From: Candidatus Spongiihabitans sp. | GTDB taxonomy: Bacteria; Pseudomonadota; Gammaproteobacteria; Arenicellales; Poriferihabitantaceae | Direction: 5' to 3' | Length of the DNA stretch: 64,000 bases | Assembly: GCA_965206355.1 (NCBI GenBank) | Contig: OZ242212.1 | Coordinates: 2,096,271 to 2,160,270, forward strand | Shown here: one piece after another, positions 1 through 64,000 of the stretch | Numbering within the stretch: position 1 is the first letter of the stretch | Layout: every line of letters starts with the position of its first letter | Translations under genes and position numbers: made by a program | Notes under the pieces: model-generated | The model's input: only the letters and a program-made list of their open reading frames with translations | What the model was told of the DNA's origin: nothing | Databases searched by the model: none

Positions 1-69
1 GAGGACACAGCCACTATCGCTCATTGCGACTGTGTTGATGGAACGGAACAAGCGCATCTCGGGACCTGC

Positions 70-1623
70 TTACTTCGCCAACCACAAGGTTCTGGGGTTT
101 AAGCCCACCAGCAAAAGGCAACCGAAATAAACTGCCCCGCCAAGCGCAATAAGCAGACTGAGTTTACCCACTCTGCTCCACACAGTCAGATTAAACCACA
201 ACTCCCCGCTACCCAACCACCACACCGTCAGCCCCATAAGCGTTACCGCAAAAGTTATCTTTGCCAGAAACTTCAGCCAGCCGGGTTCAGCAATGAATAT
301 CCGCTGTCGGCGTAACACAAGATATAACATAATGGCATTGGCTGTTGCCGACAGGGTTGTCGCCATAGCAAGACCAACGTGCTTGAATCGCCATACCAAT
401 AGCAAGCTGATAATGATGTTCAAGGTCATCGCTATCATGGCGATTCGCACTGGAGTTTTGGTATTATGACGCGCATAAAATCCGGGGGCAAGAATTTTGA
501 CCATAACAATTGCAATCAACCCTAAAGAAAATGCGATTAAACTCGAAACAGTCATGTCTATCCCATGTTTTGTGAAACTGCCATGATAGTAAATTGTCGT
601 TACTATCGCTTGTGCCAGCAGGATTAAACCCACCGTTGCCGGAATGCAAATCAGACAGACTATACGCATAGCCCAATCCAGTGTTTTTGAGAATTCATCA
701 AGCGCTTGTTGGGCATGTTTTCGCGACAGATCGGGCAGGATCGCCGTACTCAATGCAATACCAAACACCCCAACCGGAAACTCCATCAGCCGATCCGAGT
801 AATATAACCACGAAATACTGCCCGTTGCCAGAAAAGAGGCCAGCAGCGTATTCACCATCATATTAACCTGCGCCACGGAAACACCAAATATGGCAGGCAG
901 TGTCAAATGAAACACTTTCACAGCACCCGCTATCCCGACCTCATCACCATCACCTTTCAGCAGGCGCGGTTTTATGATGAGTTTTTCTTTTTTCAGGAAC
1001 GGTAACTGCCATAACAGTTGCGCAAAACCGGCAACCAACACGCCAATCGACAACGCCAGCGGCGAGCTACTGACCATGGGGGTCAGGATAATTGCCGCAG
1101 CAATTAAACAGATGTTTAATAAAATTGGCGTTGCCGCTGGCACGGCAAAACGTCCGCAAGTATTGAGCATACCCGCCGACATAGCGACTAAAGAGATAAA
1201 GAACAAATAGGGAAAAGTGATGCGGGTGGCATCAACCGCTAATTGGAATTTCTCGGGCTGGCTGATAAATCCGGAAGCCAGCAAGGCAACCAGTACCGGC
1301 GCAAATACAACACCCAAAACAGATACCAGTAGCAGAATCAAACTGAATCGACCAATCAGCAGTTGCAGGAAACTATTGGTTTCAGCTTCCGTTTTATTGA
1401 GTCGGTAGTCGGTAAACACCGGCACAAATGCCAGTGCAAATGCCCCCTCCCCAAATATTCTGCGGAAAAAATTAGGCATACGAAATGCCACAAAAAATAC
1501 GTCAGCCGCCGCCTTATCACCAAGCACATGGGCAAATACCACATCACGAACCAGCCCGGAAACTCGTGACAGCAATGTCATGCTGGCGGTTACGGAAGTG
1601 GATTTGATTAGATGTAACGACAT
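70..1623 (-). CDS. murJ: lipid II flippase MurJ/MviN
   Basis: 517-aa polytopic membrane ORF; N-terminal LLSRVSGLVRD...FFVAFRMPNFFRRIFGEGAF signature of the MurJ family. Confidence 0.9.
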   Translation of the reverse strand: MSLHLIKSTSVTASMTLLSRVSGLVRDVVFAHVLGDKAAADVFFVAFRMPNFFRRIFGEGAFALAFVPVFTDYRLNKTEAETNSFLQLLIGRFSLILLLVSVLGVVFAPVLVALLASGFISQPEKFQLAVDATRITFPYLFFISLVAMSAGMLNTCGRFAVPAATPILLNICLIAAAIILTPMVSSSPLALSIGVLVAGFAQLLWQLPFLKKEKLIIKPRLLKGDGDEVGIAGAVKVFHLTLPAIFGVSVAQVNMMVNTLLASFLATGSISWLYYSDRLMEFPVGVFGIALSTAILPDLSRKHAQQALDEFSKTLDWAMRIVCLICIPATVGLILLAQAIVTTIYYHGSFTKHGIDMTVSSLIAFSLGLIAIVMVKILAPGFYARHNTKTPVRIAMIAMTLNIIISLLLVWRFKHVGLAMATTLSATANAIMLYLVLRRQRIFIAEPGWLKFLAKITFAVTLMGLTVWWLGSGELWFNLTVWSRVGKLSLLIALGGAVYFGCLLLVGLNPRTLWLAK

Positions 1624-1742
1624 ATCTCAACGATAATGATTAGGATAATTATTGGAAATCAACGATTATTGACTTGACTTTGAGGTCAAAATTGCCCATA
1701 TTCTCGCGTCCAATTCGCACCCCAAAACTTCGAGGAATCCTC

Positions 1743-2009
1743 TTGGCAAATTCACCACAGGCAAGAAAACGCGTTCGGCAAAATATAAAACGCCGTATGC
1801 ATAATATGAGCATTCGCTCCACACTGCGTTCATCAATCAAAAAATTGCTGAAACTTATTGAGAAAAACAATAAAGAGGAAGCAATAACCGCATACCGCGA
1901 TGCGGTATCCCACATTGACAGTGCAGTATCAAAAGGTCTCCACCACAAAAACCGTGCCGCACGTTTGAAGAGTCGTCTTAACAACCGCTTAAAATCCCTG
2001 ACCGTCTAA
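1743..2009 (+). CDS. rpsT: 30S ribosomal protein S20
   Basis: Frame of ORF 1674..2009; conserved S20 N-terminus ANSPQARKRVRQN begins at TTG 1743 (88 aa); basic helical protein. Confidence 0.85.
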   Translation: MANSPQARKRVRQNIKRRMHNMSIRSTLRSSIKKLLKLIEKNNKEEAITAYRDAVSHIDSAVSKGLHHKNRAARLKSRLNNRLKSLTV

Positions 2010-2066
2010 TTACGCTCTCCAGCCTGTTGCGCTGGCCTATTTGGATACGGCATTCGTAACGGCTAT

Positions 2067-3191
2067 TCATACTGTAAGCGCAATGTTATCGCGGTGAATC
2101 AGTTCACTTTCACCGCAATATCCTAAGACGGCTTCTATCTGATTACTCGGCATACCGATAATTTTAGCTGCCTCATCCGCGTTATAATTGATCAGACCCC
2201 GTGCAATTTCATTACCCATCGGGTCAACACAAATCACAATCTCACCGCGGGTGAACGAACCCTCCACCGCAGTCACCCCAACTGGCAACAGACTGCGTCC
2301 AAGTTCCTTCAAGACACGCACAGCACCATAATCAAGCACCAGCTTGCCATTACCGCGCAATTGACCTGCCAACCATTGTTTTCTGGCAACAATTCGACCA
2401 CTGCCCGGAGACAGTACCGTGCCCAAAACTTCACCCGCGCGTAATCGCAACAATATGTTATGTTCCTTACCCGAAGCGATTATAGTGGATGCACCTGATG
2501 CGGATGCCTTTCGAGCCGCTTTAATTTTAGTCACCATGCCACCACTGCCTAAGACACCGGCAGTCCCTGCCAGAGCTAATAAATCAGGGTTATCTGCTTT
2601 GCCATACTGAATCAGCTCTGCGCTATCGGAATTTCGTGGATCCTGATTATGCAATCCCACCTGATCGGTCAATAATATCAGGCATTCCGCTTCAACAAGA
2701 TTGCTTGCCAATGCTGACAACGTATCATTATCACCAAACCGAATTTCCTCGTTCACCACCGCATCATTTTCATTGACGATAGGCACCACCCCAAGATTCA
2801 AAAGCTCCCGCAACACATTTCTGGCGTTTAGATAGCGTTGCCGGTTTGCTAGATCGGCATGCGTGAGCAGAATCTGTGCTGTCAGAATTTTATACTTATC
2901 GAAAGCCGCTTCATAACTTTGTATCAAGCCCATCTGCCCAACCGCCGCCGCGGTTTGCAGTTTATGCACCTCGCTCGGTCTGTTTTCCCAGCCGAGTCGC
3001 CGCATACCCTCACCAATCGAGCCTGATGAGACCAGCACAATATCCACGCCCTGATTTTTGAGTTCTGCGATTTGTCGCACCCATGAATCAATGGCAGATT
3101 GATTAAGCCCCGATTGTGAATCTGTTAATAACGACGTGCCAATTTTGACCACCCAGCTCACCGAGTCGGTCAATGTCTGTCGGCAAGTCAT
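2067..3191 (-). CDS. proB: glutamate 5-kinase
   Basis: [11 protein letters not shown] amino-acid-kinase N-terminus and C-terminal PUA-like region. ATG 3191 overlaps the obg stop as ATGA; the longer start at 3215 is also open. Confidence 0.9.
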
Positions 3192-4264
3192 TCTGCCCAC
3201 TCCAGTGAATGACATAACGCATTTTCTGCTTGCGCTTGCCTGTGTTCATCCAGTCGCATCAATTGATTCATCAGCTTATTGGTCAAAGTAGCGCAACCCT
3301 CTCCAGTTACTGCCGATATTCTGTAAACAGGCGAGGTCCACGCTAATTTTTCCTTTAATTCTGCTTCAATGGCAATCGCCTCCTCCGCGCTAATCGCATC
3401 CACCTTGTTTAACACCAGCCACCTCTCCTTATCCGCCAAGCTCTGATCAAACGCAATCAGTTCGCGTTCAAGCTCACGCACGCTGTTCACCAGACATTTT
3501 TCAGCCTGTGCAATATCAACAAGGTGCAGCAGGATGCGCGTCCGCTTCAGGTGTTTCAGAAATTGCATACCCAAGCCAATGCCCTGCGCCGCACCTTTAA
3601 TCAAACCCGGAATATCGGCCATAACAAAACTATTGGCAGAACCACTGTCATGCCCGACATCAACCACCCCTAATTGAGGGTGCAATGTGGTAAACGGATA
3701 ATCCGCAATTTTAGGTCGGGCATGGGAAACCGTACTCAACAAGGTTGATTTTCCGGCATTCGGTAGCCCCAGCAAACCGACATCCGCCAGCACCTTTAAT
3801 TCCAGCCTAATTAATCGTTCATCACCCATTTTTCCTGAGGTAGTACGCCGTGGCGCACGGTTGGTACTGGATTTGAAATTGGCATTGCCCAAACCACGTT
3901 TACCGCCTTCGGCAACCAGCAAACGTTGTCCTTCTCGGGTTACATCCCCGATCAGCTCATTACTTTCTGCATCGCTGACCAGAGTTCCCAACGGAACATC
4001 AATTAGTAAATCATTGCCATTCTTGCCAAACCGATCTTTACCCGCACCGCCCCCGCCATTTTTAGCGCGATACAAGCGAATATAGCGAAAGTCTGCCAGC
4101 GTATTCAATCCATTTTTCGCAATCAGGTAAATACTCCCACCATTGCCACCATCGCCACCATCAGGACCGCCTTTAGGGCGAAATTTTTCGCGTAGAAAGC
4201 TCAGGCAACCATTGCCGCCTTTGCCCGCAATTATCCGAACTGTCGCTTCATCAACGAATTTCAT
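3188..4264 (-). CDS. obg: GTPase Obg/CgtA
   Basis: [20 protein letters not shown] Obg-fold N-terminus, glycine-rich repeats, [10 protein letters not shown]-loop. Confidence 0.93.
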
Positions 4265-4504
4265 TGTACATACATTTTTTGCAACTCAACTTATGTCATC
4301 ATCAGCCGATGACATTCTAACACGGGCATTCCCATCCCTAAGGATATCCTGACCATCGCCGCTCCTGCGTATCCATGCGCTCGTGGCATATGACCAACAT
4401 GGATGGTGGAAGTGCAGATAATACATCGCTACATGAATGTAGCTTATTAGAGGTCGCTCCTTGACATCCTGTCCATCACATCATCTGCCCAGTCATCCTG
4501 AGCA

Positions 4505-4550
4505 TAAACAAAAAACAAATAAAAAACCCCGCTTTGTCGCCAAAGCGGGG
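4505..4550 (-). terminator. rho-independent terminator downstream of rpmA
   Basis: Hairpin CCCCGCTTTG-tcgc-CAAAGCGGGG (4527-4550), followed on the minus strand by a T-rich run, about 30 nt after the rpmA stop. Confidence 0.7.
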
Positions 4551-4581
4551 TTCTTGTTGTGCATAATTGCCGAGTTCTAAC

Positions 4582-4833
4582 TTAGACAATACTGACCGTT
4601 CTACGCTTTTTCGGACCTTTGACCTGAAATAACACCTTGCCAGCTGCGGTTGCAAACAAGGTGAAATCTTTTCCAAGACGGGTGTTTCTTCCCGGGTGAA
4701 ACGAACTACCACGTTGTCTGATAATAATGTTTCCAGCAACAACCTGCTCGCCACCAAACTTCTTAACGCCAAGCCGTTTGGATTCGGAATCTCGACCATT
4801 TCTGGAACTACCACCTGCTTTTTTATGTGCCAT
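4582..4833 (-). CDS. rpmA: 50S ribosomal protein L27
   Basis: [29 protein letters not shown] canonical L27 N-terminus. Confidence 0.95.
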
Positions 4834-4882
4834 GTTACCTCTGATTCTCTGTTAGTGTCTCGGTCAAATATAACGATACGAG

Positions 4883-5239
4883 TTAAGCTGTCACTGCGTT
4901 TGTTTGCGCCACCGATTGCTCAATGTTCTCGTTATCGCCGATAGCGGTAATCTCAATTTCCGTAAATGCCTGACGATGTCCTTGAGTGCGGCGATAGTTT
5001 TTACGTCGTTTCATTTTGAAAACCTTGATTTTCCGTGCCCTACCATGCGCCACTACAACCGCAGTCACCGTCTTTTCAAGCAACGGGTCGCCAACGCTCA
5101 CCTGCTCACCGTCTGCTATCATCAACACCCGTTGCAGATTCAACGAATCACCCTCGGCAACAGCCAGCTTTTCCACTTTCAACTTATCACCAACGGCGAC
5201 CTTGTATTGTTTGCCACCGCTTTCAATTACTGCATACAT
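4883..5239 (-). CDS. rplU: 50S ribosomal protein L21
   Basis: [14 protein letters not shown] start at internal Met (5239) of ORF 4883..5269; about 15-aa C-terminal extension relative to the typical 103 aa. Confidence 0.92.
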
Positions 5240-5446
5240 TATAATAAATTTTCCAATGCGTTTATCCAATCAACCACCGATAATCAACGGATTATCAGGG
5301 AGGCAGGATTCTATCCGCCTAAAGCCCTGCCGTCAAATATAATTCGCATTGAGATGACATCAAAAAACCTAAGTAAAGACAACATTTTCATACCTTGATG
5401 CAGAATCTCGGCTAAAATCAGCTATTCGCAACAGTAACAAAAGCGC

Positions 5447-6505
5447 ATGTCCAGGCCCATATTCTCCACACTGCATTTGCAAAGAGATTCTGAAAATCTC
5501 AATGTAACACAAACACCATTACCCGCAAAATTGCTGGCATCCGCGAGCACCTTGGTCAATGACGAACTGCAATCAGTCAACAACACCATTTTGCAACGAT
5601 TACAGTCCGACATTGCGTTAATCAACACCCTCTCCGCCTATCTCATAAAAAGCGGCGGTAAAAGATTGCGTCCGCTGATTTTATTGCTGTGCGCACGCTG
5701 TTGCGGATACCCGCAGAACCATCGCAAAGATCATATTCTGCTCGCCACCGTTATTGAGTTTATTCATACCGCAACATTATTGCATGACGATGTTGTGGAT
5801 ACATCAACGACCCGCAGAGGTCAGCCTACTGCCAATGATGTATGGGGTAATGAAGCCAGCGTTCTAGTCGGTGATTTTTTGTATTCCCGCTCTTTCGAAA
5901 TGATGGTTGAAACCCGAAATATGGAGGTGATGCGTGTGTTGGCAGGCACCACCAATGCGATTGCTGAAGGTGAAGTCCTGCAACTGCTTAACATCCATTC
6001 TCCGGACACATCGGAACAGCAGTATATGGATACTATCAACCGAAAAACCGCTAAATTATTCGAGTCCGCAGCTCAGTTAGGCGGCATTATCGCCGATGAG
6101 AACAGCGAAATATGCAATGCTCTGGCAAATTATGGCAGGTATCTTGGCATCGCTTTTCAGTTAGTGGACGATATTCTTGATTATAATGCCGACAGTGCCA
6201 ATATCGGCAAAGATGTTGGCGATGATCTGGCTGAAGGCAAACCGACACTGCCCTTGATTTACGCTATGCAACACGGCAATAGCCGACAAAAAGCGATGAT
6301 TGTCCACGCCATCGAAAACGGTGAACGTGAAAAAATTTCCGAGATTCTGAGCATTGTGCAATCGACCGGTGCGCTTGACTATACGCTGACACGGGCGAAA
6401 AAACAGGCTAGATTAGCCGTGTCTGCCCTGGTGCCCGTGAACGACAACGAATATAAAGAAGCGTTGACACAACTGGCAGAGTTTGCCGTGATTAGAGGAT
6501 ACTAA
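5447..6505 (+). CDS. ispB: octaprenyl-diphosphate synthase (trans-polyprenyl synthase)
   Basis: LLHDDVVD and DDILD aspartate-rich motifs, GGKRLRP. The N-terminus is about 25 aa longer than usual, so the true start may be an internal TTG. Confidence 0.88.
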   Translation: MSRPIFSTLHLQRDSENLNVTQTPLPAKLLASASTLVNDELQSVNNTILQRLQSDIALINTLSAYLIKSGGKRLRPLILLLCARCCGYPQNHRKDHILLATVIEFIHTATLLHDDVVDTSTTRRGQPTANDVWGNEASVLVGDFLYSRSFEMMVETRNMEVMRVLAGTTNAIAEGEVLQLLNIHSPDTSEQQYMDTINRKTAKLFESAAQLGGIIADENSEICNALANYGRYLGIAFQLVDDILDYNADSANIGKDVGDDLAEGKPTLPLIYAMQHGNSRQKAMIVHAIENGEREKISEILSIVQSTGALDYTLTRAKKQARLAVSALVPVNDNEYKEALTQLAEFAVIRGY

Positions 6506-6512
6506 ATCAGTT

Positions 6513-6651
6513 GAGACCTTTGCACGAAAGCCATTTCACCTGCATGCTGCGTTAAAATCGTACTCAATCGGTCATTTATAAGCATAAACTCCCTCATTCC
6601 GTGCGTTTTTGCCTTGCCTAAAAGCGAACTCATCTTCCGTGCAAAGGTCTC
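6513..6651 (-). mobile_element. MITE copy 1 (139 bp)
   Basis: Termini GAGACCTTTGCACG...CGTGCAAAGGTCTC. Sits between the convergent ispB and cysK stops; no clean TSD (flanks CAGTT / AGTGT). Confidence 0.85.
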
Positions 6652-6670
6652 AGTGTGTTTGTCTGCAAAA

Positions 6671-7582
6671 CTACACCCAAACATCGGTACTCAAATAACG
6701 CTCTCCAGTATCAGGCAGTATGGCAAGCAGAGACTTCTCTGCATATTCGCCACGCATCACCAGTTTGACCATTCCAGCGACCGCAGCACCGCAGGATATA
6801 CCGCCAAAAATGCCTTCTTTCTCTGCCAGCGTAATGGTCGTTGAATAGGCTTCCTCTGTGGTTATCGGGATTATCTCCTCATAGGCATTGGTATCTAAAA
6901 TATCGGGAATAAAACCGGGAGCGGTACCCATAATTTTATGTTTACAGGCAATACCCTGACTTAAAATCGGCGAATCCGCAGGTTCGGTGGCAATTATCTT
7001 GAGATACGGATGCCTGCCCCTAAGATATTTCGATAATCCTGATACCGTGCCACCCGTTCCAGTGGTACAGACAATAGCAGACAGAGATTTACCAAAATCA
7101 TCCCAAATTTCATCCGCCGTTTGCTTGTGCGACTTGGTGTTAGCCGGATTGTAATGCTGACCAACGAAAAAATAGCCATGCTTTGCCGCCAGCCGTTTCG
7201 CCTCTTCAATCGCCCCAACCGTCCCCTGCTCCGCTGGCGTAAGCACAACTTCCCCGCCGTAAGCCTTCAAGATGAGCTTGCGCTCCTCACTCATATCTTC
7301 TGCCATAACAAATATACTGCGATAGCCCTTAACTGCTGCGATCATCGCAAGACCAATTCCGGTATTACCCGATGTCGGTTCAATAATAATATCCCCAGAT
7401 TTTAATTTACCCTCAATTTCGGCATCTTCAATCATTTGCAACGCTGGACGATCTTTGATTGAGCCGCCCGGGTTAAAACTTTCCAGTTTCACCCATAATT
7501 CTGCGCCACTATCTGTCGCAAAATGGCTTAATTGCACAATCGGGGTCGCACCGATTGTTTCGAGGATATTCTGGTATTTCAT
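6671..7582 (-). CDS. cysK: cysteine synthase (O-acetylserine sulfhydrylase)
   Basis: PLP-fold motifs NPGGSIKDR, TSGNTGIGLA, GTGGT. Start taken at MKYQNILETIGATPIV (7582) rather than the upstream ATG at 7654. Confidence 0.85.
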   Translation of the reverse strand: MKYQNILETIGATPIVQLSHFATDSGAELWVKLESFNPGGSIKDRPALQMIEDAEIEGKLKSGDIIIEPTSGNTGIGLAMIAAVKGYRSIFVMAEDMSEERKLILKAYGGEVVLTPAEQGTVGAIEEAKRLAAKHGYFFVGQHYNPANTKSHKQTADEIWDDFGKSLSAIVCTTGTGGTVSGLSKYLRGRHPYLKIIATEPADSPILSQGIACKHKIMGTAPGFIPDILDTNAYEEIIPITTEEAYSTTITLAEKEGIFGGISCGAAVAGMVKLVMRGEYAEKSLLAILPDTGERYLSTDVWV

Positions 7583-7918
7583 AATGGATTCCCACAAGTC
7601 TAAACGAAAAACAAGATTATCATACCCTATGTATGAGTCCACCACATATTGCACTTCATTTCCTCATCGTCATAGTGCAATATGTTTCTGAACATATACA
7701 TTATTTATCCGGATTCAGTAGCGATGGGATAAACTAATGTGCTTTCACCAAGTTTTGCCCAAATCTTGAGCACACTCAAATGGTGTCGCCAATGGCTTGA
7801 TATGGATGATGACCCGATAGCAAAAGGGTCGTACAATCGGGCTATGCCGTACCGTTTGAATGAGCCGCATTGGTTATGCGAGTATGTACTTAACCGTTAT
7901 TAACAGGAAATAAAAAAG

Positions 7919-8479
7919 TTGCTGTCCCAAATCCCCAATCTGTTGACGCTGACCCGAATCGCGGCTTGTCCGATATTGGTGGTGGTGTTGAGCGAGCAAC
8001 GCTATTTGCTGGCTTTGCTGTTGTTTCTGGTCGCGGGCATTACCGATGGACTGGACGGCTATATTGCCAAGCGATTTAACTGTGTTTCAAAATTCGGAGC
8101 AGTGCTCGATCCGGTTGCGGATAAATTGCTCATCGCCAGCACCTACATCATGCTGGCAACACTGGGCGATATTCCATTTTGGTTGCTGGTTGTGGTGATG
8201 TTCCGCGATCTGGTGATTGTTATCGGTTATTTTATATTTGTGATCATGGCGGTTGATCTCCCCATGCGACCGATTTATAGCAGCAAAATTAACACATTTA
8301 CGCAAATTTCGCTGATGGTCGTGGTATTGCTGGAGAAGGCAACCTTATTACATATTCCAATGATTGTTGAACTATTAATATCCGGTGTATTGATTACGAC
8401 GGTTGTTAGCGGGCTTCAATACGTCTGGTTGTGGGGCATTCGTCAGGAGTTTGATAGTGCTGGTGGTTCTGAAAAATGA
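7919..8479 (+). CDS. pgsA: CDP-alcohol phosphatidyltransferase (PgsA-like)
   Basis: DGLDGYIAKRF...LDPVADK CDP-alcohol transferase motif; multi-TM; TTG start. Confidence 0.8.
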   Translation: MLSQIPNLLTLTRIAACPILVVVLSEQRYLLALLLFLVAGITDGLDGYIAKRFNCVSKFGAVLDPVADKLLIASTYIMLATLGDIPFWLLVVVMFRDLVIVIGYFIFVIMAVDLPMRPIYSSKINTFTQISLMVVVLLEKATLLHIPMIVELLISGVLITTVVSGLQYVWLWGIRQEFDSAGGSEK

Positions 8480-9186
8480 ATCAACAAACCATTATTCCCA
8501 TTGCTATTGAAGACGATACTAGTTTAGAGAGCTTTTACAGCATGCGCAACCAGCCTTTAATAGTGCAATTAAAGAGCCTGCTTGTCGGCACACGCGCCAA
8601 GCGGGTATTGTATCTTTGGGGGGAAAGTGGCAGTGGCAAAACCCACCTGCTTGATGCTTTTTGTGCGGCGGCGGGAAAGTCGGGTATGAAAAATGTGTAT
8701 ATCTCTCTCAAGCAAGATGGTGGGCGACTTGAGGAACTGAGTGCGCTCAATGGAGATACTGTGGTTTGTCTTGATGACCTGCAACAAATTGTTGACTGCG
8801 AATTTGGACAAAAGCAAATTTTTTCACTGTACGAAAAAATTATGCCCGCCAAAGGGGCGATTGTGGTCAGTGGAAGCCGCCCGTTGAACACCATAGGTAT
8901 GACGTTAAAGGATCTTGAATCCCGCCTATCCAGCGGCGGCACCTTCAATCTTTATGCGTTGAATGATGATGAAAAGCGAATCGCATTAAAGTTACGAGCA
9001 AGCCGGCGTGGCTTCACGCTGGATGACAACGTACTCTGGTTCATTATGTCGCATTACCAACGAGATACCAAATCCTTGTTTGCATTACTGGACAAACTGG
9101 ACAGCGCCTCTTTACAGAGGCACCGAAAAATTACCATTCCTTTTGTTAAAACATTGATAGCACATCGCCATAGCTGGCACTCATAG
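8476..9186 (+). CDS. hda: DnaA regulatory inactivator Hda
   Basis: AAA+ Walker A LWGESGSGKTHLL, about 235 aa, DnaA-related; ATGA overlap with pgsA. Confidence 0.8.
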   Translation: MNQQTIIPIAIEDDTSLESFYSMRNQPLIVQLKSLLVGTRAKRVLYLWGESGSGKTHLLDAFCAAAGKSGMKNVYISLKQDGGRLEELSALNGDTVVCLDDLQQIVDCEFGQKQIFSLYEKIMPAKGAIVVSGSRPLNTIGMTLKDLESRLSSGGTFNLYALNDDEKRIALKLRASRRGFTLDDNVLWFIMSHYQRDTKSLFALLDKLDSASLQRHRKITIPFVKTLIAHRHSWHS

Positions 9187-9783
9187 CTGACAACCAGACA
9201 AAGCAACCGCACAATTCGCCACTCGGCGACCGAGAATTTCTGCCAGTGCTTTTTCCTCTTTTGAGATTGGATTGCTATTGTTATTGCCAGCGACATGACT
9301 TGCGCCATAGGGGCTACCGCCCGATTGACTCTGCGCTAAAGGGGTATTGCTGTATGGAATACCGAGCATAATCATACCGTGGTGGATGAGTGGTAGCATC
9401 ATTGATAACAAGGTGCTTTCCTGACCACCGTGCATACTGGATGATGACGTAAAAACACCCGCCGGTTTGTCTGTTAATGCGCCGCTTAACCACTGTGGTG
9501 TGGTTTGATCGAAAAAATACTTGAGTGGTGAAGCAATGCTGCCAAACCGTGTCGGGCTACCAAGAATCATGCCCGCGCAGTTTTCCAGATCGGCTGTCGT
9601 CGCATAGATATCGCCACTATCGGGTATATCACTGTGAGTCGCTTCACATACTGCCGATACCGCGGGGACAGTGCGTATGATGGCTTCGCATTGCGCCACC
9701 CCTTCAACGCCTCGACTAACATACTTCGCCAGTTCAGCAATGGCACCGTGGCGACTGTAATAGAGTATTAAAATCTGGCTCAT
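9181..9783 (-). CDS. wrbA: NAD(P)H:quinone oxidoreductase, flavodoxin-like (WrbA type)
   Basis: ILILYYSRHGAI flavodoxin-like N-terminus, 200 aa. Confidence 0.75.
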   Translation of the reverse strand: MSQILILYYSRHGAIAELAKYVSRGVEGVAQCEAIIRTVPAVSAVCEATHSDIPDSGDIYATTADLENCAGMILGSPTRFGSIASPLKYFFDQTTPQWLSGALTDKPAGVFTSSSSMHGGQESTLLSMMLPLIHHGMIMLGIPYSNTPLAQSQSGGSPYGASHVAGNNNSNPISKEEKALAEILGRRVANCAVALSGCQL

Positions 9784-9838
9784 ATTGTAAATATTATGAG
9801 GTTACAGGCTACACAACAAATGCCCATAAACGTATGAA

Positions 9839-10015
9839 ATGCTTTAGCGGTTCAGCAACAAGAATTCCATCAATGCCTTTAAGATGCTTTAGCGGCTTAA
9901 CAACAAAAATCCCATCAATGCCTTTAAGATGCTTTAGCGGCTTAACAACAAAAATCCCATCAATGCCTTTAAGATGCTTTAGCGGTTCAGCAACAAGAAT
10001 TCCATCAATGCCTTT
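9839..10015. repeat. 45-bp tandem repeat x4 duplicating the argF 3-prime end
   Basis: Units start at 9839, 9884, 9929 and 9974. Pattern is A-B-B-A, with 5 differences between the A and B variants. The last unit is the genuine argF end. Confidence 0.95.
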
Positions 10016-10887
10016 TGTGCATGCAACCTGTTTTCCACTTCATCCCAGATCACACTTTGGGCACCGTCAATCACCCCCGCCGTCACCTCGTGTCCACGAT
10101 AAGCGGGCAGGCAGTGCATAAACAAGGCATCTTCTGCCGCAAGCCGCATGATATTTTCATCCACACAATACCCTGCAAATATCTGTTCTCTGGCTTCCTT
10201 TTCATCTTCATGCCCCATCCCTGACCAAGTGTCGGTTACCACCAATGCGGCGTTTTTGGCAGCAATCTGTGGATTGTCGGTGAGCATAATATAGTCGGCA
10301 CAGTCATCAATCATATTTTGGTCGGGCTGGTGCTGTTTTGGCGTAGCAATATGAAGTTCAAAATTCAGTTGTCTGGCCGCATTCATCCACGAGTGGCAGA
10401 CATTATTACCATCACCAATCCAAGCAATTTTTTGTCCCTGAATATCGCCACGATGTTCAACAAAGGTCTGCAAATCGGCAAGCAGTTGGCACGGGTGATT
10501 GAAATCAGACAAACCGTTTATAACCGGAACAGTGGCATACTGCGCCATCGTTGCAACACGTTCGTGGGGACCGGTACGCATAACAATTAGATTTGCCATC
10601 CGCGACAGCACGCGCGCGGTATCTGCTATCGGTTCTCCTCTGCCGAGATGTGAATCCGATGGCGCAAGAAAAATCGAATTACCACCGAATTGTGCCACTC
10701 CGCTTTCAAATGAGACGCGTGTTCGGGTAGAAGATTTTTCAAAAACCAAAACCGCCGACTGATTTTGCATCAGTGTTGAAAGCGTTTGCGCTCGCAATTC
10801 AGCTTTCAAGGCGATGGCGCGCACGATAATCAGCCGAATTTCTGCAGCTGTTAAATCCCTCAAACTTAAAAAATGTCGAACGGACAT
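9979..10887 (-). CDS. argF: ornithine carbamoyltransferase
   Basis: STRTRVSFE, HPCQ and HCLPA motifs of OTCase; 302 aa. Confidence 0.93.
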   Translation of the reverse strand: MSVRHFLSLRDLTAAEIRLIIVRAIALKAELRAQTLSTLMQNQSAVLVFEKSSTRTRVSFESGVAQFGGNSIFLAPSDSHLGRGEPIADTARVLSRMANLIVMRTGPHERVATMAQYATVPVINGLSDFNHPCQLLADLQTFVEHRGDIQGQKIAWIGDGNNVCHSWMNAARQLNFELHIATPKQHQPDQNMIDDCADYIMLTDNPQIAAKNAALVVTDTWSGMGHEDEKEAREQIFAGYCVDENIMRLAAEDALFMHCLPAYRGHEVTAGVIDGAQSVIWDEVENRLHAQKALMEFLLLNR

Positions 10888-11048
10888 GGCAATCTATTGC
10901 TGTTGTTGACGGGTTACTGACATGGCAATAACACCTTTATTCATTGTCTTTTAGCGGACTGTTCCGGGTGTGTTTTGGCAACGCCAATAGCGTCCACGAA
11001 AACATCAACCCGCATCAGCTTGCGCGCTATTTTGGTAGCTTCTTTCGC

Positions 11049-11431
11049 TCAGGCAACCGCGCGGACAACAATGGCTCCCTTGAGACCAGTCACCAGACCT
11101 TCCACCCCAGCCATACGTTGGTTCAAACCGTGCTGGGCTTCACGTAAAGCATGAATTTCTTCTTTTAATTCGATACGCAGGTTCCGGATATTCTCTTTTA
11201 ACTCAATGAGACCTTTGCACGAAAGCCATTTCACCTCCATGCTGTGTTAAAATCGTACTCAATCGGTCATTTATAAGCATAAACTCCCTCATTGCGTGCG
11301 TTTTTGCCTTGCCTGAAAGCGAAATCATCTTCCGTGCAAAGGTCTCCAATACGCAAATCCTGCACTTCAACACGCACATCCTTAATCTCACTACGCATTT
11401 CCCGTATTTCTCCTCGCAACTCCAGCCGCAC
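11049..11431 (-). pseudogene. small coiled-coil ORF interrupted by MITE copy 2
   Basis: Removing 11208-11346 plus one CAAT joins ...EIREMRSEIKDVRVEVQDLRI to ELKENIRNLRIELKEEIHALREAQ...VVRAVA* in frame. Putative GTG start at 11431. Confidence 0.45.
11208..11346 (-). mobile_element. MITE copy 2 (139 bp)
   Basis: Canonical termini; flanked by CAAT/CAAT. Confidence 0.9.
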
Positions 11432-11649
11432 TGCGACTCATCGTCCATGTGGCAACGAGGATGGTGCCAGTCATACCGATAATGGTGAGAATTTCAGGCA
11501 AAATGGGTGTTTGCAGATTGGACAGGGGTTGCAGTATAGCGTATTTCGCCGTTCAGGATGCCTATTTTCTGCGCCTGTTTTTAGCGCGCTACTTGCGACA
11601 GGCTTCTCTGAGCGGCGGGCCCAGCGAATTACGCTATCCCGCCTTGTCT

Positions 11650-13218
11650 TTAGTCATACACCACTCTGAAGCCGATGCTGTTGGAGCGGTGATTGAGGGG
11701 AACCGGTCGCCCGAATATACTGCGGGCAGTAGTTTTTCCCGGCAACAGCCAGTTGCCACCCTGCACCCAGGCGGCGTAATCACCTTGTTCGGCGGTGATA
11801 GAGCGCGTCCATTCCGAGACATTACCCGCCAAATCATAGACCCCGCTGGCACTACGGTCGTGTCCCATAGTAGCGCATTGGCGTACTCCAGGCTCTGTTT
11901 GATCGCCGGTGGCAGCATGGTCTTTGACATAAACATCGCCCCAGGGGTAGGAATAGGCATCCGCACCGGCTGCCAACAGTTGCCATTCCTCAACTTCGGG
12001 CAAGCGTCCACCGGCCCAGCGGGCGAATGCATCTGCTGCCCACCAGTTGATTCCGCTCACCGGTAATTGCGGTTGTTGCAATTGCTGTTGCCAGTTTTGT
12101 GGGGTGTAGTCTTGCCAGCGTGGTTCGTGTTCATTGGCAAACAGACCGAGACGTACCAACGGGTGCCGTAAAAATGAGCGATATTCACTGCGGCTGACTT
12201 CACAACGGCTCACTTCCACACGCCACACTCCCTGTTTTTGACGAATGAGATTGCGTGCTTTGCGTTGCTGTGCTACGGGCAATAACAGCGCAACCCGAGC
12301 CAGTCGTAAATCTGCCGGCACACCGAGCGCATAATCGCCGCCAGCAATCTCTACCGTTTTCGGCATCGCTCCCCACGGCAGAGTCGCTGCTGGTGGCTGT
12401 GAATAGACACAACGAAAACCCAGATGGTGGCTACGTGTTTGTGGCTTGATATTTAGCCAGCCAGCAGACAGTGCATACAAGGCGCGTCCGTGTGACCGCA
12501 CTGCCGGAGCACCATGCGCTCCTGTCTGTCGTCGTAGAGAATGTGTGTCGCGCTGACCGCGACTCCATTCCATGACATTAGCGGCTAAATCGTGTACCCC
12601 TTGCGGCGTTGCTGTTGCTGGATGCAGCGCACACGATTGTGCCGCATTGCGGTGGGCACTTTGATAGGGCCAAGGGCTGTCATCAAAGCTATCGCCCCAC
12701 GGATATAAACGCCCCTCAACGCCAACTGCCATCGCTTCCCACTCCTCCGCCCAAGGCAGGCGACCACCCGCCGCTTCGCAATAGGCAGCGGCAGCGTGGT
12801 AGTTCACTCCGCTCGCTGGCGACTCCAGCAATCCGGCAATCCGATGACCGCTGGATGAACTGTACAATGCCGCCGCATCGGCTATGTTATTCTGCTCGCG
12901 CTGTCGCCAGCGTGCGAAGCGTTCAAAGTCAAGCTGTCGCACCTCGCAGCTATCTGCCCGAAACGAATCAATATGTGTCGTATAGGGCGGTCGATGCAGA
13001 CGTTGCCGCAACTCACTACTGAAATGCCCGCGCTCCAGAGCCTCAAGCAGAAACCGGTCAAATGCCTGCGCACGGCGACTATGCGATGTCGCAAAACCGA
13101 GTTCCACGGCGACGCTGTTGTCGCGCAATCCGCGCACACTGAATTGAGTCAGCAATAACAGCAACAGCAACAACACAGCAAGCGCAAATACGGTAATACG
13201 ATATTGTTTCCGCTTCAT
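11650..13218 (-). CDS. exported protein with two FGE-sulfatase (SUMF1-like) domains
   Basis: N-terminal hydrophobic signal/anchor (poly-Leu). Two repeats of the pattern RLP..EEWE...YPWGD...V(H/Y)DLAGNV.EW(S/T)R...GFR(C/V)VY. Confidence 0.8.
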   Translation of the reverse strand: MKRKQYRITVFALAVLLLLLLLLTQFSVRGLRDNSVAVELGFATSHSRRAQAFDRFLLEALERGHFSSELRQRLHRPPYTTHIDSFRADSCEVRQLDFERFARWRQREQNNIADAAALYSSSSGHRIAGLLESPASGVNYHAAAAYCEAAGGRLPWAEEWEAMAVGVEGRLYPWGDSFDDSPWPYQSAHRNAAQSCALHPATATPQGVHDLAANVMEWSRGQRDTHSLRRQTGAHGAPAVRSHGRALYALSAGWLNIKPQTRSHHLGFRCVYSQPPAATLPWGAMPKTVEIAGGDYALGVPADLRLARVALLLPVAQQRKARNLIRQKQGVWRVEVSRCEVSRSEYRSFLRHPLVRLGLFANEHEPRWQDYTPQNWQQQLQQPQLPVSGINWWAADAFARWAGGRLPEVEEWQLLAAGADAYSYPWGDVYVKDHAATGDQTEPGVRQCATMGHDRSASGVYDLAGNVSEWTRSITAEQGDYAAWVQGGNWLLPGKTTARSIFGRPVPLNHRSNSIGFRVVYD

Positions 13219-14966
13219 TACTGTTGCTCGGTGCTAGAAGATTGCCTCGTGCTGACACGTCGTACCAGCAATAAGCAAGCAAGCAGACAGAGCGCCAGCA
13301 TGGCATACAAGGTAACCAGCCAAGCCCGTGTCCCGAACAGTGGCTGACGATGTGCTGTCAATAGCGGGCGACCGTTCAGGCTTGCCCGATTATCCTCAGC
13401 CTGCACCAGCAAACGCCCGTCGGCAGCAACGGCGGCGTAAACAAAACCGATGATGAAATCATCAAACTTAGGGGCTATGTATGCCACTGCCCGCCACCGC
13501 AACTGCTCGGGATGCTGCTGTTGTAATGGCATCAGCAACATCGAATGCCATTCGAGGGGCAAGGCAAGCCCCCGCCAAACATCGGGATAGCTATTCAATC
13601 GCAGCACTGGAGCTGCCGCTTCCGGCAATGTCTGGGCATCGTCTCGCGCCCTCCCCACAGCAACCTGTTGCAAGCGTTTATTCGGTTCAATAATCAGTGC
13701 TGTGTTCGCCTGCTCGCTCAATTCCAACGTGCTGATTTCAAGCTGGCGATCGTGCTGGTCGGCAGAATATGGCTGGATTGCCGTGTTCAGGTCAGGCACA
13801 GGATCTTGTGCCAGATTTTGAAAAACATCCCAGATCAGCGTACTAATCAGTGTCCGTGTTGCTTCATCAAGCCGTGGCAGTGTGGCGAATGCACGACCGA
13901 GAGACTGCTCAAAACTAACCAGATAGTTACTCGGTGATGCCCCCGCATCCAGTATTGCCTGCAACTTGCCGATAAAATCAAACAATACCGTCAACACCTG
14001 TTCTATGCTGGGATCGGGATTGCTCAAACCGAGCGATCGTTCACTATTCGGGCGCAACGATTCCGGAGAGGAAAGCCGAAAACGCAGACCCTTATTTGCT
14101 GTTGTGCCGAGCGACTGCTGAGACGATGACAAGCTACGTCCGGGACGGGCATTAGGAAAACTGGCAGCCAAGCCATCATTATCACCTAAGTTGCCGTCTG
14201 CAAACGAGCTAAAACCTGTTCCGCCCGGCAACGGTCCAAGGGTAGCCGCGCCCGGAAACGGGTTGGAGTCTGTTGCCACCTGCTCATCTGCACCGCTAGC
14301 AAACTCCGCTGGTGGCCAGGTCGCCTCACCATCGCCACCACCTTGCGCCAGAGTCGGCAGGGTCGGTGTTGTTGTCGCACCTGTCCCGCCCGTACCACAA
14401 TCCTGAGCGGCAACGCCGGCTGGGCAATGACCTACCTGATCCAGCCCCAGCCCACCAGAGAGAAAATGCCAATGGCGCACCGAGATACCATGATCGCGTA
14501 AAATTGACATCACCAGATAGAATTGAGCAATGTCATATACGTCAGCGCGCAGGCGTAATTTGCGCTCCTCGTCAAAACCAGTCAGCCAGTCATCCATCGT
14601 ATTCGGCTTGCGCAACAACTGTTCACGGCTCCAAATTGTGCCACTGTAAAACTCGCGCACGAAACCACGATGGAATTCAAGAATCGGCAATATCTGGGGA
14701 TCATACTGCTGATCAAGGGGTGATGCGCGGTAATCGTGCAACCGTGCTGGTGGGCTGGCTGCCAGACTGTTCAGCACCAGCGACGTGCTGAAGCGGCGAC
14801 TCATCATCGTTTCCACTTCCTCCACCTGCGAGGCGGTACGTTGTTCACGTTCGCCACGCGCAGAAATGCTGAGGACGATAACGATAATCAGCATCGCCAG
14901 ACCGTTAGCGAGGATATCCACCAACGCCGTGCCCGCGAAATCAGGCATTTTCATCCCCCGTGTCAT
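13218..14966 (-). CDS. 582-aa envelope protein with ExbD/TolR-like Asp-containing N-terminal TM segment
   Basis: FAGTALVDILANGLAMLIIVIVL anchor, central Gly/Thr/Pro low-complexity linker, second hydrophobic segment at the C-terminus. Start overlaps the upstream stop (14963-14966); stop overlaps the downstream start (13218). Confidence 0.65.
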   Translation of the reverse strand: MTRGMKMPDFAGTALVDILANGLAMLIIVIVLSISARGEREQRTASQVEEVETMMSRRFSTSLVLNSLAASPPARLHDYRASPLDQQYDPQILPILEFHRGFVREFYSGTIWSREQLLRKPNTMDDWLTGFDEERKLRLRADVYDIAQFYLVMSILRDHGISVRHWHFLSGGLGLDQVGHCPAGVAAQDCGTGGTGATTTPTLPTLAQGGGDGEATWPPAEFASGADEQVATDSNPFPGAATLGPLPGGTGFSSFADGNLGDNDGLAASFPNARPGRSLSSSQQSLGTTANKGLRFRLSSPESLRPNSERSLGLSNPDPSIEQVLTVLFDFIGKLQAILDAGASPSNYLVSFEQSLGRAFATLPRLDEATRTLISTLIWDVFQNLAQDPVPDLNTAIQPYSADQHDRQLEISTLELSEQANTALIIEPNKRLQQVAVGRARDDAQTLPEAAAPVLRLNSYPDVWRGLALPLEWHSMLLMPLQQQHPEQLRWRAVAYIAPKFDDFIIGFVYAAVAADGRLLVQAEDNRASLNGRPLLTAHRQPLFGTRAWLVTLYAMLALCLLACLLLVRRVSTRQSSSTEQQ

Positions 14967-15514
14967 GGTGTTTCCCCGGTGTAATCGCGGATGTAGTCGG
15001 GGATGTCGTTTAATGACACCGACTTGAGCAACTCGTTATCGGCGATGACCCAACCGATGGCTAACACCTGTTGAGGCCATAATCGACGTAAACACTCGCG
15101 TGCCCGCGCCATAGTCGGCACACTGCCTTCCAGCATAAAAAACACCAATTGGTTGCCATTATCCTCATAAACACGACGGGCATAATCAACAAAAGCACTG
15201 CCCGCCACACATATCTCAGTCGGGTTGATGCTGACACCGGTTTCAATAATACGCAACTCGTCAGGAAAGGTGATTACCACATAACCGCTGCCACCATCAA
15301 GGCGTTCAATACGGTGCAGACCTTCTTCACTACCACGTTCCAGACGTTCGCGTTGTGCCGCATCGGAATATAAATTGACCACCACCAGAAACACCAACAG
15401 CAAGCCGAATACACCACCGAAAATGGCCATCATTGGCGTGTTATTCTCTTCTTGCAGAGCATCCCCAGAAGCACGTCCAGACACGCTGCGTCCGGGCAGG
15501 ATACGTCTAGGCAT
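14963..15514 (-). CDS. 183-aa single-pass membrane protein (no family recognised)
   Basis: One TM (MMAIFGGVFGLLLVFLVVVNLY) followed by a soluble domain; lies between the MotA/ExbB-like gene and the 582-aa gene. Confidence 0.6.
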   Translation of the reverse strand: MPRRILPGRSVSGRASGDALQEENNTPMMAIFGGVFGLLLVFLVVVNLYSDAAQRERLERGSEEGLHRIERLDGGSGYVVITFPDELRIIETGVSINPTEICVAGSAFVDYARRVYEDNGNQLVFFMLEGSVPTMARARECLRRLWPQQVLAIGWVIADNELLKSVSLNDIPDYIRDYTGETP

Positions 15515-15554
15515 CGGGTTTAAGCATCAGGTTGAGGCATATCGGCTCTGGGCA

Positions 15555-16619
15555 TCAGCCCTGGGCATTTGGCGAGGTCTCTCGCAAACGCCGTTCAAGC
15601 GTGGCGAGCAAGCGTTCTTCGCTACGTTGTACCAGTGCCAACACCAGCATCAGCACCACACTCAGCGACAAGGCAACCAAGGTGGTATCAAAGGCGATAC
15701 CAAGCGGGGCGATGGCCGCATCCAGATCACTCGACAAACTGGCGAGACCAGCATCTGAGGCAATGATGCGGCGGATGCCGTCAGCCGCCAGCGAAATACC
15801 GAGTACAGTGCCGATAAAACCTAAAATAGGGACTGCCCAACTGATATAGCGCGGGATCAACCACGACTCCTCGTGACGACGCCACAGCAGTTGTAGCGAC
15901 ATCTCAATATCGGCAGTTTTTTCGCTCAGCGTATCCAAACTGGCAGAGAAGGGCGAGACCCGCGTATGTCGTTTACTGCGCCAGCCTGCCAGCACCCGCC
16001 GTAAATACCAACCATTCCATGCCTTACCAAACAACAGTAACATCGCCCAGAAAAACAGCAACATGGTCAGTGGTGGAATCACACCGCGTTCCAGAAAACG
16101 CCGTGTCAGTGCTTGCATATCAGCGCCGCTACGCGCCAGTAGCTCCATACCGAGAATCGTGCCCGCACACAAAATCAATGCGGTAATTAGCGATGACAAT
16201 ATGCCCGGACCGTAGAGCAAACGGGCAAGACGCTCAAGACTTTGTTGATGTTCGCCGGAATCCACAGTAACGATCCACAGGTTACAGGCATGCAGTGCGA
16301 GCACGGCGACAAACATCGGCATCATACGCCCAACCCAGGAACTGCTGGCGCCAGAGGCAATGACCTGCCAGGCAGGCACTGCCAGCACCAGTGCCACTGC
16401 CACCAAACCAATGCTACTGAGCACCAGCAAACAGCTGAACAAGGCATGACGACTGCCACAGAATAACTGCGTAGCGATCAGCGCCACGAGTGCAAGCACG
16501 GACGGTATCCCTGCCAGCCACAGCGGCAATTCCAGCACCAATGCCAGATTGATGGCGACCAGTACCAACAGGATGAAATAAAAAAGCAACGACAAACGGC
16601 TAGGCCAGTACACAGTCAT
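15555..16619 (-). CDS. MotA/TolQ/ExbB-type proton-channel family protein with extended N-terminal membrane domain
   Basis: C-terminal PILGFIGTVLGISLAA...APLGIAFDTTLVALSLSVVLMLV matches the MotA_ExbB channel signature; about 6 additional N-terminal TM segments. Confidence 0.75.
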   Translation of the reverse strand: MTVYWPSRLSLLFYFILLVLVAINLALVLELPLWLAGIPSVLALVALIATQLFCGSRHALFSCLLVLSSIGLVAVALVLAVPAWQVIASGASSSWVGRMMPMFVAVLALHACNLWIVTVDSGEHQQSLERLARLLYGPGILSSLITALILCAGTILGMELLARSGADMQALTRRFLERGVIPPLTMLLFFWAMLLLFGKAWNGWYLRRVLAGWRSKRHTRVSPFSASLDTLSEKTADIEMSLQLLWRRHEESWLIPRYISWAVPILGFIGTVLGISLAADGIRRIIASDAGLASLSSDLDAAIAPLGIAFDTTLVALSLSVVLMLVLALVQRSEERLLATLERRLRETSPNAQG

Positions 16620-16931
16620 GAGTAATCTCGAAGTGTTGATATGAATTTATGGACAAGGCAGATTATGCCATTGATGGCAATCAATGCCAAAAGTACACGC
16701 TATCTGCTATGCGCTATGAGCTTCACAGACACTGCTAGCAGAGGTGCCAGCACAATATCCCACACCGCCGCTGACAACAAGCAACGCTTGCACCGACTGA
16801 ATTTTACCTTGTTATGCCGATTAGGGGATACCCTGTTTTAAGGATATATTTTAAGAAACTTCGTGTTCGGCTTGCAATGACGACGTAATTGAGAAAATGA
16901 GGGGTGGGTATGAAGGGCGGCATACAAACCA

Positions 16932-19652
16932 CTAAAAACGCCGTTCAAAAGCAACACGCAGGAACGGACGGGTGGGATTTGCGCTGTGGTGTTGCCGATG
17001 GCGTTCCATGCCGATACGGGTTTCCAGTGTGCCTCCAGCGATGGGCAAATGATATATGGCTTCGACATCCAGCGCACGACCGCTTGGTGCCAAATTAACC
17101 GTATGGTTTTTATAGACAACTTCACGATATTTTGTGCGCCCGACTGGCACACGCAACTTCGCATGACCACGTTCCGCACGCAGTGGTTGCGACAGGCGCA
17201 GACTCAGCCAGTCATCGTGTCGCCATATTGAAGCACGCGTAGCAGCCATGCTGAACGCGCTACTGACGATAGTACTTGCCTCGTGCAATAAAGCAACGTC
17301 AAGGTCGTCAATCTGCGGTCGTGTGCGCCCGAGGTATGCCGATGTCAGCAAACGCCAGTTATCATTTCCCGCCAGTGTCCATGCACCGTTGATGCCCGCA
17401 AATGTGGTCGCCGCATTGGCTTTACCGAATACACCTTTCGGTCGTACACCAAGAAAACCATCGCCCTCGCGCACCGCACCCGCCTGCAACGACAACCCGT
17501 TGCCCCGCAAACGCGCACTGTCCGTGGTAATGCTCAGCAAGACACCAAAACCACGTTCGCCACCTGCTTTTTGCTGATTATCAAACTGTGGTGCGCCGTG
17601 CATCAGTGCAAAGCCAAAACGTTTATGACTGCCACTCGCCCCACTCACCAAGGAGCGCGACCAGCCCACCGTCGGCCCATCACGTACCAAAGACAAATAT
17701 GGTGCAATGAATGCCAACGAGTTATCAACATAAGCGGCTGTGCTTCGGCCCAATCTACCCGACTCTTGCACCGTCTGTCCCGTAGAGGAGCTTACCGAGC
17801 TTGCCGATAAGGGGGGAGATAAACGCGGGTCAAATGACCCGTTATACCATGCAGGCAACGCGCCGCCATGCTGTCCGTAGGAAAACCACCAGCCGTCTGC
17901 AAAAGCAAGCCGTGCATCGCTTATCGCACCACTACTATCTACCGTCAGCGACAAATTTATGTGGTCGCTCATAGTGCTATCAATCTGGCGGAATTGCGCA
18001 TAATTTTGCACGTCTTGTTTATCGAACGATAGCGACAGTTTACGCACACCACGCTCAACGCTTATTTCCTGCGTTGGGCGTACCCAGCTCGCCGCGGATT
18101 GAAAAAATGGCGCACCGAGCGCATCAAAACCAGCAATTTCCATATCCGCCAACGCCTCTGGCAAGGACGCGCCAAACGCCCCGCCGGACAAGGAGATACC
18201 ACTACCGGCAAAGACACGGCTATTGGGGTCGCCGGGCAGGCCGGTCATCATCACGCCGACCGGTGCGGTGGCGGCATCGAGATCCACGAGGCCGTGGCCG
18301 TAGATGTTGGAGTTGGCGTAGATGCTTTCCCGGTTGGCAGTGGCGAGCAGGCGGTCGACTAATTCGTGGTTGCCGAGTTGTCGGCGAAAGTATTGGCGCA
18401 GCAGGGCGAGAGAGCCGCTGACCAGTGGCGCGGCGAAAGAGGTGCCGCCGCCAGCACTACGATATCCGCTGTCATCAATGCTGGAAGCGGCCACAAGGTC
18501 ACTGCCCGGTGCCGCGAAGCAGAACGCCTTGGCGATGCCGCAGTGGTTTGAGTAACTGGCAATCGTGCCGTCCTGGTCCAACGCCACCACAGCGAGGACG
18601 TGGCTTTGCAATTCCGGAAAATACGCACCCATGCCGGCGAATACGTTTGGCGAGTCCTTCCGTGCCGGGCTGCCGTTTGGCAAGCGTTGGCTACCGTTGT
18701 TACCGGCTGACATTACGATGATGGTCTTGTCTGCAGGGGCGACGCCAGCCTGCGCAAGCGTAGCGGCAGAACGCGAAAGTTGGCGTCGCACGGCGGTGCG
18801 GTCGTAGCTTGAAATCACGCCCGACACGCCGAAACTGAAGTTCAACACCGAGGCATCGTTGGCAACGGCGTCGGCGATGAAACCACCAAACCATTGCGGC
18901 CCGGCATAAAACTCGTCGTTCAAGTTGCTTAAGGCGGCCGGCCTATATATTCCGTCTGAGGTGCCCAACCGGATTTCTTTGACATGCAGGGTGGCGTCAA
19001 ACGCCACGCCGTGCATCCCCCGTCCGTCTCTACGCCCGACAGCCAACGCAGAGACCGCCGTGCCGTGGAATTTTTCCGCATCGGTCGGCATATAACCGCT
19101 GTCGGTCGTTTTGGTGACGGTTTTGCCGATGAACTCGTTGTGCGTGTCGCGGATGCCGGTGTCCACCACCATCAATTTTTGCCCGGTACCAGTGGCGCCG
19201 CGCGCGTAGGCAGCCGCAGCGTTAATTCTGGCCAGGTGCGTGTCGGTGCCAAATCCCGAGGGATAAGGGGCATTGTATTCCGAGTTTTCAAAAGAGCGCT
19301 GGCGGGCGGCAAAACCAGCATCGTCGGGGGTGTTGAGCACCGTGGCGGTCGGCGCGGAGCGAGGGGAGGACAGTAGTATAGGTGGCGCGGGTTTCGTGCT
19401 GCCGCCACCACCGCCGCAAGCGGTCAGCAGGAACAGAGTTAGTGCGCCCAGTAGAACAAGTTTAGCTTCGCCAGATACTCTATGTCGGGGGGGGATAGTT
19501 GCAAATCGAACATTGTCAAACCTTGTGGAAATTGCGATTGTAGCAGGTAATACGGTATTTTTTATTGCTTCTTCCCCATTGGTTATTTGACATGGAAAGA
19601 GTGTAATATGCTTGTTCCTGCGCTTCTCAAAGCAACGGCTCAACCAGCGCAT
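16932..19652 (-). CDS. subtilisin-family (S8) serine protease, lipoprotein autotransporter
   Basis: Triad motifs VVDTGI (Asp), HGTAVS (His), GGTSFAAPLVSG (Ser); lipobox LLTAC; C-terminal beta-barrel-like region ending RVAFERRF. The annotated start overlaps tlpA. The better SD-ATG at 19513 is out of frame with the G8 tract as sequenced. Confidence 0.85.
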   Translation of the reverse strand: MRWLSRCFEKRRNKHITLFPCQITNGEEAIKNTVLPATIAISTRFDNVRFATIPPRHRVSGEAKLVLLGALTLFLLTACGGGGGSTKPAPPILLSSPRSAPTATVLNTPDDAGFAARQRSFENSEYNAPYPSGFGTDTHLARINAAAAYARGATGTGQKLMVVDTGIRDTHNEFIGKTVTKTTDSGYMPTDAEKFHGTAVSALAVGRRDGRGMHGVAFDATLHVKEIRLGTSDGIYRPAALSNLNDEFYAGPQWFGGFIADAVANDASVLNFSFGVSGVISSYDRTAVRRQLSRSAATLAQAGVAPADKTIIVMSAGNNGSQRLPNGSPARKDSPNVFAGMGAYFPELQSHVLAVVALDQDGTIASYSNHCGIAKAFCFAAPGSDLVAASSIDDSGYRSAGGGTSFAAPLVSGSLALLRQYFRRQLGNHELVDRLLATANRESIYANSNIYGHGLVDLDAATAPVGVMMTGLPGDPNSRVFAGSGISLSGGAFGASLPEALADMEIAGFDALGAPFFQSAASWVRPTQEISVERGVRKLSLSFDKQDVQNYAQFRQIDSTMSDHINLSLTVDSSGAISDARLAFADGWWFSYGQHGGALPAWYNGSFDPRLSPPLSASSVSSSTGQTVQESGRLGRSTAAYVDNSLAFIAPYLSLVRDGPTVGWSRSLVSGASGSHKRFGFALMHGAPQFDNQQKAGGERGFGVLLSITTDSARLRGNGLSLQAGAVREGDGFLGVRPKGVFGKANAATTFAGINGAWTLAGNDNWRLLTSAYLGRTRPQIDDLDVALLHEASTIVSSAFSMAATRASIWRHDDWLSLRLSQPLRAERGHAKLRVPVGRTKYREVVYKNHTVNLAPSGRALDVEAIYHLPIAGGTLETRIGMERHRQHHSANPTRPFLRVAFERRF
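19487..19494. repeat. homopolymeric G8 (C8 on coding strand) tract in the 5-prime region of the S8 autotransporter
   Basis: Eight consecutive G counted at 19487-19494, translated as IPPR in the current frame. Confidence 0.95.
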
Positions 19653-20139
19653 TTAATTCCTGCTCCGAGATAATACCCAGTTTTGTTTGCACCAGTGTGC
19701 CGTTACGGTCAAAAATAGCCGTAAACGGTAATGCGCCCGCCAGCTTATTGCCGTGGCTGGCGAGTAACGCGGCGGCATCAGCAACAACCCATAAGGAGGG
19801 ATAGGTGATACCAACTTCATCACCAAACTGGCGTGTCGCTGTCAGCACATCATGCGCTATCCCTACCACCTGCACGCCTTTGGCTTGCATGGTTTGCTGG
19901 TATGCTATGAGCATCGGTATTTCTTTCCGACAGGGCGCACACCAGCTCGCCCAATGATTGACCACCACCACCTTGCCTAGCCATTCCTCGCCTTTTCTTA
20001 GCTTTTTGTTGACATCGGGTAATTGCAGTTCCTGCAAAGTGGATTGGGAACGCTCTGAAGCAAACTGTTGTATGCTGAAATAACCGCCTATAAGGGCGCT
20101 TATCAGAGCAAGCAGGGCAATGGATACAAGTTTTTTCAT
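19627..20139 (-). CDS. periplasmic thiol:disulfide oxidoreductase, TlpA/ResA/DsbE family
   Basis: Signal anchor plus thioredoxin motif WASWCAPCRKE. Confidence 0.85.
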   Translation of the reverse strand: MKKLVSIALLALISALIGGYFSIQQFASERSQSTLQELQLPDVNKKLRKGEEWLGKVVVVNHWASWCAPCRKEIPMLIAYQQTMQAKGVQVVGIAHDVLTATRQFGDEVGITYPSLWVVADAAALLASHGNKLAGALPFTAIFDRNGTLVQTKLGIISEQELNALVEPLL

Positions 20140-20150
20140 TATTTTTCATT

Positions 20151-20289
20151 GAGACCTTTGCACGGAAGATGATTTCGCTTTCAGGCAAGGCAAAAACGCA
20201 CGGAATGAGGGAGTTTATGCTTATAAATGACCGATTGAGTACGATTTTAACGCAGCATGCAGGTGAAATGGCTTTCGTGCAAAGGTCTC
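20151..20289 (+). mobile_element. MITE copy 3 (139 bp)
   Basis: Canonical termini; 5-bp TSD TCATT on both sides; left end is 11 nt upstream of the tlpA ATG. Confidence 0.95.
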
Positions 20290-20305
20290 TCATTATTTTT
20301 ATTGG

Positions 20306-20363
20306 GGGGCTGTCCCAGATAACCCTAAAAACAATCCTAAAAGGTGTTATCTAGGATAGCCCC
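20306..20363. mobile_element. 58-bp mini-element made of the two IS1595-family terminal inverted repeats
   Basis: GGGGCTGTCCCAGATAAC ...22 bp... GTTATCTAGGATAGCCCC, versus IS ends GGGGCTGTCCTAGATAAC / GTTATCTAGGACAGCCCC; no clean TSD. Confidence 0.75.
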
Positions 20364-20408
20364 AAAAATATTCATGCTTTTTTCTCGCAAATTGATGTGT
20401 TTCTCATT

Positions 20409-20453
20409 AAACACAGGAAACACAGGAAACACCAAACACGGGAAACACCGGAA
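20409..20453. repeat. short tandem repeat, about 9-bp unit AAACACAGG x5 (imperfect)
   Basis: aaacacagg aaacacagg aaacaccaa acacggg aaacaccgg read directly. Confidence 0.8.
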
Positions 20454-20510
20454 ATTTAATTTCTATCAGGTGTTTTTTCTTTGTTGTGCTTACCAAAATA
20501 CAACACTCAT

Positions 20511-20705
20511 TTATCGTCCACCACACTCGCAATTAAAACTAGCACCAGACCAAGACCAAAAACCAATCAAATCAAAAATTGAAAGCGGGCCACCGCCTCC
20601 AACAATACTGTGTGCAATGCCACCCGCTACTGTCACGATACCAATTTGATTTGCCGCTGTCCGAACACGCTCAAAGTTGATTCTCATTATCCACGAGAAT
20701 ACCAT
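20511..20705 (-). CDS. hypothetical small Gly-rich hydrophobic peptide with C-terminal NCECGGR
   Basis: ORF only; no convincing RBS; lies between two MITEs. Confidence 0.2.
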   Translation of the reverse strand: MVFSWIMRINFERVRTAANQIGIVTVAGGIAHSIVGGGGPLSIFDLIGFWSWSGASFNCECGGR

Positions 20706-20732
20706 GTTTTTCTGTGTTCGGAATAGCTTAAC

Positions 20733-20871
20733 GAGACCTTTGCACGGAAGATGATTTCGCTTTCAGGCAAGGCAAAAACGCACGGAATGAGGGAGTTTAT
20801 GCTTATAAATGACCGATTGAGTACGATTTTAACGCAGTATGCAGGTGAAATGGCTTTCGTGCAAAGGTCTC
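20733..20871 (+). mobile_element. MITE copy 4 (139 bp)
   Basis: Canonical termini; 5-bp TSD TTAAC. Confidence 0.95.
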
Positions 20872-20911
20872 TTAACAATTGGGGCTCCTTTTATGCGACA
20901 TTCCGACCCGC

Positions 20912-23272
20912 TTACACACCGTTGAGCAATAATAAAAAAGCATCACTGCCCAGATAGCCATAGAAATTTAGTGATTTTAACAAAGTGCCATTACCATCAA
21001 TAAACAACATTACCGGAGGTCCAAAAACACCAAAGCGGCGTTTTAGTGCTTTATTGTCGGCATTGTGTGGGTCGGTAACATCAATCTGCACGGTGATAAA
21101 CTTGTCGTCTAATACGGCCTTTACCCGAGAGTCTGCAAAGGTGGTTTTCTCCATTCGCTCACAATCGAGACACCAATCGGCATAGTATTTGATGAGCAGT
21201 GGTTTATTATGAGCACGCGCATAGTTAAGCTGTTGCTCCAACTCATCGTTATTATGTACATCAATAAAGGGGTGCGAGAAGCTGGGTTCAAGCGGATTGA
21301 CAACAAATTTTCCACTTTCCGAAATGGTGGAATAAAGCGAGGACAACAGGTTTAGCGGTAGTGGCTTGAACATATCCCTTTGCCCGAAAAAACCGCCGAC
21401 GATGAGCAACATACCCCATATCAGCAATAAACTACCGATACCTTGTTCCAGTCGTAGCCAGTTTGAAGCGTGTGCAGGGGTTTTTCGGAACGCATCCATC
21501 AAAAAACCGAGAATAACAAAAAAACTGCCCCATAATAGCAGAATCGGCACCTGCGGAAGACTGCCCAGCAGATAGATTGCGACCGCAATCAGCATGAGAC
21601 CAAAACCGAGTTTTATTTGTTTCATCCATCTGCCCGCTCGCGGCATCAGATAACCAGCACCCAATCCAAGCGCAATTAACGGTAGCCCCATACCGACTGC
21701 CATGACCGTCATCAGTTGTGCGCCGAGTAGTGGATTACCTTGGCTAACCGCAATACCGAGAAAAGAAATCAGAATGGGCGAAACACAGGCACCGATAATC
21801 AGTGCGGAAACCAATCCCAATAAAAACACCAACGGGATGGAGCCACGCAGGTTGCTGGTTTTAGCCTGCACTTGCGATTGAATGAATGCTGGCATCTGGA
21901 TTTCAAAAAGCCCAAACATTGACAATGCCATAATAAAAAATAAAGCACTTAACCCACCGATCGCCCAAACATTCTGAAAATAGGCTTGCAGTTGTTCACC
22001 AGTCGCGCCAGCGAGCGCACCTATTCCAGCATAGGTTATGACCGTTCCCAAAACATAGGCTGTCGCAAGTATGCCACCACGGCTTCGGGTCAAATTATTA
22101 CCTTGACCGATAATGACGCTGGATAGAACCGGTATCATCGGCAACACACAGGGCGTGAAAGTCAACAACAGTCCGGCAAAAAATGCGCCCAACAACGTCA
22201 GCAACGCCGCTGAAGATGTCGCCCGCTCCACGTCCTGATTGCTGGCGACAGCACTCTTTGCTGAACCAGTCGCGGACACCCATTCGATTCGCTGGCTGGT
22301 TGATCGGGTTGGACTGGCTTCAGCAACCGCTTTGACCCGGGTGGCAATATTGAATGACTTGTTGACCGGCGAATAACATATCCCATCTTCTGCACAACCC
22401 TGATAGCTGGCGTGAATGAGCAGATTATCGCCACGCTCATTCTGCTCGCTCAGCTCAATAGCAAAGGAAAAATCGTTTTTAAAAACAATAACTTCACCAA
22501 AGTAGGGGTCTTTTTTAATTTTTCCCGCGGGTAACGTCAGTCGCTGAAGAGGGTTTTCTCCGTTATTGCCGAACTTGATGCTATCCCGATATAAATAATA
22601 GCCATCGGCAATGACAAACGCCGCTCTGATTTCATTTTGTGGCGTGGTATGGATACGCAATTTGAAGGCATCATCCACATCCAGAAAATCGGGCTGTTGA
22701 AATTCGTCTGCCAGTAATGCGCGCAGATTATCCGAATTAGCCGATTGCGCTGAGCTGGCAACACTGGACTGCAACGGCGTGGTTACGGGTTGCACAACAC
22801 CGACCAGCCAGTTTTTGTTACCCATATCTCGCATCTGCACTTTGTGGCGCATCGGTGGATAACACACGCCAACCGGCTCGTTACAACCCTGACCTATTGC
22901 AATCAAGTCGAATGTTGCTGTGTCGGCGGCGACAACCATATCAGTGGTAACACTGCCAGTTAAAACCTGCACATCTCCAAACAGCGTATCTTGTTTGCTG
23001 ATGCCAGTAGGAAACGCTACCGTTGACGTTATGGTCGCATTACCATTGATGTCAAAACCGAGTTTGTCTCGATACAGATAATAACCATCAGCAATGTCCC
23101 AATGCGCCTCAATGCGATCAGCCGTTAGCCATTTAGCACTGAATTTGAATGCCTGTTCCGTTGGCAACAATCTGGCAACATCCGCTGTCGCAATGCCGGC
23201 AACCCACCATAAAACAATCGGCAACAGCATAACCCGCAACCAAACAATCAGCAATGATAGGATTCCCGTCAA
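20912..23272 (-). CDS. dsbD: thiol:disulfide interchange protein DsbD with duplicated N-terminal alpha domain
   Basis: Membrane core CVLPMIPVLS, C-terminal thioredoxin YADWCLDCERMEK, and two N-terminal copies of IADGYYLYRD...QGC(N/A)E..G(V/I)CY(P/S)P; 786 aa. Confidence 0.88.
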   Translation of the reverse strand: MTGILSLLIVWLRVMLLPIVLWWVAGIATADVARLLPTEQAFKFSAKWLTADRIEAHWDIADGYYLYRDKLGFDINGNATITSTVAFPTGISKQDTLFGDVQVLTGSVTTDMVVAADTATFDLIAIGQGCNEPVGVCYPPMRHKVQMRDMGNKNWLVGVVQPVTTPLQSSVASSAQSANSDNLRALLADEFQQPDFLDVDDAFKLRIHTTPQNEIRAAFVIADGYYLYRDSIKFGNNGENPLQRLTLPAGKIKKDPYFGEVIVFKNDFSFAIELSEQNERGDNLLIHASYQGCAEDGICYSPVNKSFNIATRVKAVAEASPTRSTSQRIEWVSATGSAKSAVASNQDVERATSSAALLTLLGAFFAGLLLTFTPCVLPMIPVLSSVIIGQGNNLTRSRGGILATAYVLGTVITYAGIGALAGATGEQLQAYFQNVWAIGGLSALFFIMALSMFGLFEIQMPAFIQSQVQAKTSNLRGSIPLVFLLGLVSALIIGACVSPILISFLGIAVSQGNPLLGAQLMTVMAVGMGLPLIALGLGAGYLMPRAGRWMKQIKLGFGLMLIAVAIYLLGSLPQVPILLLWGSFFVILGFLMDAFRKTPAHASNWLRLEQGIGSLLLIWGMLLIVGGFFGQRDMFKPLPLNLLSSLYSTISESGKFVVNPLEPSFSHPFIDVHNNDELEQQLNYARAHNKPLLIKYYADWCLDCERMEKTTFADSRVKAVLDDKFITVQIDVTDPHNADNKALKRRFGVFGPPVMLFIDGNGTLLKSLNFYGYLGSDAFLLLLNGV

Positions 23273-23522
23273 CGGTGATTTTTGACCTTAATAGAAGTAG
23301 TTGATAAACCGGTATTGACCCTGCGATACATTTGAAGTTCAGTTTAACGTTCATCGTTGAATAAGCCACACAGCACAGGATGTCCGACCCTGCCGTTAAA
23401 TTCAACAATCGCACGAATGCTTTTTTGACACTGGAATATTTTGCATCAGCCCTTATATTGATAGCCCTTAGCTAAAAAATAGCCATATTATAGTGCAAGA
23501 TAGCCTTTAGCCGATTGATCAA

Positions 23523-23996
23523 ATGAAAACACTATTTTTGATTTTCCTCGTCGTTCCACTCGTTGAAATCTATTTGCTGATAAAAATAGGGAGCTTGCTG
23601 GGAGCAGGCACAACCATATTTCTCGTGGTGTTTACTGCCGTACTCGGCGCGTTTCTGGTGCGTGCGCAGGGTTTTTCTACATTATCCAGAGTGCAAACGC
23701 AATTGATTCGGGCGCAGGTACCCGCAGTGGAAATCATTGAAGGCTTATTTTTATTCGTTGCTGGTGCGTTGCTACTCACACCCGGATTCTTCACCGATGG
23801 CATCGGTTTCATATTTCTGACACCGCCCATGAGACGGTTGATCATCCGTAACATAATACATCGTGGCTTGTTTCGTAGCTTTGCGGGGATACCGACACAA
23901 TCCGAATATGACGGCAATGATGGTGCATACCCGCAACGCCGCCATCACAAGGGCAAGGGCAACATCGTTGATGCCGATTACGAGGATATAGACTAA
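23523..23996 (+). CDS. fxsA: FxsA family membrane protein
   Basis: LLIKIGSLLGAGTTIFLVVFTAVLGAFLVRAQG and LLLTPGFFTD(G)IGF motifs typical of FxsA. Confidence 0.8.
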   Translation: MKTLFLIFLVVPLVEIYLLIKIGSLLGAGTTIFLVVFTAVLGAFLVRAQGFSTLSRVQTQLIRAQVPAVEIIEGLFLFVAGALLLTPGFFTDGIGFIFLTPPMRRLIIRNIIHRGLFRSFAGIPTQSEYDGNDGAYPQRRHHKGKGNIVDADYEDID

Positions 23997-24132
23997 TTGG
24001 TAGCCGCTTCCGCAAAACCATTTTTTGCCAATGACCTGTTTGCCCCTACCCGCTCCTATCAAGCAGATATGACTGATATTATTTTGGGGCTGTCTCTGTC
24101 CATCCCTATCAATATCTTTGGCAATTCATTAT

Positions 24133-24271
24133 GAGACCTTTGTACGAAAGCCATTTCACCTGCATACTGCGTTAAAATCGTACTCAATCGGTCATTTATA
24201 AGCATAAACTCCCTCATTGCGTGCGTTTTTGCCTGGCCTGAAAGCGAAATCATCTTCCGTACAAAGGTCTC
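24133..24271 (-). mobile_element. MITE copy 5 (139 bp)
   Basis: Canonical termini (one T substitution). Flanks CATTAT / ATAATG extend the inverted repeat instead of forming a direct TSD; 10 bp from the tRNA-Pro 3-prime end. Confidence 0.9.
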
Positions 24272-24281
24272 ATAATGACAT

Positions 24282-24358
24282 TGGTCGGGGTGAGAGGATT
24301 CGAACCTCCGGCCCCTGCCTCCCGAAGGCAGTACTCTACCCGGCTGAGCTACACCCCG
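24282..24358 (-). tRNA. tRNA-Pro (anticodon CGG)
   Basis: Reverse complement CGGGGTGTAGCTCAGCCGGGTAGAGTACTGCCTTCGGGAGGCAGGGGCCGGAGGTTCGAATCCTCTCACCCCGACCA. Has a 7-bp acceptor stem, anticodon loop TTCGGGA, T-loop GGTTCGAATCC and encoded CCA. Confidence 0.93.
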
Positions 24359-24680
24359 AATTGATGCGAAGTACCCACTAATTGAATTAGCTTTGACGGG
24401 TTACGACAACACCACATCGTTTGCATTCGACTTTTTCCACACCACCGCCATCGCCAAACCCAAAGGTTTTGCTAATCACTATAAAATCGTGGAATCCCAA
24501 CCGACAAAGCAAACTACCCAGTAACGAGATTATATGTTGCATTATACGCACCCCATGATTAAGAGTATGACATTAACAAGCACTATAATACTGCAAAAGT
24601 GCTTGCGATTTGTCGGTAATATCCAAAGAGTTTTATGGCAATGGCAATGGATTTGCACTATTTGATGTCTTTGTGGTCTT

Positions 24681-25505
24681 ATGGCAGTAATGAAAAAATC
24701 CATTATTCTCATCATTGGCTTGCTGGTTTTTGCTGATAGCTTCGGATTGCCCCTCTGGTCTGAGTCGAAAATCACCCAACATTGGCAACAATATGCTGCC
24801 GACAATAGCGTTGCAGTTGATCATGATGCTTGGGATAAATTGCTAAAACGCTATATTTCCACCGTACAGGGCATCAATCTTTTCGCTTACAATGCGGTAA
24901 CGTCTGAAGATACAAATGCGCTTAAAAACTATGTTGAATATCTACAAACGCTGACCGTAACCACGCTTAATCGGCAACAACAATTTGCCTATTGGATCAA
25001 TTTATACAATGCTTTAGTTGTTCAGACCGTATTACAAAACTATCCCGTAGCCAGTATTCAGGAGATTTCCTCGACCTGGTTATTTAAGGGTCCGTGGCGT
25101 CAACAGCAGGTTGATGTAGAAGGTTTCGGTTTGAGTCTCGACAATATTGAACATCAAATTATTCGCCCCATTTTTAAGGACAATCGCACCCATTATGCGG
25201 TCAATTGTGCGTCAATGGGCTGTCCCAATCTGCAAACAACGGCATTCACCCAGCACAACCTTAACACACTGCTTGATTTGGGGGCACGGCAATATATCAA
25301 CCATCCACGCGGCGTATGGTTAAACAACAACCAATTAGTCGTATCCAGCATTTTCGATTGGTATGCGGAAGATTTTGGCAATAACCATCCGCAAATTATT
25401 GCCCACCTGCGCCGTTTTGCTGATGCCGATTTGAAAAATGACTTGCAAGGCAGACGGTCGATTGAGCGCTTCCGCTATGACTGGTCATTGAATGAGCCTC
25501 GCTGA
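24681..25505 (+). CDS. DUF547 domain protein (exported)
   Basis: Signal peptide, FAYWINLYNALVVQTVLQNYP and HYAVNCAS.GCP motifs typical of DUF547; start may be at 24690. Confidence 0.7.
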   Translation: MAVMKKSIILIIGLLVFADSFGLPLWSESKITQHWQQYAADNSVAVDHDAWDKLLKRYISTVQGINLFAYNAVTSEDTNALKNYVEYLQTLTVTTLNRQQQFAYWINLYNALVVQTVLQNYPVASIQEISSTWLFKGPWRQQQVDVEGFGLSLDNIEHQIIRPIFKDNRTHYAVNCASMGCPNLQTTAFTQHNLNTLLDLGARQYINHPRGVWLNNNQLVVSSIFDWYAEDFGNNHPQIIAHLRRFADADLKNDLQGRRSIERFRYDWSLNEPR

Positions 25506-25516
25506 CACAGTCGGGT

Positions 25517-26233
25517 ATGATTGCCGACAAACACATTACGCTAATCATTCCAGCACTCAATGAAGCGAACTCGGTTGGCAGAGTCATTGCCGACATTCCC
25601 GATATTATTGATCATATTATCGTGGTTGATAATGGTTCTGATGATGATACCGACCTAGTCGCCCGCTCATTCGGTGCCACGGTTGTGTATGAGAAAAAAC
25701 GGGGCTATGGCGCCGCCTGCCTCGCTGGTATTGAAGCGGCCGGACAAACTGACCTAATCGCATTTATAGACGGTGATTACAGCGATTATCCTGAAGACCT
25801 GCTGAGCCTTGTTGAAGCGGTAGCAGACGGCCGATATGCGTTTGCCATCGGTTGCCGACAAAATACCGCATCCAATTATGCCGATTTGCCGTTGCATCAA
25901 CGCTGGGGTAATTGGCTGGCTTGCTGTTTTATACATCTGTTGCATGGCTATGTGTTTAATGATCTCGGACCGATGCGCTGTCTCACTATGAAATTGCTGG
26001 CGCGTTTGCAGATGTCCGACACCAATTACGGCTGGACGACAGAGATGCAGTTAAAAGCCGCCATCCTCGGCGTATCGGTCTTGCAAGTGCCAGTCAGGTA
26101 TCGCCGGAGAGTCGGCAAATCAAAAATATCAGGAACGCTAAAAGGCTCAATAATGGCGGGATACAAAATTCTGTATTGGACGATTCGGCTTTTTCTGATT
26201 CATCATAAAAATCGGTTGCTCAATCCACGCTGA
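25517..26233 (+). CDS. family 2 glycosyltransferase
   Basis: LIIPALNEA...VVDNGSDDDT...DGD GT-A/GT2 pattern. Confidence 0.8.
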   Translation: MIADKHITLIIPALNEANSVGRVIADIPDIIDHIIVVDNGSDDDTDLVARSFGATVVYEKKRGYGAACLAGIEAAGQTDLIAFIDGDYSDYPEDLLSLVEAVADGRYAFAIGCRQNTASNYADLPLHQRWGNWLACCFIHLLHGYVFNDLGPMRCLTMKLLARLQMSDTNYGWTTEMQLKAAILGVSVLQVPVRYRRRVGKSKISGTLKGSIMAGYKILYWTIRLFLIHHKNRLLNPR

Positions 26234-27602
26234 ATGCGCCGCTGTTTTCGCGGTAGTCATAAAACAAAGCGGCAACGATAATCATAATCTCAAGGGCATA
26301 AGCCCATACGGCGATTTCATAGGCGTTAAGATTGGATTCAAGCAGGTTGATACCCGTCACATAGGTCAGCGACAGCGCAAGTGGCAATAACCACGCCCAG
26401 CAACTTGGTCGAATGACGGCGAAAGGTAACAGCCAGAGCATATACCAAGGGTTTGCCACCGGCGACAGTACAAAAAACAGACCGAAAATCCAGTCAAATC
26501 TTGGGATGATGTATGCCCGATTAGCCGCAGAGACGCTGTTGACAAAGGGAGCATGGTAACGATAAAAATAATAACACCACCACCCCGCAAACAGCCCCAG
26601 ACACACCCCCCGCGCCATTAAGTCTGGCAGGAAATGGCGCAATAACAGGAATACACTGGCATTGAATTGCCAGTGTTGCATAAAAACACCCAGCACCCAC
26701 ATATCCGTATTAAGCGTATCCGCATTAGCGAGCAGTAAAAAAGGCAGATACAGCGCCAGCAACAAGATGGCAACCAGCAAGCCATAGCGAAACTTCTGTT
26801 GGTATAGAAAATAAGGCAAGGCTAAAACAGCAAATATCTTGCTCGCACAGGCAAGCGCAATCAGTACTGCCGCCAGTGCTGATTTTTGGTGATAGCGGGC
26901 AGTCAACGCGGCCATTAGAAAGAATACACCGACAATATCAGGATGGGCAGTAAACGCGATTTCCTTGAGCACTAATGGATTCCATGCGTATAGCAGGACA
27001 TTTCTGGCATCCGCAAAACGACACAGTATTAATATCACGCCAATATCAAACAGCACGAAAATAATTTGTAGCAGATTGATATTGGCCGTCGCAATGAGAT
27101 GGGAAAACGCGAAAATATATTGTAGTAACGGCGCATAAATGGTCGGCAAATCAGGGTTATTGACCCGATTCAGCAGGTATTGGCATTCCTGCGCAAGAGA
27201 ATGGGTATGGAATAACGATTCCGGCGTAATACCATAAGGCGATCCGCTAGCCACAAAAACGCAGCCATCCAGCAGATAGCGGTAAAAATCATCTTCCAGC
27301 ATCGGCGATCCGACAATGCCAATCACCCTGAAAACGATTGCCCAAAACAGCACAGCGGCATAGCTCGGCGTTAAATTATTGTGCCGCAGATACAACCAAT
27401 ATAACAACACCAGCAAGCCAATCGCCCAGTAGCTCCCCAAAAAATCAACTAATGCGATGCCAGCATCATGATTTGATTGCATTGCCAGATAGGCGTAACC
27501 CAGTGTGCAGGTCAAACCCACACAGATCAAAATATAAACTGGCTGCCCAGGCAAATTTTTCCTGTGCAATTTCTTGAAAAAACTAAGTGTATTGACGTGC
27601 AA
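26220..27602 (-). CDS. polytopic membrane protein, putative GT-C type (GT87/DUF2029-like) glycosyltransferase
   Basis: 460 aa, more than 10 TM segments, EDDFYRY motif in an early loop; convergent with the GT2 gene. Confidence 0.5.
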   Translation of the reverse strand: MHVNTLSFFKKLHRKNLPGQPVYILICVGLTCTLGYAYLAMQSNHDAGIALVDFLGSYWAIGLLVLLYWLYLRHNNLTPSYAAVLFWAIVFRVIGIVGSPMLEDDFYRYLLDGCVFVASGSPYGITPESLFHTHSLAQECQYLLNRVNNPDLPTIYAPLLQYIFAFSHLIATANINLLQIIFVLFDIGVILILCRFADARNVLLYAWNPLVLKEIAFTAHPDIVGVFFLMAALTARYHQKSALAAVLIALACASKIFAVLALPYFLYQQKFRYGLLVAILLLALYLPFLLLANADTLNTDMWVLGVFMQHWQFNASVFLLLRHFLPDLMARGVCLGLFAGWWCYYFYRYHAPFVNSVSAANRAYIIPRFDWIFGLFFVLSPVANPWYMLWLLPFAVIRPSCWAWLLPLALSLTYVTGINLLESNLNAYEIAVWAYALEIMIIVAALFYDYRENSGAFSVD

Positions 27603-27680
27603 CAGTTATGCAACAGGGTTAGTTAAGTTGCGGTTTTGATTTTGGTTTGAGCTTAATGACGTAACGCGAACCGACAATGA

Positions 27681-28922
27681 TTAACGGCTGAGTTTTTTCG
27701 CAACACTGCCGATAGTCAGCCCCTGCACAACAATGGAAAAAATCACGATAGCGTAAGTAATCACCAGAAAAATATCGCGCTCAACACCATCGGGCAAGGT
27801 CAATGCCAATGCCACCGAAATACCACCGCGCAGTCCACCCCATACCAGTATTTTCACCACATTTGCGCTATATTGCCATGAAGTCAGCGTCCGTAGCATA
27901 GTAATAGGGATGCCCACACTAATCAGTCTAACGATCAAAACCAGTGGAATCGCCAGTAGCCCTGCCAGTAAATACGATTCTTTGAACTGTAAAACCAACA
28001 CTTCCATGCCGATCAGGACGAACAAAACTACGTTCAGCATTTCATCCAACAACTCCCAGAAGTTATCCAGTCGTTGTCGGGTAACCGTAGACATCGCATA
28101 GGAGCGACCATGATTGCCAATCAGCAATCCAGCAACGACAACGGCAATCGGTCCTGAAGTGTGCATTTCGTGTGCCAGCGTATAACCGCCCACAACCAGA
28201 GCAAGTGTTATGAGAATTTCGACCTGATAGTTATCAACACTCTTTAACAGATAGAATCCAAAGGAACCCAGTAACAGACCGAAAATGACACCACCTACCG
28301 CCTCTTTAACGAACATCAGGGCAACCTGTGTCGCCGACACCTGTTCGGGTTGCAGCACGATACTCAAAATCACCACAAAAACCACAACACCGACACCGTC
28401 ATTGAACAATGATTCTCCGGCGATTTTGGTTTCCAGACTTTTGGCAATTCCAGCACTTTTTAATGTTGACATCACGGCAATGGGATCGGTCGGTGAAATT
28501 AATGCACCAAATAACAGGCAGTACATAAAGGCGACGTTGAAACCAAGCAACGTCAACAACACCCACATTGCCCCCCCGACCAGAAAAGTGGACAACACCA
28601 CACCCAGCGTAGCCAAGACAGTAATAGTCCACTTCATAGCAGCAAGGTCTTTGGCACTAACATGCAGGGCACCCGCAAACAGTAAAAAACTCAACATCCC
28701 CTCCATCAGTGCTTTATTAAAGTCAATGCCAGACAATATATTCTCGGCAAAGCGGTGAATATTAACAATTCCGAACAGCTCCAGCAGGATAACCACCAGC
28801 GAAGTCACCAGCGCAATCAGCATAACACCAATGATGGTGGGCAGACCGATGAATCGAAAATTGATATAGGAAAATGTCGCCGACAGCGTCAGAATAATGG
28901 CTATCAGATTTATGATGTTCAT
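27681..28922 (-). CDS. Na+/H+ antiporter, CPA1 (NhaP-type)
   Basis: 413 aa, 11-12 [11 protein letters not shown] and ESLFNDG motifs of CPA1 exchangers. Confidence 0.82.
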
Positions 28923-28991
28923 AGGCGTAAAATTAGCGTAGAGTTAAATTTTTTGCTTATTCCATCATTATGCTGGCATTATGCCTGGCCA

Positions 28992-29435
28992 TTATTGCTT
29001 TACCCAACGTTCTGTTTGCCGGGCCGTGGATTGAAGGGTTTCCTTTTTCCAGAATGTAGCGTTTGATTTTAAGTACTCCATTATTTGCCGACAGCTATCA
29101 AATGCGGCGGCTCGGTGAATTGACCACGCTGCCACCAAAACAATAGGGTCATTGGGTTTGATGTCGCCGACCCGATGCACAATGATGACATCAAGGAGCT
29201 GATGCTGCAACAAGGCTTGCTCGGCTATCCGCGATAACTGACGTTCTGTCATACCTTGATAATGCTGCAAATACATCTTTTTTACGCTCTCACCGCGGTT
29301 GAAATCCCGCATCGTGCCCACAAACATTGCACAAGCACCATAGCTACCCGCCACTAATGCGGAATTTTCCTGATAATGGCTGACCTCTTGCCAAGGATCA
29401 AAAGCCTGCTTTCGTATTTCGATTAACATACTCAA
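28992..29435 (-). CDS. moaE: molybdopterin synthase catalytic subunit
   Basis: 147 aa, GA(C/I)..FVGTMRD...IVLVAAWS.HR MoaE pattern; overlaps moaD. Confidence 0.88.
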   Translation of the reverse strand: MSMLIEIRKQAFDPWQEVSHYQENSALVAGSYGACAMFVGTMRDFNRGESVKKMYLQHYQGMTERQLSRIAEQALLQHQLLDVIIVHRVGDIKPNDPIVLVAAWSIHRAAAFDSCRQIMEYLKSNATFWKKETLQSTARQTERWVKQ

Positions 29436-29692
29436 CCCCCGTTCACCGGCGGGAAAAATGCCACCTCATCACCGTCTTTCAGCCTCTGTTTGAAGTCAGC
29501 ATATTCATAATTAACCGCACAAAGCAGGTTTTTAGGTGGTGGAAGATTGACCACATCACGCCACACATCCTCAATAGTGAACGGCACTTTATGCGCAACG
29601 ACTTTTTGATTGAATCCAAGCTCCTCGCTCAGACTGGCGAAAAATTTTACCGTAATGCTCATGATATTGAAATCGTTATGAACCAAAGACAA
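29432..29692 (-). CDS. moaD: molybdopterin synthase sulfur-carrier subunit
   Basis: Ubiquitin-like small protein ending ...FFPPVNGG; likely start at MSITVKFFA (29662). Confidence 0.85.
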   Translation of the reverse strand: MSLVHNDFNIMSITVKFFASLSEELGFNQKVVAHKVPFTIEDVWRDVVNLPPPKNLLCAVNYEYADFKQRLKDGDEVAFFPPVNGG

Positions 29693-29767
29693 GAATCAAT
29701 GTTACCATAGGCGTTCATTTCCGACATCATAGATTTTATTACCTCAATTTCTGTATAGCCATCGCCA

Positions 29768-30295
29768 ATGAATCAATCTGGTCAACGTTCACTCATTCCT
29801 GTCAACATCGCAGTGCTCACCATTTCCGATAGCCGAACCGAAAAAAACGACAGCTCTGGCGATGCGCTGGTAAACAGATTGCGCAAAACCGGGCATCATC
29901 TGCAACAAAGAGCCCTTGTTGCCGATGACCGCTATCAAATTCGAGCGGTGTTGTCGGCATGGATTGCCGATGCCGATATTCAGGTTATTATAACAAGCGG
30001 AGGCACTGGCATCAGTGGTCGAGACGGCTCACCTGAAGCCGTAGCACCACTACTCGATAAAACGCTGGATGGATTCGGTGAAACGTTCAGAGCCTTGTCC
30101 TACGCGGAGATTGGCACATCAACATTGCAGTCGCGCAGCTTGGCTGGCGTTGCTAACGGCACCTATATTTTTGTTCTGCCCGGCTCCCCCAGCGCGGTAA
30201 AGCTCGCTTGGGAAAAACTAATATGCCAGCAACTGGACTACCGCACCCGACCGTGTAATCTGGTAGAAATGATGCCAAGACTACTTGAGCAATAA
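29768..30295 (+). CDS. moaB: molybdenum cofactor biosynthesis protein B (MoaB/MogA fold)
   Basis: VLTISDSR...ITSGGTGISGRD motif. Confidence 0.85.
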   Translation: MNQSGQRSLIPVNIAVLTISDSRTEKNDSSGDALVNRLRKTGHHLQQRALVADDRYQIRAVLSAWIADADIQVIITSGGTGISGRDGSPEAVAPLLDKTLDGFGETFRALSYAEIGTSTLQSRSLAGVANGTYIFVLPGSPSAVKLAWEKLICQQLDYRTRPCNLVEMMPRLLEQ

Positions 30296-30352
30296 CCAAC
30301 CGTAATTCATACATTGCTGATTCGTAATTGATAACTTGTAATTCACAACAAC

Positions 30353-32632
30353 ATGGCAAGAAAACCCACATCATCGAAAAACAGCCCCGTCGACAAACCG
30401 CTCCGGCTCAATACGTTGCCGATGGCAGAATTCACGGAAAATGCCTATCTGCATTATTCGATGTACGTCATTCTCGATCGTGCCCTGCCCAGCATCGCCG
30501 ACGGCTTAAAACCAGTGCAACGGCGAATCGTCTATGCGATGTCTGATCTGGGGTTACATGCTACTGCCAAATATAAAAAATCCGCGCGTACCGTGGGCGA
30601 TGTGCTGGGTAAGTTTCATCCCCATGGTGATAGTGCCTGCTACGAAGCAATGGTTTTGATGGCGCAGTCATTCAGTTGCCGTTATCCGCTGATTGATGGT
30701 CAGGGTAATTGGGGCAGTCAGGATGATCCAAAATCTTTCGCGGCAATGCGTTACACCGAATCACGGCTGACCCGATACGCTCAGCTATTGCTTAAGGAAT
30801 TAGGGCAAGGGACGACGGATTGGACAGCGAATTTTGATGGCACGCTGGAGGAGCCTAAACTATTACCCGCGCGTCTGCCGAATGTACTGTTAAACGGCGC
30901 ATCGGGTATTGCTGTCGGTATGTCCACAGATATTCCTCCACACAATATACGCGAGGTCGTAACTGCTTGCATTCGATTGCTGGAGGATTCAAAGACAACT
31001 CTGCAACAACTATGTGAACATATCAAAGCACCGGATTTCCCTACCGAAGCTGAAATTATTTCCAGCGCAGAAGAGCTTTTTGAAATATACAAAAGCGGTA
31101 ATGGTTCTGTGCGTCAACGTGCGGCGTGGCAAAAGGAAGGGGCAGACATTATCATTACTGCCCTGCCCTATCAGGTTTCAGGATCGAAGATTCAAGAACA
31201 AATTGCCACGCAAATGCTGGCCAAAAAATTACCTATGGTCACCGATTTAAGAGATGAATCGGATCACGAAAGCCCAACCCGTTTAGTCATAGAACCGAGA
31301 TCTAATCGGATTGACAGCGATGCGATCATGCAACATCTGTTTGCCACGACAGATTTAGAAAAAAGCTATCGGGTCAATCTGAATATGATTGGCATTGACC
31401 GCCGCCCCAGAGTGTTTGACTTGAAATCGCTGTTACTACAATGGCTCAACTACCGCACTGAAACGATTAAGCGGCGCCTGCAGTTTCGTTATGACAAAGT
31501 AGTTGACCGTCTGCATATTCTCGACGGATTAATGATTGCCTTTTTGAACATTGATGAAGTCATCCACATCATTCGCAATCAGGATCATCCCAAGTCGGCT
31601 CTCATAGCACAGTTTGTGTTGAGCGAAGCGCAGGCCGATGCAGTTCTTGACTTGCGCTTGCGCCAGCTAGCAAAGCTGGAAGAAATCAAGATTAAAAGCG
31701 AGCAAAACGAACTTGCGAAAGAGCGTAATTATCTTCAATCCTTGCTTAAATCTAAAGCAAAACTGAAGCGTCTGCTACGCGATGAATTATTGGCAGATGC
31801 CGCAGAGTATGGAGACGACCGCCGTTCTCCTATTATCGAGAGAGCTGCCGCCAAGGCACTTGATCACCACACGTTGGTTGTGGCAGAACCGATTACCGTG
31901 GTGCTTTCCACAAAGGGTTGGATTCGTGCCGCAAAAGGGCATGACATTGAGGCAGAGAAACTCAATTTCAAATCGGGTGAAAAATTTCTATGTGCGGTTA
32001 CCGGTAAAACTAATGATATTTTGGTGTGCATAGACTCAAACGGTCGCACTTATTCCATCGCCGCACATAGTCTGCCCTCAGCACGCAGTTTTGGTGAACC
32101 ATTGATCAGCAGTTGTAACCCGAAACCCGGTGCAACCTTCCGTGGTTTGATGAGTGGTGATGCCGAAACCAAATACCTGCTGGCTACTGATGCCGGTTAT
32201 GGATTTATTGCCCGATTGGGCGAGTTAAACACCCGCAATAAAGCAGGCAAAGCAACCCTTAAAGTTGCCGATAACATCAATGTCCTGACACCTCAACATG
32301 TTCACGATTTTGATGATGACTGGATTGCGGTAATTACCAATGTCGGCAGATTGTTGATTTTTACCGTTGGTGAGTTACCACAATTATCAAAAGGCAAAGG
32401 CATCAAACTAATCAATATCCCGACCGCAAAATTTAACCTCGGGGAAGAATATGTTGTTGATGCCACCCTATTCCGGGAAGGCAACAGTTTACGAATAAGT
32501 AGCGGCAAACGCTATCTGAACCTTAAACCTGCGGACTTTGACAATTATGTCGGCAGTCGCGCCCAACGTGGTAAGTTTTTGCCCCGTGGATTCCGACAGG
32601 CACATTCTATTGTTACTATTGGTGTCAATTGA
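30353..32632 (+). CDS. parC: DNA topoisomerase IV subunit A
   Basis: [28 protein letters not shown] active-site Tyr region; 759 aa. Confidence 0.92.
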
Positions 32633-32772
32633 AAATGGAAATCCCCCTCGTATCATAACAATCGTGTTAGTTATCCAGCCATCCAGTGGTTTTTAATAGA
32701 CACTATCCAATAGCGGTTGGATAAGACGGTAGTGATGTAGCAAACCCCATAAGTTTTTGAACTTGTGATTTA

Positions 32773-33198
32773 GGTTTAGCGCCTTACCCACAGGGCACAA
32801 ACACCTCCGCAAATCCCTCTATATGCCCGCGTTGATGGCAGTGCGGTACAATCCATTGATGCAGAATTTATACAATGAGACCTTTGCATGAAAGCCATTT
32901 TACCTGCATGCTGTGTCGCCTAAAAGCACCTACTGTTGGTAAAAATCGTACTCAATCGGTCATTTATAAGCATAAACTCCCTCATTCCGTGCGTTTTTGC
33001 CTTGCCTAAAAGCGAAATCATCTTCCGTGCAAAGGTCTCTAGTTATATCCTATGGGATATTGACCTATGGGGTATTGAAATCACAACAACCTTTTGATGT
33101 CAATTATGCGTGCAGATAGAGCGATTGCAGCGCAGGCTACAATTTTGCTTGCGAAGGCTATCCTGAATGCCCCATTCCTTATAGTCATCACGCCCTAT
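32773..33198 (+). pseudogene. IS110-family transposase C-terminal remnant (frameshifted, split by MITE copy 6)
   Basis: GLAPYPQ then, in another frame, HLRKSLYMPALMAVRYNPLMQNLYN, cut by the MITE at 32877. After the MITE comes a weak RAIAAQATILLAKAILNA tail; resembles the conserved IS110 C-terminus. Confidence 0.45.
32877..33039 (-). mobile_element. MITE copy 6 (163-bp long variant)
   Basis: Canonical termini plus about 23-bp internal insertion; no TSD (flanks ACAAT / TAGTT). Confidence 0.9.
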
Positions 33199-33337
33199 GA
33201 GACCTTTGCACGAAAGCCATTTCACCTGCATGCTGCGTTAAAATCGTACTCAATCGGTCACTTATAAGCATAAACTCCCTCATTCCGTGCGTTTTTGCCT
33301 TGCCTAAAAGCGAAATCATCTTCCGTGCAAAGGTCTC
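33199..33337 (-). mobile_element. MITE copy 7 (139 bp)
   Basis: Canonical termini; 5-bp TSD CCTAT. Confidence 0.95.
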
Positions 33338-33344
33338 CCTATGA

Positions 33345-33640
33345 AAATATGTAGCTTGCCTTCACTGCCCAAACCACTGTTGCCAACATAGCACACTGCC
33401 GCCCAGCTCCGCGCCGATTCCGGCATCACCATCGCCGCCGTCATAGCGTAATCCTATTTCCATGAGGGGTGTGAATACGCCGTTTGCGCCACAATGGCTT
33501 GTTGTTTGACTTCCAGCAGTAAGCGCAGCCGTTGGCTATTGAGGCTGTGTTTGGCAAAGCCGCTAGCCGTATCAATGTCGGTTTGGGTGAGCGAGAGGTT
33601 GCTCTTGAGATTGACCCCGAATTGTTGCAAAACGCGCAAG
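33345..33640 (-). pseudogene. possible outer-membrane beta-barrel gene fragment
   Basis: Broken frames reading ...SQRLRLLLEVKQ... and EIGLRYDGGDGDAGIGAELGGS; resemblance to autotransporter-type barrel repeats is from memory only. Confidence 0.2.
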
Positions 33641-33848
33641 CTGTGCCAAAGACGTGCGGGCATAGAACCGATTATTGACCATTTGAAAGCCGATTTCAGA
33701 TTATCCAGAAGTCGTGTATTTCTGATTTGGAAAAGTACGATTTTATTGATTTCTTATGAAAACCCCTAATCCGATTGCTTTACGTTTTTTGAGCGATAGT
33801 CTGGAGCCGGATTTTGATTTTTTGGATGGGCTTTTAAGGGCCGACTAG
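33640..33848 (+). pseudogene. IS5-like transposase C-terminal remnant
   Basis: RRAGIEPIIDHLKADFRLSR motif, then frameshift/stop, then terminal ...LDGLLRAD* in another frame. Confidence 0.35.
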
Positions 33849-33992
33849 GTATTTTTAATGTTTAACGCCTGATTTTCAACTACGAAACGGTAAGATTTTG
33901 ACACGGAGAGTGCCGAGTTAATTTATAATCCCGCCATCGAGAAATATGAGCAAGAGATAGGGCATCGATAATGAATTTGGTTAAAAAAGAAA

Positions 33993-35342
33993 ATGAGTGA
34001 TTTTGGTTACAGTTTATTTGGGTTTGTACTCTCTATCGCAATTTTAGTGACGGTGCATGAGTACGGGCATTTTTGGGTGGCGCGTAAACTGGGCGTTAAA
34101 GTACTTAAATTCTCCATTGGTTTTGGCAAATCCATGCTGAGCTGGCGCAGAAAAAATGACCCGACCGAGTATTGCGTCGGCATTATTCCGTTAGGTGGCT
34201 TCGTTAAAATGCTGGATGAAAGGGAGGGGGATGTTGGCGCAGAAGAACGCCACCAGGCATTCAACAGACAATCACTCAAAGTACGCGCCGCTATTGTTGT
34301 GGCAGGACCTGCCTTTAACTTTCTGTTTGCGATTTTAGCGATTTGGCTGGTTTTTGTTGCTGGCAGCGCCGACATTAAACCGATTGTCGGACAGGTGGTT
34401 GAAAATTCCATAGCCGAAAACGCTGGTTTCAAAGCTGGTGATGTGCTGCTCACGCTTGATAGAAAACCGGTCAAATCATGGGGACAGCATCAGTTTTATA
34501 TGCTTAATCAGGCGATGAAGGGCGACACCATGGCATTTTCTGTTAGCCATCCGATTCACGGCAAGCGCACGATCAAGATTGATTTTGGTCACCTTAATCA
34601 GCAAACCATTGCCCGACAACCGATTACCTCGCAAATAGGCATCTGGCCATCTGCACCCGCTGCCAAGGTCGGTCAGGTGGTCGAGAACTCACCAGCTGAA
34701 CAAGCCGGACTGGTCGTCGGAGACGAGATTGTCGCGATAGATGGTGTTGCTGTGGATGACTGGGTTGATATGGCAACACAAGTTTCCGCTCAACCAGATA
34801 AAGCACTGATGTTTACTATTTTGCGGGGACAACGACAGCTTGATATTGTGCTGACACCCGAATTGGTCACCATTGATGGCAAGCAATATGGTCGGATCGG
34901 GCTATACAGACCGAGCTTGGAAAATATGACATTACAATTTGGTGTGCCGGAAGCAATCTGGCAGTCCATTAACTATAATTGGTACAGCACCGTCATCACC
35001 CTGCGTTCGTTGGGAAGAATGCTAACCGCAAGAATGTCATCAGAGAACCTGTCCGGTCCCATTACCATAGCCAGATTGGCCGGACATACGGTAAAATCGG
35101 GTTATTCTGATTTTTTGAAATTCATGGCGATCATCAGCGTCAGTCTTGGGTTATTGAATCTGCTACCTATTCCTGTTCTTGATGGTGGGCATTTGCTGTA
35201 TTTTTTAGTTGAAGCGATAACCGGCAAAGCACCTTCGGAAAAAATTATGCTCTGGGGACAGCAAATTGGCATCGCCATGATACTGATGCTCATGGTGGTC
35301 GCATTTTATAACGATATTATACGATTGCTGTCAATATCATAA
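33993..35342 (+). CDS. rseP: RIP zinc metalloprotease RseP
   Basis: HEYGHFWVARKLGV HExxH motif, two PDZ-like regions, NLLPIPVLDGGH. Confidence 0.93.
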   Translation: MSDFGYSLFGFVLSIAILVTVHEYGHFWVARKLGVKVLKFSIGFGKSMLSWRRKNDPTEYCVGIIPLGGFVKMLDEREGDVGAEERHQAFNRQSLKVRAAIVVAGPAFNFLFAILAIWLVFVAGSADIKPIVGQVVENSIAENAGFKAGDVLLTLDRKPVKSWGQHQFYMLNQAMKGDTMAFSVSHPIHGKRTIKIDFGHLNQQTIARQPITSQIGIWPSAPAAKVGQVVENSPAEQAGLVVGDEIVAIDGVAVDDWVDMATQVSAQPDKALMFTILRGQRQLDIVLTPELVTIDGKQYGRIGLYRPSLENMTLQFGVPEAIWQSINYNWYSTVITLRSLGRMLTARMSSENLSGPITIARLAGHTVKSGYSDFLKFMAIISVSLGLLNLLPIPVLDGGHLLYFLVEAITGKAPSEKIMLWGQQIGIAMILMLMVVAFYNDIIRLLSIS

Positions 35343-35565
35343 CCTCACAGTGCAATCGGTGGCAACTTACGCTCATGTTTTTGTGATCTCTCTGTGATGT
35401 TCCGTTCAGCGTTATTGATCGGTTCTTGCCACATTGGATACCGCCTCGTTATCATCACCGCAGTTGTTGAATGTGTCATCGTAAGACAACCTGGGGAAAC
35501 ACGCTGGAAAAGGTAACCCGGGAAAAATAACGTGATAGTCATAAATAATACACCTTGAATTAACA

Positions 35566-37875
35566 ATGAAAAAAACCACCTTGATCGTTTTATTGCTGGC
35601 ATTGATGCAGTTTGCATGGACGCAGCTTGCTTTTGCGATCATCCCGTTTACCATTACTGACATCCGCGTTGAGGGTCTGGAAAGGCTGGAACAAGGTACG
35701 GTGTTTAACTACTTGCCCTTGAAAGTAGGTGATGAAGTCAATGATGAAGAAACACGGATCAGCATAAAAGAATTATTCAAGACCGGTTTTTTCAAAGAAG
35801 TCTCTCTCGGACAGGACGGCACCGTGCTGGTTGTTAGCGTTGTTGAACGCCCCTCAATAGCCAGCATCACCTTCAAAGGTAATGACAAACTAAAAACAGC
35901 AGTATTGACACAAGGTTTAGAGCAAGTAGGAATGGTTGAGGGCAGGATTTTTAATCAGGCACATCTGCAACAGGTTGAACAGGATATAAAAAACGCCTAT
36001 CTATCTATGGGACGCTATTCCGCAACCGTGGAAACAAGTATAGAAGCACTTGAGCAAAACCGCGTTGCAATAACGGTAAACATTAACGAGGGTCGCGTTG
36101 CCCGGATAAAGAAAATTAATATTATTGGTGCTAAATCAATATCGGTTAAACGCATAAAAGGTGAAATGCAGCTCAAGGAAAAGCGCGGATATCGTGTGTT
36201 TTCGCGTCAGGATCAATATTCAAAACAAAAACTTGAAGCAGATATTGAAACTATTCGCAGCTATTATTTGAATCGTGGCTACCATGAATTTGAAATTGTT
36301 TCATCCAACTTTGAAATTAGTCCAAACAAGCAGAACATTTTTATTAGCATTGTCATCAAAGAAGGACAGATATACACCTTCGGAGAATCGATTATTGAAG
36401 GTGTTGATGAAGATAAAATAGCAGAATTACAGGACATTATTGATATTAAACCCGGTCAGTCATTCTCGCGCCAGAGAATTAACAAAACCCGTCTGGCACT
36501 GACTGATTATTTTACCGATGATGGCTTTGCCTTTGCCGAAGTGCGTTCTGTGTTTGATGCCGACAAGTCTGCCAAAGTGGTTAATATGATTTTTTCCATC
36601 ATTCCCAAGCAACGGGTTACGGTTCGCAGAATTGATATTTCGGGAAACACCTATACCCGTGACGAGGTAATTCGTCAGCAATTAAGACAGTTTGAAGGTG
36701 CATGGTATTCGGCATCGGCAATAAAACGCTCGAAAGACCGATTACAACGACTGGGAATCTTTGGCTCAGTGCAAATCGAAACCCCGCAGGTGGCAGGAAG
36801 CAGCGATCAGGTTGATATGAAAGTGGTGGTTACCGAAGTTGATGCCGGGTCAATCGCGTTATCCGCTGGTTATTCTGATGACGATGGCACATTATTCGGC
36901 GTTGAATTTGAACAACGCAATTTATTGGGAACGGGTAAACATCTATCGGTAAAATTAAAGACTTCAAATTCCGCAAAAACTGCCATCATTGCCTATACCA
37001 ATCCATACTATACGCAGGATGGCATAAGTCGAGGCTTCTCTTTATCCACCCAGCAATCTGATGCAAGCGATGTTGATACCGCCGCCTATACACTGAACCG
37101 GAGTGCTGCGGGTGTATTGTATAAAATCCCGATTGCCGAAACCAATATCGTCAATACTGGGTTGTCGTTGGAGTCAATCAACTTGACAGCTTCTAGCTCA
37201 ACACCAAATGAATTCCGGATTGTTATTGATGAACGACCGAAATCTAACAATCTGGTGCTAACAACGGGTTTTTCACAAGATACGCGCAATAATTTTTTCT
37301 TTCCAACACGCGGGTCCAGCAAATCCATTTCTCTGGAAGCATCACTGCCGGGTAGCGACTTCCAATACTATCGGTTGGATTTGCAAGGTCGCTATTATCT
37401 GCCATTAGGTGATCGCCTGACCGTTAAAGGAGCATTGAATATTGGTTATGGTGATGGTTATGGAAACTCCACTAAATATGGATTACCTTTTTTCAAACAC
37501 TATTTTGTCGGCGGTGAAAGCTCGGTGCGTGGTTATCAAGCACGTTCTCTCGGTCCTCGCCCCGTAGCAAGCCCGAAAACGGGATCTCCAATCGGCGGTG
37601 CTTCTCGAATCGTAATTAACCTTGAAGCCTTATTCCCTGCTTTTGGTGCCAACAACAGCAATGACAAAAGATTTGGCCTATTTGTCGATGGTGGCATGGT
37701 CTATGGAAACTCTGAAAGAATTAATCTGGGTAGTATGCGATACTCAGCAGGGGTGTTTTTTCACTGGTTCTCGGCAGTCGGCCCTTTCAGTATAAGTTAC
37801 GGCGTGCCTTTTAATAATCAACCGGATGATAAACACGAATCCCTGCAAATTTCAATCGGCACGGTATTTCGATAG
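35566..37875 (+). CDS. bamA: outer membrane protein assembly factor BamA
   Basis: Signal peptide, POTRA repeats (I..IRVEGL.R..), C-terminal Omp85 barrel ending IGTVFR; 769 aa. Confidence 0.93.
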   Translation: MKKTTLIVLLLALMQFAWTQLAFAIIPFTITDIRVEGLERLEQGTVFNYLPLKVGDEVNDEETRISIKELFKTGFFKEVSLGQDGTVLVVSVVERPSIASITFKGNDKLKTAVLTQGLEQVGMVEGRIFNQAHLQQVEQDIKNAYLSMGRYSATVETSIEALEQNRVAITVNINEGRVARIKKINIIGAKSISVKRIKGEMQLKEKRGYRVFSRQDQYSKQKLEADIETIRSYYLNRGYHEFEIVSSNFEISPNKQNIFISIVIKEGQIYTFGESIIEGVDEDKIAELQDIIDIKPGQSFSRQRINKTRLALTDYFTDDGFAFAEVRSVFDADKSAKVVNMIFSIIPKQRVTVRRIDISGNTYTRDEVIRQQLRQFEGAWYSASAIKRSKDRLQRLGIFGSVQIETPQVAGSSDQVDMKVVVTEVDAGSIALSAGYSDDDGTLFGVEFEQRNLLGTGKHLSVKLKTSNSAKTAIIAYTNPYYTQDGISRGFSLSTQQSDASDVDTAAYTLNRSAAGVLYKIPIAETNIVNTGLSLESINLTASSSTPNEFRIVIDERPKSNNLVLTTGFSQDTRNNFFFPTRGSSKSISLEASLPGSDFQYYRLDLQGRYYLPLGDRLTVKGALNIGYGDGYGNSTKYGLPFFKHYFVGGESSVRGYQARSLGPRPVASPKTGSPIGGASRIVINLEALFPAFGANNSNDKRFGLFVDGGMVYGNSERINLGSMRYSAGVFFHWFSAVGPFSISYGVPFNNQPDDKHESLQISIGTVFR

Positions 37876-37952
37876 TAATGCGCTTTCGTATTTTTTGCTG
37901 GCATTCATAACTTGACAACATAACCACTAATCTACTTAAAAAAATTTTTGAA

Positions 37953-38495
37953 ATGACTTACAAAAAAACTTCCGGAATCAGCTTGCCCGGAATCGCCTTG
38001 CAAGCACTTTACCTGAGCATGCTAGTCGCACTGCCACTGCAGGCGCAAGCAGAAAAATTGGCTTATGTTGATGCACGGCGGTTGGTCAATGAAGCCCCTC
38101 AAGGCAAAGATGAATTACAAATTCTTGAACAAAGTTTCAGTGCGAGAAAGCGTCAGTTAACCGGCAACATTGAATCATTCAAAGCACAGGAAGCACAGTT
38201 TCAAAAAAATGCTTTAGCGCTTTCTGAAGAGGAGCGTCAAAGCAAAGCGGCTGAATTACTGGATTTGCAAAGAACCTTGCAGCGCGATGAAAAAAACTAT
38301 GGTGAAGATTATGAACGCAGTCACAATCAGGGATTAATGCGACTCGAAAAACTCATCTCTGAGGTCATTATTGAATTAGCTAAAAAAGAAGGTATTGATT
38401 TGGTGCTACAACAAGTCGTGTATGCCAGTCCGAAAATAGACTTTACCGAGCGCGTCTTGAAAGAATTAAAAAAACGTCATCAGCAAAAAAAGTAA
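37953..38495 (+). CDS. skp: periplasmic chaperone Skp (OmpH)
   Basis: Signal peptide plus a coiled-coil of about 160 aa, in the conserved position between bamA and lpxD. Confidence 0.85.
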   Translation: MTYKKTSGISLPGIALQALYLSMLVALPLQAQAEKLAYVDARRLVNEAPQGKDELQILEQSFSARKRQLTGNIESFKAQEAQFQKNALALSEEERQSKAAELLDLQRTLQRDEKNYGEDYERSHNQGLMRLEKLISEVIIELAKKEGIDLVLQQVVYASPKIDFTERVLKELKKRHQQKK

Positions 38496-38558
38496 TGCGG
38501 CCGATGAAAATTCCAAACCACATCACGCCTTAACGATTTTAACGAACTATTTTAACAA

Positions 38559-39599
38559 TTGGCTAACTCTATTATAAAGACTGAGACAATAAGCGTGATT
38601 TCATTGCAGCAGATTGCCGAAATTGTTGACGGAGTAGTACTCGGAAATGGCGATTATCCAATCCGATTTATACATAGCTTAGAACACGCCAGCCGCGATT
38701 CTATTACGTTTTTCGGAGACCGAAAAAAAAAACAACAGTTACAAAACACACAGGCAGGTGCGGTTTTAATCTCTCATGAGCATGCCGATTTATATACCGG
38801 CAACAAAGTTATCGTAACCGACCCCTGCCTTGCCCATGCGCGAATAAGCCGATTATTTAAGCGCTATCCCTGTCATCAACAAGTCGGCGTTGATGACACT
38901 GCCCGCCTTGCTAGTGGCACTAAATTGGGCAATGACCTGTCCATTGGACGCTATGTTACGATTGGACAGGGCGTTACGCTGGGTGATCGTGTGCTCATCG
39001 GTAATGGTGTTCATATCGGTGAGGATGTTGAAATTGGTGATGACACGGTGATAGAAGATCAGGTCGTTATTTGTAGCGGTTGTCGTATCGGCAAGCGTTG
39101 TTGTCTTTCACCCGCTGCGGTTATCGGTGCAAGTGGATTTGGTTATGCACGCAATCAGGAACGCTGGGAAAAAATTGAGCAGCTCGGTGCTGTGCTGATA
39201 GGTGATGATGTTGACATTGGTGCCAACACCACAATCGATCGAGGCACGCTTGATGACACCCGCATTGGCGATGGCGTAAAACTTGATAATCAAATACTGA
39301 TAGCGCACAATGTTCAGGTAGGTGATAACACGATAATGGCAGGCGGTGTTGGTATCGCTGGCAGTACGGAAATAGGTCAGCGTTGTCAATTCGCTGCCCG
39401 TGTTGGTATTTTGGGACATCTGAAAATAGCCGATGATGTTATCGTTTTATCCAATAGTCTGGTTACCCACTCAATTAAAACAGCAGGCGAGTATGCGTCA
39501 ACCATTGCGGTACAGCCTGCGCAACAATGGCGTAAAACCGCTGCCCTAATTCGGCGATTAGACAAATTGGTTACGAAAGTGAAAAAACTGGATATGTAA
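38559..39599 (+). CDS. lpxD: UDP-3-O-acylglucosamine N-acyltransferase
   Basis: Left-handed beta-helix hexapeptide repeats, 346 aa, TTG start, conserved position. Confidence 0.9.
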   Translation: MANSIIKTETISVISLQQIAEIVDGVVLGNGDYPIRFIHSLEHASRDSITFFGDRKKKQQLQNTQAGAVLISHEHADLYTGNKVIVTDPCLAHARISRLFKRYPCHQQVGVDDTARLASGTKLGNDLSIGRYVTIGQGVTLGDRVLIGNGVHIGEDVEIGDDTVIEDQVVICSGCRIGKRCCLSPAAVIGASGFGYARNQERWEKIEQLGAVLIGDDVDIGANTTIDRGTLDDTRIGDGVKLDNQILIAHNVQVGDNTIMAGGVGIAGSTEIGQRCQFAARVGILGHLKIADDVIVLSNSLVTHSIKTAGEYASTIAVQPAQQWRKTAALIRRLDKLVTKVKKLDM

Positions 39600-39674
39600 G
39601 TAAAACTTGTTGATGACAAATCACCATAAAAAGCACAGAATACGGGAATACCGCGTCAACTCAAAGGCCACACC

Positions 39675-40151
39675 ATGACTGAAGCAAAAAGCGCCGCTAC
39701 AACCATAGATATTCATCGGATAAAAGAGATTCTACCGCACCGCTACCCATTTTTGTTGATTGACCGGGTAACCGACTATACGCTGGGGAAAACCTTATCC
39801 GCCATCAAAAACGTCAGTATCACTGAGCCGTTTTTTCAGGGACATTTTCCGGATCGTCCGGTTTTCCCGGGGGTTTTAATACTTGAAGCCATGGCGCAAG
39901 CATCAGCGATTCTCGCCAGCCACAGCCCCGAAGCCAATACCGCAACGAATGCCGATGAGAATGTCATTTTACTTTTTGCCGGTGTTGACAAGGCGCGCTT
40001 TAAACATCTGGTGGAACCCGGCGATCAGCTCGTTATCAATGTCAAACAAACCCACTACAAAAGCAGGATATGGAAATATGCGACCACGGCATCGGTTGAC
40101 GGCAAGTTAGCCGCTTCTGCCCAAGTGATGTTTACCTATCGGGTTTTTTAG
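39675..40151 (+). CDS. fabZ: 3-hydroxyacyl-ACP dehydratase
   Basis: LPHRYPFLLIDRV...FFQGHFP..PVFPGVLILEAMAQ. Confidence 0.95.
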   Translation: MTEAKSAATTIDIHRIKEILPHRYPFLLIDRVTDYTLGKTLSAIKNVSITEPFFQGHFPDRPVFPGVLILEAMAQASAILASHSPEANTATNADENVILLFAGVDKARFKHLVEPGDQLVINVKQTHYKSRIWKYATTASVDGKLAASAQVMFTYRVF

Positions 40152-40155
40152 TGTT

Positions 40156-40932
40156 ATGACAGAAATCCACCCAACAGCTATTGTTGATAAGTCCGCAAAA
40201 CTGGGGAAGAATGTAACGATTGGCGCGTATTCCATCATAGAAGCACAGACCTACATCGGTGACGGCACTTGGATTGCGCCTCATGTTGTCATTAGAAGTT
40301 TGACCAGAATCGGCAAAGAAAATAAGATTTTCCAGTTTTGCTCAATCGGTGAAGACCCGCAACATCAAGATTATGCGGGTCAAGCAACCGAGCTTAACAT
40401 CGGCAACCGCAATACCATTCGGGAATACTGCACCATTAACAGAGGCACCGCAGACGGTCTCGGCACGACAAAAATTGGCAACGACAATTTTATTATGGCC
40501 TATGCCCATATCGCCCATGACTGTGTACTTGGCAATCACATTATTTTCGCAAATGGGGCGAGTTTGGCAGGTCATGTTGATATAGGTGATTATGCCATTT
40601 TGGGCGGCTTCTCTCTGGTTCATCAGTTCTGTCGAATTGGCACGCACAGTATTACCGGAATTGGTTGCGTCTGTTTACAGGATGTACCACCATACATTAT
40701 TGCTGCAGGCAATCCGGCAAAACCATTCGGCATCAATAGTAAAGGATTGCGACGGCGTCACTTTCCTAAAGCGTCAATTCAATTACTAAACAATGCCTAT
40801 AAGATGGTTTACCGCCTTCGCCTTGATTTGCAGTCGGCAATTGATGCGGTCGAGCAATTGCACAGCAACCATGCTGACCTCAACGTCTTTAGCGAGTTTT
40901 TACGTCATTCCAAGCGCGGCATCATCCGCTAA
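40156..40932 (+). CDS. lpxA: acyl-ACP--UDP-GlcNAc O-acyltransferase
   Basis: IHPTAIVD start, hexapeptide repeats, 258 aa. Confidence 0.93.
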   Translation: MTEIHPTAIVDKSAKLGKNVTIGAYSIIEAQTYIGDGTWIAPHVVIRSLTRIGKENKIFQFCSIGEDPQHQDYAGQATELNIGNRNTIREYCTINRGTADGLGTTKIGNDNFIMAYAHIAHDCVLGNHIIFANGASLAGHVDIGDYAILGGFSLVHQFCRIGTHSITGIGCVCLQDVPPYIIAAGNPAKPFGINSKGLRRRHFPKASIQLLNNAYKMVYRLRLDLQSAIDAVEQLHSNHADLNVFSEFLRHSKRGIIR

Positions 40933-40938
40933 CGCAGC

Positions 40939-42102
40939 ATGCGTAAAATGGTGCGGATTGGCATTGTTGCGGGAGAACCTTCAGGCGATAAATTAGGCGC
41001 AGGACTGATTAAGGCACTGCAAGCCGAGTATCCTGAAGCGGAATTTATCGGTATCGGCGGACCGAAAATGCGTCAGGCAGGATGCGACACCCTCTACGAT
41101 ATGGGGCGCATTGAGCTAATGGGTGTTGATGAATTATTCAGCAAATTCTTCGACATACTGAAAATTCGGACATCGCTATACCGTCAATTCACTGCCCATC
41201 CCCCCGATATTTTTATTGGCATTGACGTACCTGATTTCAATTTGAGCTTAGCGCGTAAACTTAAACGAAAAAATATACGCACGATTCACTATGTCAGTCC
41301 AACGGTTTGGGCATGGCGCGGTTATCGGATTCATAAAATCCGCCGTGCGCTGGATCACATGCTTACCTTGTTCCCCTTTGAAGCGGAGTTTTACCAACGA
41401 CACAAAATCCCGGTGACCTGCGTAGGACATCCGATTGCCGATGAAATTGCCGATGACTTGACCGATTCGCATAAAACGGCAGCGAGAGAAAAAATTGGCA
41501 TAACCGTTAGCCCGGGTAACCTCCTGATTGCACTATTGCCGGGCAGCCGACAGTCAGAAATCAGAAATCTGGCTACACTCTTTGTCGAAGCGGCCGAAAA
41601 AATTTATAATGCTGACCCAACAGTACAATTTATTTTACCTTTCGCCAGCCGCAAAATAGCGAATACCTTTTACCCGCTCGTTGGTAGCCTCAAGCATCTG
41701 CCGATTTTTACACTAGATGGGCAATCACGGGAGGCTATTGCCGCATCCGACATCGTGGTATTGGCATCCGGAACGGCAGCATTAGAAGCGGCGTTATTAC
41801 GCCGACCCCATGTTGTTGTCTATAAACTGAGTGCGATGACCTATTGGCTATTTCAAAAACTGCGACATATTGATTATTATTCCATGCCAAACCAACTATT
41901 ACCTAATCCCGCCATTCCTGAACTGGTGCAAGATCAGGCGACCGCGCATAACATCGTGCAGGCAGTCAATGATTTCATAAACAACCCGCACAAAGTAGCC
42001 CAACTTGAACGCGATTTTACCGACATCCACAAACAGTTAAAACGGGATGCCAACCGACAAGCGAGCAAAGCGATCGTGAGGTTGCTGGGGTCGTCAACAT
42101 GA
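40939..42102 (+). CDS. lpxB: lipid-A-disaccharide synthase
   Basis: IGIVAGEPSGD N-terminus, 387 aa, conserved position. Confidence 0.92.
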   Translation: MRKMVRIGIVAGEPSGDKLGAGLIKALQAEYPEAEFIGIGGPKMRQAGCDTLYDMGRIELMGVDELFSKFFDILKIRTSLYRQFTAHPPDIFIGIDVPDFNLSLARKLKRKNIRTIHYVSPTVWAWRGYRIHKIRRALDHMLTLFPFEAEFYQRHKIPVTCVGHPIADEIADDLTDSHKTAAREKIGITVSPGNLLIALLPGSRQSEIRNLATLFVEAAEKIYNADPTVQFILPFASRKIANTFYPLVGSLKHLPIFTLDGQSREAIAASDIVVLASGTAALEAALLRRPHVVVYKLSAMTYWLFQKLRHIDYYSMPNQLLPNPAIPELVQDQATAHNIVQAVNDFINNPHKVAQLERDFTDIHKQLKRDANRQASKAIVRLLGSST

Positions 42103-42286
42103 TTGAGTATGGTTGCCGCTATTTACCACTCTATTCAGCGCACAATAACATAGGATTCGTTATATGAGATTTTACGTCATTCAAACTCACCCAATCGTGG
42201 AAACAGCACGGCAATCCTGCCATCCCAACAATTCGGCATATCGAAAGCCACGTTGCTGGTAATGATGCAAATATGAGAATTCGCTT

Positions 42287-42910
42287 GTGAATATACCTGT
42301 GCATATAGCATGTCGGGGGGAAATCGCTAATGCTGCTGCCCACAATATTGCTGGCGTTGACGAGGCCGGGCGTGGACCACTGGCAGGACCGGTTTTTGCG
42401 GCAGCCGTCATATTGGATCAAAACAAGCCGATCGCGGGGCTGGATGATTCCAAGAAACTCTCGCCCAAACGCCGAGCTGAACTTGAGTGCATCATTAAAA
42501 AGCGGGCGTTATCATGGTCTGTGGCACTGGCTGATGTCGCAGAAATTGACCGCATCAACATTCTGGCAGCCTCCTTACTGGCAATGAAACGTGCACTGGA
42601 AGGACTACACATTCAGCCTCAATGTGCATTGATTGACGGCAACAAATCGCCAGATTTGCATTGCCCTGCCCGTGCGGTGGTGGGTGGTGATGCCATATAT
42701 GACGAAATCTCTGCGGCATCCATTTTAGCCAAACAAGCCCGCGATCGAGTGATGATTGCATTGGCAGATGTCTTTCCACAATATGGATTTGAGCGTCATA
42801 AGGGCTACCCGACAAAAGCACATCTACAGGCATTACAAACGCACGGCGTAACTGCACAACACAGGCATAGTTTTGCGCCGGTGCGTAATCTGCTGCAATC
42901 CGCTCAATAG
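42287..42910 (+). CDS. rnhB: ribonuclease HII
   Basis: [16 protein letters not shown]...DSKKL motifs; GTG start uncertain. Confidence 0.9.
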
Positions 42911-43026
42911 TTAGCTTGTTGCAATGACTCAACCTTATAGAAATAGACGACTCAAGATCGCTTGGCAGTATGCTGCAATCCACTCGATAGTTGGCTTGTG
43001 GCAATGACTCAAGCCTTCGTACATTT
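42891..43026. repeat. 80-bp-period tandem duplication of the rnhB-stop/dnaE-start junction
   Basis: 42891-42946 vs 42971-43026: tgctgcaatccRctcRatagttRgcttgtKgcaatgactcaa..., about 90 percent identical with one 1-nt indel. Confidence 0.85.
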
Positions 43027-46000
43027 GCACTTGCATTCGGCGTTTTCTCTTGCCGACGGCATCGTCCGCCTGAAACCGCTGGCGCAGCAATGTGCCGAAT
43101 TTGAACAACCAGCGGTGGCACTGACCGACTGGTCAAATCTCTATGCTGCCATCAAGTTTTATCGCGCCTGTCTGACGCACGGCGTAAAACCGATTATCGG
43201 TTGTGATGTCTGGGTTGAAAACCCGCTGAATCACAGAAATTGCGACCGTGTAACCTTGTTATGCAAAGATAACGAGGGTTACCGTAATTTGAGCAAAATG
43301 CTGACCAAAGCATATCTGCAAGACAATGTAAAAGACAAAGTGGTGATCCGATGGCGCGAATTCGCCCACTATCAATGTGGTCTCATCTGTTTGTTGGACG
43401 ATCACGAAGGACCGGTCATCAATCTGATGACGCAAAACGCCGAGCACAATATCGAAAACATAGTGCGCCAATACCACGAACTGTTTGCAGACAGATTGTA
43501 CTTTTCCATTAGCCGAATCGGCTGGGCAAAAGAACAAGATGCTATCAACATGGCAGTACAGCTTTGCCAGCAACACCGCATTGCGCTTGTTGCAACCAAT
43601 CGAGTGGTCTTTATCCATCGACACGAATTTGACACACATGAAATTCGTGTCTGCATAAACGATGGTCGGACCTTGGATGACAGCAGACGAGTACGAAAAT
43701 TCACCGATCAACAGTATTTAAGATCGAGTCAGGAAATGTCAGAACTCTTTGCCGATATACCTGCTGCGATTACTAACTCAGTGGAAATTGCCAAACGTTG
43801 CAACCTGTTTTTCAATTTTGATGAAGACTTTTTGCCGGTCTATCCAGATGCCGAGGGGCAGTCGGTGGCGACCATGCTACGTGAACTGGCAGAATCGGGA
43901 CTGGCTAAACGACTACAGCTTGAGCAGCTAACCCATGGTGATGGTACAGCAGTGGCAGAGCAGAAATATATTGATCGACTGAATCTGGAATTGGGCATCA
44001 TTGAACAAATGGGCTACCCGGGATATTTTTTAATTGTCGCCGATTTCGTTCGCTGGTCACGCGAACAGGATATTCCAGTGGGTCCGGGGCGAGGTTCTGG
44101 TGCGGGCTCATTGGTTGCTTGGGCAACCGGTATAACCGAAATAGATCCCCTGCTTTATGGACTGCTGTTTGAGCGCTTTCTCAATCCTGAAAGAGTGTCC
44201 TTACCCGACTTTGATATTGATTTTTGCGTAGATGGTAGGGATCGGGTGATCGAATATGTGGTACAACGCTATGGTAGCGATCAGGTCGCACAAATTATTA
44301 CATTCGGCACGATGGCTGCCAAAGCGGTGGTGCGGGATGTTGGTCGAGTGATGAATTTTCCTTATGGATTTGTTGATCAGATTGCCAAGCTGATTCCTTT
44401 TGATGTGGGTATGACGCTACAAAAGGCGTTAGACGAAGAGCAATTATTACAGAAACGTTATCAGGATGAAGAAGATGTTCAGGAGCTAATCAACTCGGCA
44501 TTACAACTGGAAGGCCTCGCACGCAATGTTGGGAAACATGCAGGCGGTGTCGTCATTGCACCGAAACCACTTACCGAATACACCCCGCTGTATGCCGACA
44601 CCCATTTGAGTCAAGCTATTACACAGTTTGATAAAGATGATCTTGAAGCCATCGGGCTGATTAAATTTGATTTTCTTGGGTTACGCACGCTGACCGTACT
44701 GGATGCCGCGGTAAAAATGGCAAACCGACAGTTAGCCGAGCAAGGTAAACCGATCATTGATATGGACAACATTGCTCCAGACGATGAGGACACCTTCAAG
44801 TTTATCCGTAGCGGTCAAACCACTGCCATCTTCCAGCTTGAATCTCGTGGTATGAAAGACTTGATTATTCGTGCCCATCCAGAAAAGTTTGAGGATTTGA
44901 TTGCACTGATTGCTATGTTTCGACCGGGGCCATTGCAATCTGGCATGGTGGATGACTTTGTCAATCGGAAAAATGGTCGAGAATCCATTCAATACCTCCA
45001 TCCCGATCTTGAAGAAGTATTAAAACCCACCTACGGCGTGATTCTTTATCAGGAACAAGTCATGGAAATCGCTAGAATCCTTGCCGGTTATACGCTCGGA
45101 GGGGCAGACTTTCTGCGTAAAGCGATGGGCAAGAAAAAACAAGAGGGAATGGACAAGCAGTGTACGGTGTTTGTCAGTGGTGCGGTCAAACGCGGTGTCA
45201 ATAAGCAAGTTGCGGAAAACATTTTTAATCTGATGGCTAAATTCGCAGGCTATGGCTTCAACAAATCCCACTCTGTGGCTTATGCGTTGGTGTCTTACCA
45301 TACTGCATGGATGAAAACTCATTATCCAGCCGCTTATATGGCCGCCACATTATCGAGTGAACTGGATACAACCGACAAAGTGGTGATACTGCTTGCAGAT
45401 TGTCGTGCGCTGGGATTAACGATACTGCCGCCCGACATCAATGCCAGCTTTTATACATTCAAGCCAACCAATAATACCGAAATATCATATGGTCTTGGCG
45501 CATTAAAAGGTGTCGGTCGGAGTGTCATTGATAGTATAGTTGAGCAGCGTCAGGCGAATGGTATGTATAAAAGTCTGTTTGATTTCTGTCGACGACTCGA
45601 TTTGCGTAAGGTCAACAAACGTGTTTTGGAGGTATTGATAAAAAGTGGCGCAATGGACGGCGTTGGCAACAATCGCGCAATGTTGATGGCAGACATCAGC
45701 AATGCCTGCCGCGCTGCTGAACAACAGCAACAGGATAAACAAGCCGGACAGTTTGATATGTTTGACGTTGCACAAGTCCCTTTGGATAATCTGGCATCCG
45801 GCGAAATGGCCGACTGGAACGAGCAACAACGTCTTATTGCTGAAAAAGAATCGCTGGGCTTGTATCTGAGCGGACATCCGTATAATCGTTTTACCCACGA
45901 ACTAAAACACGTCTGTGAACATGATGTGTCATTACTCAATTTGAAGACACCGCGTAATGGTATTTTCAGTGGCATTGTGATGTCAATGCGCGTATTAAAT

Positions 46001-46528
46001 ACACGTCGAGGAAAAATGGCATTCATTGCACTGGATAATGCAATACATCAAGTTGAAGCTAGTCTGTATTCAGAAAAACTGAAACTGCTCTCCAGTAAAC
46101 TGCAAAAAGATACGCTGTTAATTGCCGTGGGCGAGCTAAGCACCGATGAACTGACTGGTGGTTGCCAAATACAGGTGGAGAATTTATACGATATCAGCGA
46201 ACTCAGAAAGGCAACTTTGCGTGGCATCCGATTGCACCTGTTAGAACAAAATTTGAGTAAGGGCAGTCTTAAATCTCTACAACAATTATTGCTCAAGTAC
46301 CGTGGCGATAAAACGGCAATCAGTGTCATCTATACGCGGATAAAAGGAGAACAGGGTCAATTACACCTGAGCAATGATTGGAAGGTCAAGCCAGAGCAGA
46401 CATTACTGGACGAATTAGGGCATCGCTTCGGCACAGAAAACATTCACTACCATTACGATACCACAACCCTCATCAATGCCATTCCAGAAAAATCCCATTA
46501 TCGTTCAAAAGCGGTAGCGTCTTATTAA
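43004..46528 (+). CDS. dnaE: DNA polymerase III alpha subunit
   Basis: MTQAFVHLHLHSAFSLADG PHP-domain N-terminus; about 1174 aa from ATG 43004 (in-frame TTG at 42962 also open). Confidence 0.95.
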   Translation: MTQAFVHLHLHSAFSLADGIVRLKPLAQQCAEFEQPAVALTDWSNLYAAIKFYRACLTHGVKPIIGCDVWVENPLNHRNCDRVTLLCKDNEGYRNLSKMLTKAYLQDNVKDKVVIRWREFAHYQCGLICLLDDHEGPVINLMTQNAEHNIENIVRQYHELFADRLYFSISRIGWAKEQDAINMAVQLCQQHRIALVATNRVVFIHRHEFDTHEIRVCINDGRTLDDSRRVRKFTDQQYLRSSQEMSELFADIPAAITNSVEIAKRCNLFFNFDEDFLPVYPDAEGQSVATMLRELAESGLAKRLQLEQLTHGDGTAVAEQKYIDRLNLELGIIEQMGYPGYFLIVADFVRWSREQDIPVGPGRGSGAGSLVAWATGITEIDPLLYGLLFERFLNPERVSLPDFDIDFCVDGRDRVIEYVVQRYGSDQVAQIITFGTMAAKAVVRDVGRVMNFPYGFVDQIAKLIPFDVGMTLQKALDEEQLLQKRYQDEEDVQELINSALQLEGLARNVGKHAGGVVIAPKPLTEYTPLYADTHLSQAITQFDKDDLEAIGLIKFDFLGLRTLTVLDAAVKMANRQLAEQGKPIIDMDNIAPDDEDTFKFIRSGQTTAIFQLESRGMKDLIIRAHPEKFEDLIALIAMFRPGPLQSGMVDDFVNRKNGRESIQYLHPDLEEVLKPTYGVILYQEQVMEIARILAGYTLGGADFLRKAMGKKKQEGMDKQCTVFVSGAVKRGVNKQVAENIFNLMAKFAGYGFNKSHSVAYALVSYHTAWMKTHYPAAYMAATLSSELDTTDKVVILLADCRALGLTILPPDINASFYTFKPTNNTEISYGLGALKGVGRSVIDSIVEQRQANGMYKSLFDFCRRLDLRKVNKRVLEVLIKSGAMDGVGNNRAMLMADISNACRAAEQQQQDKQAGQFDMFDVAQVPLDNLASGEMADWNEQQRLIAEKESLGLYLSGHPYNRFTHELKHVCEHDVSLLNLKTPRNGIFSGIVMSMRVLNTRRGKMAFIALDNAIHQVEASLYSEKLKLLSSKLQKDTLLIAVGELSTDELTGGCQIQVENLYDISELRKATLRGIRLHLLEQNLSKGSLKSLQQLLLKYRGDKTAISVIYTRIKGEQGQLHLSNDWKVKPEQTLLDELGHRFGTENIHYHYDTTTLINAIPEKSHYRSKAVASY

Positions 46529-46539
46529 GATGATCATGA

Positions 46540-48225
46540 TTGAGATGGAGAGTGTCTATCTGCGCCAATACAACACGATTTAGGTATCGAATATTGCCAA
46601 ATTTCAATGAACCCAACTGTGTGGTTGTACAGGATTCAAGCCACAATCGTTGGTTGTATTTTCGCAATCCACTACGAATTTTCACGACCACGAACATTGA
46701 CGAGGTGACCCATCAGCTCGCGCTGGTTGAGTCGGAAGTCGCGCATAATGGACGTTATGCTGCTGGCTTTGTCAATTACGAAGCCGCTCCAGCATTCGAT
46801 AGTGTATTCCCACTCAGGGAAAACTCAGAAGTGCCGCTTATCTGGTTTGCAATCTTCAGTGATTATGAAGAGTTTGACTTTCCTCATCAAGCCGATCCGC
46901 CATCGCAACACAGTGCTACCCGTCATCAAAGCAGACCATTGGATTGGTCGTTACTGCTGGATGAACAAGAATACCAGTCCTCGCTCAGCACAATAAAAAA
47001 CTATATCAAGGCAGGAGATACCTATCAGGTTAACTATTCTTTTCGATTAAAAGCCAGCACATCCCCCCATATGGACAATAGTAATAGCGATGATAACTGG
47101 CGATTTTTTGTGCAAATGGTGCATGCGCAAAACCTTGCCGATCAATGCGGTTATTGCGTTTATGTCAACACCGAAAACTGGACTGTGTGCAGTGCGTCCC
47201 CAGAATTATTTTTTGAATATCACCACCGCACTCTGAAATCAAAACCGATGAAAGGAACGGCACCGCGTGGATTGAGTTACGCGGATGATATGCAAAACGG
47301 CTTTGACTTACAGCATTCCGAAAAGAATCGTGCTGAAAATATTATGATTGCCGACATGGTGCGCAATGATATGGGCAAGATTGCCGACATCGGTTCGGTA
47401 CAGACAACGGCGGTATTGACACTGGAGAAATACCATACATTCTGGACGATGACGACCACAGTACAATGCCAGACCGAGTCGAAATTGAGTGCGATATTTT
47501 CAGCCTTATTTCCAGCGGCATCCATTACCGGCGCACCAAAGTTAAGGGCGATGCAAATTATCGACCAACTGGAAAAGTATCCGCGCCATATTTATACCGG
47601 CTCTGCTGGTTTCATCAGTCCTGACAACTTCGCCCAATTCAATGTTGCCATACGAACCGTCTTGATTGACAAAACCAATAAACAGGCTGAGTTTGGTGTC
47701 GGCGGCGGCATAGTCTGGGATTCAGAATCAGGGGACGAATTTCGAGAATGCCAGACCAAAGCGCGGGTACTAACTTATTCCCAGCCACAATTCGACTTGA
47801 TTGAAACATTAAAATGGTGTGTTGATGAGGGCTATGTTTTCCTGCAACAGCATTTATTAAGATTGCGTCACTCGGCGTATTACTTCTCTTGGTCACTGGA
47901 TGTCGATAGCATTGAGCATCAACTAAATGCCATGCAGGCAAGCTTTCCAAAAACCACTCAGCGAGTACGCGTGCAAGTATCAAAATCCGGCAATATCATT
48001 ATCAACAATAGCGATTTAGTCGCCCTGCCCAATCCCTATGTGGTTAAGGTTGATGAGCGCTCGGTAAATTCAAAAAACTATTTTTTATACCACAAAACAA
48101 CCTGGCGCAATGTGCACGACAGCAGACAACACAGCGACCACTGGTGCTCTAAATTACCCGCCAAATTGCCCACTCACAGTCCACAGTACGATGATCTCTT
48201 GCTATGCATGAAAGAGATGAGCTAA
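46540..48225 (+). CDS. pabB: aminodeoxychorismate synthase component I fused to the N-terminal part of a class IV aminotransferase (ADC lyase-like) domain
   Basis: Chorismate-binding motifs SPELFFE, PMKGTAPRG, AENIMIADMVRND, GAPK, then FDLIETLKW...LLRLRHSAYYF fold-type IV region. The frame ends prematurely at 48225; TTG start is uncertain. Confidence 0.8.
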   Translation: MRWRVSICANTTRFRYRILPNFNEPNCVVVQDSSHNRWLYFRNPLRIFTTTNIDEVTHQLALVESEVAHNGRYAAGFVNYEAAPAFDSVFPLRENSEVPLIWFAIFSDYEEFDFPHQADPPSQHSATRHQSRPLDWSLLLDEQEYQSSLSTIKNYIKAGDTYQVNYSFRLKASTSPHMDNSNSDDNWRFFVQMVHAQNLADQCGYCVYVNTENWTVCSASPELFFEYHHRTLKSKPMKGTAPRGLSYADDMQNGFDLQHSEKNRAENIMIADMVRNDMGKIADIGSVQTTAVLTLEKYHTFWTMTTTVQCQTESKLSAIFSALFPAASITGAPKLRAMQIIDQLEKYPRHIYTGSAGFISPDNFAQFNVAIRTVLIDKTNKQAEFGVGGGIVWDSESGDEFRECQTKARVLTYSQPQFDLIETLKWCVDEGYVFLQQHLLRLRHSAYYFSWSLDVDSIEHQLNAMQASFPKTTQRVRVQVSKSGNIIINNSDLVALPNPYVVKVDERSVNSKNYFLYHKTTWRNVHDSRQHSDHWCSKLPAKLPTHSPQYDDLLLCMKEMS

Positions 48226-48446
48226 CCGAATCATGTCGTGCCAATATACTGGTGGAATCCGATGCGGGCTGGATTACCCCGCCGCTTTCATGCGGATTAC
48301 TAAACGGCATCGGGCGACAACATTTAATATATCAAGGTATCGTTAGCGAATCCATCGTTACCCTTGATCAATTATTATCGGCAAAATCAGTCTGGCTGGT
48401 AAACTCGGTGCGGGGTCGCTGGCAGGTCTGTTTAACCTCTGATTAG
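48204..48446 (+). CDS. pabC: C-terminal remainder of the class IV aminotransferase/ADC lyase domain, in a different frame
   Basis: ERDELTESCRANILVE..GWITPP...LLNGIGRQ continues the domain interrupted at about 48200-48212. Confidence 0.7.
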   Translation: MHERDELTESCRANILVESDAGWITPPLSCGLLNGIGRQHLIYQGIVSESIVTLDQLLSAKSVWLVNSVRGRWQVCLTSD

Positions 48447-48452
48447 TGCTTT

Positions 48453-49193
48453 ATGCTACTATTAACCATAACCGAATGGACACTGCTGTGTTTGGTTTTT
48501 ATCTGGTCTGGCTTTGTACGTAGTGGCTTGGGGTTTGGCGGTGCCGCCTTAGCCATACCACTGATGTTATTGATTGTGGATAAGCCACTACTGTGGTTGC
48601 CCATTGTTGCCACACATTTACTGTTTTTCTCCGCATTGACTGTCTATAACCGTCTACAGGACATTGATTGGCAGTATTTGAAGAAAGCCCTGTTGATTAT
48701 GCTCATTCCAAAATTAATGGGTGTATTTGGATTGCTGAATTTACCGAGTGACTTATTGGTGCTGATCATTTACACCATCACTTTTTGCTATGGACTGACC
48801 TACGTTTTTAATTATTCATTCACCAGCAAGAATCGCCTAGTTGACTATCTATTACTGAGTCTGGGCGGCTATGCAAGCGGCACATCGCTAATCGGCGCAC
48901 CACTCATCTCCGTGGTCTTCGCCAGAAACGTTAGCATTGACAAACTGCGTAACACCTTATTTGCAACATGGATGATATTGGTGGTGATAAAAATGTCCAC
49001 CTTCGTCGTCTTTGCCGTGGATTTGCAATTCAAATACGCACTATACCTATTCCCCGTCACCGCAATTGGTCACTGGCTCGGCTTAAAGATGCACAACCGC
49101 CTCATCAAAGGTGGTGGAGAAAGATATAAACGCCTGTTAGGCATCGTGCTGGTGGTTATCTGTAGCTACGGACTGTTGAGCGCATTACGTTAA
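48453..49193 (+). CDS. TauE/SafE family sulfite-exporter-like membrane protein
   Basis: 246 aa, about 8 TM, G.GFGGAALAIPL motif. Confidence 0.72.
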   Translation: MLLLTITEWTLLCLVFIWSGFVRSGLGFGGAALAIPLMLLIVDKPLLWLPIVATHLLFFSALTVYNRLQDIDWQYLKKALLIMLIPKLMGVFGLLNLPSDLLVLIIYTITFCYGLTYVFNYSFTSKNRLVDYLLLSLGGYASGTSLIGAPLISVVFARNVSIDKLRNTLFATWMILVVIKMSTFVVFAVDLQFKYALYLFPVTAIGHWLGLKMHNRLIKGGGERYKRLLGIVLVVICSYGLLSALR

Positions 49194-49295
49194 TGCCGAA
49201 GGAATTTATGTTGAACATACTTGGATGCCTCCTGTTCAGTTGCGTCTTGTAGCATCCCTAAGAGATCGCTCCAAATCATTGTCTTTTAATTCATA

Positions 49296-49434
49296 GAGAC
49301 CTTTGCACGGAAGATGATTTTGCTTTCAGGTAAGGCAAAAACGCACGGAATGAGGGAGTTTATGCTTATAAATGACCGATTGAGTACGTTTTTAACGTAG
49401 CATGCAGGTGAAATGGCTTTCGTGCAAAGGTCTC
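49296..49434 (+). mobile_element. MITE copy 8 (139 bp)
   Basis: Canonical termini; 5-bp TSD TCATA. Confidence 0.95.
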
Positions 49435-49631
49435 TCATACTCATTTAAGACATGAATGTTGTCATGCTTGATATGTAATTGCCCTTCGTTACCACGATTG
49501 CCGCGATGTTGTCCTTCAAATTACAAATCAAATACTCGAATTCATTAAATGGAAAGACAGATTGATCTTGGTTGATGATTTGCAAGATATTTTGAAAGTC
49601 TTCGGGCGAACCGGTAAAACATTCACAGATT

Positions 49632-50107
49632 TTATTCTTTGAGGCCTTTGCACGGAAGATGATTTCGCTTTTAGGCAAGGCAAAAACGCACGGAATGAGG
49701 GAGTTTATGCTTATAAATGACCGATTGAGTACGATTTTAACGCAGCATGCAGGTGAAATGGCTTTCGTGCAAAGCTCTCTCTTTAATTCTGAAAGTTCCA
49801 TCGTGTTGTTCTTCAATATTCAGATAATTGAAAAATGATTCATCAGTAAACTCTGAATGGGTATCAAAATATTTTGTATGTATTGGTAATGCTTCAATGT
49901 CTGATCGAAGCGCTTTGTGGGTTTCAAATATTGACTTGAATAGCCAGTTAATCACCTTGCTGTTCAGTATCTGACTAAGTTGCCTTACACTAATCGGAAA
50001 ATCATCTTCCAATATCAGCATATTGGCACTGTTCAAGAAAAACATCTGCTCGGTATCATGGTAGAAAACCAAGTCTGATGAAATAAATCTATAAACCAAT
50101 TTTTCTT
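49632..50107 (-). pseudogene. C-terminal fragment of an N6-adenine DNA methyltransferase (TaqI_C-like target-recognition region)
   Basis: KLVYRFISSDLVFYHDTEQMFFLNSANMLIL...LSQILNSKVINWLFKS...LRSDIEALPI. The 5-prime side abuts the IS1595 left end at 50108; MITE copy 9 is inserted 1 codon before the original TAA (49632-49634). Confidence 0.65.
49641..49779 (+). mobile_element. MITE copy 9 (139 bp, variant termini GAGGCC/GCTCTC)
   Basis: 5-bp TSD TCTTT. Confidence 0.93.
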
Positions 50108-50825
50108 GGGGCTGTCCTAGATAACACTGAAAGAGTGCTATCATGGGATCAATGAGAAAGAGTCGTTTAAGCCGTTATAAACAAGGTCGTCTTATCGAGC
50201 ATTTTGTGTCGGGTTCAACCGCCCGCACGGCAGCGTTGCTGGTTGGGATCAACAAGTCCACATCGGCGTATTTTTATCACCGGTTGCGCGAGATTATCGC
50301 ATATGAGCTTGAACAAGAAAGTCATGAGGTTTTTGACGGGGAGATTGAAGTCGATGAAAGTTATTTTGGCGGTGGTCGCAAAGGCAAACGAGGTCGGGGA
50401 GCGGCGGGGAAAATCCCGGTGTTTGGCTTACTCAAACGGGGCGGGAGGGTTTACACCAAGATTATCCCGGATGCCTGTTCAGCAACCTTGATGCCAATTA
50501 TTGAGCGTAAAGTGGTTCCGGACAGCATCGTTTATTCCGACTGTTGGAGCGGTTATAATGTGCTGGACGTGAGCGATTTCAAGCACCACCGCATCAACCA
50601 TTCCCAACGCTTCGCGGAGCAGGGGAATCACATCAACGGCATTGAGAACTTTTGGAGTCAGGCGAAGCGTCATATGCACAAATTCAACGGTGTTCCCAAG
50701 GCGCATTTTGGGCTGTTTTTGAAGGAGTGCGAGTGGCGTTTTAACAACAGCGACCCAATATCTCAATTATTTCAATTAAAACAATGGGTTGGAGTTCATT
50801 TAAACTAGTTATCTAGGACAGCCCC
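50108..50825 (+). mobile_element. IS1595-family insertion sequence, copy 1 (718 bp)
   Basis: 18-bp terminal inverted repeats GGGGCTGTCCTAGATAAC / GTTATCTAGGACAGCCCC enclosing a single 221-aa transposase ORF. Confidence 0.9.
50143..50808 (+). CDS. IS1595-family (IS1016-like) transposase
   Basis: 221 aa; ...VDESYFGG..KGKRGRGAAGKIPVFGLL.RGG.VYT..I...YSD.W.GY......H..INH pattern typical of ISXO2/IS1016-group DDE transposases. Confidence 0.85.
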   Translation: MGSMRKSRLSRYKQGRLIEHFVSGSTARTAALLVGINKSTSAYFYHRLREIIAYELEQESHEVFDGEIEVDESYFGGGRKGKRGRGAAGKIPVFGLLKRGGRVYTKIIPDACSATLMPIIERKVVPDSIVYSDCWSGYNVLDVSDFKHHRINHSQRFAEQGNHINGIENFWSQAKRHMHKFNGVPKAHFGLFLKECEWRFNNSDPISQLFQLKQWVGVHLN

Positions 50826-50863
50826 AATCGTAATTCGTAAAAAAGCACAAGATATGCCATTAA

Positions 50864-51025
50864 GAGACCTTTGCACGGAAGATGATTTCGCTTTCAGGCA
50901 AGGCAAAAACGCACGGAATGAGGGAGTTTATGCTTATAAATGACCGATTGAGACCAATTTTACCAACAGTAGGCGCTTTTAGGCGACGCAGCATGCAGGT
51001 GAAATGGCTTTCGTGCAAAGCTCTC
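50864..51025 (+). mobile_element. MITE copy 10 (162-bp long variant)
   Basis: 5-bp TSD ATTAA; right terminus variant GCTCTC. Confidence 0.95.
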
Positions 51026-51141
51026 ATTAAAACATCGGTCTCAACAGACAGTAGCAGATAATCCATTGCCGTTATTGACTACACGTTCAATAACAAGTGT
51101 TCTTTTTCCCATGCACTGACCACGTTTAAGGATAGTTTTCC

Positions 51142-51168
51142 GTTTGCTTGGTTTGCTTGGTTTGCTTG
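51142..51168. repeat. 9-bp tandem repeat GTTTGCTTG x3
   Basis: Read directly; about 200 bp upstream of the FAD oxidoreductase start. Confidence 0.9.
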
Positions 51169-51366
51169 GTGGGCGTTATTGGACATTGGCTTGTGTTGAA
51201 TGGTGTATTGGTGGGTGTCTTGTCTTCGATACTGTCTTGGAAAGAGCCCAATCAGCTTGTATTATACGAGCTGGCGGTGTTGAAAAACCCTCACCCGGCC
51301 TAAAAATTTCGTGTCCTGTTTGTCCATTAGTTCATGCTACATTTTTCACGCTATATCTTTAATGCC

Positions 51367-52671
51367 ATGTTTGAAAATGACGATAAACCAATAACATCCT
51401 ATTACCAACATACGGCTAACGGTCAAATTGATGCACCACAATTACAACAGCATATCAAAGCAGATGTGGTTGTTATTGGCGGTGGCTTGAGCGGTTGTTC
51501 CACTGCCTTGCATCTGGCATCAAGTGGCGTGGATGTGGCAGTGCTTGAGTCGCGTCAGTTTGGATGGGGTGCCTCCGGGCGCAGTGGCGGGCAAATTATC
51601 AATGGCTTCTCGATCAGTCAAGATGTCTTGGAAAAACAGCTCGGTATGGAACATGCCAAACAGCTTTGGCAACACTCGGTATATGCGGTGGACTATACCC
51701 GACAGTTAATCAAAACCCACAATATAGATTGCGATCTGACTATGGGCTATTTACATGTGGGGGTAAAACCACGTCATGCCAAAGCGTTACGATGCTGGGT
51801 CGAGCAGTTGTCCAGGACCTACGACTACACGTCGATGCAATACCACAATCAAAACCAGTTGACGGAGTTTCTTGCTTCTGAGCGCTATCAGGGTGGTGTA
51901 TCCGATTCGGGTAGTGGTCATCTACATCCGCTGAATTATTGTTTGGGTATTGCCAAAGCGGCTGAGGATGCGGGCGCAAGATTGTGGCAGCACTCCGCCG
52001 TGGTTAAAGTGGCAACAACGGCGACTGGCAAAGTCGTTGATGTCGTTAATCAAGATGGTGGCAACGGCAAAATAAATTGTCAGCATGTGGTTTATGCTTG
52101 CAATGCCTATCTCAATAAACTGGCACCGAAAATCGGCAATAAAATAATGCCAGTGGGAACCTATATGGTCGCGACAGAACCGTTGCAAGAAGACCTTGCC
52201 TTAGGCTTGATTTCCAACCGCGCCGCAGTTGCCGATAACAATTTTGTGTTGGACTATTATCGTTTATCCGCCGACAACCGTATGTTGTTTGGTGGGCGGG
52301 TCAGCTACTCAACATTACAACCCCGAAAACTTACCCACTCATTGCGTCACCGCATGCTCAGCGTGTTCCCGCAATTACAGGGCGTGAACATTGATTTTTC
52401 ATGGGGCGGTTATGTGGCGATTACCCGAAACCGTGCGCCCGATATTGGGCAGATGGATGACGGCAGTTGGTTTGCGCAAGGCTATTCCGGGCATGGTATG
52501 GCATTGAGCGGATACATCGGAAAATTACTTGCTCAGGCGATTTTGGGCGATCGGGAAGGGATGGCTTGTTTTGAAAAAATACCGCACAAAACCTTCGTGG
52601 GTGGCAAGATTTTGCGTATGCCAGCACTGGTGGCAGCGATGAGTTATTATAAATTGAAAGATTATTTTTAG
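51367..52671 (+). CDS. FAD-dependent oxidoreductase (DAO family, gamma-glutamylputrescine oxidase-like)
   Basis: Dinucleotide-binding VVVIGGGLSGCSTALHLA..G..V.VLE; about 434 aa from ATG 51367 (ORF open from 51334). Confidence 0.75.
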   Translation: MFENDDKPITSYYQHTANGQIDAPQLQQHIKADVVVIGGGLSGCSTALHLASSGVDVAVLESRQFGWGASGRSGGQIINGFSISQDVLEKQLGMEHAKQLWQHSVYAVDYTRQLIKTHNIDCDLTMGYLHVGVKPRHAKALRCWVEQLSRTYDYTSMQYHNQNQLTEFLASERYQGGVSDSGSGHLHPLNYCLGIAKAAEDAGARLWQHSAVVKVATTATGKVVDVVNQDGGNGKINCQHVVYACNAYLNKLAPKIGNKIMPVGTYMVATEPLQEDLALGLISNRAAVADNNFVLDYYRLSADNRMLFGGRVSYSTLQPRKLTHSLRHRMLSVFPQLQGVNIDFSWGGYVAITRNRAPDIGQMDDGSWFAQGYSGHGMALSGYIGKLLAQAILGDREGMACFEKIPHKTFVGGKILRMPALVAAMSYYKLKDYF

Positions 52672-52673
52672 AT

Positions 52674-52812
52674 GAGACCTTTGCACGGAAGATGGTTTCG
52701 CTTTCAGGCAAGGCAAAAACGCACGGAATGAGGGAGTTTATGCTTATAAATGACCGATTGAGTACGTTTTTAACACAGCATGCAGGTGAAACGGCTTTCG
52801 TGCAAAGGTCTC
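52674..52812 (+). mobile_element. MITE copy 11 (139 bp)
   Basis: 5-bp TSD TAGAT; the left TSD copy contains the stop codon of the preceding gene. Confidence 0.95.
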
Positions 52813-52863
52813 TAGATGTCACCGTTGTCCATAAACAAAGCATTCATAAATAAAGCACAGGCT

Positions 52864-53796
52864 ATGTCAGCGCAGGTAAGACTCCAGATCGTTGAGCGCG
52901 AGGAAGATGGGCAGCGGGTTGATAATTTTTTGATAAAAACGCTGAAAGGAGTACCCAAGAGTAGAATCTATAAAGCGGTGCGTAGTGGGGAAGTGCGGGT
53001 CAATGGCTCGAGAATAAAGGTGTCGCATAAGCTGAAGTCCGGAGATAAAGTACGCATACCACCAATTCGCCATGCCCAAACCAACCAGCCAGCGGTGATT
53101 CCCCCGAATCTGCTACAGCATATTCCAGTGCTTTTTGAGGATCAGCATTTACTGCTGGTTGACAAACCAGCGGGGCTGGCAGTACATGGTGGTACGGGTA
53201 TGTCATATGGATTGATTGAAGCGTTCCGGCAACTGCGACCGCACATTCAGTTTCTTGAACTGATACATCGCCTGGATCGGGAAACTTCAGGATGCCTGAT
53301 GTTGGCGAAGAGCAGACAAGCGTTGCTGGCAGTGCAGCAACAACTCGGTGAGGACAGAACGGTGGGCAAATATTATCTGGCATTGGTGCAAGGTGTGTGG
53401 AAGGGAGGAAGCAAAACGGTTAATTTATCTCTTGCCAGAAAGCGCGAAGCAGGCAAGGATAAACGCTCGGTGGTTGATGGCAATGGTCAGCAGGCGAGCA
53501 GTAAAATTTCTCTGCTAACACGTTATCATGACAGTAGCTTGGTAGAGATTGAACTCAAAACCGGCAGAATGCATCAGGCACGGGTGCATTGCTCCGCCAG
53601 CGGTTATCCTATAGCCGGCGATTACTTATATGGTGAAAGTGCGTTTAATCAGAAAATGAAAAAAGCCGGTCTTGGGCGACTATTTCTGCATTCCCACAAG
53701 CTCACAATACGCCATCCCCTGACCAACACCCCGCTGCATCTGCAAGCGCCATTGCCAGCACGCTTGCTGAGATTGCTTGATAAATTAGCGTGCTGA
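52864..53796 (+). CDS. rluC: 23S rRNA pseudouridine synthase RluC
   Basis: S4 domain (GQRVDNFL...GVPKSRIYKAVRSGEVRVNG) plus HRLDRETSGCLMLAKS catalytic motif; start taken at ATG 52864. Confidence 0.85.
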   Translation: MSAQVRLQIVEREEDGQRVDNFLIKTLKGVPKSRIYKAVRSGEVRVNGSRIKVSHKLKSGDKVRIPPIRHAQTNQPAVIPPNLLQHIPVLFEDQHLLLVDKPAGLAVHGGTGMSYGLIEAFRQLRPHIQFLELIHRLDRETSGCLMLAKSRQALLAVQQQLGEDRTVGKYYLALVQGVWKGGSKTVNLSLARKREAGKDKRSVVDGNGQQASSKISLLTRYHDSSLVEIELKTGRMHQARVHCSASGYPIAGDYLYGESAFNQKMKKAGLGRLFLHSHKLTIRHPLTNTPLHLQAPLPARLLRLLDKLAC

Positions 53797-53944
53797 AATG
53801 AAATAGAGTTGGTTCATCACCGCTGTCTGTGTTAAGGTGTTCGCCTTGTATGGCGTATGTTTTATGAGTAGGTTGGGTAGCAACTGCTGGAAAACGCCGG
53901 AAAAACAATCTGCAGAATCATTGACTTAACCGAGTATAAGAAAA

Positions 53945-55786
53945 ATGCCTGATTACCGATCGTGGACAACAACCCGTGGCAGGACAATGGCAGGGGCGCG
54001 TGCTTTGTGGCGTGCTACGGGTATGACAGAAGATGATTTCAATAAACCCATCATTGCCGTTGCTAATTCATTTACCCAATTTGTGCCCGGACATGTGCAC
54101 TTAAAAGATATGGGGCAACTGGTTGCCCGCGAGATTGAAGCGGTGGGTGGTGTTGCCAAAGAATTTAATACCATTGCCGTTGATGATGGCATTGCTATGG
54201 GACATGGCGGTATGTTGTATTCATTGCCGTCACGGGAAATCATCGCCGATTCGGTGGAATATATGGTCAATGCACATTGTGCTGATGCGCTGGTGTGTAT
54301 TTCTAATTGCGACAAAATTACTCCGGGTATGTTAATGGCAACTATGCGGCTTAACATTCCGGCTATTTTTGTCTCGGGCGGACCTATGGAAGCGGGTAAG
54401 GTGACTTGGCGTGAGCACGAAAAATCGGTGGATTTGGTCGATGCGATGATGGTGGCAGCCGATGATAATGTGAGCGATCTGGAATCTGAAAATATGGAGC
54501 GTTCTGCCTGCCCAACCTGTGGTTCCTGTTCGGGTATGTTTACCGCAAATTCGATGAATTGTTTGACAGAGGCTCTCGGACTTGCTCTGCCCGGGAACGG
54601 CACGCTTGTTGCTACGCATAGTGATCGTGAACAATTATTTCTCGAAGCCGGCAGGTGCATCGTTACCACTACCCGGCGACACTACGAGCAGGATGATTAC
54701 GATGTATTGCCGCGAGCCATCGCTAACTTTGATGCTTTTGAAAATGCAATGTCGCTGGATATTGCGATGGGTGGATCGACCAATACGGTGTTGCACCTGC
54801 TTGCTGCCGCACATGAGGGTAGCATCGCCTTCAGCATGAAAGACATTGATCGCTTGAGTCGTCAGGTACCCAACCTGTGCAAAGTAGCTCCAGCTTCACC
54901 AGACTATCACGTTGAGGATGTGCATCGTGCTGGTGGTGTTATGGCGATACTGGGTGAGCTGGATCGTGCCGGCTTGATAAATGGTCATGCCAAAACTGTC
55001 CATGCTGACAGTATTGGACAAGCGATTGCGCTTTGGGATATTTGCCTGACTGATGACCAGAAACGAAAAGATTTTTTCCGTTCGGCTCCCGGCGGTGTGC
55101 CGACACAGGTGGCGTTCAGTCAAAGCAAACGCTATAAATCTTTGGATATGGATCGGAAAAATGGATGTATTCGTGATCGTGATCACGCCTATAGTCAAGA
55201 CGGTGGGTTGGCTGTTCTGTTTGGTAATCTTGCCGAAGAGGGTTGTATCGTCAAAACTGCCGGAGTCGATGAAAGCATTCTCAAGTTTACCGGTAAAGCC
55301 AGAGTATTTGAGAGTCAAGAAGCTGCCGTTGATGGCATTCTCGGCAATACAATCAAGCCGGGAGATGTGGTGGTGATTCGCTACGAGGGTCCCAGAGGCG
55401 GACCGGGGATGCAGGAAATGCTTTATCCGACCACTTACCTCAAGTCAAAAGGTCTCGGCAAAGTCTGTGCCCTGATTACCGATGGGCGATTTTCTGGAGG
55501 CACTTCCGGACTATCCATTGGTCACGTTTCACCCGAAGCTGCAGAGGGCGGGCTGATTGCATTGATAGAGGAAAATGATGTCATTGAAATAGATATTCCC
55601 AATCGAACTATCCATCTTGCGCTTGCGCCGACAGAGTTGGCGCAACGCCGAAGCGACATGGATGCAAAAGGCGAAGCGGCATGGCAACCCCAGCGTGAGC
55701 GAGTCGTTAGCACGGCACTCAAGGCATACGCACACTTCAGTAGCAGTGCTGCTAAGGGGGCAGTCAGAGATGTTAATCAGCTATAA
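53945..55786 (+). CDS. ilvD: dihydroxy-acid dehydratase
   Basis: [40 protein letters not shown], 613 aa. Confidence 0.95.
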
Positions 55787-55859
55787 GCGGCAACTATAAA
55801 CGGAGTCAGTTTGGGTTAGTAGCTACCACTAAAGCAGATATGTACACATAAGGTTAAAA

Positions 55860-56874
55860 ATGGGTCAACACTCATTATTTGATCATGTTGAAAGGACGTA
55901 TTTGTCGATAGATGATGTGGCAAATCAGCTTGAAGTATCGACTGCATCAGTTAGAAACTGGGTTAAAACTGGCTATCTTCGGCAAACAAATCGCAGTTTG
56001 ATTTCGAAAGAATCTTTTGAGCATTTCAAAAATAACGTGGCTGGTAATGAAAAACTAACAGCCCGGGCGAACAAGTCATTAAAGGACTCCCATGACCATG
56101 AAAAACTACAGAAGGAATTTTATGCTTTGATGAAAGGAAATGGAATTGACTTTGAGCAGACAGGATTACGATACCAAGCATCCCTGTCCAACGCATACAG
56201 AAATAAACAGGGTATATACTATACGCCGACAAATATTACCGAGCGATTCTTCCAGCATTTACCGGATAATTGCTCCGGCTTATCTTTTTGTGATCCTTGT
56301 TGCGGATCTGGAAACTTTATCCTGTCCGCCATAGAGTGCGGCATGAAACCTGAGAATATTTATGGTTATGATGTAGATCCGATTGCCGTAGAGCTGACAA
56401 AAAGAAGAATGCTGGAACGCACTGGATACCAAACAGATAAAATTATCTGTGCTGATTTTCTACAATCAATATTAGAACATGGTTGCATTTGTTTTGATAT
56501 TATTTTTACTAATCCACCATGGGGCAAGAAACTCAACCGAGAACAAAAAGAAATGTACGCTCGTGTATTCGATGCGGGCAACAGTGTGGATACGAGTTCA
56601 TTATTCTTTTTTGGATGCTTGTCGATATTAAAAGAGGACGGATATATAGGGTTCTTATTGCCAGGTGCTTTTTTTAATGTGGCTTCTTTTGAATATGCAC
56701 GTAAAAAAGCATTATCACTAAATATCAAGGCATTAATGGATTTTGGCAAACCGTTTAAGGGATTGCTAACAAAAGCAAAAGGTATTGTTATTCAAAAACA
56801 GGCGGTTGGCGATGAAAATCCTGTTCAGTGTAGGGTAAGGCTTCAATCCATGATTAGGTCGCAAAATTCATTTA
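55860..56874 (+). pseudogene. N-terminal two-thirds of an HTH-fused gamma-class N6-adenine DNA methyltransferase, truncated by IS1595 copy 2
   Basis: HTH-like YLSIDDVANQLEVSTASVRNWVKTGYL; YYTP, motif I DPCCGSGNF, motif IV FTNPPWG; reading frame runs into the IS end at 56875. Confidence 0.75.
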
Positions 56875-57592
56875 GGGGCTGTCCTAGATAACTAGTTTAA
56901 ATGAACTCCAACCCATTGTTTTAATTGAAATAATTGAGATATTGGGTCGCTGTTGTTAAAACGCCACTCGCACTCCTTCAAAAACAGCCCAAAATGCGCC
57001 TTGGGAACACCGTTGAATTTGTGCATATGACGCTTCGCCTGACTCCAAAAGTTCTCAATGCCGTTGATGTGATTCCCCTGCTCCGCGAAGCGTTGGGAAT
57101 GGTTGATGCGGTGGTGCTTGAAATCGCTCACGTCCAGCACATTATAACCGCTCCAACAGTCGGAATAAACGATGCTGTCCGGAACCACTTTACGCTCAAT
57201 AATTGGCATCAAGGTTGCTGAACAGGCATCCGGGATAATCTTGGTGTAAACCCTCCCGCCCCGTTTGAGTAAGCCAAACACCGGGATTTTCCCCGCCGCT
57301 CCCCGACCTCGTTTGCCTTTGCGACCACCGCCAAAATAACTTTCATCGACTTCAATCTCCCCGTCAAAAACCTCATGGCTTTCTTGTTCAAGCTCATATG
57401 CGATAATCTCGCGCAACCGGTGATAAAAATACGCCGATGTGGACTTGTTGATCCCAACCAGCAACGCTGCCGTGCGGGCGGTTGAACCCGACACAAAATG
57501 CTCGATAAGACGACCTTGTTTATAACGGCTTAAACGACTCTTTCTCATTGATCCCATGATAGCACTCTTTCAGTGTTATCTAGGACAGCCCC
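56875..57592 (-). mobile_element. IS1595-family insertion sequence, copy 2 (718 bp, inverted relative to copy 1)
   Basis: Same 18-bp TIRs; transposase protein identical to copy 1 (one synonymous difference, AGT vs AGC). Confidence 0.9.
56892..57557 (-). CDS. IS1595-family transposase
   Basis: 221 aa, identical to the 50143..50808 product. Confidence 0.85.
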   Translation of the reverse strand: MGSMRKSRLSRYKQGRLIEHFVSGSTARTAALLVGINKSTSAYFYHRLREIIAYELEQESHEVFDGEIEVDESYFGGGRKGKRGRGAAGKIPVFGLLKRGGRVYTKIIPDACSATLMPIIERKVVPDSIVYSDCWSGYNVLDVSDFKHHRINHSQRFAEQGNHINGIENFWSQAKRHMHKFNGVPKAHFGLFLKECEWRFNNSDPISQLFQLKQWVGVHLN

Positions 57593-59613
57593 TTACGATT
57601 TTGAGTTTTAATGGTTGTTTTAGCGGTGTCTCTTGTACTTTTCTTTATGGTGCTTTTCTTGATGGCAGTTTTCTTAGCGATTTTCTTGCTGGTTTTCTTG
57701 CCGGTTCTGCTGTCGCTTTTCTTGATGGTTTGGCTGGGGCTCGGTTTTTCCGTGCTGCCAGCTACTTTTTTACTAACTCTTTTACTGACTTTTTTGCTGG
57801 TTTTTTTCGTAACCGTCTTTTTCAACTCACTGCCTGATGGCTTGTCTGCCGTTTTCTTATCTTCGAGGGTTTTACATTCCAGAAAAATTCTGTTTTCACA
57901 GGTACGGCAAATATCCCGATCCAAATAACTAAAGACCGTGCTAATGGCTTCTTCTTTGGAATCAAATATATTATCTTCGCCGATAAAATCTAGATAACCC
58001 CCATCTTTTAGCACTTGACTGGCACTATCTTTTAGTCGATACATATACAGATTACCACCCATCTTTCTTCTTTCGCGGGCTTCAGCAGTTAATAGTTCTG
58101 CGCCACCAACATCAACTTGATTGACCCCTTTGGTCAGCAACAACAGGTGCTTCTGTTGCGGGTAATGTTCTCGATACAAGCGAAACATTTCACCAACATG
58201 CGCTACTGATCCAAAATAGATTGAATCATCCAACCGCAACATCTTTAGCTGCGGACACTCAAGTAACGGTCCTCCAGAACCGAATTTCCGATGTTTTGAA
58301 TCGGGATTGGGAACCCGTGAAATAATTCTCGGGCGGGAGGTTTTTCTGAGATAGATGAGCAATGACAAGATAACGCCGAACAGAATGGCGAATTCGAGCT
58401 TGAAGAAAATGGTGCTCAAGAAAGTAACTGCCATGATCGCCGCCTCTTTTCTGTCGGCACTGAAAATCTTCCTGATTTGCACAAAATCAATGATATCCCA
58501 AGCAACCAGAATCAACAAACCTGCTACCGCCGCTGTCGGTAAATAGGCGATGAGTGGTGCGACCAGCATAAGCAGGGGTATTAGTAACAGACCCGCAAAA
58601 ACTGCCGCTAATGGCGACCTTGCACCCGCTTCATAATTTGCCCCACTACGGTTAAACGAACCAGTCGCCACGTAGGCAGAGAAGAAACTGCCAGCAATAT
58701 TCGACAATCCCTGACCCAGAAATTCTTGATTGCCATGAACGGTCTGTCCGCTTTTAAGCGCAATGGCACGAGAGATAGAAACCGCTTCGGTTAGGGCAAA
58801 CAGGGTCATAGCCAGTGCCAACGGTGCCAGTTCTTGAAACGCATTCGCTGAAAAATTCGGCATTGATAATGGGGGTAATTGTCGAGGCAATGCACCAACC
58901 ATCTGAATACCCGTGTTATCACTGCCGAGTATCAAATTACACATCGCTGCCACCACACTACTAACAACCAGAGCAACAATCATTCCCGGAAATTTTGGCC
59001 ATTTTTTCTTGAGTACAACAACCACAAGCAAAGACGAAAACCCGACCAGTGTGACTAGCGGATGAAACGCGCTCCAATGCGTCCATAGGTACAGCACCGT
59101 CTCATATAAATGCTCTCTGGCAGGAATTTCCAGACCAAGAAAAACTTTACTTTGCTTGGTAGCAATCAACAGTGCTGCTCCGGAAGTAAAGCCGACAATG
59201 ACTGAATGCGATATAAAATTGACCAGTGCGCCGAGCCTGATTGCCCCCATGACAAGCTGGGTAACGCCAACCATAAATGCCAACGTGATGGCAAGAGAAA
59301 CATATTCCGAACTGCCGGGTTCTGCCAATACACTCAATGACGAGAACATAACAATTGACGCCGCCGTGGTCGGACCCGAAACCAGATGCCAAGAAGAACC
59401 AAATAGTGCGGCAATAATAGCAGGCACGATACTTGCATACAGCCCATATTCAGGGGGCATTCCGGCAATGCTGGCGAATGCCACTCCTTGTGGTAAAACG
59501 ATAGCCGCACCGGTCAACCCTGCCAGCAAATCGGCACGCATAGTCTCCTTATCAAGGTGCTGCCCCCAGCGCAGGAACGGAAAAAATTTGCTAACGGAGA
59601 AATTAAAAAACAC
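57580..59613 (-). CDS. SulP-family anion permease with STAS domain and lysine-rich C-terminal tail
   Basis: Sulfate-transporter TM core, STAS region (LLLLTKGVNQVDVGGAELL), then about 95 aa rich in K/T/S. The last 3 codons and the stop come from the IS end. Confidence 0.85.
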   Translation of the reverse strand: MFFNFSVSKFFPFLRWGQHLDKETMRADLLAGLTGAAIVLPQGVAFASIAGMPPEYGLYASIVPAIIAALFGSSWHLVSGPTTAASIVMFSSLSVLAEPGSSEYVSLAITLAFMVGVTQLVMGAIRLGALVNFISHSVIVGFTSGAALLIATKQSKVFLGLEIPAREHLYETVLYLWTHWSAFHPLVTLVGFSSLLVVVVLKKKWPKFPGMIVALVVSSVVAAMCNLILGSDNTGIQMVGALPRQLPPLSMPNFSANAFQELAPLALAMTLFALTEAVSISRAIALKSGQTVHGNQEFLGQGLSNIAGSFFSAYVATGSFNRSGANYEAGARSPLAAVFAGLLLIPLLMLVAPLIAYLPTAAVAGLLILVAWDIIDFVQIRKIFSADRKEAAIMAVTFLSTIFFKLEFAILFGVILSLLIYLRKTSRPRIISRVPNPDSKHRKFGSGGPLLECPQLKMLRLDDSIYFGSVAHVGEMFRLYREHYPQQKHLLLLTKGVNQVDVGGAELLTAEARERRKMGGNLYMYRLKDSASQVLKDGGYLDFIGEDNIFDSKEEAISTVFSYLDRDICRTCENRIFLECKTLEDKKTADKPSGSELKKTVTKKTSKKVSKRVSKKVAGSTEKPSPSQTIKKSDSRTGKKTSKKIAKKTAIKKSTIKKSTRDTAKTTIKTQNRKGLS

Positions 59614-60082
59614 GCCTATTCCTATTAAAAAGTGATTAGCCAGTGTGTACCGACCATAAAATACAACAACATTAAGAACACCGCGATTGGCACAGCTTTA
59701 ATCACTTTCCAGCCGCATTTTCAATAACGCCAAGTCCTTAAACAATAGATTTTTGAACATCAATTATCTCAATGCTGAATTATAGATAACTAACCATTCA
59801 AAGTCTCCCGCCGCAACCAATCCACAACCTTTTTTATTGTCACCTCATGGCAACAGCCCTTTGCCAATGATTTTTCATAGATCGCAGGTTACCTGTGAGC
59901 ACTGGTGCCTCTTCTGACAATGGTTTTTGCATGGTTCACTTCTTTCAGGCGGCTACTTCAATGGCATCCTATTTAATCAAAGCTAACACTTCCGCTAGTA
60001 AAACCGCCATAAAGGTTAATGTGCAAAACGCACAATCTGTAAAAAAAACTGATGATACTTTTGCTATTGCCAATAGACAGAG

Positions 60083-60118
60083 TATAATTTAAGCATAATT
60101 TCAAGCTGTAAGCTATTC
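60083..60118. repeat. 36-bp direct repeat, copy 1
   Basis: TATAATTTAAGCATAATTTCAAGCTGTAAGCTATTC. Confidence 0.9.
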
Positions 60119-60161
60119 TGCATAATCACCAAACCATTTAGATCATCGCTCAAATTCACAA

Positions 60162-60197
60162 TATAATTTAAGCATAATTCCAAGCTGTGAGCTATCC
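60162..60197. repeat. 36-bp direct repeat, copy 2
   Basis: TATAATTTAAGCATAATTCCAAGCTGTGAGCTATCC; 33/36 identical to copy 1; ends 22 nt before ATG 60220. Confidence 0.9.
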
Positions 60198-60219
60198 CGA
60201 ACATTGTTATTACTGAGCC

Positions 60220-61590
60220 ATGCGCGCCTACCCGACAACACGACTGCGTCAACTTGATGCCCAACATCATATCCATCCGTTTACCGACCACGAGGATATG
60301 TATAAAAGTGGCGCACGAATTATCACCCGCGCAGAAAACATTTATATTTACGATAGCGATGGTAAGAAATATCTTGATGCCATGTCGGGATTATGGTGCG
60401 TCAATATCGGTTATGGCAGAACTGAATTAGCGGAAGCGGCAAAGTTGCAGATGGAGCAACTGCCCTACTATAACAGCTTCTTCCAATCAGCACCGTTGCC
60501 GGCTGTGAAACTGGCAGAGGCGCTCGCTGAAGTTACACCCGCACAACTGAACCGTACTTTTTTTGGCTGTTCAGGGTCGGATGGCAACGATACCGTTGTG
60601 CGTTTGGTGCGTTACTTCTGGGCAGTGCAAGATCAGGAAAATCGTAATATCATTATCAGCCGAAACAATGCCTATCACGGTAGCACGATGGCAGGTGCCA
60701 GTCTCGGTGGTATGAACGCCATGCATGCACAAGGGGGGTTACCCATTCCGAATATTGAGCATATTGCCCAACCTTATTTCTATGCTGAAGGCGACAATCT
60801 CAGTCTTGAAGAATTTGGTTTACAGCGCGCTCAAGCACTCGAACAACGCATACTGGAAGTAGGTGCTGATCGTGTTGCGGCATTTATTGCTGAACCGATT
60901 CAAGGCGCGGGCGGAATCATTATCCCACCAGATAATTATTGGCCGGAAATCAATCGCATCTGTCAAAAATATGATGTGTTATTGTGCGCCGATGAAGTTA
61001 TCTGTGGTTTCGGTCGAACTGGCGAGTGGTTTGGTGCGGACACCTTTGGCATTGAAGCCGATGTAATGACGCTGGCAAAAGGATTATCAGCAGGATACCA
61101 ACCGATTGGTGCGGTCATGGTTGCGGATAAAATAACCGATGTTCTCGACAATAAAGGTGGCGAGTTTGCTCATGGTTATACCTATTCCGGTCACCCGGTT
61201 GCCTGTGCGGTGGCATTAAAAAATATTGAAATTCTACGCAATGAACGCATCATTGAGACTGCACGCGACAACACCATGGATTATTTTCAATCCACAGTTG
61301 CGACACTGGGACAACATCCTTTGGTCGGCGAAGCGCGTGGCAAGGGCTTTCTGGGTGCGCTGGAACTGGTTGCAGATAAAGACAGCAAACAGCGCTTTGG
61401 TGAGGAGGGCAGTGCCGGAGCGATCTGTCGGAAAATGTGTCTGAAAAACGGTTTGGTTATGCGCGCCGTGAAGGATATAATGCTGATATGCCCGCCTCTG
61501 GTTATCAGCAAAGAACAAATCGACGAACTCTGCGAACGTGCGTGGCAGAGTCTAGACCAATCATTAGTTGCACTGAAAAAGTCGGCTTAA
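60220..61590 (+). CDS. class III (omega) aminotransferase, amine:pyruvate type
   Basis: 456 aa; GLWCVNIGYGR, AYHGST, DEVICGFGRTG, TLAKGLSAGY (PLP lysine) motifs. Confidence 0.85.
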   Translation: MRAYPTTRLRQLDAQHHIHPFTDHEDMYKSGARIITRAENIYIYDSDGKKYLDAMSGLWCVNIGYGRTELAEAAKLQMEQLPYYNSFFQSAPLPAVKLAEALAEVTPAQLNRTFFGCSGSDGNDTVVRLVRYFWAVQDQENRNIIISRNNAYHGSTMAGASLGGMNAMHAQGGLPIPNIEHIAQPYFYAEGDNLSLEEFGLQRAQALEQRILEVGADRVAAFIAEPIQGAGGIIIPPDNYWPEINRICQKYDVLLCADEVICGFGRTGEWFGADTFGIEADVMTLAKGLSAGYQPIGAVMVADKITDVLDNKGGEFAHGYTYSGHPVACAVALKNIEILRNERIIETARDNTMDYFQSTVATLGQHPLVGEARGKGFLGALELVADKDSKQRFGEEGSAGAICRKMCLKNGLVMRAVKDIMLICPPLVISKEQIDELCERAWQSLDQSLVALKKSA

Positions 61591-61676
61591 TTGAAACTGA
61601 CTGTTTGTAGCGACCAAGCGACTGCACTAAACCAGCAACCCTATCTGAACGCGACTCGACCATCCCGACAAAATAA

Positions 61677-62597
61677 ATGTCAACAAGCAAGACCGCGCCG
61701 GTTGAAAACAAAACGATTCAGGAGATTGATGGTGTCAATCATATTTTTTTTGATGGTTACTGGATTCGTTATTATGAGCCCCCTAAAGAATCTCTCTCTG
61801 AAAAAAAGAAACTGCTGGACGCGCTAACCCGCAGAACTTTCCATCATACCGAATCCGGCATTAACACACCCGGGGAAAAGTTAGATGAAGTGCGGGCTGC
61901 CTATGAAAACGAAAACGACCCGGCACGCAAGCGCGTCAATGCGGCCATGCTCGCTGGCGCACTGTTTAATCGTGCCACCGATATATTCACTGCCATTGTT
62001 GACTTAGAAACAAGGGGTGTCAAAATGACTAATGATGATGAGGTGATGTGTCAATGCTCAAACTGTTTTGCTGAGGCCCTATCATTGTCTAACAATGTCA
62101 AACATCATAGTGGGGAAGAAGGCGTGGACGAGCTTTGGGGGGAACCGGGCAAGGTGTTCACCATGTCCATCGCCGATTACTATTGCAGTCGCTATCGAAA
62201 AATCGCTCAGGCGATGCGTGAAATTGATCATATTGGAGAGACCATTCAATCAACACTGTGTTACCTGCCATGGTTTGCGAAGGCACAACCATTGATAGAA
62301 GACTTTATCAGCATTGCCAAATATGAATGTGAAATCCTCCGTAGCGATCCAAACTACCTCAATGTATGGCCAGAATTTGTCGCTGATGGTGAGAAAATTC
62401 TCACCTTCCTTGCCACCATTCCAGAAACCGCAAACAGCGATCTGGAAAGACACATCAAACGCGGCACCATCTTGTTGCGCTCAGGAAAAGAGTTAATCGC
62501 CTGGATTGCCAATGTCCGCGTGCCCATGCCCGCGAGTAAAAAACGCTACTTGAAAAAATGCGCCGACTACCAAGACGCAACTAAGCAAATCATATAA
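61677..62597 (+). CDS. hypothetical protein (306 aa, soluble, Cys-containing)
   Basis: Long ORF with ordinary amino-acid composition; no family recognised. Confidence 0.55.
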   Translation: MSTSKTAPVENKTIQEIDGVNHIFFDGYWIRYYEPPKESLSEKKKLLDALTRRTFHHTESGINTPGEKLDEVRAAYENENDPARKRVNAAMLAGALFNRATDIFTAIVDLETRGVKMTNDDEVMCQCSNCFAEALSLSNNVKHHSGEEGVDELWGEPGKVFTMSIADYYCSRYRKIAQAMREIDHIGETIQSTLCYLPWFAKAQPLIEDFISIAKYECEILRSDPNYLNVWPEFVADGEKILTFLATIPETANSDLERHIKRGTILLRSGKELIAWIANVRVPMPASKKRYLKKCADYQDATKQII

Positions 62598-62745
62598 CTC
62601 CGCTATCACCCAAACACCGTTGCAGAACATTCCCGCATAGCTCAACGGATATCCTCGTGATTTATACGTTACACCCGCCACGCTACACCAAACTTCCTGT
62701 CAAAGTGGTTGTGTCATTGAGAAAAGACACTTTATCAATAGTATA

Positions 62746-62907
62746 GAGACCTTTGCACGGAAGATGATTTCGCTTTTAGGCCGGGCAAAAACGCACGGAA
62801 TGAGGGAGTTTATGCTTGTAAATGACCGAGTGAGACCATTTTTACCAACAGTAGGCGCTTTTAGGCGACGTAGCATGCAGGTGAAATGGCTTTCGTGCAA
62901 AGGTCTC
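62746..62907 (+). mobile_element. MITE copy 12 (162-bp long variant)
   Basis: Canonical termini; flanked by AGTATA/AGTATA; 41 nt upstream of ORF start 62949. Confidence 0.95.
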
Positions 62908-62948
62908 AGTATAATTTGATAACATACACCGTACACTAACCAAGTTAT

Positions 62949-63989
62949 TTGATAATGCGTTGGAAAAAGACGATTACTATGATTGAAGCTCACGCCGAAG
63001 GGGAAGTCGGTCGTATTGTTACTGGCGGTGTCGTTGATCTGCCCGGCTCAAGCATGCTCGATAAGATGAACTACATCAATCGAGAAGACGATAGTTTGCG
63101 TCATTTTCTGGTATTTGAACCGCGCGGCTATGCACCGATGTCAACCAATCTCATCTTTGCGCCTACTCATGCTGATGCTGATGTCGGCTTTCTGGTTCTG
63201 CAAAGCGATAAGGCTCATGCTATGTCGGGCTCGAACTGCATCTGCCTGATTACCGTGTTGTTAGAGACGGGTATGCTGGAGATGACAGAACCGGAAACAA
63301 GGGTAATCGTGGATACGCCTGCCGGACTGGTGCATGCCCGCGCCACCTGCAAAAATGGCAAATGCGAGCGTGTTACTCTGGATATGACGCCGGCTTACGC
63401 CGATCAACTGAATGTGATAGTTGACGTTGAGGGGCTTGGCAAAGTTACCCTTGACATTGCGTTTGGCGGGGTTTTCTATGCCTTGATTGACGTGGCGCAG
63501 TTTGCGCTACAAATCTCACCAGACAATGCGGGTAAACTGGTGAATTTAGGCATATGCATACATCGCGCGGTCAACAATCAACTTGACATCCGCCATCCGC
63601 AACTACACGGTGTGGAGGGCATTTCCTACACGATGTTCAACGGATACACCGATGCTGGCGAGATGAAAGGAGCAACCATCCTGCCGCCCGGACGCATTGA
63701 TCGCTCACCCTGTGGCACGGGTAATGCTGCGCGCCTTGCCGTCATGGCAGCACGAGATCAGGTCAAGGTCGGGCAGTCGCTGATAGCCCGATCAATTATT
63801 GACAGTCAATTTGAGGTGACGGTTGTCGCAGAGCAGCGCGTTGCTGGACGACCCGGCATACTGGCCAGCATTTCAGGCAGAGGTTGGATTCATGGCATAC
63901 ATCAGATTGGTGTTGATCCGACAGACCCCTACCCGCGTGGTTACACGCTTGCCGATTGCTGGGGCGATGCCGTGGATCTGCTGGGTTAA
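62949..63989 (+). CDS. proline racemase / hydroxyproline epimerase superfamily protein
   Basis: AHAEGEVGRIVTGG N-terminus and DRSPCGTGNAARLA second active-site motif; start may be MIEAH (62979). Confidence 0.82.
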   Translation: MIMRWKKTITMIEAHAEGEVGRIVTGGVVDLPGSSMLDKMNYINREDDSLRHFLVFEPRGYAPMSTNLIFAPTHADADVGFLVLQSDKAHAMSGSNCICLITVLLETGMLEMTEPETRVIVDTPAGLVHARATCKNGKCERVTLDMTPAYADQLNVIVDVEGLGKVTLDIAFGGVFYALIDVAQFALQISPDNAGKLVNLGICIHRAVNNQLDIRHPQLHGVEGISYTMFNGYTDAGEMKGATILPPGRIDRSPCGTGNAARLAVMAARDQVKVGQSLIARSIIDSQFEVTVVAEQRVAGRPGILASISGRGWIHGIHQIGVDPTDPYPRGYTLADCWGDAVDLLG

Positions 63990-64000
63990 GGCGCAAATGG

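Follow-up and report, generated by a model that had tools for sequence, protein, structure and literature searches.

In the 64 kb of DNA analysed here, the whole of which is called the window, a short repeated element lies between or beside genes such as those for an ispB-like polyprenyl synthetase, an OTCase, a proline racemase and a tRNA-Pro. The 14-mer GAGACCTTTGCACG occurs 24 times in the window with at most two mismatches, against 0.4 occurrences expected, and the 24 matches pair facing inward to delimit 12 elements. An alignment confirms 12 full-length copies with both orientations represented, so that number, orientation and coordinates are as in the original prediction, which had described a MITE family at these places. 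Sensitive BLAST of the window gave no additional or partial copy beyond the 12. The copies are as follows, with target duplications abbreviated as TSD.

6513..6651, minus strand: MITE copy, 139 bp; no TSD (CAGTT / AGTGT); flanked by two convergent genes, ispB-like (polyprenyl synthetase) and PALP
11208..11346, minus strand: MITE copy, 139 bp; flush 4-bp repeat CAAT; between the OTCase and FGE-sulfatase genes
20151..20289, plus strand: MITE copy in the reference orientation, 139 bp; TSD TCATT; upstream of a thioredoxin-fold gene (AhpC/TSA, TlpA-like; minus strand), 11 nt to its ATG
20733..20871, plus strand: MITE copy, 139 bp; TSD TTAAC; downstream of the dsbD stop
24133..24271, minus strand: MITE copy, 139 bp, more diverged (96%) than any other; TSD ATTAT/ATAAT with one mismatch; 10 nt to the 3' end of tRNA-Pro(CGG)
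32877..33039, minus strand: MITE copy, 163 bp; long subfamily with internal insertion; no TSD
33199..33337, minus strand: MITE copy, 139 bp; TSD CCTAT
49296..49434, plus strand: MITE copy, 139 bp; TSD TCATA; downstream of the TauE gene
49641..49779, plus strand: MITE copy, 139 bp; TSD TCTTT; one codon upstream of the stop in a TaqI_C-domain gene remnant (minus strand)
50864..51025, plus strand: MITE copy, 162 bp; long subfamily; TSD ATTAA; 38 nt past the right end of an IS1595-family element
52674..52812, plus strand: MITE copy, 139 bp; TSD TAGAT; precisely at a gene junction, with the TAG stop of a DAO-family oxidoreductase gene on one side and the ATG of a gene for an RluD-like pseudouridine synthase on the other
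62746..62907, plus strand: MITE copy, 162 bp; long subfamily; TSD GTATA (AGTATA being 6 bp with one chance base); upstream of the proline racemase gene

The predicted sizes of 139 and 162 bp hold for nine copies and for two copies (50864 and 62746), respectively, but the copy at 32877 measures 163 bp. Together the 12 copies make up 1,738 bp, in agreement with the estimate of about 1.7 kb, or 2.7% of the window, and they are pairwise 94-99% identical. The insertion of about 23 bp that had been noticed in the copies at 32877, 50864 and 62746 is indeed common to these three; it spans 23-24 bp, is accompanied by linked substitutions and defines the long subfamily. It occurs once per long copy, and no tandem repeat was found inside any copy. 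The copies contain no conserved open reading frame and have no coding capacity.

The predicted positions at gene boundaries are likewise as described, since the copy at 6513 lies 7 nt from the ispB stop and the distances to the tlpA-like ATG, to the tRNA-Pro 3' end and to the stop of the gene remnant are those listed above. This tRNA is the sole Rfam match at gathering score in the window. The copy at 52674 separates a stop and a start codon that formerly abutted, and the TAG stop falls within its TSD. The DAO protein encoded beside it shows 73% identity to its Ca. Spongiihabitans counterpart, while the ispB-like protein and P0001 have no exact match on record. With insertions only a few nucleotides from stop and start codons, individual copies may change the expression of neighbouring genes.

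Target duplications and an empty site

Flush 5-bp TSDs flank 8 of the 12 copies (TCATT, TTAAC, CCTAT, TCATA, TCTTT, ATTAA, TAGAT and GTATA). Seven of these had been listed before, exactly as found here, while the eighth comes from the copy at 62746, for which a 6-bp repeat had been claimed; AGTATA is present there, but I read it as the 5-bp GTATA plus one chance base. The 4-bp repeat CAAT at 11208 stands. Three copies were said to lack a repeat, which is true of 6513 and 32877, but 24133 is flanked by ATTAT/ATAAT, a 5-bp repeat with one mismatch.

A scan of public genome contigs with the terminal inverted repeat (TIR) gave at least 94 loci, and none of the 94 listed overlaps the window by 250 bp or more. 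When the window and the 94 public loci listed are pooled, 57 of 93 MITE copies have an exact flush 5-bp TSD. As a control, the boundaries were shifted by 1-2 nt, upon which the signal was lost; the direct repeats thus sit flush with the element ends, a point that the original prediction had wanted checked. The 58 reconstructed insertion sites share a palindromic, AT-rich target, Y|WNWNW|R, with Y at position -1 in 92% and R at position +5 in 90% of sites, around an AT-rich 5-mer. This AT-rich palindromic target preference, together with the loss of insertions that disrupt genes, accounts adequately for the clustering observed at gene boundaries.

Another proposed check, for empty sites in relatives, yielded one at the single site examined. 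At the DAO/RluD junction, a relative has the orthologous empty site with a single TAGAT (...GATTATTTTTAGATGACAC...), whereas the window has TAGAT on both sides of the element (...GATTATTTTTAGAT[MITE]TAGATGTCAC...). Short and non-coding, bounded by TIRs and by flush 5-bp TSDs that differ from copy to copy, and lacking at this empty site, the copies bear out the earlier view of a MITE that inserted independently at each place.

Termini and probable cognate insertion sequences

The termini of the element read GAGACCTTTGCACG(A/G)AAG, with a TIR that is perfect or near-perfect over 14 bp and reaches 18 bp with one G/A difference. A perfect 14-bp TIR, earlier attributed to every copy, is found at 18 of the 24 ends, but the remaining six (both ends of 24133 and of 49641, the left end of 32877 and the right end of 50864) have one mismatch each. 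In the copy at 24133 a complementary change, GAGACCTTTGTACG, is present in both TIRs.

Seven full-length insertion sequences (L106, L107, L111 and L118-L121) encoding NF033581 transposases share these ends without a mismatch over 14-18 nt, so that the proposed search for full-length elements with the same TIRs was successful in other genomes. Three of them (L106, L107 and L111), from marine metagenomes, are 1223-1224 bp long and have perfect GAGACCTTTGCACGA ends. The 327-aa protein of the marine insertion sequences scores 275 bits on the NCBIfam model NF033581, 'IS5 family transposase' (cut-off 140), and contains the Pfam domains DUF772 and DDE_Tnp_1. The other four have matching ends and perfect 5-bp TSDs (L118 ATATT, L119 ACTTT, L120 CTATT and L121 ATTGA). 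L120 resides in Ca. Endonucleobacter bathymodioli. ENA sample ERZ25069296, the source of L121, also contains a contig encoding the exact IS1595 transposase of the window. The insertion sequences of marine and symbiont origin (L106, L118-L121) agree with the MITE ends over 14-15 nt without a difference and, like the MITE, insert at AT-rich sites. No TSDs were found around L106, L107 and L111; as the right flank of L107, ACAAT, equals the left flank of L111, I infer chimeric short-read assembly across the repeat. Degenerate remnants of such an insertion sequence adjoin the same TIR in two MITE-bearing MAGs (L056 and L091).

The closest named insertion sequence is ISAba23, with a transposase 53.5% identical and a right inverted repeat, GAGACCTTTGCACGAAAC, that matches the MITE end GAGACCTTTGCACGAAAG at 17 of 18 positions. 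ISAba23 belongs to the IS5 family, is 1249 bp long, has inverted repeats of 16 bp and makes a 5-bp duplication (PMC4110982), and ends of the GAGACCTTTGCA type are IS5-family TIRs according to Table 2 of PMC4596501. The mobilising enzyme, given as unknown in the original prediction, would on this comparison of termini belong to an ISAba23-like clade of the IS5 family that makes 5-bp duplications. An origin from the IS1595 elements of the window was considered and ruled out, as these have different ends (GGGGCTGTCCTAGATAAC), which had been called unrelated before. In local alignments with four of the full-length insertion sequences, the MITE shows no internal similarity past the terminal 14-22 nt. 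None of the insertion sequences examined can thus have given rise to it by a simple internal deletion, and it resembles a MITE of the 'TIR-only' type.

I consider it very probable that the 12 repeats are a MITE, with termini of 14-18 bp as the predicted binding and cleavage sites of an ISAba23-like DDE transposase of the IS5 family. A full-length insertion sequence of about 1.2 kb, elsewhere in the genome or formerly present, would supply the transposase in trans; this enzyme would excise or copy the MITE and insert it at AT-rich, weakly palindromic Y|WNWNW|R sites, where staggered cuts 5 bp apart would be repaired into 5-bp duplications, and insertions would persist mainly in AT-rich intergenic gaps. 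That these particular copies were mobilised by such a transposase is what I infer from their ends and duplications. The high identity among them indicates a recent family expansion from at least two master copies, of 139 and 162 bp. Against an IS5-type MITE speak the two window copies without TSD (6513 and 32877), the similarity confined to the termini, the missing TSDs of L106, L107 and L111, and the lack of any IS5-type transposase in the 64-kb window, where the original prediction, too, had seen no transposase with matching ends.

Palindromic structure and rival explanations

The inverted symmetry, which had been thought to end at about 27 bp, extends over the whole element, an imperfect palindrome with about 70% identity between the sequence and its reverse complement. 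The predicted fold reaches -56.1 kcal/mol (z = -7.1) on one strand and -40.6 kcal/mol (z = -5.1) on the other, one strand folding better by 10-20 kcal/mol in the 139-nt and 159-nt families alike. In the hairpin alignment 98.5% of cells are paired, and across genomes both sides have changed in 11 of 46 pairs, where shuffles give 3.7 and slid controls 1-3. On the RNAalifold structure G-U cells outnumber A-C cells 110 to 7. However, the excess on one strand shrinks to about 2:1 when the arms are paired without fold prediction, it stems from a few positions inherited from the master copy, and the better-folding strand has no sense preference. Strand-specific structure at the RNA level was rejected for these reasons.

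The strong fold, its preservation by compensatory changes and the asymmetry between strands, together with copies a few nucleotides from stops, starts and a tRNA end and one that splits a stop/start pair, could also mean that the mobile element has been recruited or kept as a functional hairpin, a stem-loop of about 139 nt acting as terminator, as RNA-stability or RNase III site, or as translational barrier. Correia and ERIC elements are reported to exert comparable hairpin effects on co-transcribed RNA. With respect to flanking genes that are co-directional, however, the orientation is sense in 18 and antisense in 17 cases (p = 1), and a scan of four copies found neither a sigma-70-like promoter nor a stem-plus-T-tract terminator. 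Directly after the terminal GGTCTC of the element comes the variable TSD, leaving no built-in U-tract, and Rfam covariance models gave no match to two MITE copies at E <= 1. Furthermore, the wobble excess obtained without a fold is small, and arm-to-arm gene conversion in a DNA palindrome could equally yield the compensatory changes. The terminator, promoter or RNA-stability role suggested earlier thus finds no support, and I think a functional hairpin unlikely.

Other origins for the repeats are far less probable still. A palindromic, intergenic sequence in high copy number would also suit REP/BIME-like units that a RAYT enzyme (IS200/IS605-like) disperses, or a structured RNA gene family, but 5-bp TSDs that are flush and differ between copies, and an empty site delimited by the TSD, are hallmarks of staggered cutting by DDE enzymes. 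The flanks of all 12 aligned copies are, moreover, unrelated up to the last TIR base, both orientations occur irrespective of neighbouring genes, and there is no matching Rfam family, a known structured RNA having been named as grounds to give up the MITE reading; I hold this origin to be very improbable. Derivatives of the Tn3 family, of which MITEs of the TIME type have reportedly been described, would fit a 5-bp TSD, as Tn3-family transposases likewise make 5-bp duplications. Yet Tn3-family ends are about 38 bp long and start with GGGG, while those found here span 14-18 bp, start with GAGACC and are identical to the ends of IS5-family insertion sequences with 5-bp TSDs of their own. A Tn3-type transposase adjoins such an end in none of the 94 loci listed, and a Tn3 descent is hardly credible.

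Distribution and comparison with known elements

The IS5-type MITE family is widespread in marine Gammaproteobacteria; among the loci listed, it is present in MAGs of Halieaceae, Cellvibrionaceae, Ca. Endobugula, Thiotrichaceae, Thiomicrorhabdus and others. In viral contigs the 18-mer TIR has 11 matches, ten at one homologous position with identical flanks and one isolated, and none with an inverted partner end; these were taken as chance. Copies of this genome are 96.5% similar to those of the Halieaceae MAG OZ242189.1, which equals the similarity within either genome, and both genomes show the same dimorphism of 139 and 162 bp, even though they appear to be of different lineages. One could imagine something beyond a passive parasite, a palindromic MITE in which selection or arm-to-arm conversion actively maintains the full-length hairpin, and perhaps also a very recent horizontal spread among unrelated marine or host-associated Gammaproteobacteria; this I put forward tentatively, as possible rather than probable.

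The window also carries a gene remnant and two copies of IS1595. Taken together with these features, the density of the MITE would be compatible with a genome in mobile-element expansion, as is known in host-restricted symbionts. With a consensus, a 5-bp TSD, a Y|WNWNW|R target and a cognate clade of insertion sequences at hand, insertions can be masked and dated and can serve as strain markers, and their share of the window (about 2.7%) and recurrence in many MAGs make them relevant to annotation and assembly. The understanding of MITE mechanism is unchanged by this family, a clean but ordinary example from a marine gammaproteobacterium that is uncultured.

Literature searches on the TIR core, on MITEs in sponge or marine symbionts and on IS5 MITEs with 5-bp TSDs gave no description of this family, which seems undescribed before, though mobile DNA of its kind is known. 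Among known MITEs, BrickBuilt and MITEPgRS (Porphyromonas gingivalis) and the ATR MITE / ISNme1 (Neisseria meningitidis) have 12-nt ends that are GAGACCTTTGCA or one mismatch off, IS5-family TIRs, and like the family in the window these MITEs are intergenic and occur in tens of copies (PMC4596501). BrickBuilt, however, consists of a 23-nt tandem minisatellite core with a long leader and tail, measures 84-991 nt and has inconsistent TSDs (PMC4596501), whereas the window MITE is fixed in size and consistent in its 5-bp TSD. The host of BrickBuilt belongs to the Bacteroidota and those of the window family to the marine Gammaproteobacteria. Membership in BrickBuilt was rejected, as the 12-nt TIR alone is in common and internal tandem repeats are absent from the window copies. 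With the ISAba23 clade the MITE shares the terminal sequence and the 5-bp duplication, but it is only 139-163 bp long and non-coding.

The Correia elements (NEMIS) of Neisseria and the ERIC/IRU elements of enterobacteria are palindromic intergenic MITEs of about 100-160 bp with long transcript hairpins and with long and short size variants. For Correia, functional effects such as RNase III processing and promoters are documented, for which the window MITE offers no such support. The element described here resembles both groups in being palindromic and intergenic and in its size variants, but its terminal repeats are unrelated to theirs, and it duplicates 5 bp where Correia duplicates TA.

Copies and neighbouring features in the window

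At two or fewer mismatches, GAGACCTTTGCACG occurs 24 times in the window against 0.4 expected, and these ends form 12 inward-facing pairs, which confirms, at exactly its coordinates, the 12-copy family of the original prediction. Nine copies measure 139 bp, two 162 bp and one 163 bp; the three long ones have a 23-24-bp insertion and linked substitutions in common. In an alignment with 20-nt flanks all 12 are co-linear, full-length and present in both orientations, and on either side their similarity breaks off sharply at the last base of the element. A sensitive BLAST search with both size forms as query detected no additional or partial copies in the window, and the sole other repeat of at least 200 bp is a 718-bp insertion sequence (IS). 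The terminal inverted repeat (TIR), described earlier as perfect in every copy, has one mismatch at each of 6 of the 24 ends and is perfect at the rest, while the inverted symmetry does not stop at about 27 bp, as had been claimed, but spans the whole element, which matches its reverse complement at ~70% identity.

Other features of the window
9839-10015: 45-bp tandem repeat, 3.9 copies, 92% matches, overlapping the 3' end of an ornithine/aspartate carbamoyltransferase ORF
12001-20000: block with G+C of 55%, against 44-48% in the rest of the window
49737-50144, minus strand: TaqI_C-domain ORF, its 5' side cut by an IS1595 copy
50108-50825, plus strand: IS1595-family element, 718 bp, ends GGGGCTGTCCTAGATAAC, 221-aa transposase
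56875-57592, minus strand: IS1595-family element, 718 bp, ends GGGGCTGTCCTAGATAAC, 221-aa transposase

An FGE-sulfatase-domain gene and a number of long ORFs on the minus strand lie in the G+C-rich block, which may have been acquired or may be a region of distinct composition. The two IS1595 copies are 99.9% identical and flank the DAO/RluD segment in inverted orientation; as predicted, their ends are unrelated to those of the MITE. In the relatives' loci L115 and L116 the gene order is SulP(+) - Gln-synt_C(-) - DAO(+) - RluD(+), whereas in the window SulP(-) directly follows the second IS1595 and the Gln-synt_C gene is absent, which suggests an IS-mediated inversion with gene loss.

Target sites, gene context and the palindrome

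Flush 5-bp direct repeats border eight of the window copies, and copy 24133 has a 5-bp repeat with one mismatch (ATTAT/ATAAT); of the remaining copies one has a 4-bp repeat and two have none. Beyond the window, a scan for GAGACCTTTGCACGRAAG in the GTDB set, with one genome per species, gave at least 94 loci, and among those listed nearly all are from marine Gammaproteobacteria MAGs (Halieaceae, Cellvibrionaceae, Ca. Endobugula, Thiotrichaceae, Thiomicrorhabdus, Cocleimonas, Marinomonas and others). Pairing of ends over the window and the listed loci yielded 93 elements, mainly of 139/140, 159/160 and 162 bp, 57 of which have flush duplications of exactly 5 bp, a peak that disappears when the element boundaries are displaced by 1 or 2 nt. 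The 58 targets reconstructed from the window and loci L012-L105 are palindromic, with a pyrimidine at -1 (92%), an AT-rich 5-mer core and a purine at +5 (90%), and lie in an AT-rich stretch of ~20 bp. For copy 52674 the orthologous site is empty in a relative with a DAO-family oxidoreductase 77% identical to the window's; there the oxidoreductase gene is directly adjacent to the RluD-like gene. The relative's junction reads ...GATTATTTTTAGATGACAC... and that of the window ...GATTATTTTTAGAT[139-bp element]TAGATGTCAC..., which shows that copy 52674 entered between the TAG stop and the adjoining ATG, duplicating TAGAT. The flush duplications, the boundary-shift control and this empty site support the original interpretation as a MITE.

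Every window copy lies between genes or, where it meets a gene remnant, at the very 3' end of that remnant.

Gene context of the window copies
One copy: between convergent ispB-like and PALP genes
One copy: upstream of a TlpA-like gene
One copy: downstream of dsbD
One copy: 10 nt from tRNA-Pro
Two copies: between parC-like and rseP-like genes
One copy: downstream of TauE
Copy 49641: one codon before the stop of the TaqI_C fragment
One copy: adjoining IS1595
One copy: between the DAO and RluD-like genes
One copy: upstream of a proline racemase gene

Copy 49641 parts the last codon of the TaqI_C ORF, which looks like the remnant of a restriction-modification gene, from its stop, so that the frame gains 17 MITE-encoded codons and ends in ERALHESHFTCMLR instead of E. 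The AT-rich palindromic target and purifying selection adequately account for the gene-boundary pattern.

The element is an imperfect palindrome. Folded with RNA parameters, the strand read at 20151(+) has a minimum free energy of -56.1 kcal/mol (z = -7.1) and the opposite strand one of -40.6 kcal/mol (z = -5.1). Pairing is preserved among 26 distinct copies of 139-141 nt from several genomes: 98.5% of cells are paired, and 11 of 46 pairs show changes on both sides, where shuffles gave 3.7 such pairs and slid controls 1-3. G-U cells exceed A-C cells by 110:7 on the predicted structure, but this excess is largely an artefact, because the structure was predicted on that same strand; with the arms paired blindly the ratio is ~2:1. 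Copy 24133 (24133-24271) carries a complementary substitution in both TIRs, GAGACCTTTGTACG ... CGTACAAAGGTCTC. Two independent substitutions there are unlikely (a few per cent, by rough estimate), and the double change hints at arm-to-arm conversion inside the palindrome. The role as terminator, promoter or RNA-stability element put forward in the original prediction found no support: of the co-directional gene contexts, 18 have the more stably folding strand in sense and 17 in antisense orientation, four scanned copies contain no promoter-like or terminator-like consensus, and the MITE has no match in Rfam. As these tests gave no support for an RNA function, I take the palindrome to be a property of the element itself and not evidence of a host function; I ascribe its maintenance to conversion between the two arms or to selection that keeps the element able to transpose, and a service to the host is possible with low probability.

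Distribution and possible spread between genomes

The 139/162-bp dimorphism recurs in the Halieaceae MAG OZ242189.1 (L013, L016, L020, L026, L034, L051, L083, L086, L092, L094, L095).

Mean identity of the 139-bp copies
Window against OZ242189.1: 96.5%
Within the window: 96.4%
Within OZ242189.1: 97.3%
Window against 139-141-nt copies of other genomes: about 84%

The two genomes are unlike in size and GC, and the best 120 matches (at least 75% identity) to TopA (topoisomerase I) of OZ242189.1 include no close orthologue from the window's genome. Since identity within and between these distinct genomes is nearly equal, the family may have spread horizontally between lineages in recent times. In L016, nested or abutting ends (1045-1326; starts 1045 and 1123, ends 1261 and 1326) suggest that one MITE inserted into or beside another.

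The 159/160-nt elements (e.g. L054, 2794-2952) are a second MITE family with the same 18-nt ends and 5-bp duplication. They are more perfectly palindromic (minimum free energy down to -90 kcal/mol) and, among the listed loci, predominate in Thiotrichaceae and Thiomicrorhabdus MAGs. As their interior is unrelated to that of the 139-bp family, several MITE families seem to have arisen independently as partners of one transposase clade.

The mobilising enzyme and known systems

A full-text search with the terminal 12-mer of the MITE led to Klein et al. 2015 (Table 2; PMC4596501), where GAGACCTTTGCA-type ends are IS5-family TIRs of ISPg1, ISPg4, ISNme1 and the MITEs BrickBuilt and MITEPgRS. At two of the listed loci (L056, L091) an unpaired end precedes degraded sequence for the N-terminal part of an IS5-type transposase, and a pattern from these remnants retrieved intact ISs in marine metagenomes, 1223-1224 bp long, mutually identical and with perfect GAGACCTTTGCACGA ends.

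Full-length ISs on marine metagenome contigs
L106: 110-1332
L107: 1435-2658
L111: 1735-2957

Their 327-aa protein, with Pfam domains DUF772 and DDE_Tnp_1, scores 275 bits against NCBIfam NF033581 'IS5 family transposase' (cut-off 140). A protein search found a large clade of homologues, likewise of 327 aa, at 70-79% identity, and the nearest named relative in plasmid records is an ISAba23-family transposase (53.5%). The right end of ISAba23, GAGACCTTTGCACGAAAC, shares 17 of 18 positions with that of the MITE; ISAba23 is an IS5-family element of 1249 bp with 16-bp inverted repeats and a 5-bp target duplication (PMC4110982). The three metagenome ISs have no target duplications, but as the right flank of L107 (ACAAT) equals the left flank of L111, chimeric assembly across the 1.2-kb repeat has probably brought flanks of separate copies together on these contigs. 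All four full-length ISs retrieved from genomic contigs, three from Ca. Endonucleobacter bathymodioli and one from a 1.77-Mb contig of ENA sample ERZ25069296, have perfect 5-bp duplications (ATATT, ACTTT, CTATT, ATTGA) and ends equal to those of the MITE over 14-15 nt. ERZ25069296 also contains a contig encoding an IS1595 transposase identical to that of the window, so a cognate IS is present in a sample carrying that transposase.

The 64-kb window itself has no IS5-type transposase, in line with the original prediction, which had seen no transposase with matching ends there; the enzyme it left unnamed can now, judging by the ends and the 5-bp duplication, be identified as to its likely class, the ISAba23-like clade of the IS5 family. 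Likeness to the full-length ISs examined is limited to the 14-22 terminal nt, which rules out the MITE as a simple deletion derivative of them.

The literature searched held no published description of this family. Derivation from Correia, REP, TIME or IS1595 elements was rejected in each case, and identity with BrickBuilt was rejected because BrickBuilt has a minisatellite, in contrast to the MITE here. Internal homology to a parent IS was not found; the ends and target duplication of the ISAba23-like IS5 clade are present, and every test for a MITE that could be run was positive. The element behaves like any IS-derived MITE.

What the first reader, a model, noticed from the sequence alone, without database searches (positions are those of the whole stretch)
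50108..57600. Inversion of about 6 kb between two inverted IS1595 copies, proven by a split and inverted 8-bp target duplication
IS copy 1 (50108-50825, +) and copy 2 (56875-57592, -) are near-identical. The 8 bp after copy 1 (AATCGTAA, 50826-50833) is the exact reverse complement of the 8 bp after copy 2 (TTACGATT, 57593-57600). In IS-relative orientation, the right flank of copy 1 equals the left flank of copy 2. That is the signature of one ancestral insertion whose ends now sit on different copies after homologous recombination between inverted repeats. Independent support comes from the methyltransferase gene. Its N-terminal part ends at copy 2 (56874, + strand) and its C-terminal part starts at copy 1 (50107, - strand). 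Flipping 50826-56874 puts both on the minus strand as N-part, IS, C-part. The inversion reorients ilvD, rluC and the FAD oxidoreductase. Before inversion, the insertion carrying the TTACGATT duplication sat in the last codons of the SulP gene (original end ...TQNRNS*).
Basis: seen in the sequence. Interest (0 to 1): 0.6.

Follow-up and report, generated by a model that had tools for sequence, protein, structure and literature searches.

The report
Six-kilobase inversion between two insertion sequences
Two nearly identical copies of a small mobile element sit in opposite orientation around a 6-kb block of housekeeping genes that has been flipped relative to related bacteria; this is a real but ordinary kind of genome rearrangement, and the sequence cannot say which of two or three known mechanisms did the flipping.

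Summary
Two 718-bp IS1595-family copies lie at 50108-50825 (+) and 56875-57592 (-). They are 717/718 identical and have perfect 18-bp terminal inverted repeats. The 8 bp right of copy 1 (AATCGTAA) is the exact reverse complement of the 8 bp beyond copy 2 (TTACGATT).

Three lines show that the block 50826-56874 (FAD oxidoreductase, rluC, ilvD, methyltransferase N-part) is inverted:
- The closest relative found keeps SulP>FADox>rluC>ilvD on one strand.
- Another relative keeps ilvD next to TauE-dnaE.
- Four-fold-site GC skew changes sign only in this block.

- The methyltransferase halves do not rejoin cleanly. About 97 codons (~291 bp) are missing at the IS, and there is no target duplication there.
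- The split, inverted 8-mer does not prove homologous recombination. One-step intramolecular replicative transposition, or an inside-out event from two direct copies, gives the same end product.

I slightly favour recombination between two pre-existing copies (about 0.5) over replicative transposition (about 0.33). IS-bounded inversions are a well-known kind of event, so interest is low.

The parts
50108..50825 (+). IS copy 1: 718-bp IS1595-family insertion sequence with 18-bp perfect terminal inverted repeats (GGGGCTGTCCTAGATAAC)
50143..50808 (+). Transposase gene of copy 1 (221 aa)
   Evidence: Pfam PF12762 E=2.5e-31; NCBIfam NF033547, 172 bits against a cutoff of 75
56875..57592 (-). IS copy 2: 717/718 identical to copy 1, in inverted orientation
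56892..57557 (-). Transposase gene of copy 2; protein identical to that of copy 1
50826..50833 (.). AATCGTAA: half of the 8-bp target duplication, abutting the right end of copy 1
57593..57600 (.). TTACGATT: the other half of the duplication, abutting the left end of copy 2; exact reverse complement of 50826-50833
50826..56874 (.). The inverted segment (6049 bp): MITE-like repeat, FAD oxidoreductase, MITE-like repeat, rluC, ilvD, methyltransferase N-part
   Evidence: Gene order in relatives L083/L084 and L085; four-fold-site GC skew +0.055 pooled against -0.127 outside
51334..52671 (+). FAD-dependent (DAO-family) oxidoreductase, inside the inverted block
   Evidence: 74% aa identity to the orthologue in L083
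52816..53796 (+). RluC-like pseudouridine synthase, inside the inverted block
53945..55786 (+). ilvD dihydroxy-acid dehydratase, inside the inverted block
55860..56874 (+). N-terminal 338 codons of an N6-adenine DNA methyltransferase pseudogene (HTH, N6_Mtase/Eco57I, NPPW motif); ends at the right end of IS copy 2
49737..50107 (-). C-terminal part of the same methyltransferase (TaqI_C profile positions 40-118); starts at the left end of IS copy 1. About 97 codons between the two parts are missing
57580..59613 (-). SulP-family permease; the IS insertion replaced its last two codons (NS*) with KGLS* read from the IS end
50322..50322 (.). The only difference between the two IS copies (T here; the partner base at 57378 corresponds to C); synonymous in the transposase

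Best explanation
A real and evolutionarily recent inversion of 50826-56874, bounded by two inverted copies of a 718-bp IS1595-family element.

Shown: the earlier order was dnaE(+) pabB(+) TauE(+) | methyltransferase(-) ilvD(-) rluC(-) FADox(-) SulP(-) | aminotransferase(+).

Inferred history:
1. One IS copy sat in the orphan methyltransferase gene, where about 291 bp next to it were lost.
2. A second copy inserted in inverted orientation into the last codons of SulP, making the 8-bp duplication TTACGATT.
3. RecA-type homologous recombination between the two 718-bp inverted repeats flipped the DNA between them. This left one half of the duplication on each copy and put the two methyltransferase halves on opposite strands.

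Every IS-end/flank junction is unchanged by the flip. The local consequence is therefore only the orientation of FADox, rluC and ilvD relative to the chromosome. The SulP tail and the dead methyltransferase are the same in either orientation.

The inversion itself I hold at about 0.9. The confidence below is for the last step being homologous recombination.
For: - IS anatomy and the split 8-mer.
- This IS makes 8-bp direct duplications on simple insertion: ATAACTTA on both sides in L088, and 7/8 in L001.
- The closest relative found (ilvD 91% aa identical) has unk306(-) AT3(-) SulP(+) FADox(+) rluC(+) ilvD(+), the order obtained by un-flipping the window.
- A Candidatus Spongiihabitans genome has ilvD(+) followed by TauE(-) and dnaE(-), which is the other pre-inversion junction. 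Neither present-day junction was seen in any of the five distinct relative arrangements examined.
- Four-fold-site GC skew on the + strand is negative in 27 of 29 genes outside the block, whatever their strand (mean -0.154). Inside the block the mean is +0.08. Fisher p=5e-4, Mann-Whitney p=0.005, and it is the top-ranking contiguous four-gene window.
- For recombination specifically: IS1016 (same family) bounds inverted segments in gonococcal genomes (PMC9778887). The one experimentally studied close relative, ISEc69, gave simple insertions with 8-bp AT-rich duplications in a recA- host, with no cointegrates mentioned (PMC7835479).
Against: - The end product is identical to that of one-step intramolecular replicative transposition, so nothing in the window singles out recombination.
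- The second flank pair (TTTTTCTT / TAAATGAA) does not show the reciprocal split duplication that a clean two-insertion-plus-recombination history predicts. An extra ~291-bp deletion ending exactly at the IS terminus has to be added.
- A terminus-precise deletion is itself typical of elements that do intramolecular strand transfer.
- The history needs four events, against three for the rivals.
- No sister strain with an un-inverted, IS-carrying SulP site was found.
Confidence: 0.5

Rival explanations
1. One-step intramolecular replicative transposition in trans (as for IS26, IS1 and Tn3). A single IS resident in the methyltransferase gene attacked the TTACGATT site 6 kb away on the opposite strand. 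In one event, replication produced the second, inverted IS copy, inverted the DNA between, and duplicated the 8-bp target in inverted orientation. The ~291-bp loss in the methyltransferase gene would be a separate cis (deletion) event by the same chemistry.
For: [quoted passage not shown] - The copies differ by 1 of 718 bases and lie only 6 kb apart.
- The deletion in the methyltransferase gene ends exactly at an intact IS terminus with no duplication. This is the classic adjacent-deletion product of the same pathway.
- It needs three events rather than four.
- IS1, the family discussed as related to IS1595 (Siguier et al. 2009, cited), transposes replicatively within the chromosome (PMC12428005).
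- Five of ten complete elements with both flanks that carry this 18-bp end, in fetched contigs, lack a recognisable duplication.
Against: - I found no experimental evidence of replicative or cointegrate transposition for any IS1595-family member.
- ISEc69 gave simple insertions with direct 8-bp duplications in a recA- host.
- One base differs between the copies, so they are not strictly identical.
- Recombination between IS copies is the commoner cause of such inversions in general (established knowledge).
Confidence: 0.33
2. Inside-out conservative transposition. Two directly repeated IS copies had inserted about 291 bp apart in the methyltransferase gene. Their inner ends were cut, discarding the 291-bp piece, and attacked TTACGATT 6 kb away. 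A single cut-and-paste event then gave both the inversion with an inverted target duplication and the loss of the 291 bp, as in Tn10 deletion/inversions.
For: - My derivation from the end-joining geometry reproduces all four observed flanks and the missing ~97 codons in one step.
- It is compatible with a non-replicative transposase, as the ISEc69 results suggest.
- Directly repeated IS1595-family copies do act together as a composite element (Tn7052).
Against: - It needs two earlier independent insertions within about 300 bp in the same orientation.
- There is no trace of such an intermediate.
- This pathway has not been documented for the family.
Confidence: 0.06
3. Assembly artefact or mixed population. 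The true or majority genome has the un-flipped order, and the assembler threaded the 6-kb segment the wrong way through the 718-bp inverted repeats.
For: - A wrong threading through inverted repeats would give exactly the observed split duplication, split gene and skew discontinuity.
- The junctions between IS ends and flanks are the same in both orientations, so only reads spanning a whole IS can decide.
Against: - The source is a single 2,363,323-bp contig.
- Sister contigs from this data family have long-read-style names and are closed circles.
- Reads of several kb span a 718-bp repeat easily. This is inference; no reads were available.
Confidence: 0.06
4. The present orientation is ancestral, and the relatives are the rearranged ones.
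For: Gene order around ilvD is very fluid in this clade. Three relatives have ilvD next to the nuo operon instead.
Against: - Two different relatives each preserve a different one of the two predicted pre-inversion junctions.
- Only un-flipping restores a direct 8-bp duplication, one methyltransferase gene on one strand, and the local GC-skew sign.
Confidence: 0.02

Closest known systems
IS1016-bounded chromosomal inversions in Neisseria gonorrhoeae (IS1595 family, IS1016 group)
   Same: Same IS family. Copies sit at both ends of inverted chromosomal fragments and are read as substrates for rearrangement (PMC9778887).
   Different: - Different host: here an uncultured relative of Candidatus Spongiihabitans.
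- A different IS: the closest named transposase found, in the plasmid collection only, is ISEc75-like at 68.5% aa identity.
- A much smaller segment (6 kb).
- The target duplication here is preserved well enough to reconstruct the event.
IS26 / IS6-family (also IS1, Tn3) intramolecular replicative transposition in trans
   Same: Identical end product: a second copy in inverted orientation, the intervening DNA inverted, and the 8-bp target duplicated as inverted copies with one on each IS. Adjacent deletions without flanking repeats are the cis outcome (PMC7986276; an IS26 inversion example is PMC10501869, listed).
   Different: [quoted passage not shown] I found no report of replicative transposition in this family. 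The two copies differ at one base.
ISEc69 / Tn7052 (IS1595 family, mcr-2)
   Same: - Small single-ORF element: 217-aa against 221-aa transposase.
- 8-bp duplications at AT-rich targets with A/T at positions 1, 2, 7 and 8. TTACGATT, ATAACTTA and TTAAGTAT fit this.
   Different: ISEc69 was studied as a composite transposon with direct copies giving simple insertions. No inversions were reported. The central CG of TTACGATT is less AT-rich than typical ISEc69 targets.

Membership tests
IS1595-family insertion sequence | Single DDE transposase matching the IS1595 family profile | tested here: met
   Pfam PF12762 E=2.5e-31; NCBIfam NF033547, 172.3 bits against a cutoff of 75
IS1595-family insertion sequence | Short terminal inverted repeats bounding an element of about 0.7 kb (size range for the IS1016 group recalled from Siguier et al. 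2009, not re-read) | tested here: met
   718 bp with 18/18-bp inverted repeats beginning GGGGCTG. The same boundaries are seen in L001 and L088
IS1595-family insertion sequence | 8-bp direct target duplication on simple insertion, at AT-rich sites | tested here: met
   L088 ATAACTTA 8/8; L001 7/8; L152 TTAAGTAT 8/8 in a related element. Reference behaviour of ISEc69 in PMC7835479
Inversion by homologous recombination between inverted IS copies | Two near-identical copies in inverted orientation at both breakpoints | tested here: met
   717/718 identity; the breakpoints coincide with the IS ends
Inversion by homologous recombination between inverted IS copies | Both original target duplications reciprocally split between the two copies | tested here: inconclusive
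   One pair is split as expected (AATCGTAA). The other pair (TTTTTCTT / TAAATGAA) does not match, and about 291 bp are missing there
Inversion by homologous recombination between inverted IS copies | Relatives or ancestors carry the opposite orientation | tested here: met
   L083/L084 and L085 each keep one pre-inversion junction; the GC-skew discontinuity agrees
Inversion by homologous recombination between inverted IS copies | An intermediate exists with the second IS flanked by a direct duplication; the event depends on RecA | not testable with these tools
   All five window proteins looked up sit in singleton 90% clusters, and exact look-ups of ilvD and the methyltransferase ORF found no other contig. 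The empty-site search gave 0 hits
Intramolecular replicative transposition (trans pathway) | New copy inverted, intervening DNA inverted, target duplicated in inverted orientation with one half per copy | tested here: met
   definition from the PMC7986276 Fig. 6 legend
Intramolecular replicative transposition (trans pathway) | The two copies are identical when formed | tested here: inconclusive
   One synonymous difference in 718 bp. It could be a later mutation or conversion from another genomic copy; at least six other transposase variants occur on the same chromosome
Intramolecular replicative transposition (trans pathway) | The element family is known to transpose replicatively or form cointegrates | not tested
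   No such report turned up in the literature searches. ISEc69 gave simple insertions in a recA- host

The most novel reading that the evidence does not exclude
The locus records two footprints of Shapiro-type intramolecular replicative transposition by an IS1595-family element: a terminus-precise ~291-bp adjacent deletion (cis) and a 6-kb inversion with an inverted 8-bp duplication and a newly made copy (trans). This would be the first sequence-level indication that this family, whose mechanism is uncharacterised, behaves like IS1 and IS26.
Probability: 0.33. Interest if true: 0.35.

Novelty: new member of a known kind. Interest (0 to 1): 0.18.

Why it matters
It matters little beyond this genome.
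- It is a clean, reconstructible example of IS-driven gene-order change in an IS- and MITE-rich uncultured relative of sponge-associated sulfur-oxidising Gammaproteobacteria, a clade whose gene order around ilvD is already very fluid.
- The flip does not change any IS/flank junction. Its only direct effect is the orientation of FADox, rluC and ilvD relative to replication and to neighbouring transcription.
- The one point of wider interest is mechanistic. The terminus-precise deletion and the inverted duplication together are what a replicative IS would leave. If that were confirmed, it would say something new about how IS1595-family elements move.

Tried and rejected
- Exact-protein look-ups of ilvD and of the 343-aa methyltransferase ORF found no other contig. 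All five window proteins looked up (the methyltransferase ORF, the transposase, ilvD, FADox, RluC) are on record. All but the transposase form singleton 90% clusters, each seen on a single contig of 2,363,323 bp, so no sister strain is available.
It was useless for synteny, and ilvD would have been the better query.
- The context of the closest intact methyltransferase homologue (P0002) is an unrelated restriction-modification island.
- Relatives L086/L087, L209 and L210 have ilvD beside the nuo operon and say nothing about these junctions.
- DNA comparison of the reconstructed SulP-FADox junction with L083 aligns only the gene bodies. The SulP tail and the spacer are not conserved, so the empty target site could not be seen in a relative.
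- A search of metagenome contigs for the predicted empty site CTCAAAATCGTAATTCGTAAAA gave 0 hits.
- Raw sliding-window GC skew is uninformative because it follows the coding strand. The block is +0.10 to +0.14, but dnaE is also positive and SulP negative. Only the four-fold-site skew gave a usable signal.
- Using similarity between the two copies as evidence that they are sisters was rejected. The six other transposase variants (five full-length, one truncated) recorded on the source chromosome differ from this one by only 1-3 residues, so near-identity does not discriminate.
- A replication origin near the strand switch at about 30 kb was considered and dropped. There is no dnaA, only parC/gyrA-like, rseP and bamA genes.
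- Rfam found only one tRNA in the window.
Full report
**1. Observation**

Each is 718 bp.

- They are not quite identical. IS position 215 is T in copy 1 (window 50322) and C in copy 2 (window 57378). The change is synonymous in the transposase.
- Both ends carry a perfect 18-bp inverted repeat, GGGGCTGTCCTAGATAAC.
- The 221-aa ORF matches Pfam DDE_Tnp_IS1595 at E=2.5e-31. It scores 172 bits against a cutoff of 75 on NCBIfam NF033547.
- The closest named transposase found (plasmid collection only) is ISEc75-like at 68.5% identity. This looks like an unnamed member of the family.
- In IS-relative orientation the flanks are: copy 1 L=TTTTTCTT, R=AATCGTAA; copy 2 L=AATCGTAA, R=TAAATGAA.

By my estimate from base composition it has a chance probability of about 7e-5 over the four meaningful flank pairings.

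**2. Does this IS make 8-bp duplications?**

Yes. Two metagenome contigs carry the same element. In L088 it is flanked by ATAACTTA on both sides. In L001 it is flanked by TACCTTTT and TAACTTTT, a 7/8 match.

The 18-bp end is shared by a widespread group of elements of about 0.71 kb in environmental metagenomes. Of ten complete elements with both flanks in the fetched contigs, two have perfect 8-bp duplications, three have 6-7/8 matches, and five have none.

**3. Is the block really inverted?**

Three independent lines say yes.

*(a) Gene order in the closest relative.* No sister strain exists in the collections. ilvD, the FAD oxidoreductase and RluC are singletons at 90% clustering. An ilvD homologue search did lead to related closed genomes from ENA samples. 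The closest (ilvD 91% identical; L083 and L084) has this order, at 74-91% aa identity:
- unk306(-), aminotransferase(-), SulP(+), [an unrelated IS], FADox(+), rluC(+), ilvD(+).

In the window, SulP is (-), with the aminotransferase(+) and unk306(+) to its right, but FADox, rluC and ilvD are (+). The block is therefore flipped relative to SulP.

*(b) Gene order in a second relative.* A Candidatus Spongiihabitans genome (L085, ilvD 90%) has ilvD(+) followed directly by TauE(-) and dnaE(-). That is the junction predicted on the other side after un-flipping. The window has dnaE(+), pabB(+), TauE(+), and the un-flipped block would place the methyltransferase(-) and ilvD(-) next. Neither present-day junction appears in any relative examined. 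Other relatives have ilvD beside the nuo operon, so the neighbourhood is fluid.

*(c) Base composition.* Raw GC skew follows the coding strand and is uninformative. Skew at four-fold degenerate sites gives a signal:
- It is negative on the + strand in 27 of 29 genes outside the block, whichever strand they are on (mean -0.154).
- The four genes in the block average +0.08 (pooled +0.055 against -0.127).
- Fisher p=5e-4 and Mann-Whitney p=0.005.
- The block is the highest of all contiguous four-gene windows.

The effect is moderate. It is carried mainly by rluC and the methyltransferase N-part, but it has the sign expected for a recent flip.

**4.

The methyltransferase halves do belong to one gene. 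The N-part carries HTH, N6_Mtase/Eco57I and the NPPW motif. The C-part matches TaqI_C profile positions 40-118. They join in frame.

However, full-length homologues are about 545 aa. The alignment shows that 97 residues are absent exactly at the junction: the homologue stretch NKNPKS...ELFLA, lying between ...RSQNSF and KEKLVYRF....

So about 291 bp are missing. The deletion ends precisely at an intact IS terminus, and the two methyltransferase-side flanks are not a duplication. An additional event must be assumed at this site.

**5. Consequences**

- With IS2 and one 8-mer removed and the block un-flipped, SulP ends ...TQNRNS*. It now ends ...TQNRKGLS*, read from the IS end. This is a trivial change that does not depend on the orientation of the block.
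- Recombination inside the IS leaves every IS-end/flank junction as it was. The flip therefore changes only the orientation of FADox, rluC and ilvD in the chromosome.
- The methyltransferase is an orphan pseudogene in either orientation. Its 3' end also runs into a MITE-like repeat.

**6. Mechanism**

Geometry alone cannot decide. Three routes lead to the same four flanks.

| Route | Steps | For | Against |
|---|---|---|---|
| H: homologous recombination | Insertion in the methyltransferase gene; adjacent deletion; independent inverted insertion at TTACGATT; recombination between the copies | Commonest cause of IS-bounded inversions, reported for IS1016 in gonococci (PMC9778887). ISEc69 gave simple insertions with 8-bp AT-rich duplications in a recA- host (PMC7835479) | Four events; the second flank pair is not reciprocally split |
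| R: intramolecular replicative transposition in trans | Insertion; a cis event giving the adjacent deletion; a trans event giving the inversion, the new inverted copy and the inverted duplication | Matches the published description of the trans product (PMC7986276). The terminus-precise deletion is the hallmark of that chemistry. Copies are 6 kb apart and differ at one base. Three events | No replicative transposition reported for this family |
| I: inside-out cut-and-paste | Two direct copies about 291 bp apart; their inner ends attack TTACGATT | By my derivation, gives the inversion and the loss of the 291 bp in one step | Needs two nearby prior insertions in the same orientation; not documented for the family |

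I put H at about 0.5, R at about 0.33 and I at about 0.06. Mis-threading by the assembler is about 0.06, and the present order being ancestral about 0.02. That the block is inverted, and that the IS pair mediated it, I hold at about 0.9.

**7. Comparison and novelty**

The element passes every membership feature I could test for the IS1595 family. The rearrangement is a standard IS-bounded inversion. It is a new instance in a little-studied, IS- and MITE-rich symbiont-like genome, not a new kind of thing.

The only mildly novel reading is that the locus records replicative behaviour in a family whose mechanism is unknown.

**8. Verdict**

The core interpretation (an inversion, and an insertion in the SulP tail) is supported. 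The claim of proof for homologous recombination is not, and the methyltransferase reconstruction needs the 291-bp deletion added. Interest is low (0.18).

Noticed in passing
window 6512-6651, 11206-11347, 20143-20289, 20733-20874, 24130-24271, 32875-33039, 33196-33344, 49290-49434, 49641-49779, 50864-51027, 52674-52812, 62746-62908: Twelve copies of a MITE-like repeat of about 140 nt (a variant is about 165 nt), 82-99% identical, on both strands, within 64 kb. Their ends are unrelated to the IS ends. One lies 38 bp from the right end of IS copy 1, one lies between FADox and rluC, and one overruns the 3' end of the methyltransferase gene. Spurious ORFs across them repeat the same peptide (...SFISINSLIPCVFALPES...).
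   Followed up: partly
window 49737-50107 and 55860-56874; L083 12162-21839: The position downstream of ilvD looks like a landing site for defence genes. The window has an orphan, broken methyltransferase there with no restriction enzyme gene nearby. The closest relative has DarT-Macro (DarTG-like), a type I restriction-modification system and a DNA cytosine methylase at the same place.
   Followed up: no
L086 4933-6486, L209 4933-6486, L210 4933-6486: In three related genomes a 517-aa N6-adenine methyltransferase gene (N6_Mtase/Eco57I) sits inside the nuo (complex I) operon, between the genes for the 49-kDa subunit and the 2Fe-2S (NuoE-like) subunit, on the same strand.
   Followed up: no
window 11000-20000: This stretch has GC of 0.52-0.57, against about 0.45 elsewhere. 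It is bounded by MITE-like repeats at 11.2 and 20.1 kb and contains a 906-aa subtilase (16932-19652). That gene's four-fold-site GC skew is one of only two positive values outside the inverted block. It is possibly a horizontally acquired island or another rearranged piece.
   Followed up: no
window 1-64000: Four-fold-site GC skew is negative on the + strand almost throughout, which suggests the + strand is the lagging strand. Yet the conserved rseP-bamA-...-dnaE cluster (34-46.5 kb) and most genes from 30 to 57 kb are on the + strand, so they would be head-on to replication. This may point to a larger, older rearrangement, or the skew may simply be weak.
   Followed up: no
window 9839-10060: Four to five tandem copies of a 45-bp unit, 89-94% identical, partly inside the ORF at 9979-10887 (-).
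   Followed up: no
window 24285-24358: This is the only Rfam hit in the window, a tRNA on the - strand. It lies within about 15 bp of a MITE-like repeat at 24130-24271.
   Followed up: no
L001 2646-3363; L088 199-916: Two short linear contigs from ENA sample ERZ25069296, at about 730x coverage, carry this same IS at other sites: next to argH in L001, and beside unknown genes in L088. L088's transposase variant (P0122) is not recorded on the 2.36-Mb chromosome, which suggests the IS insertions are polymorphic in the sampled population.
   Followed up: partly
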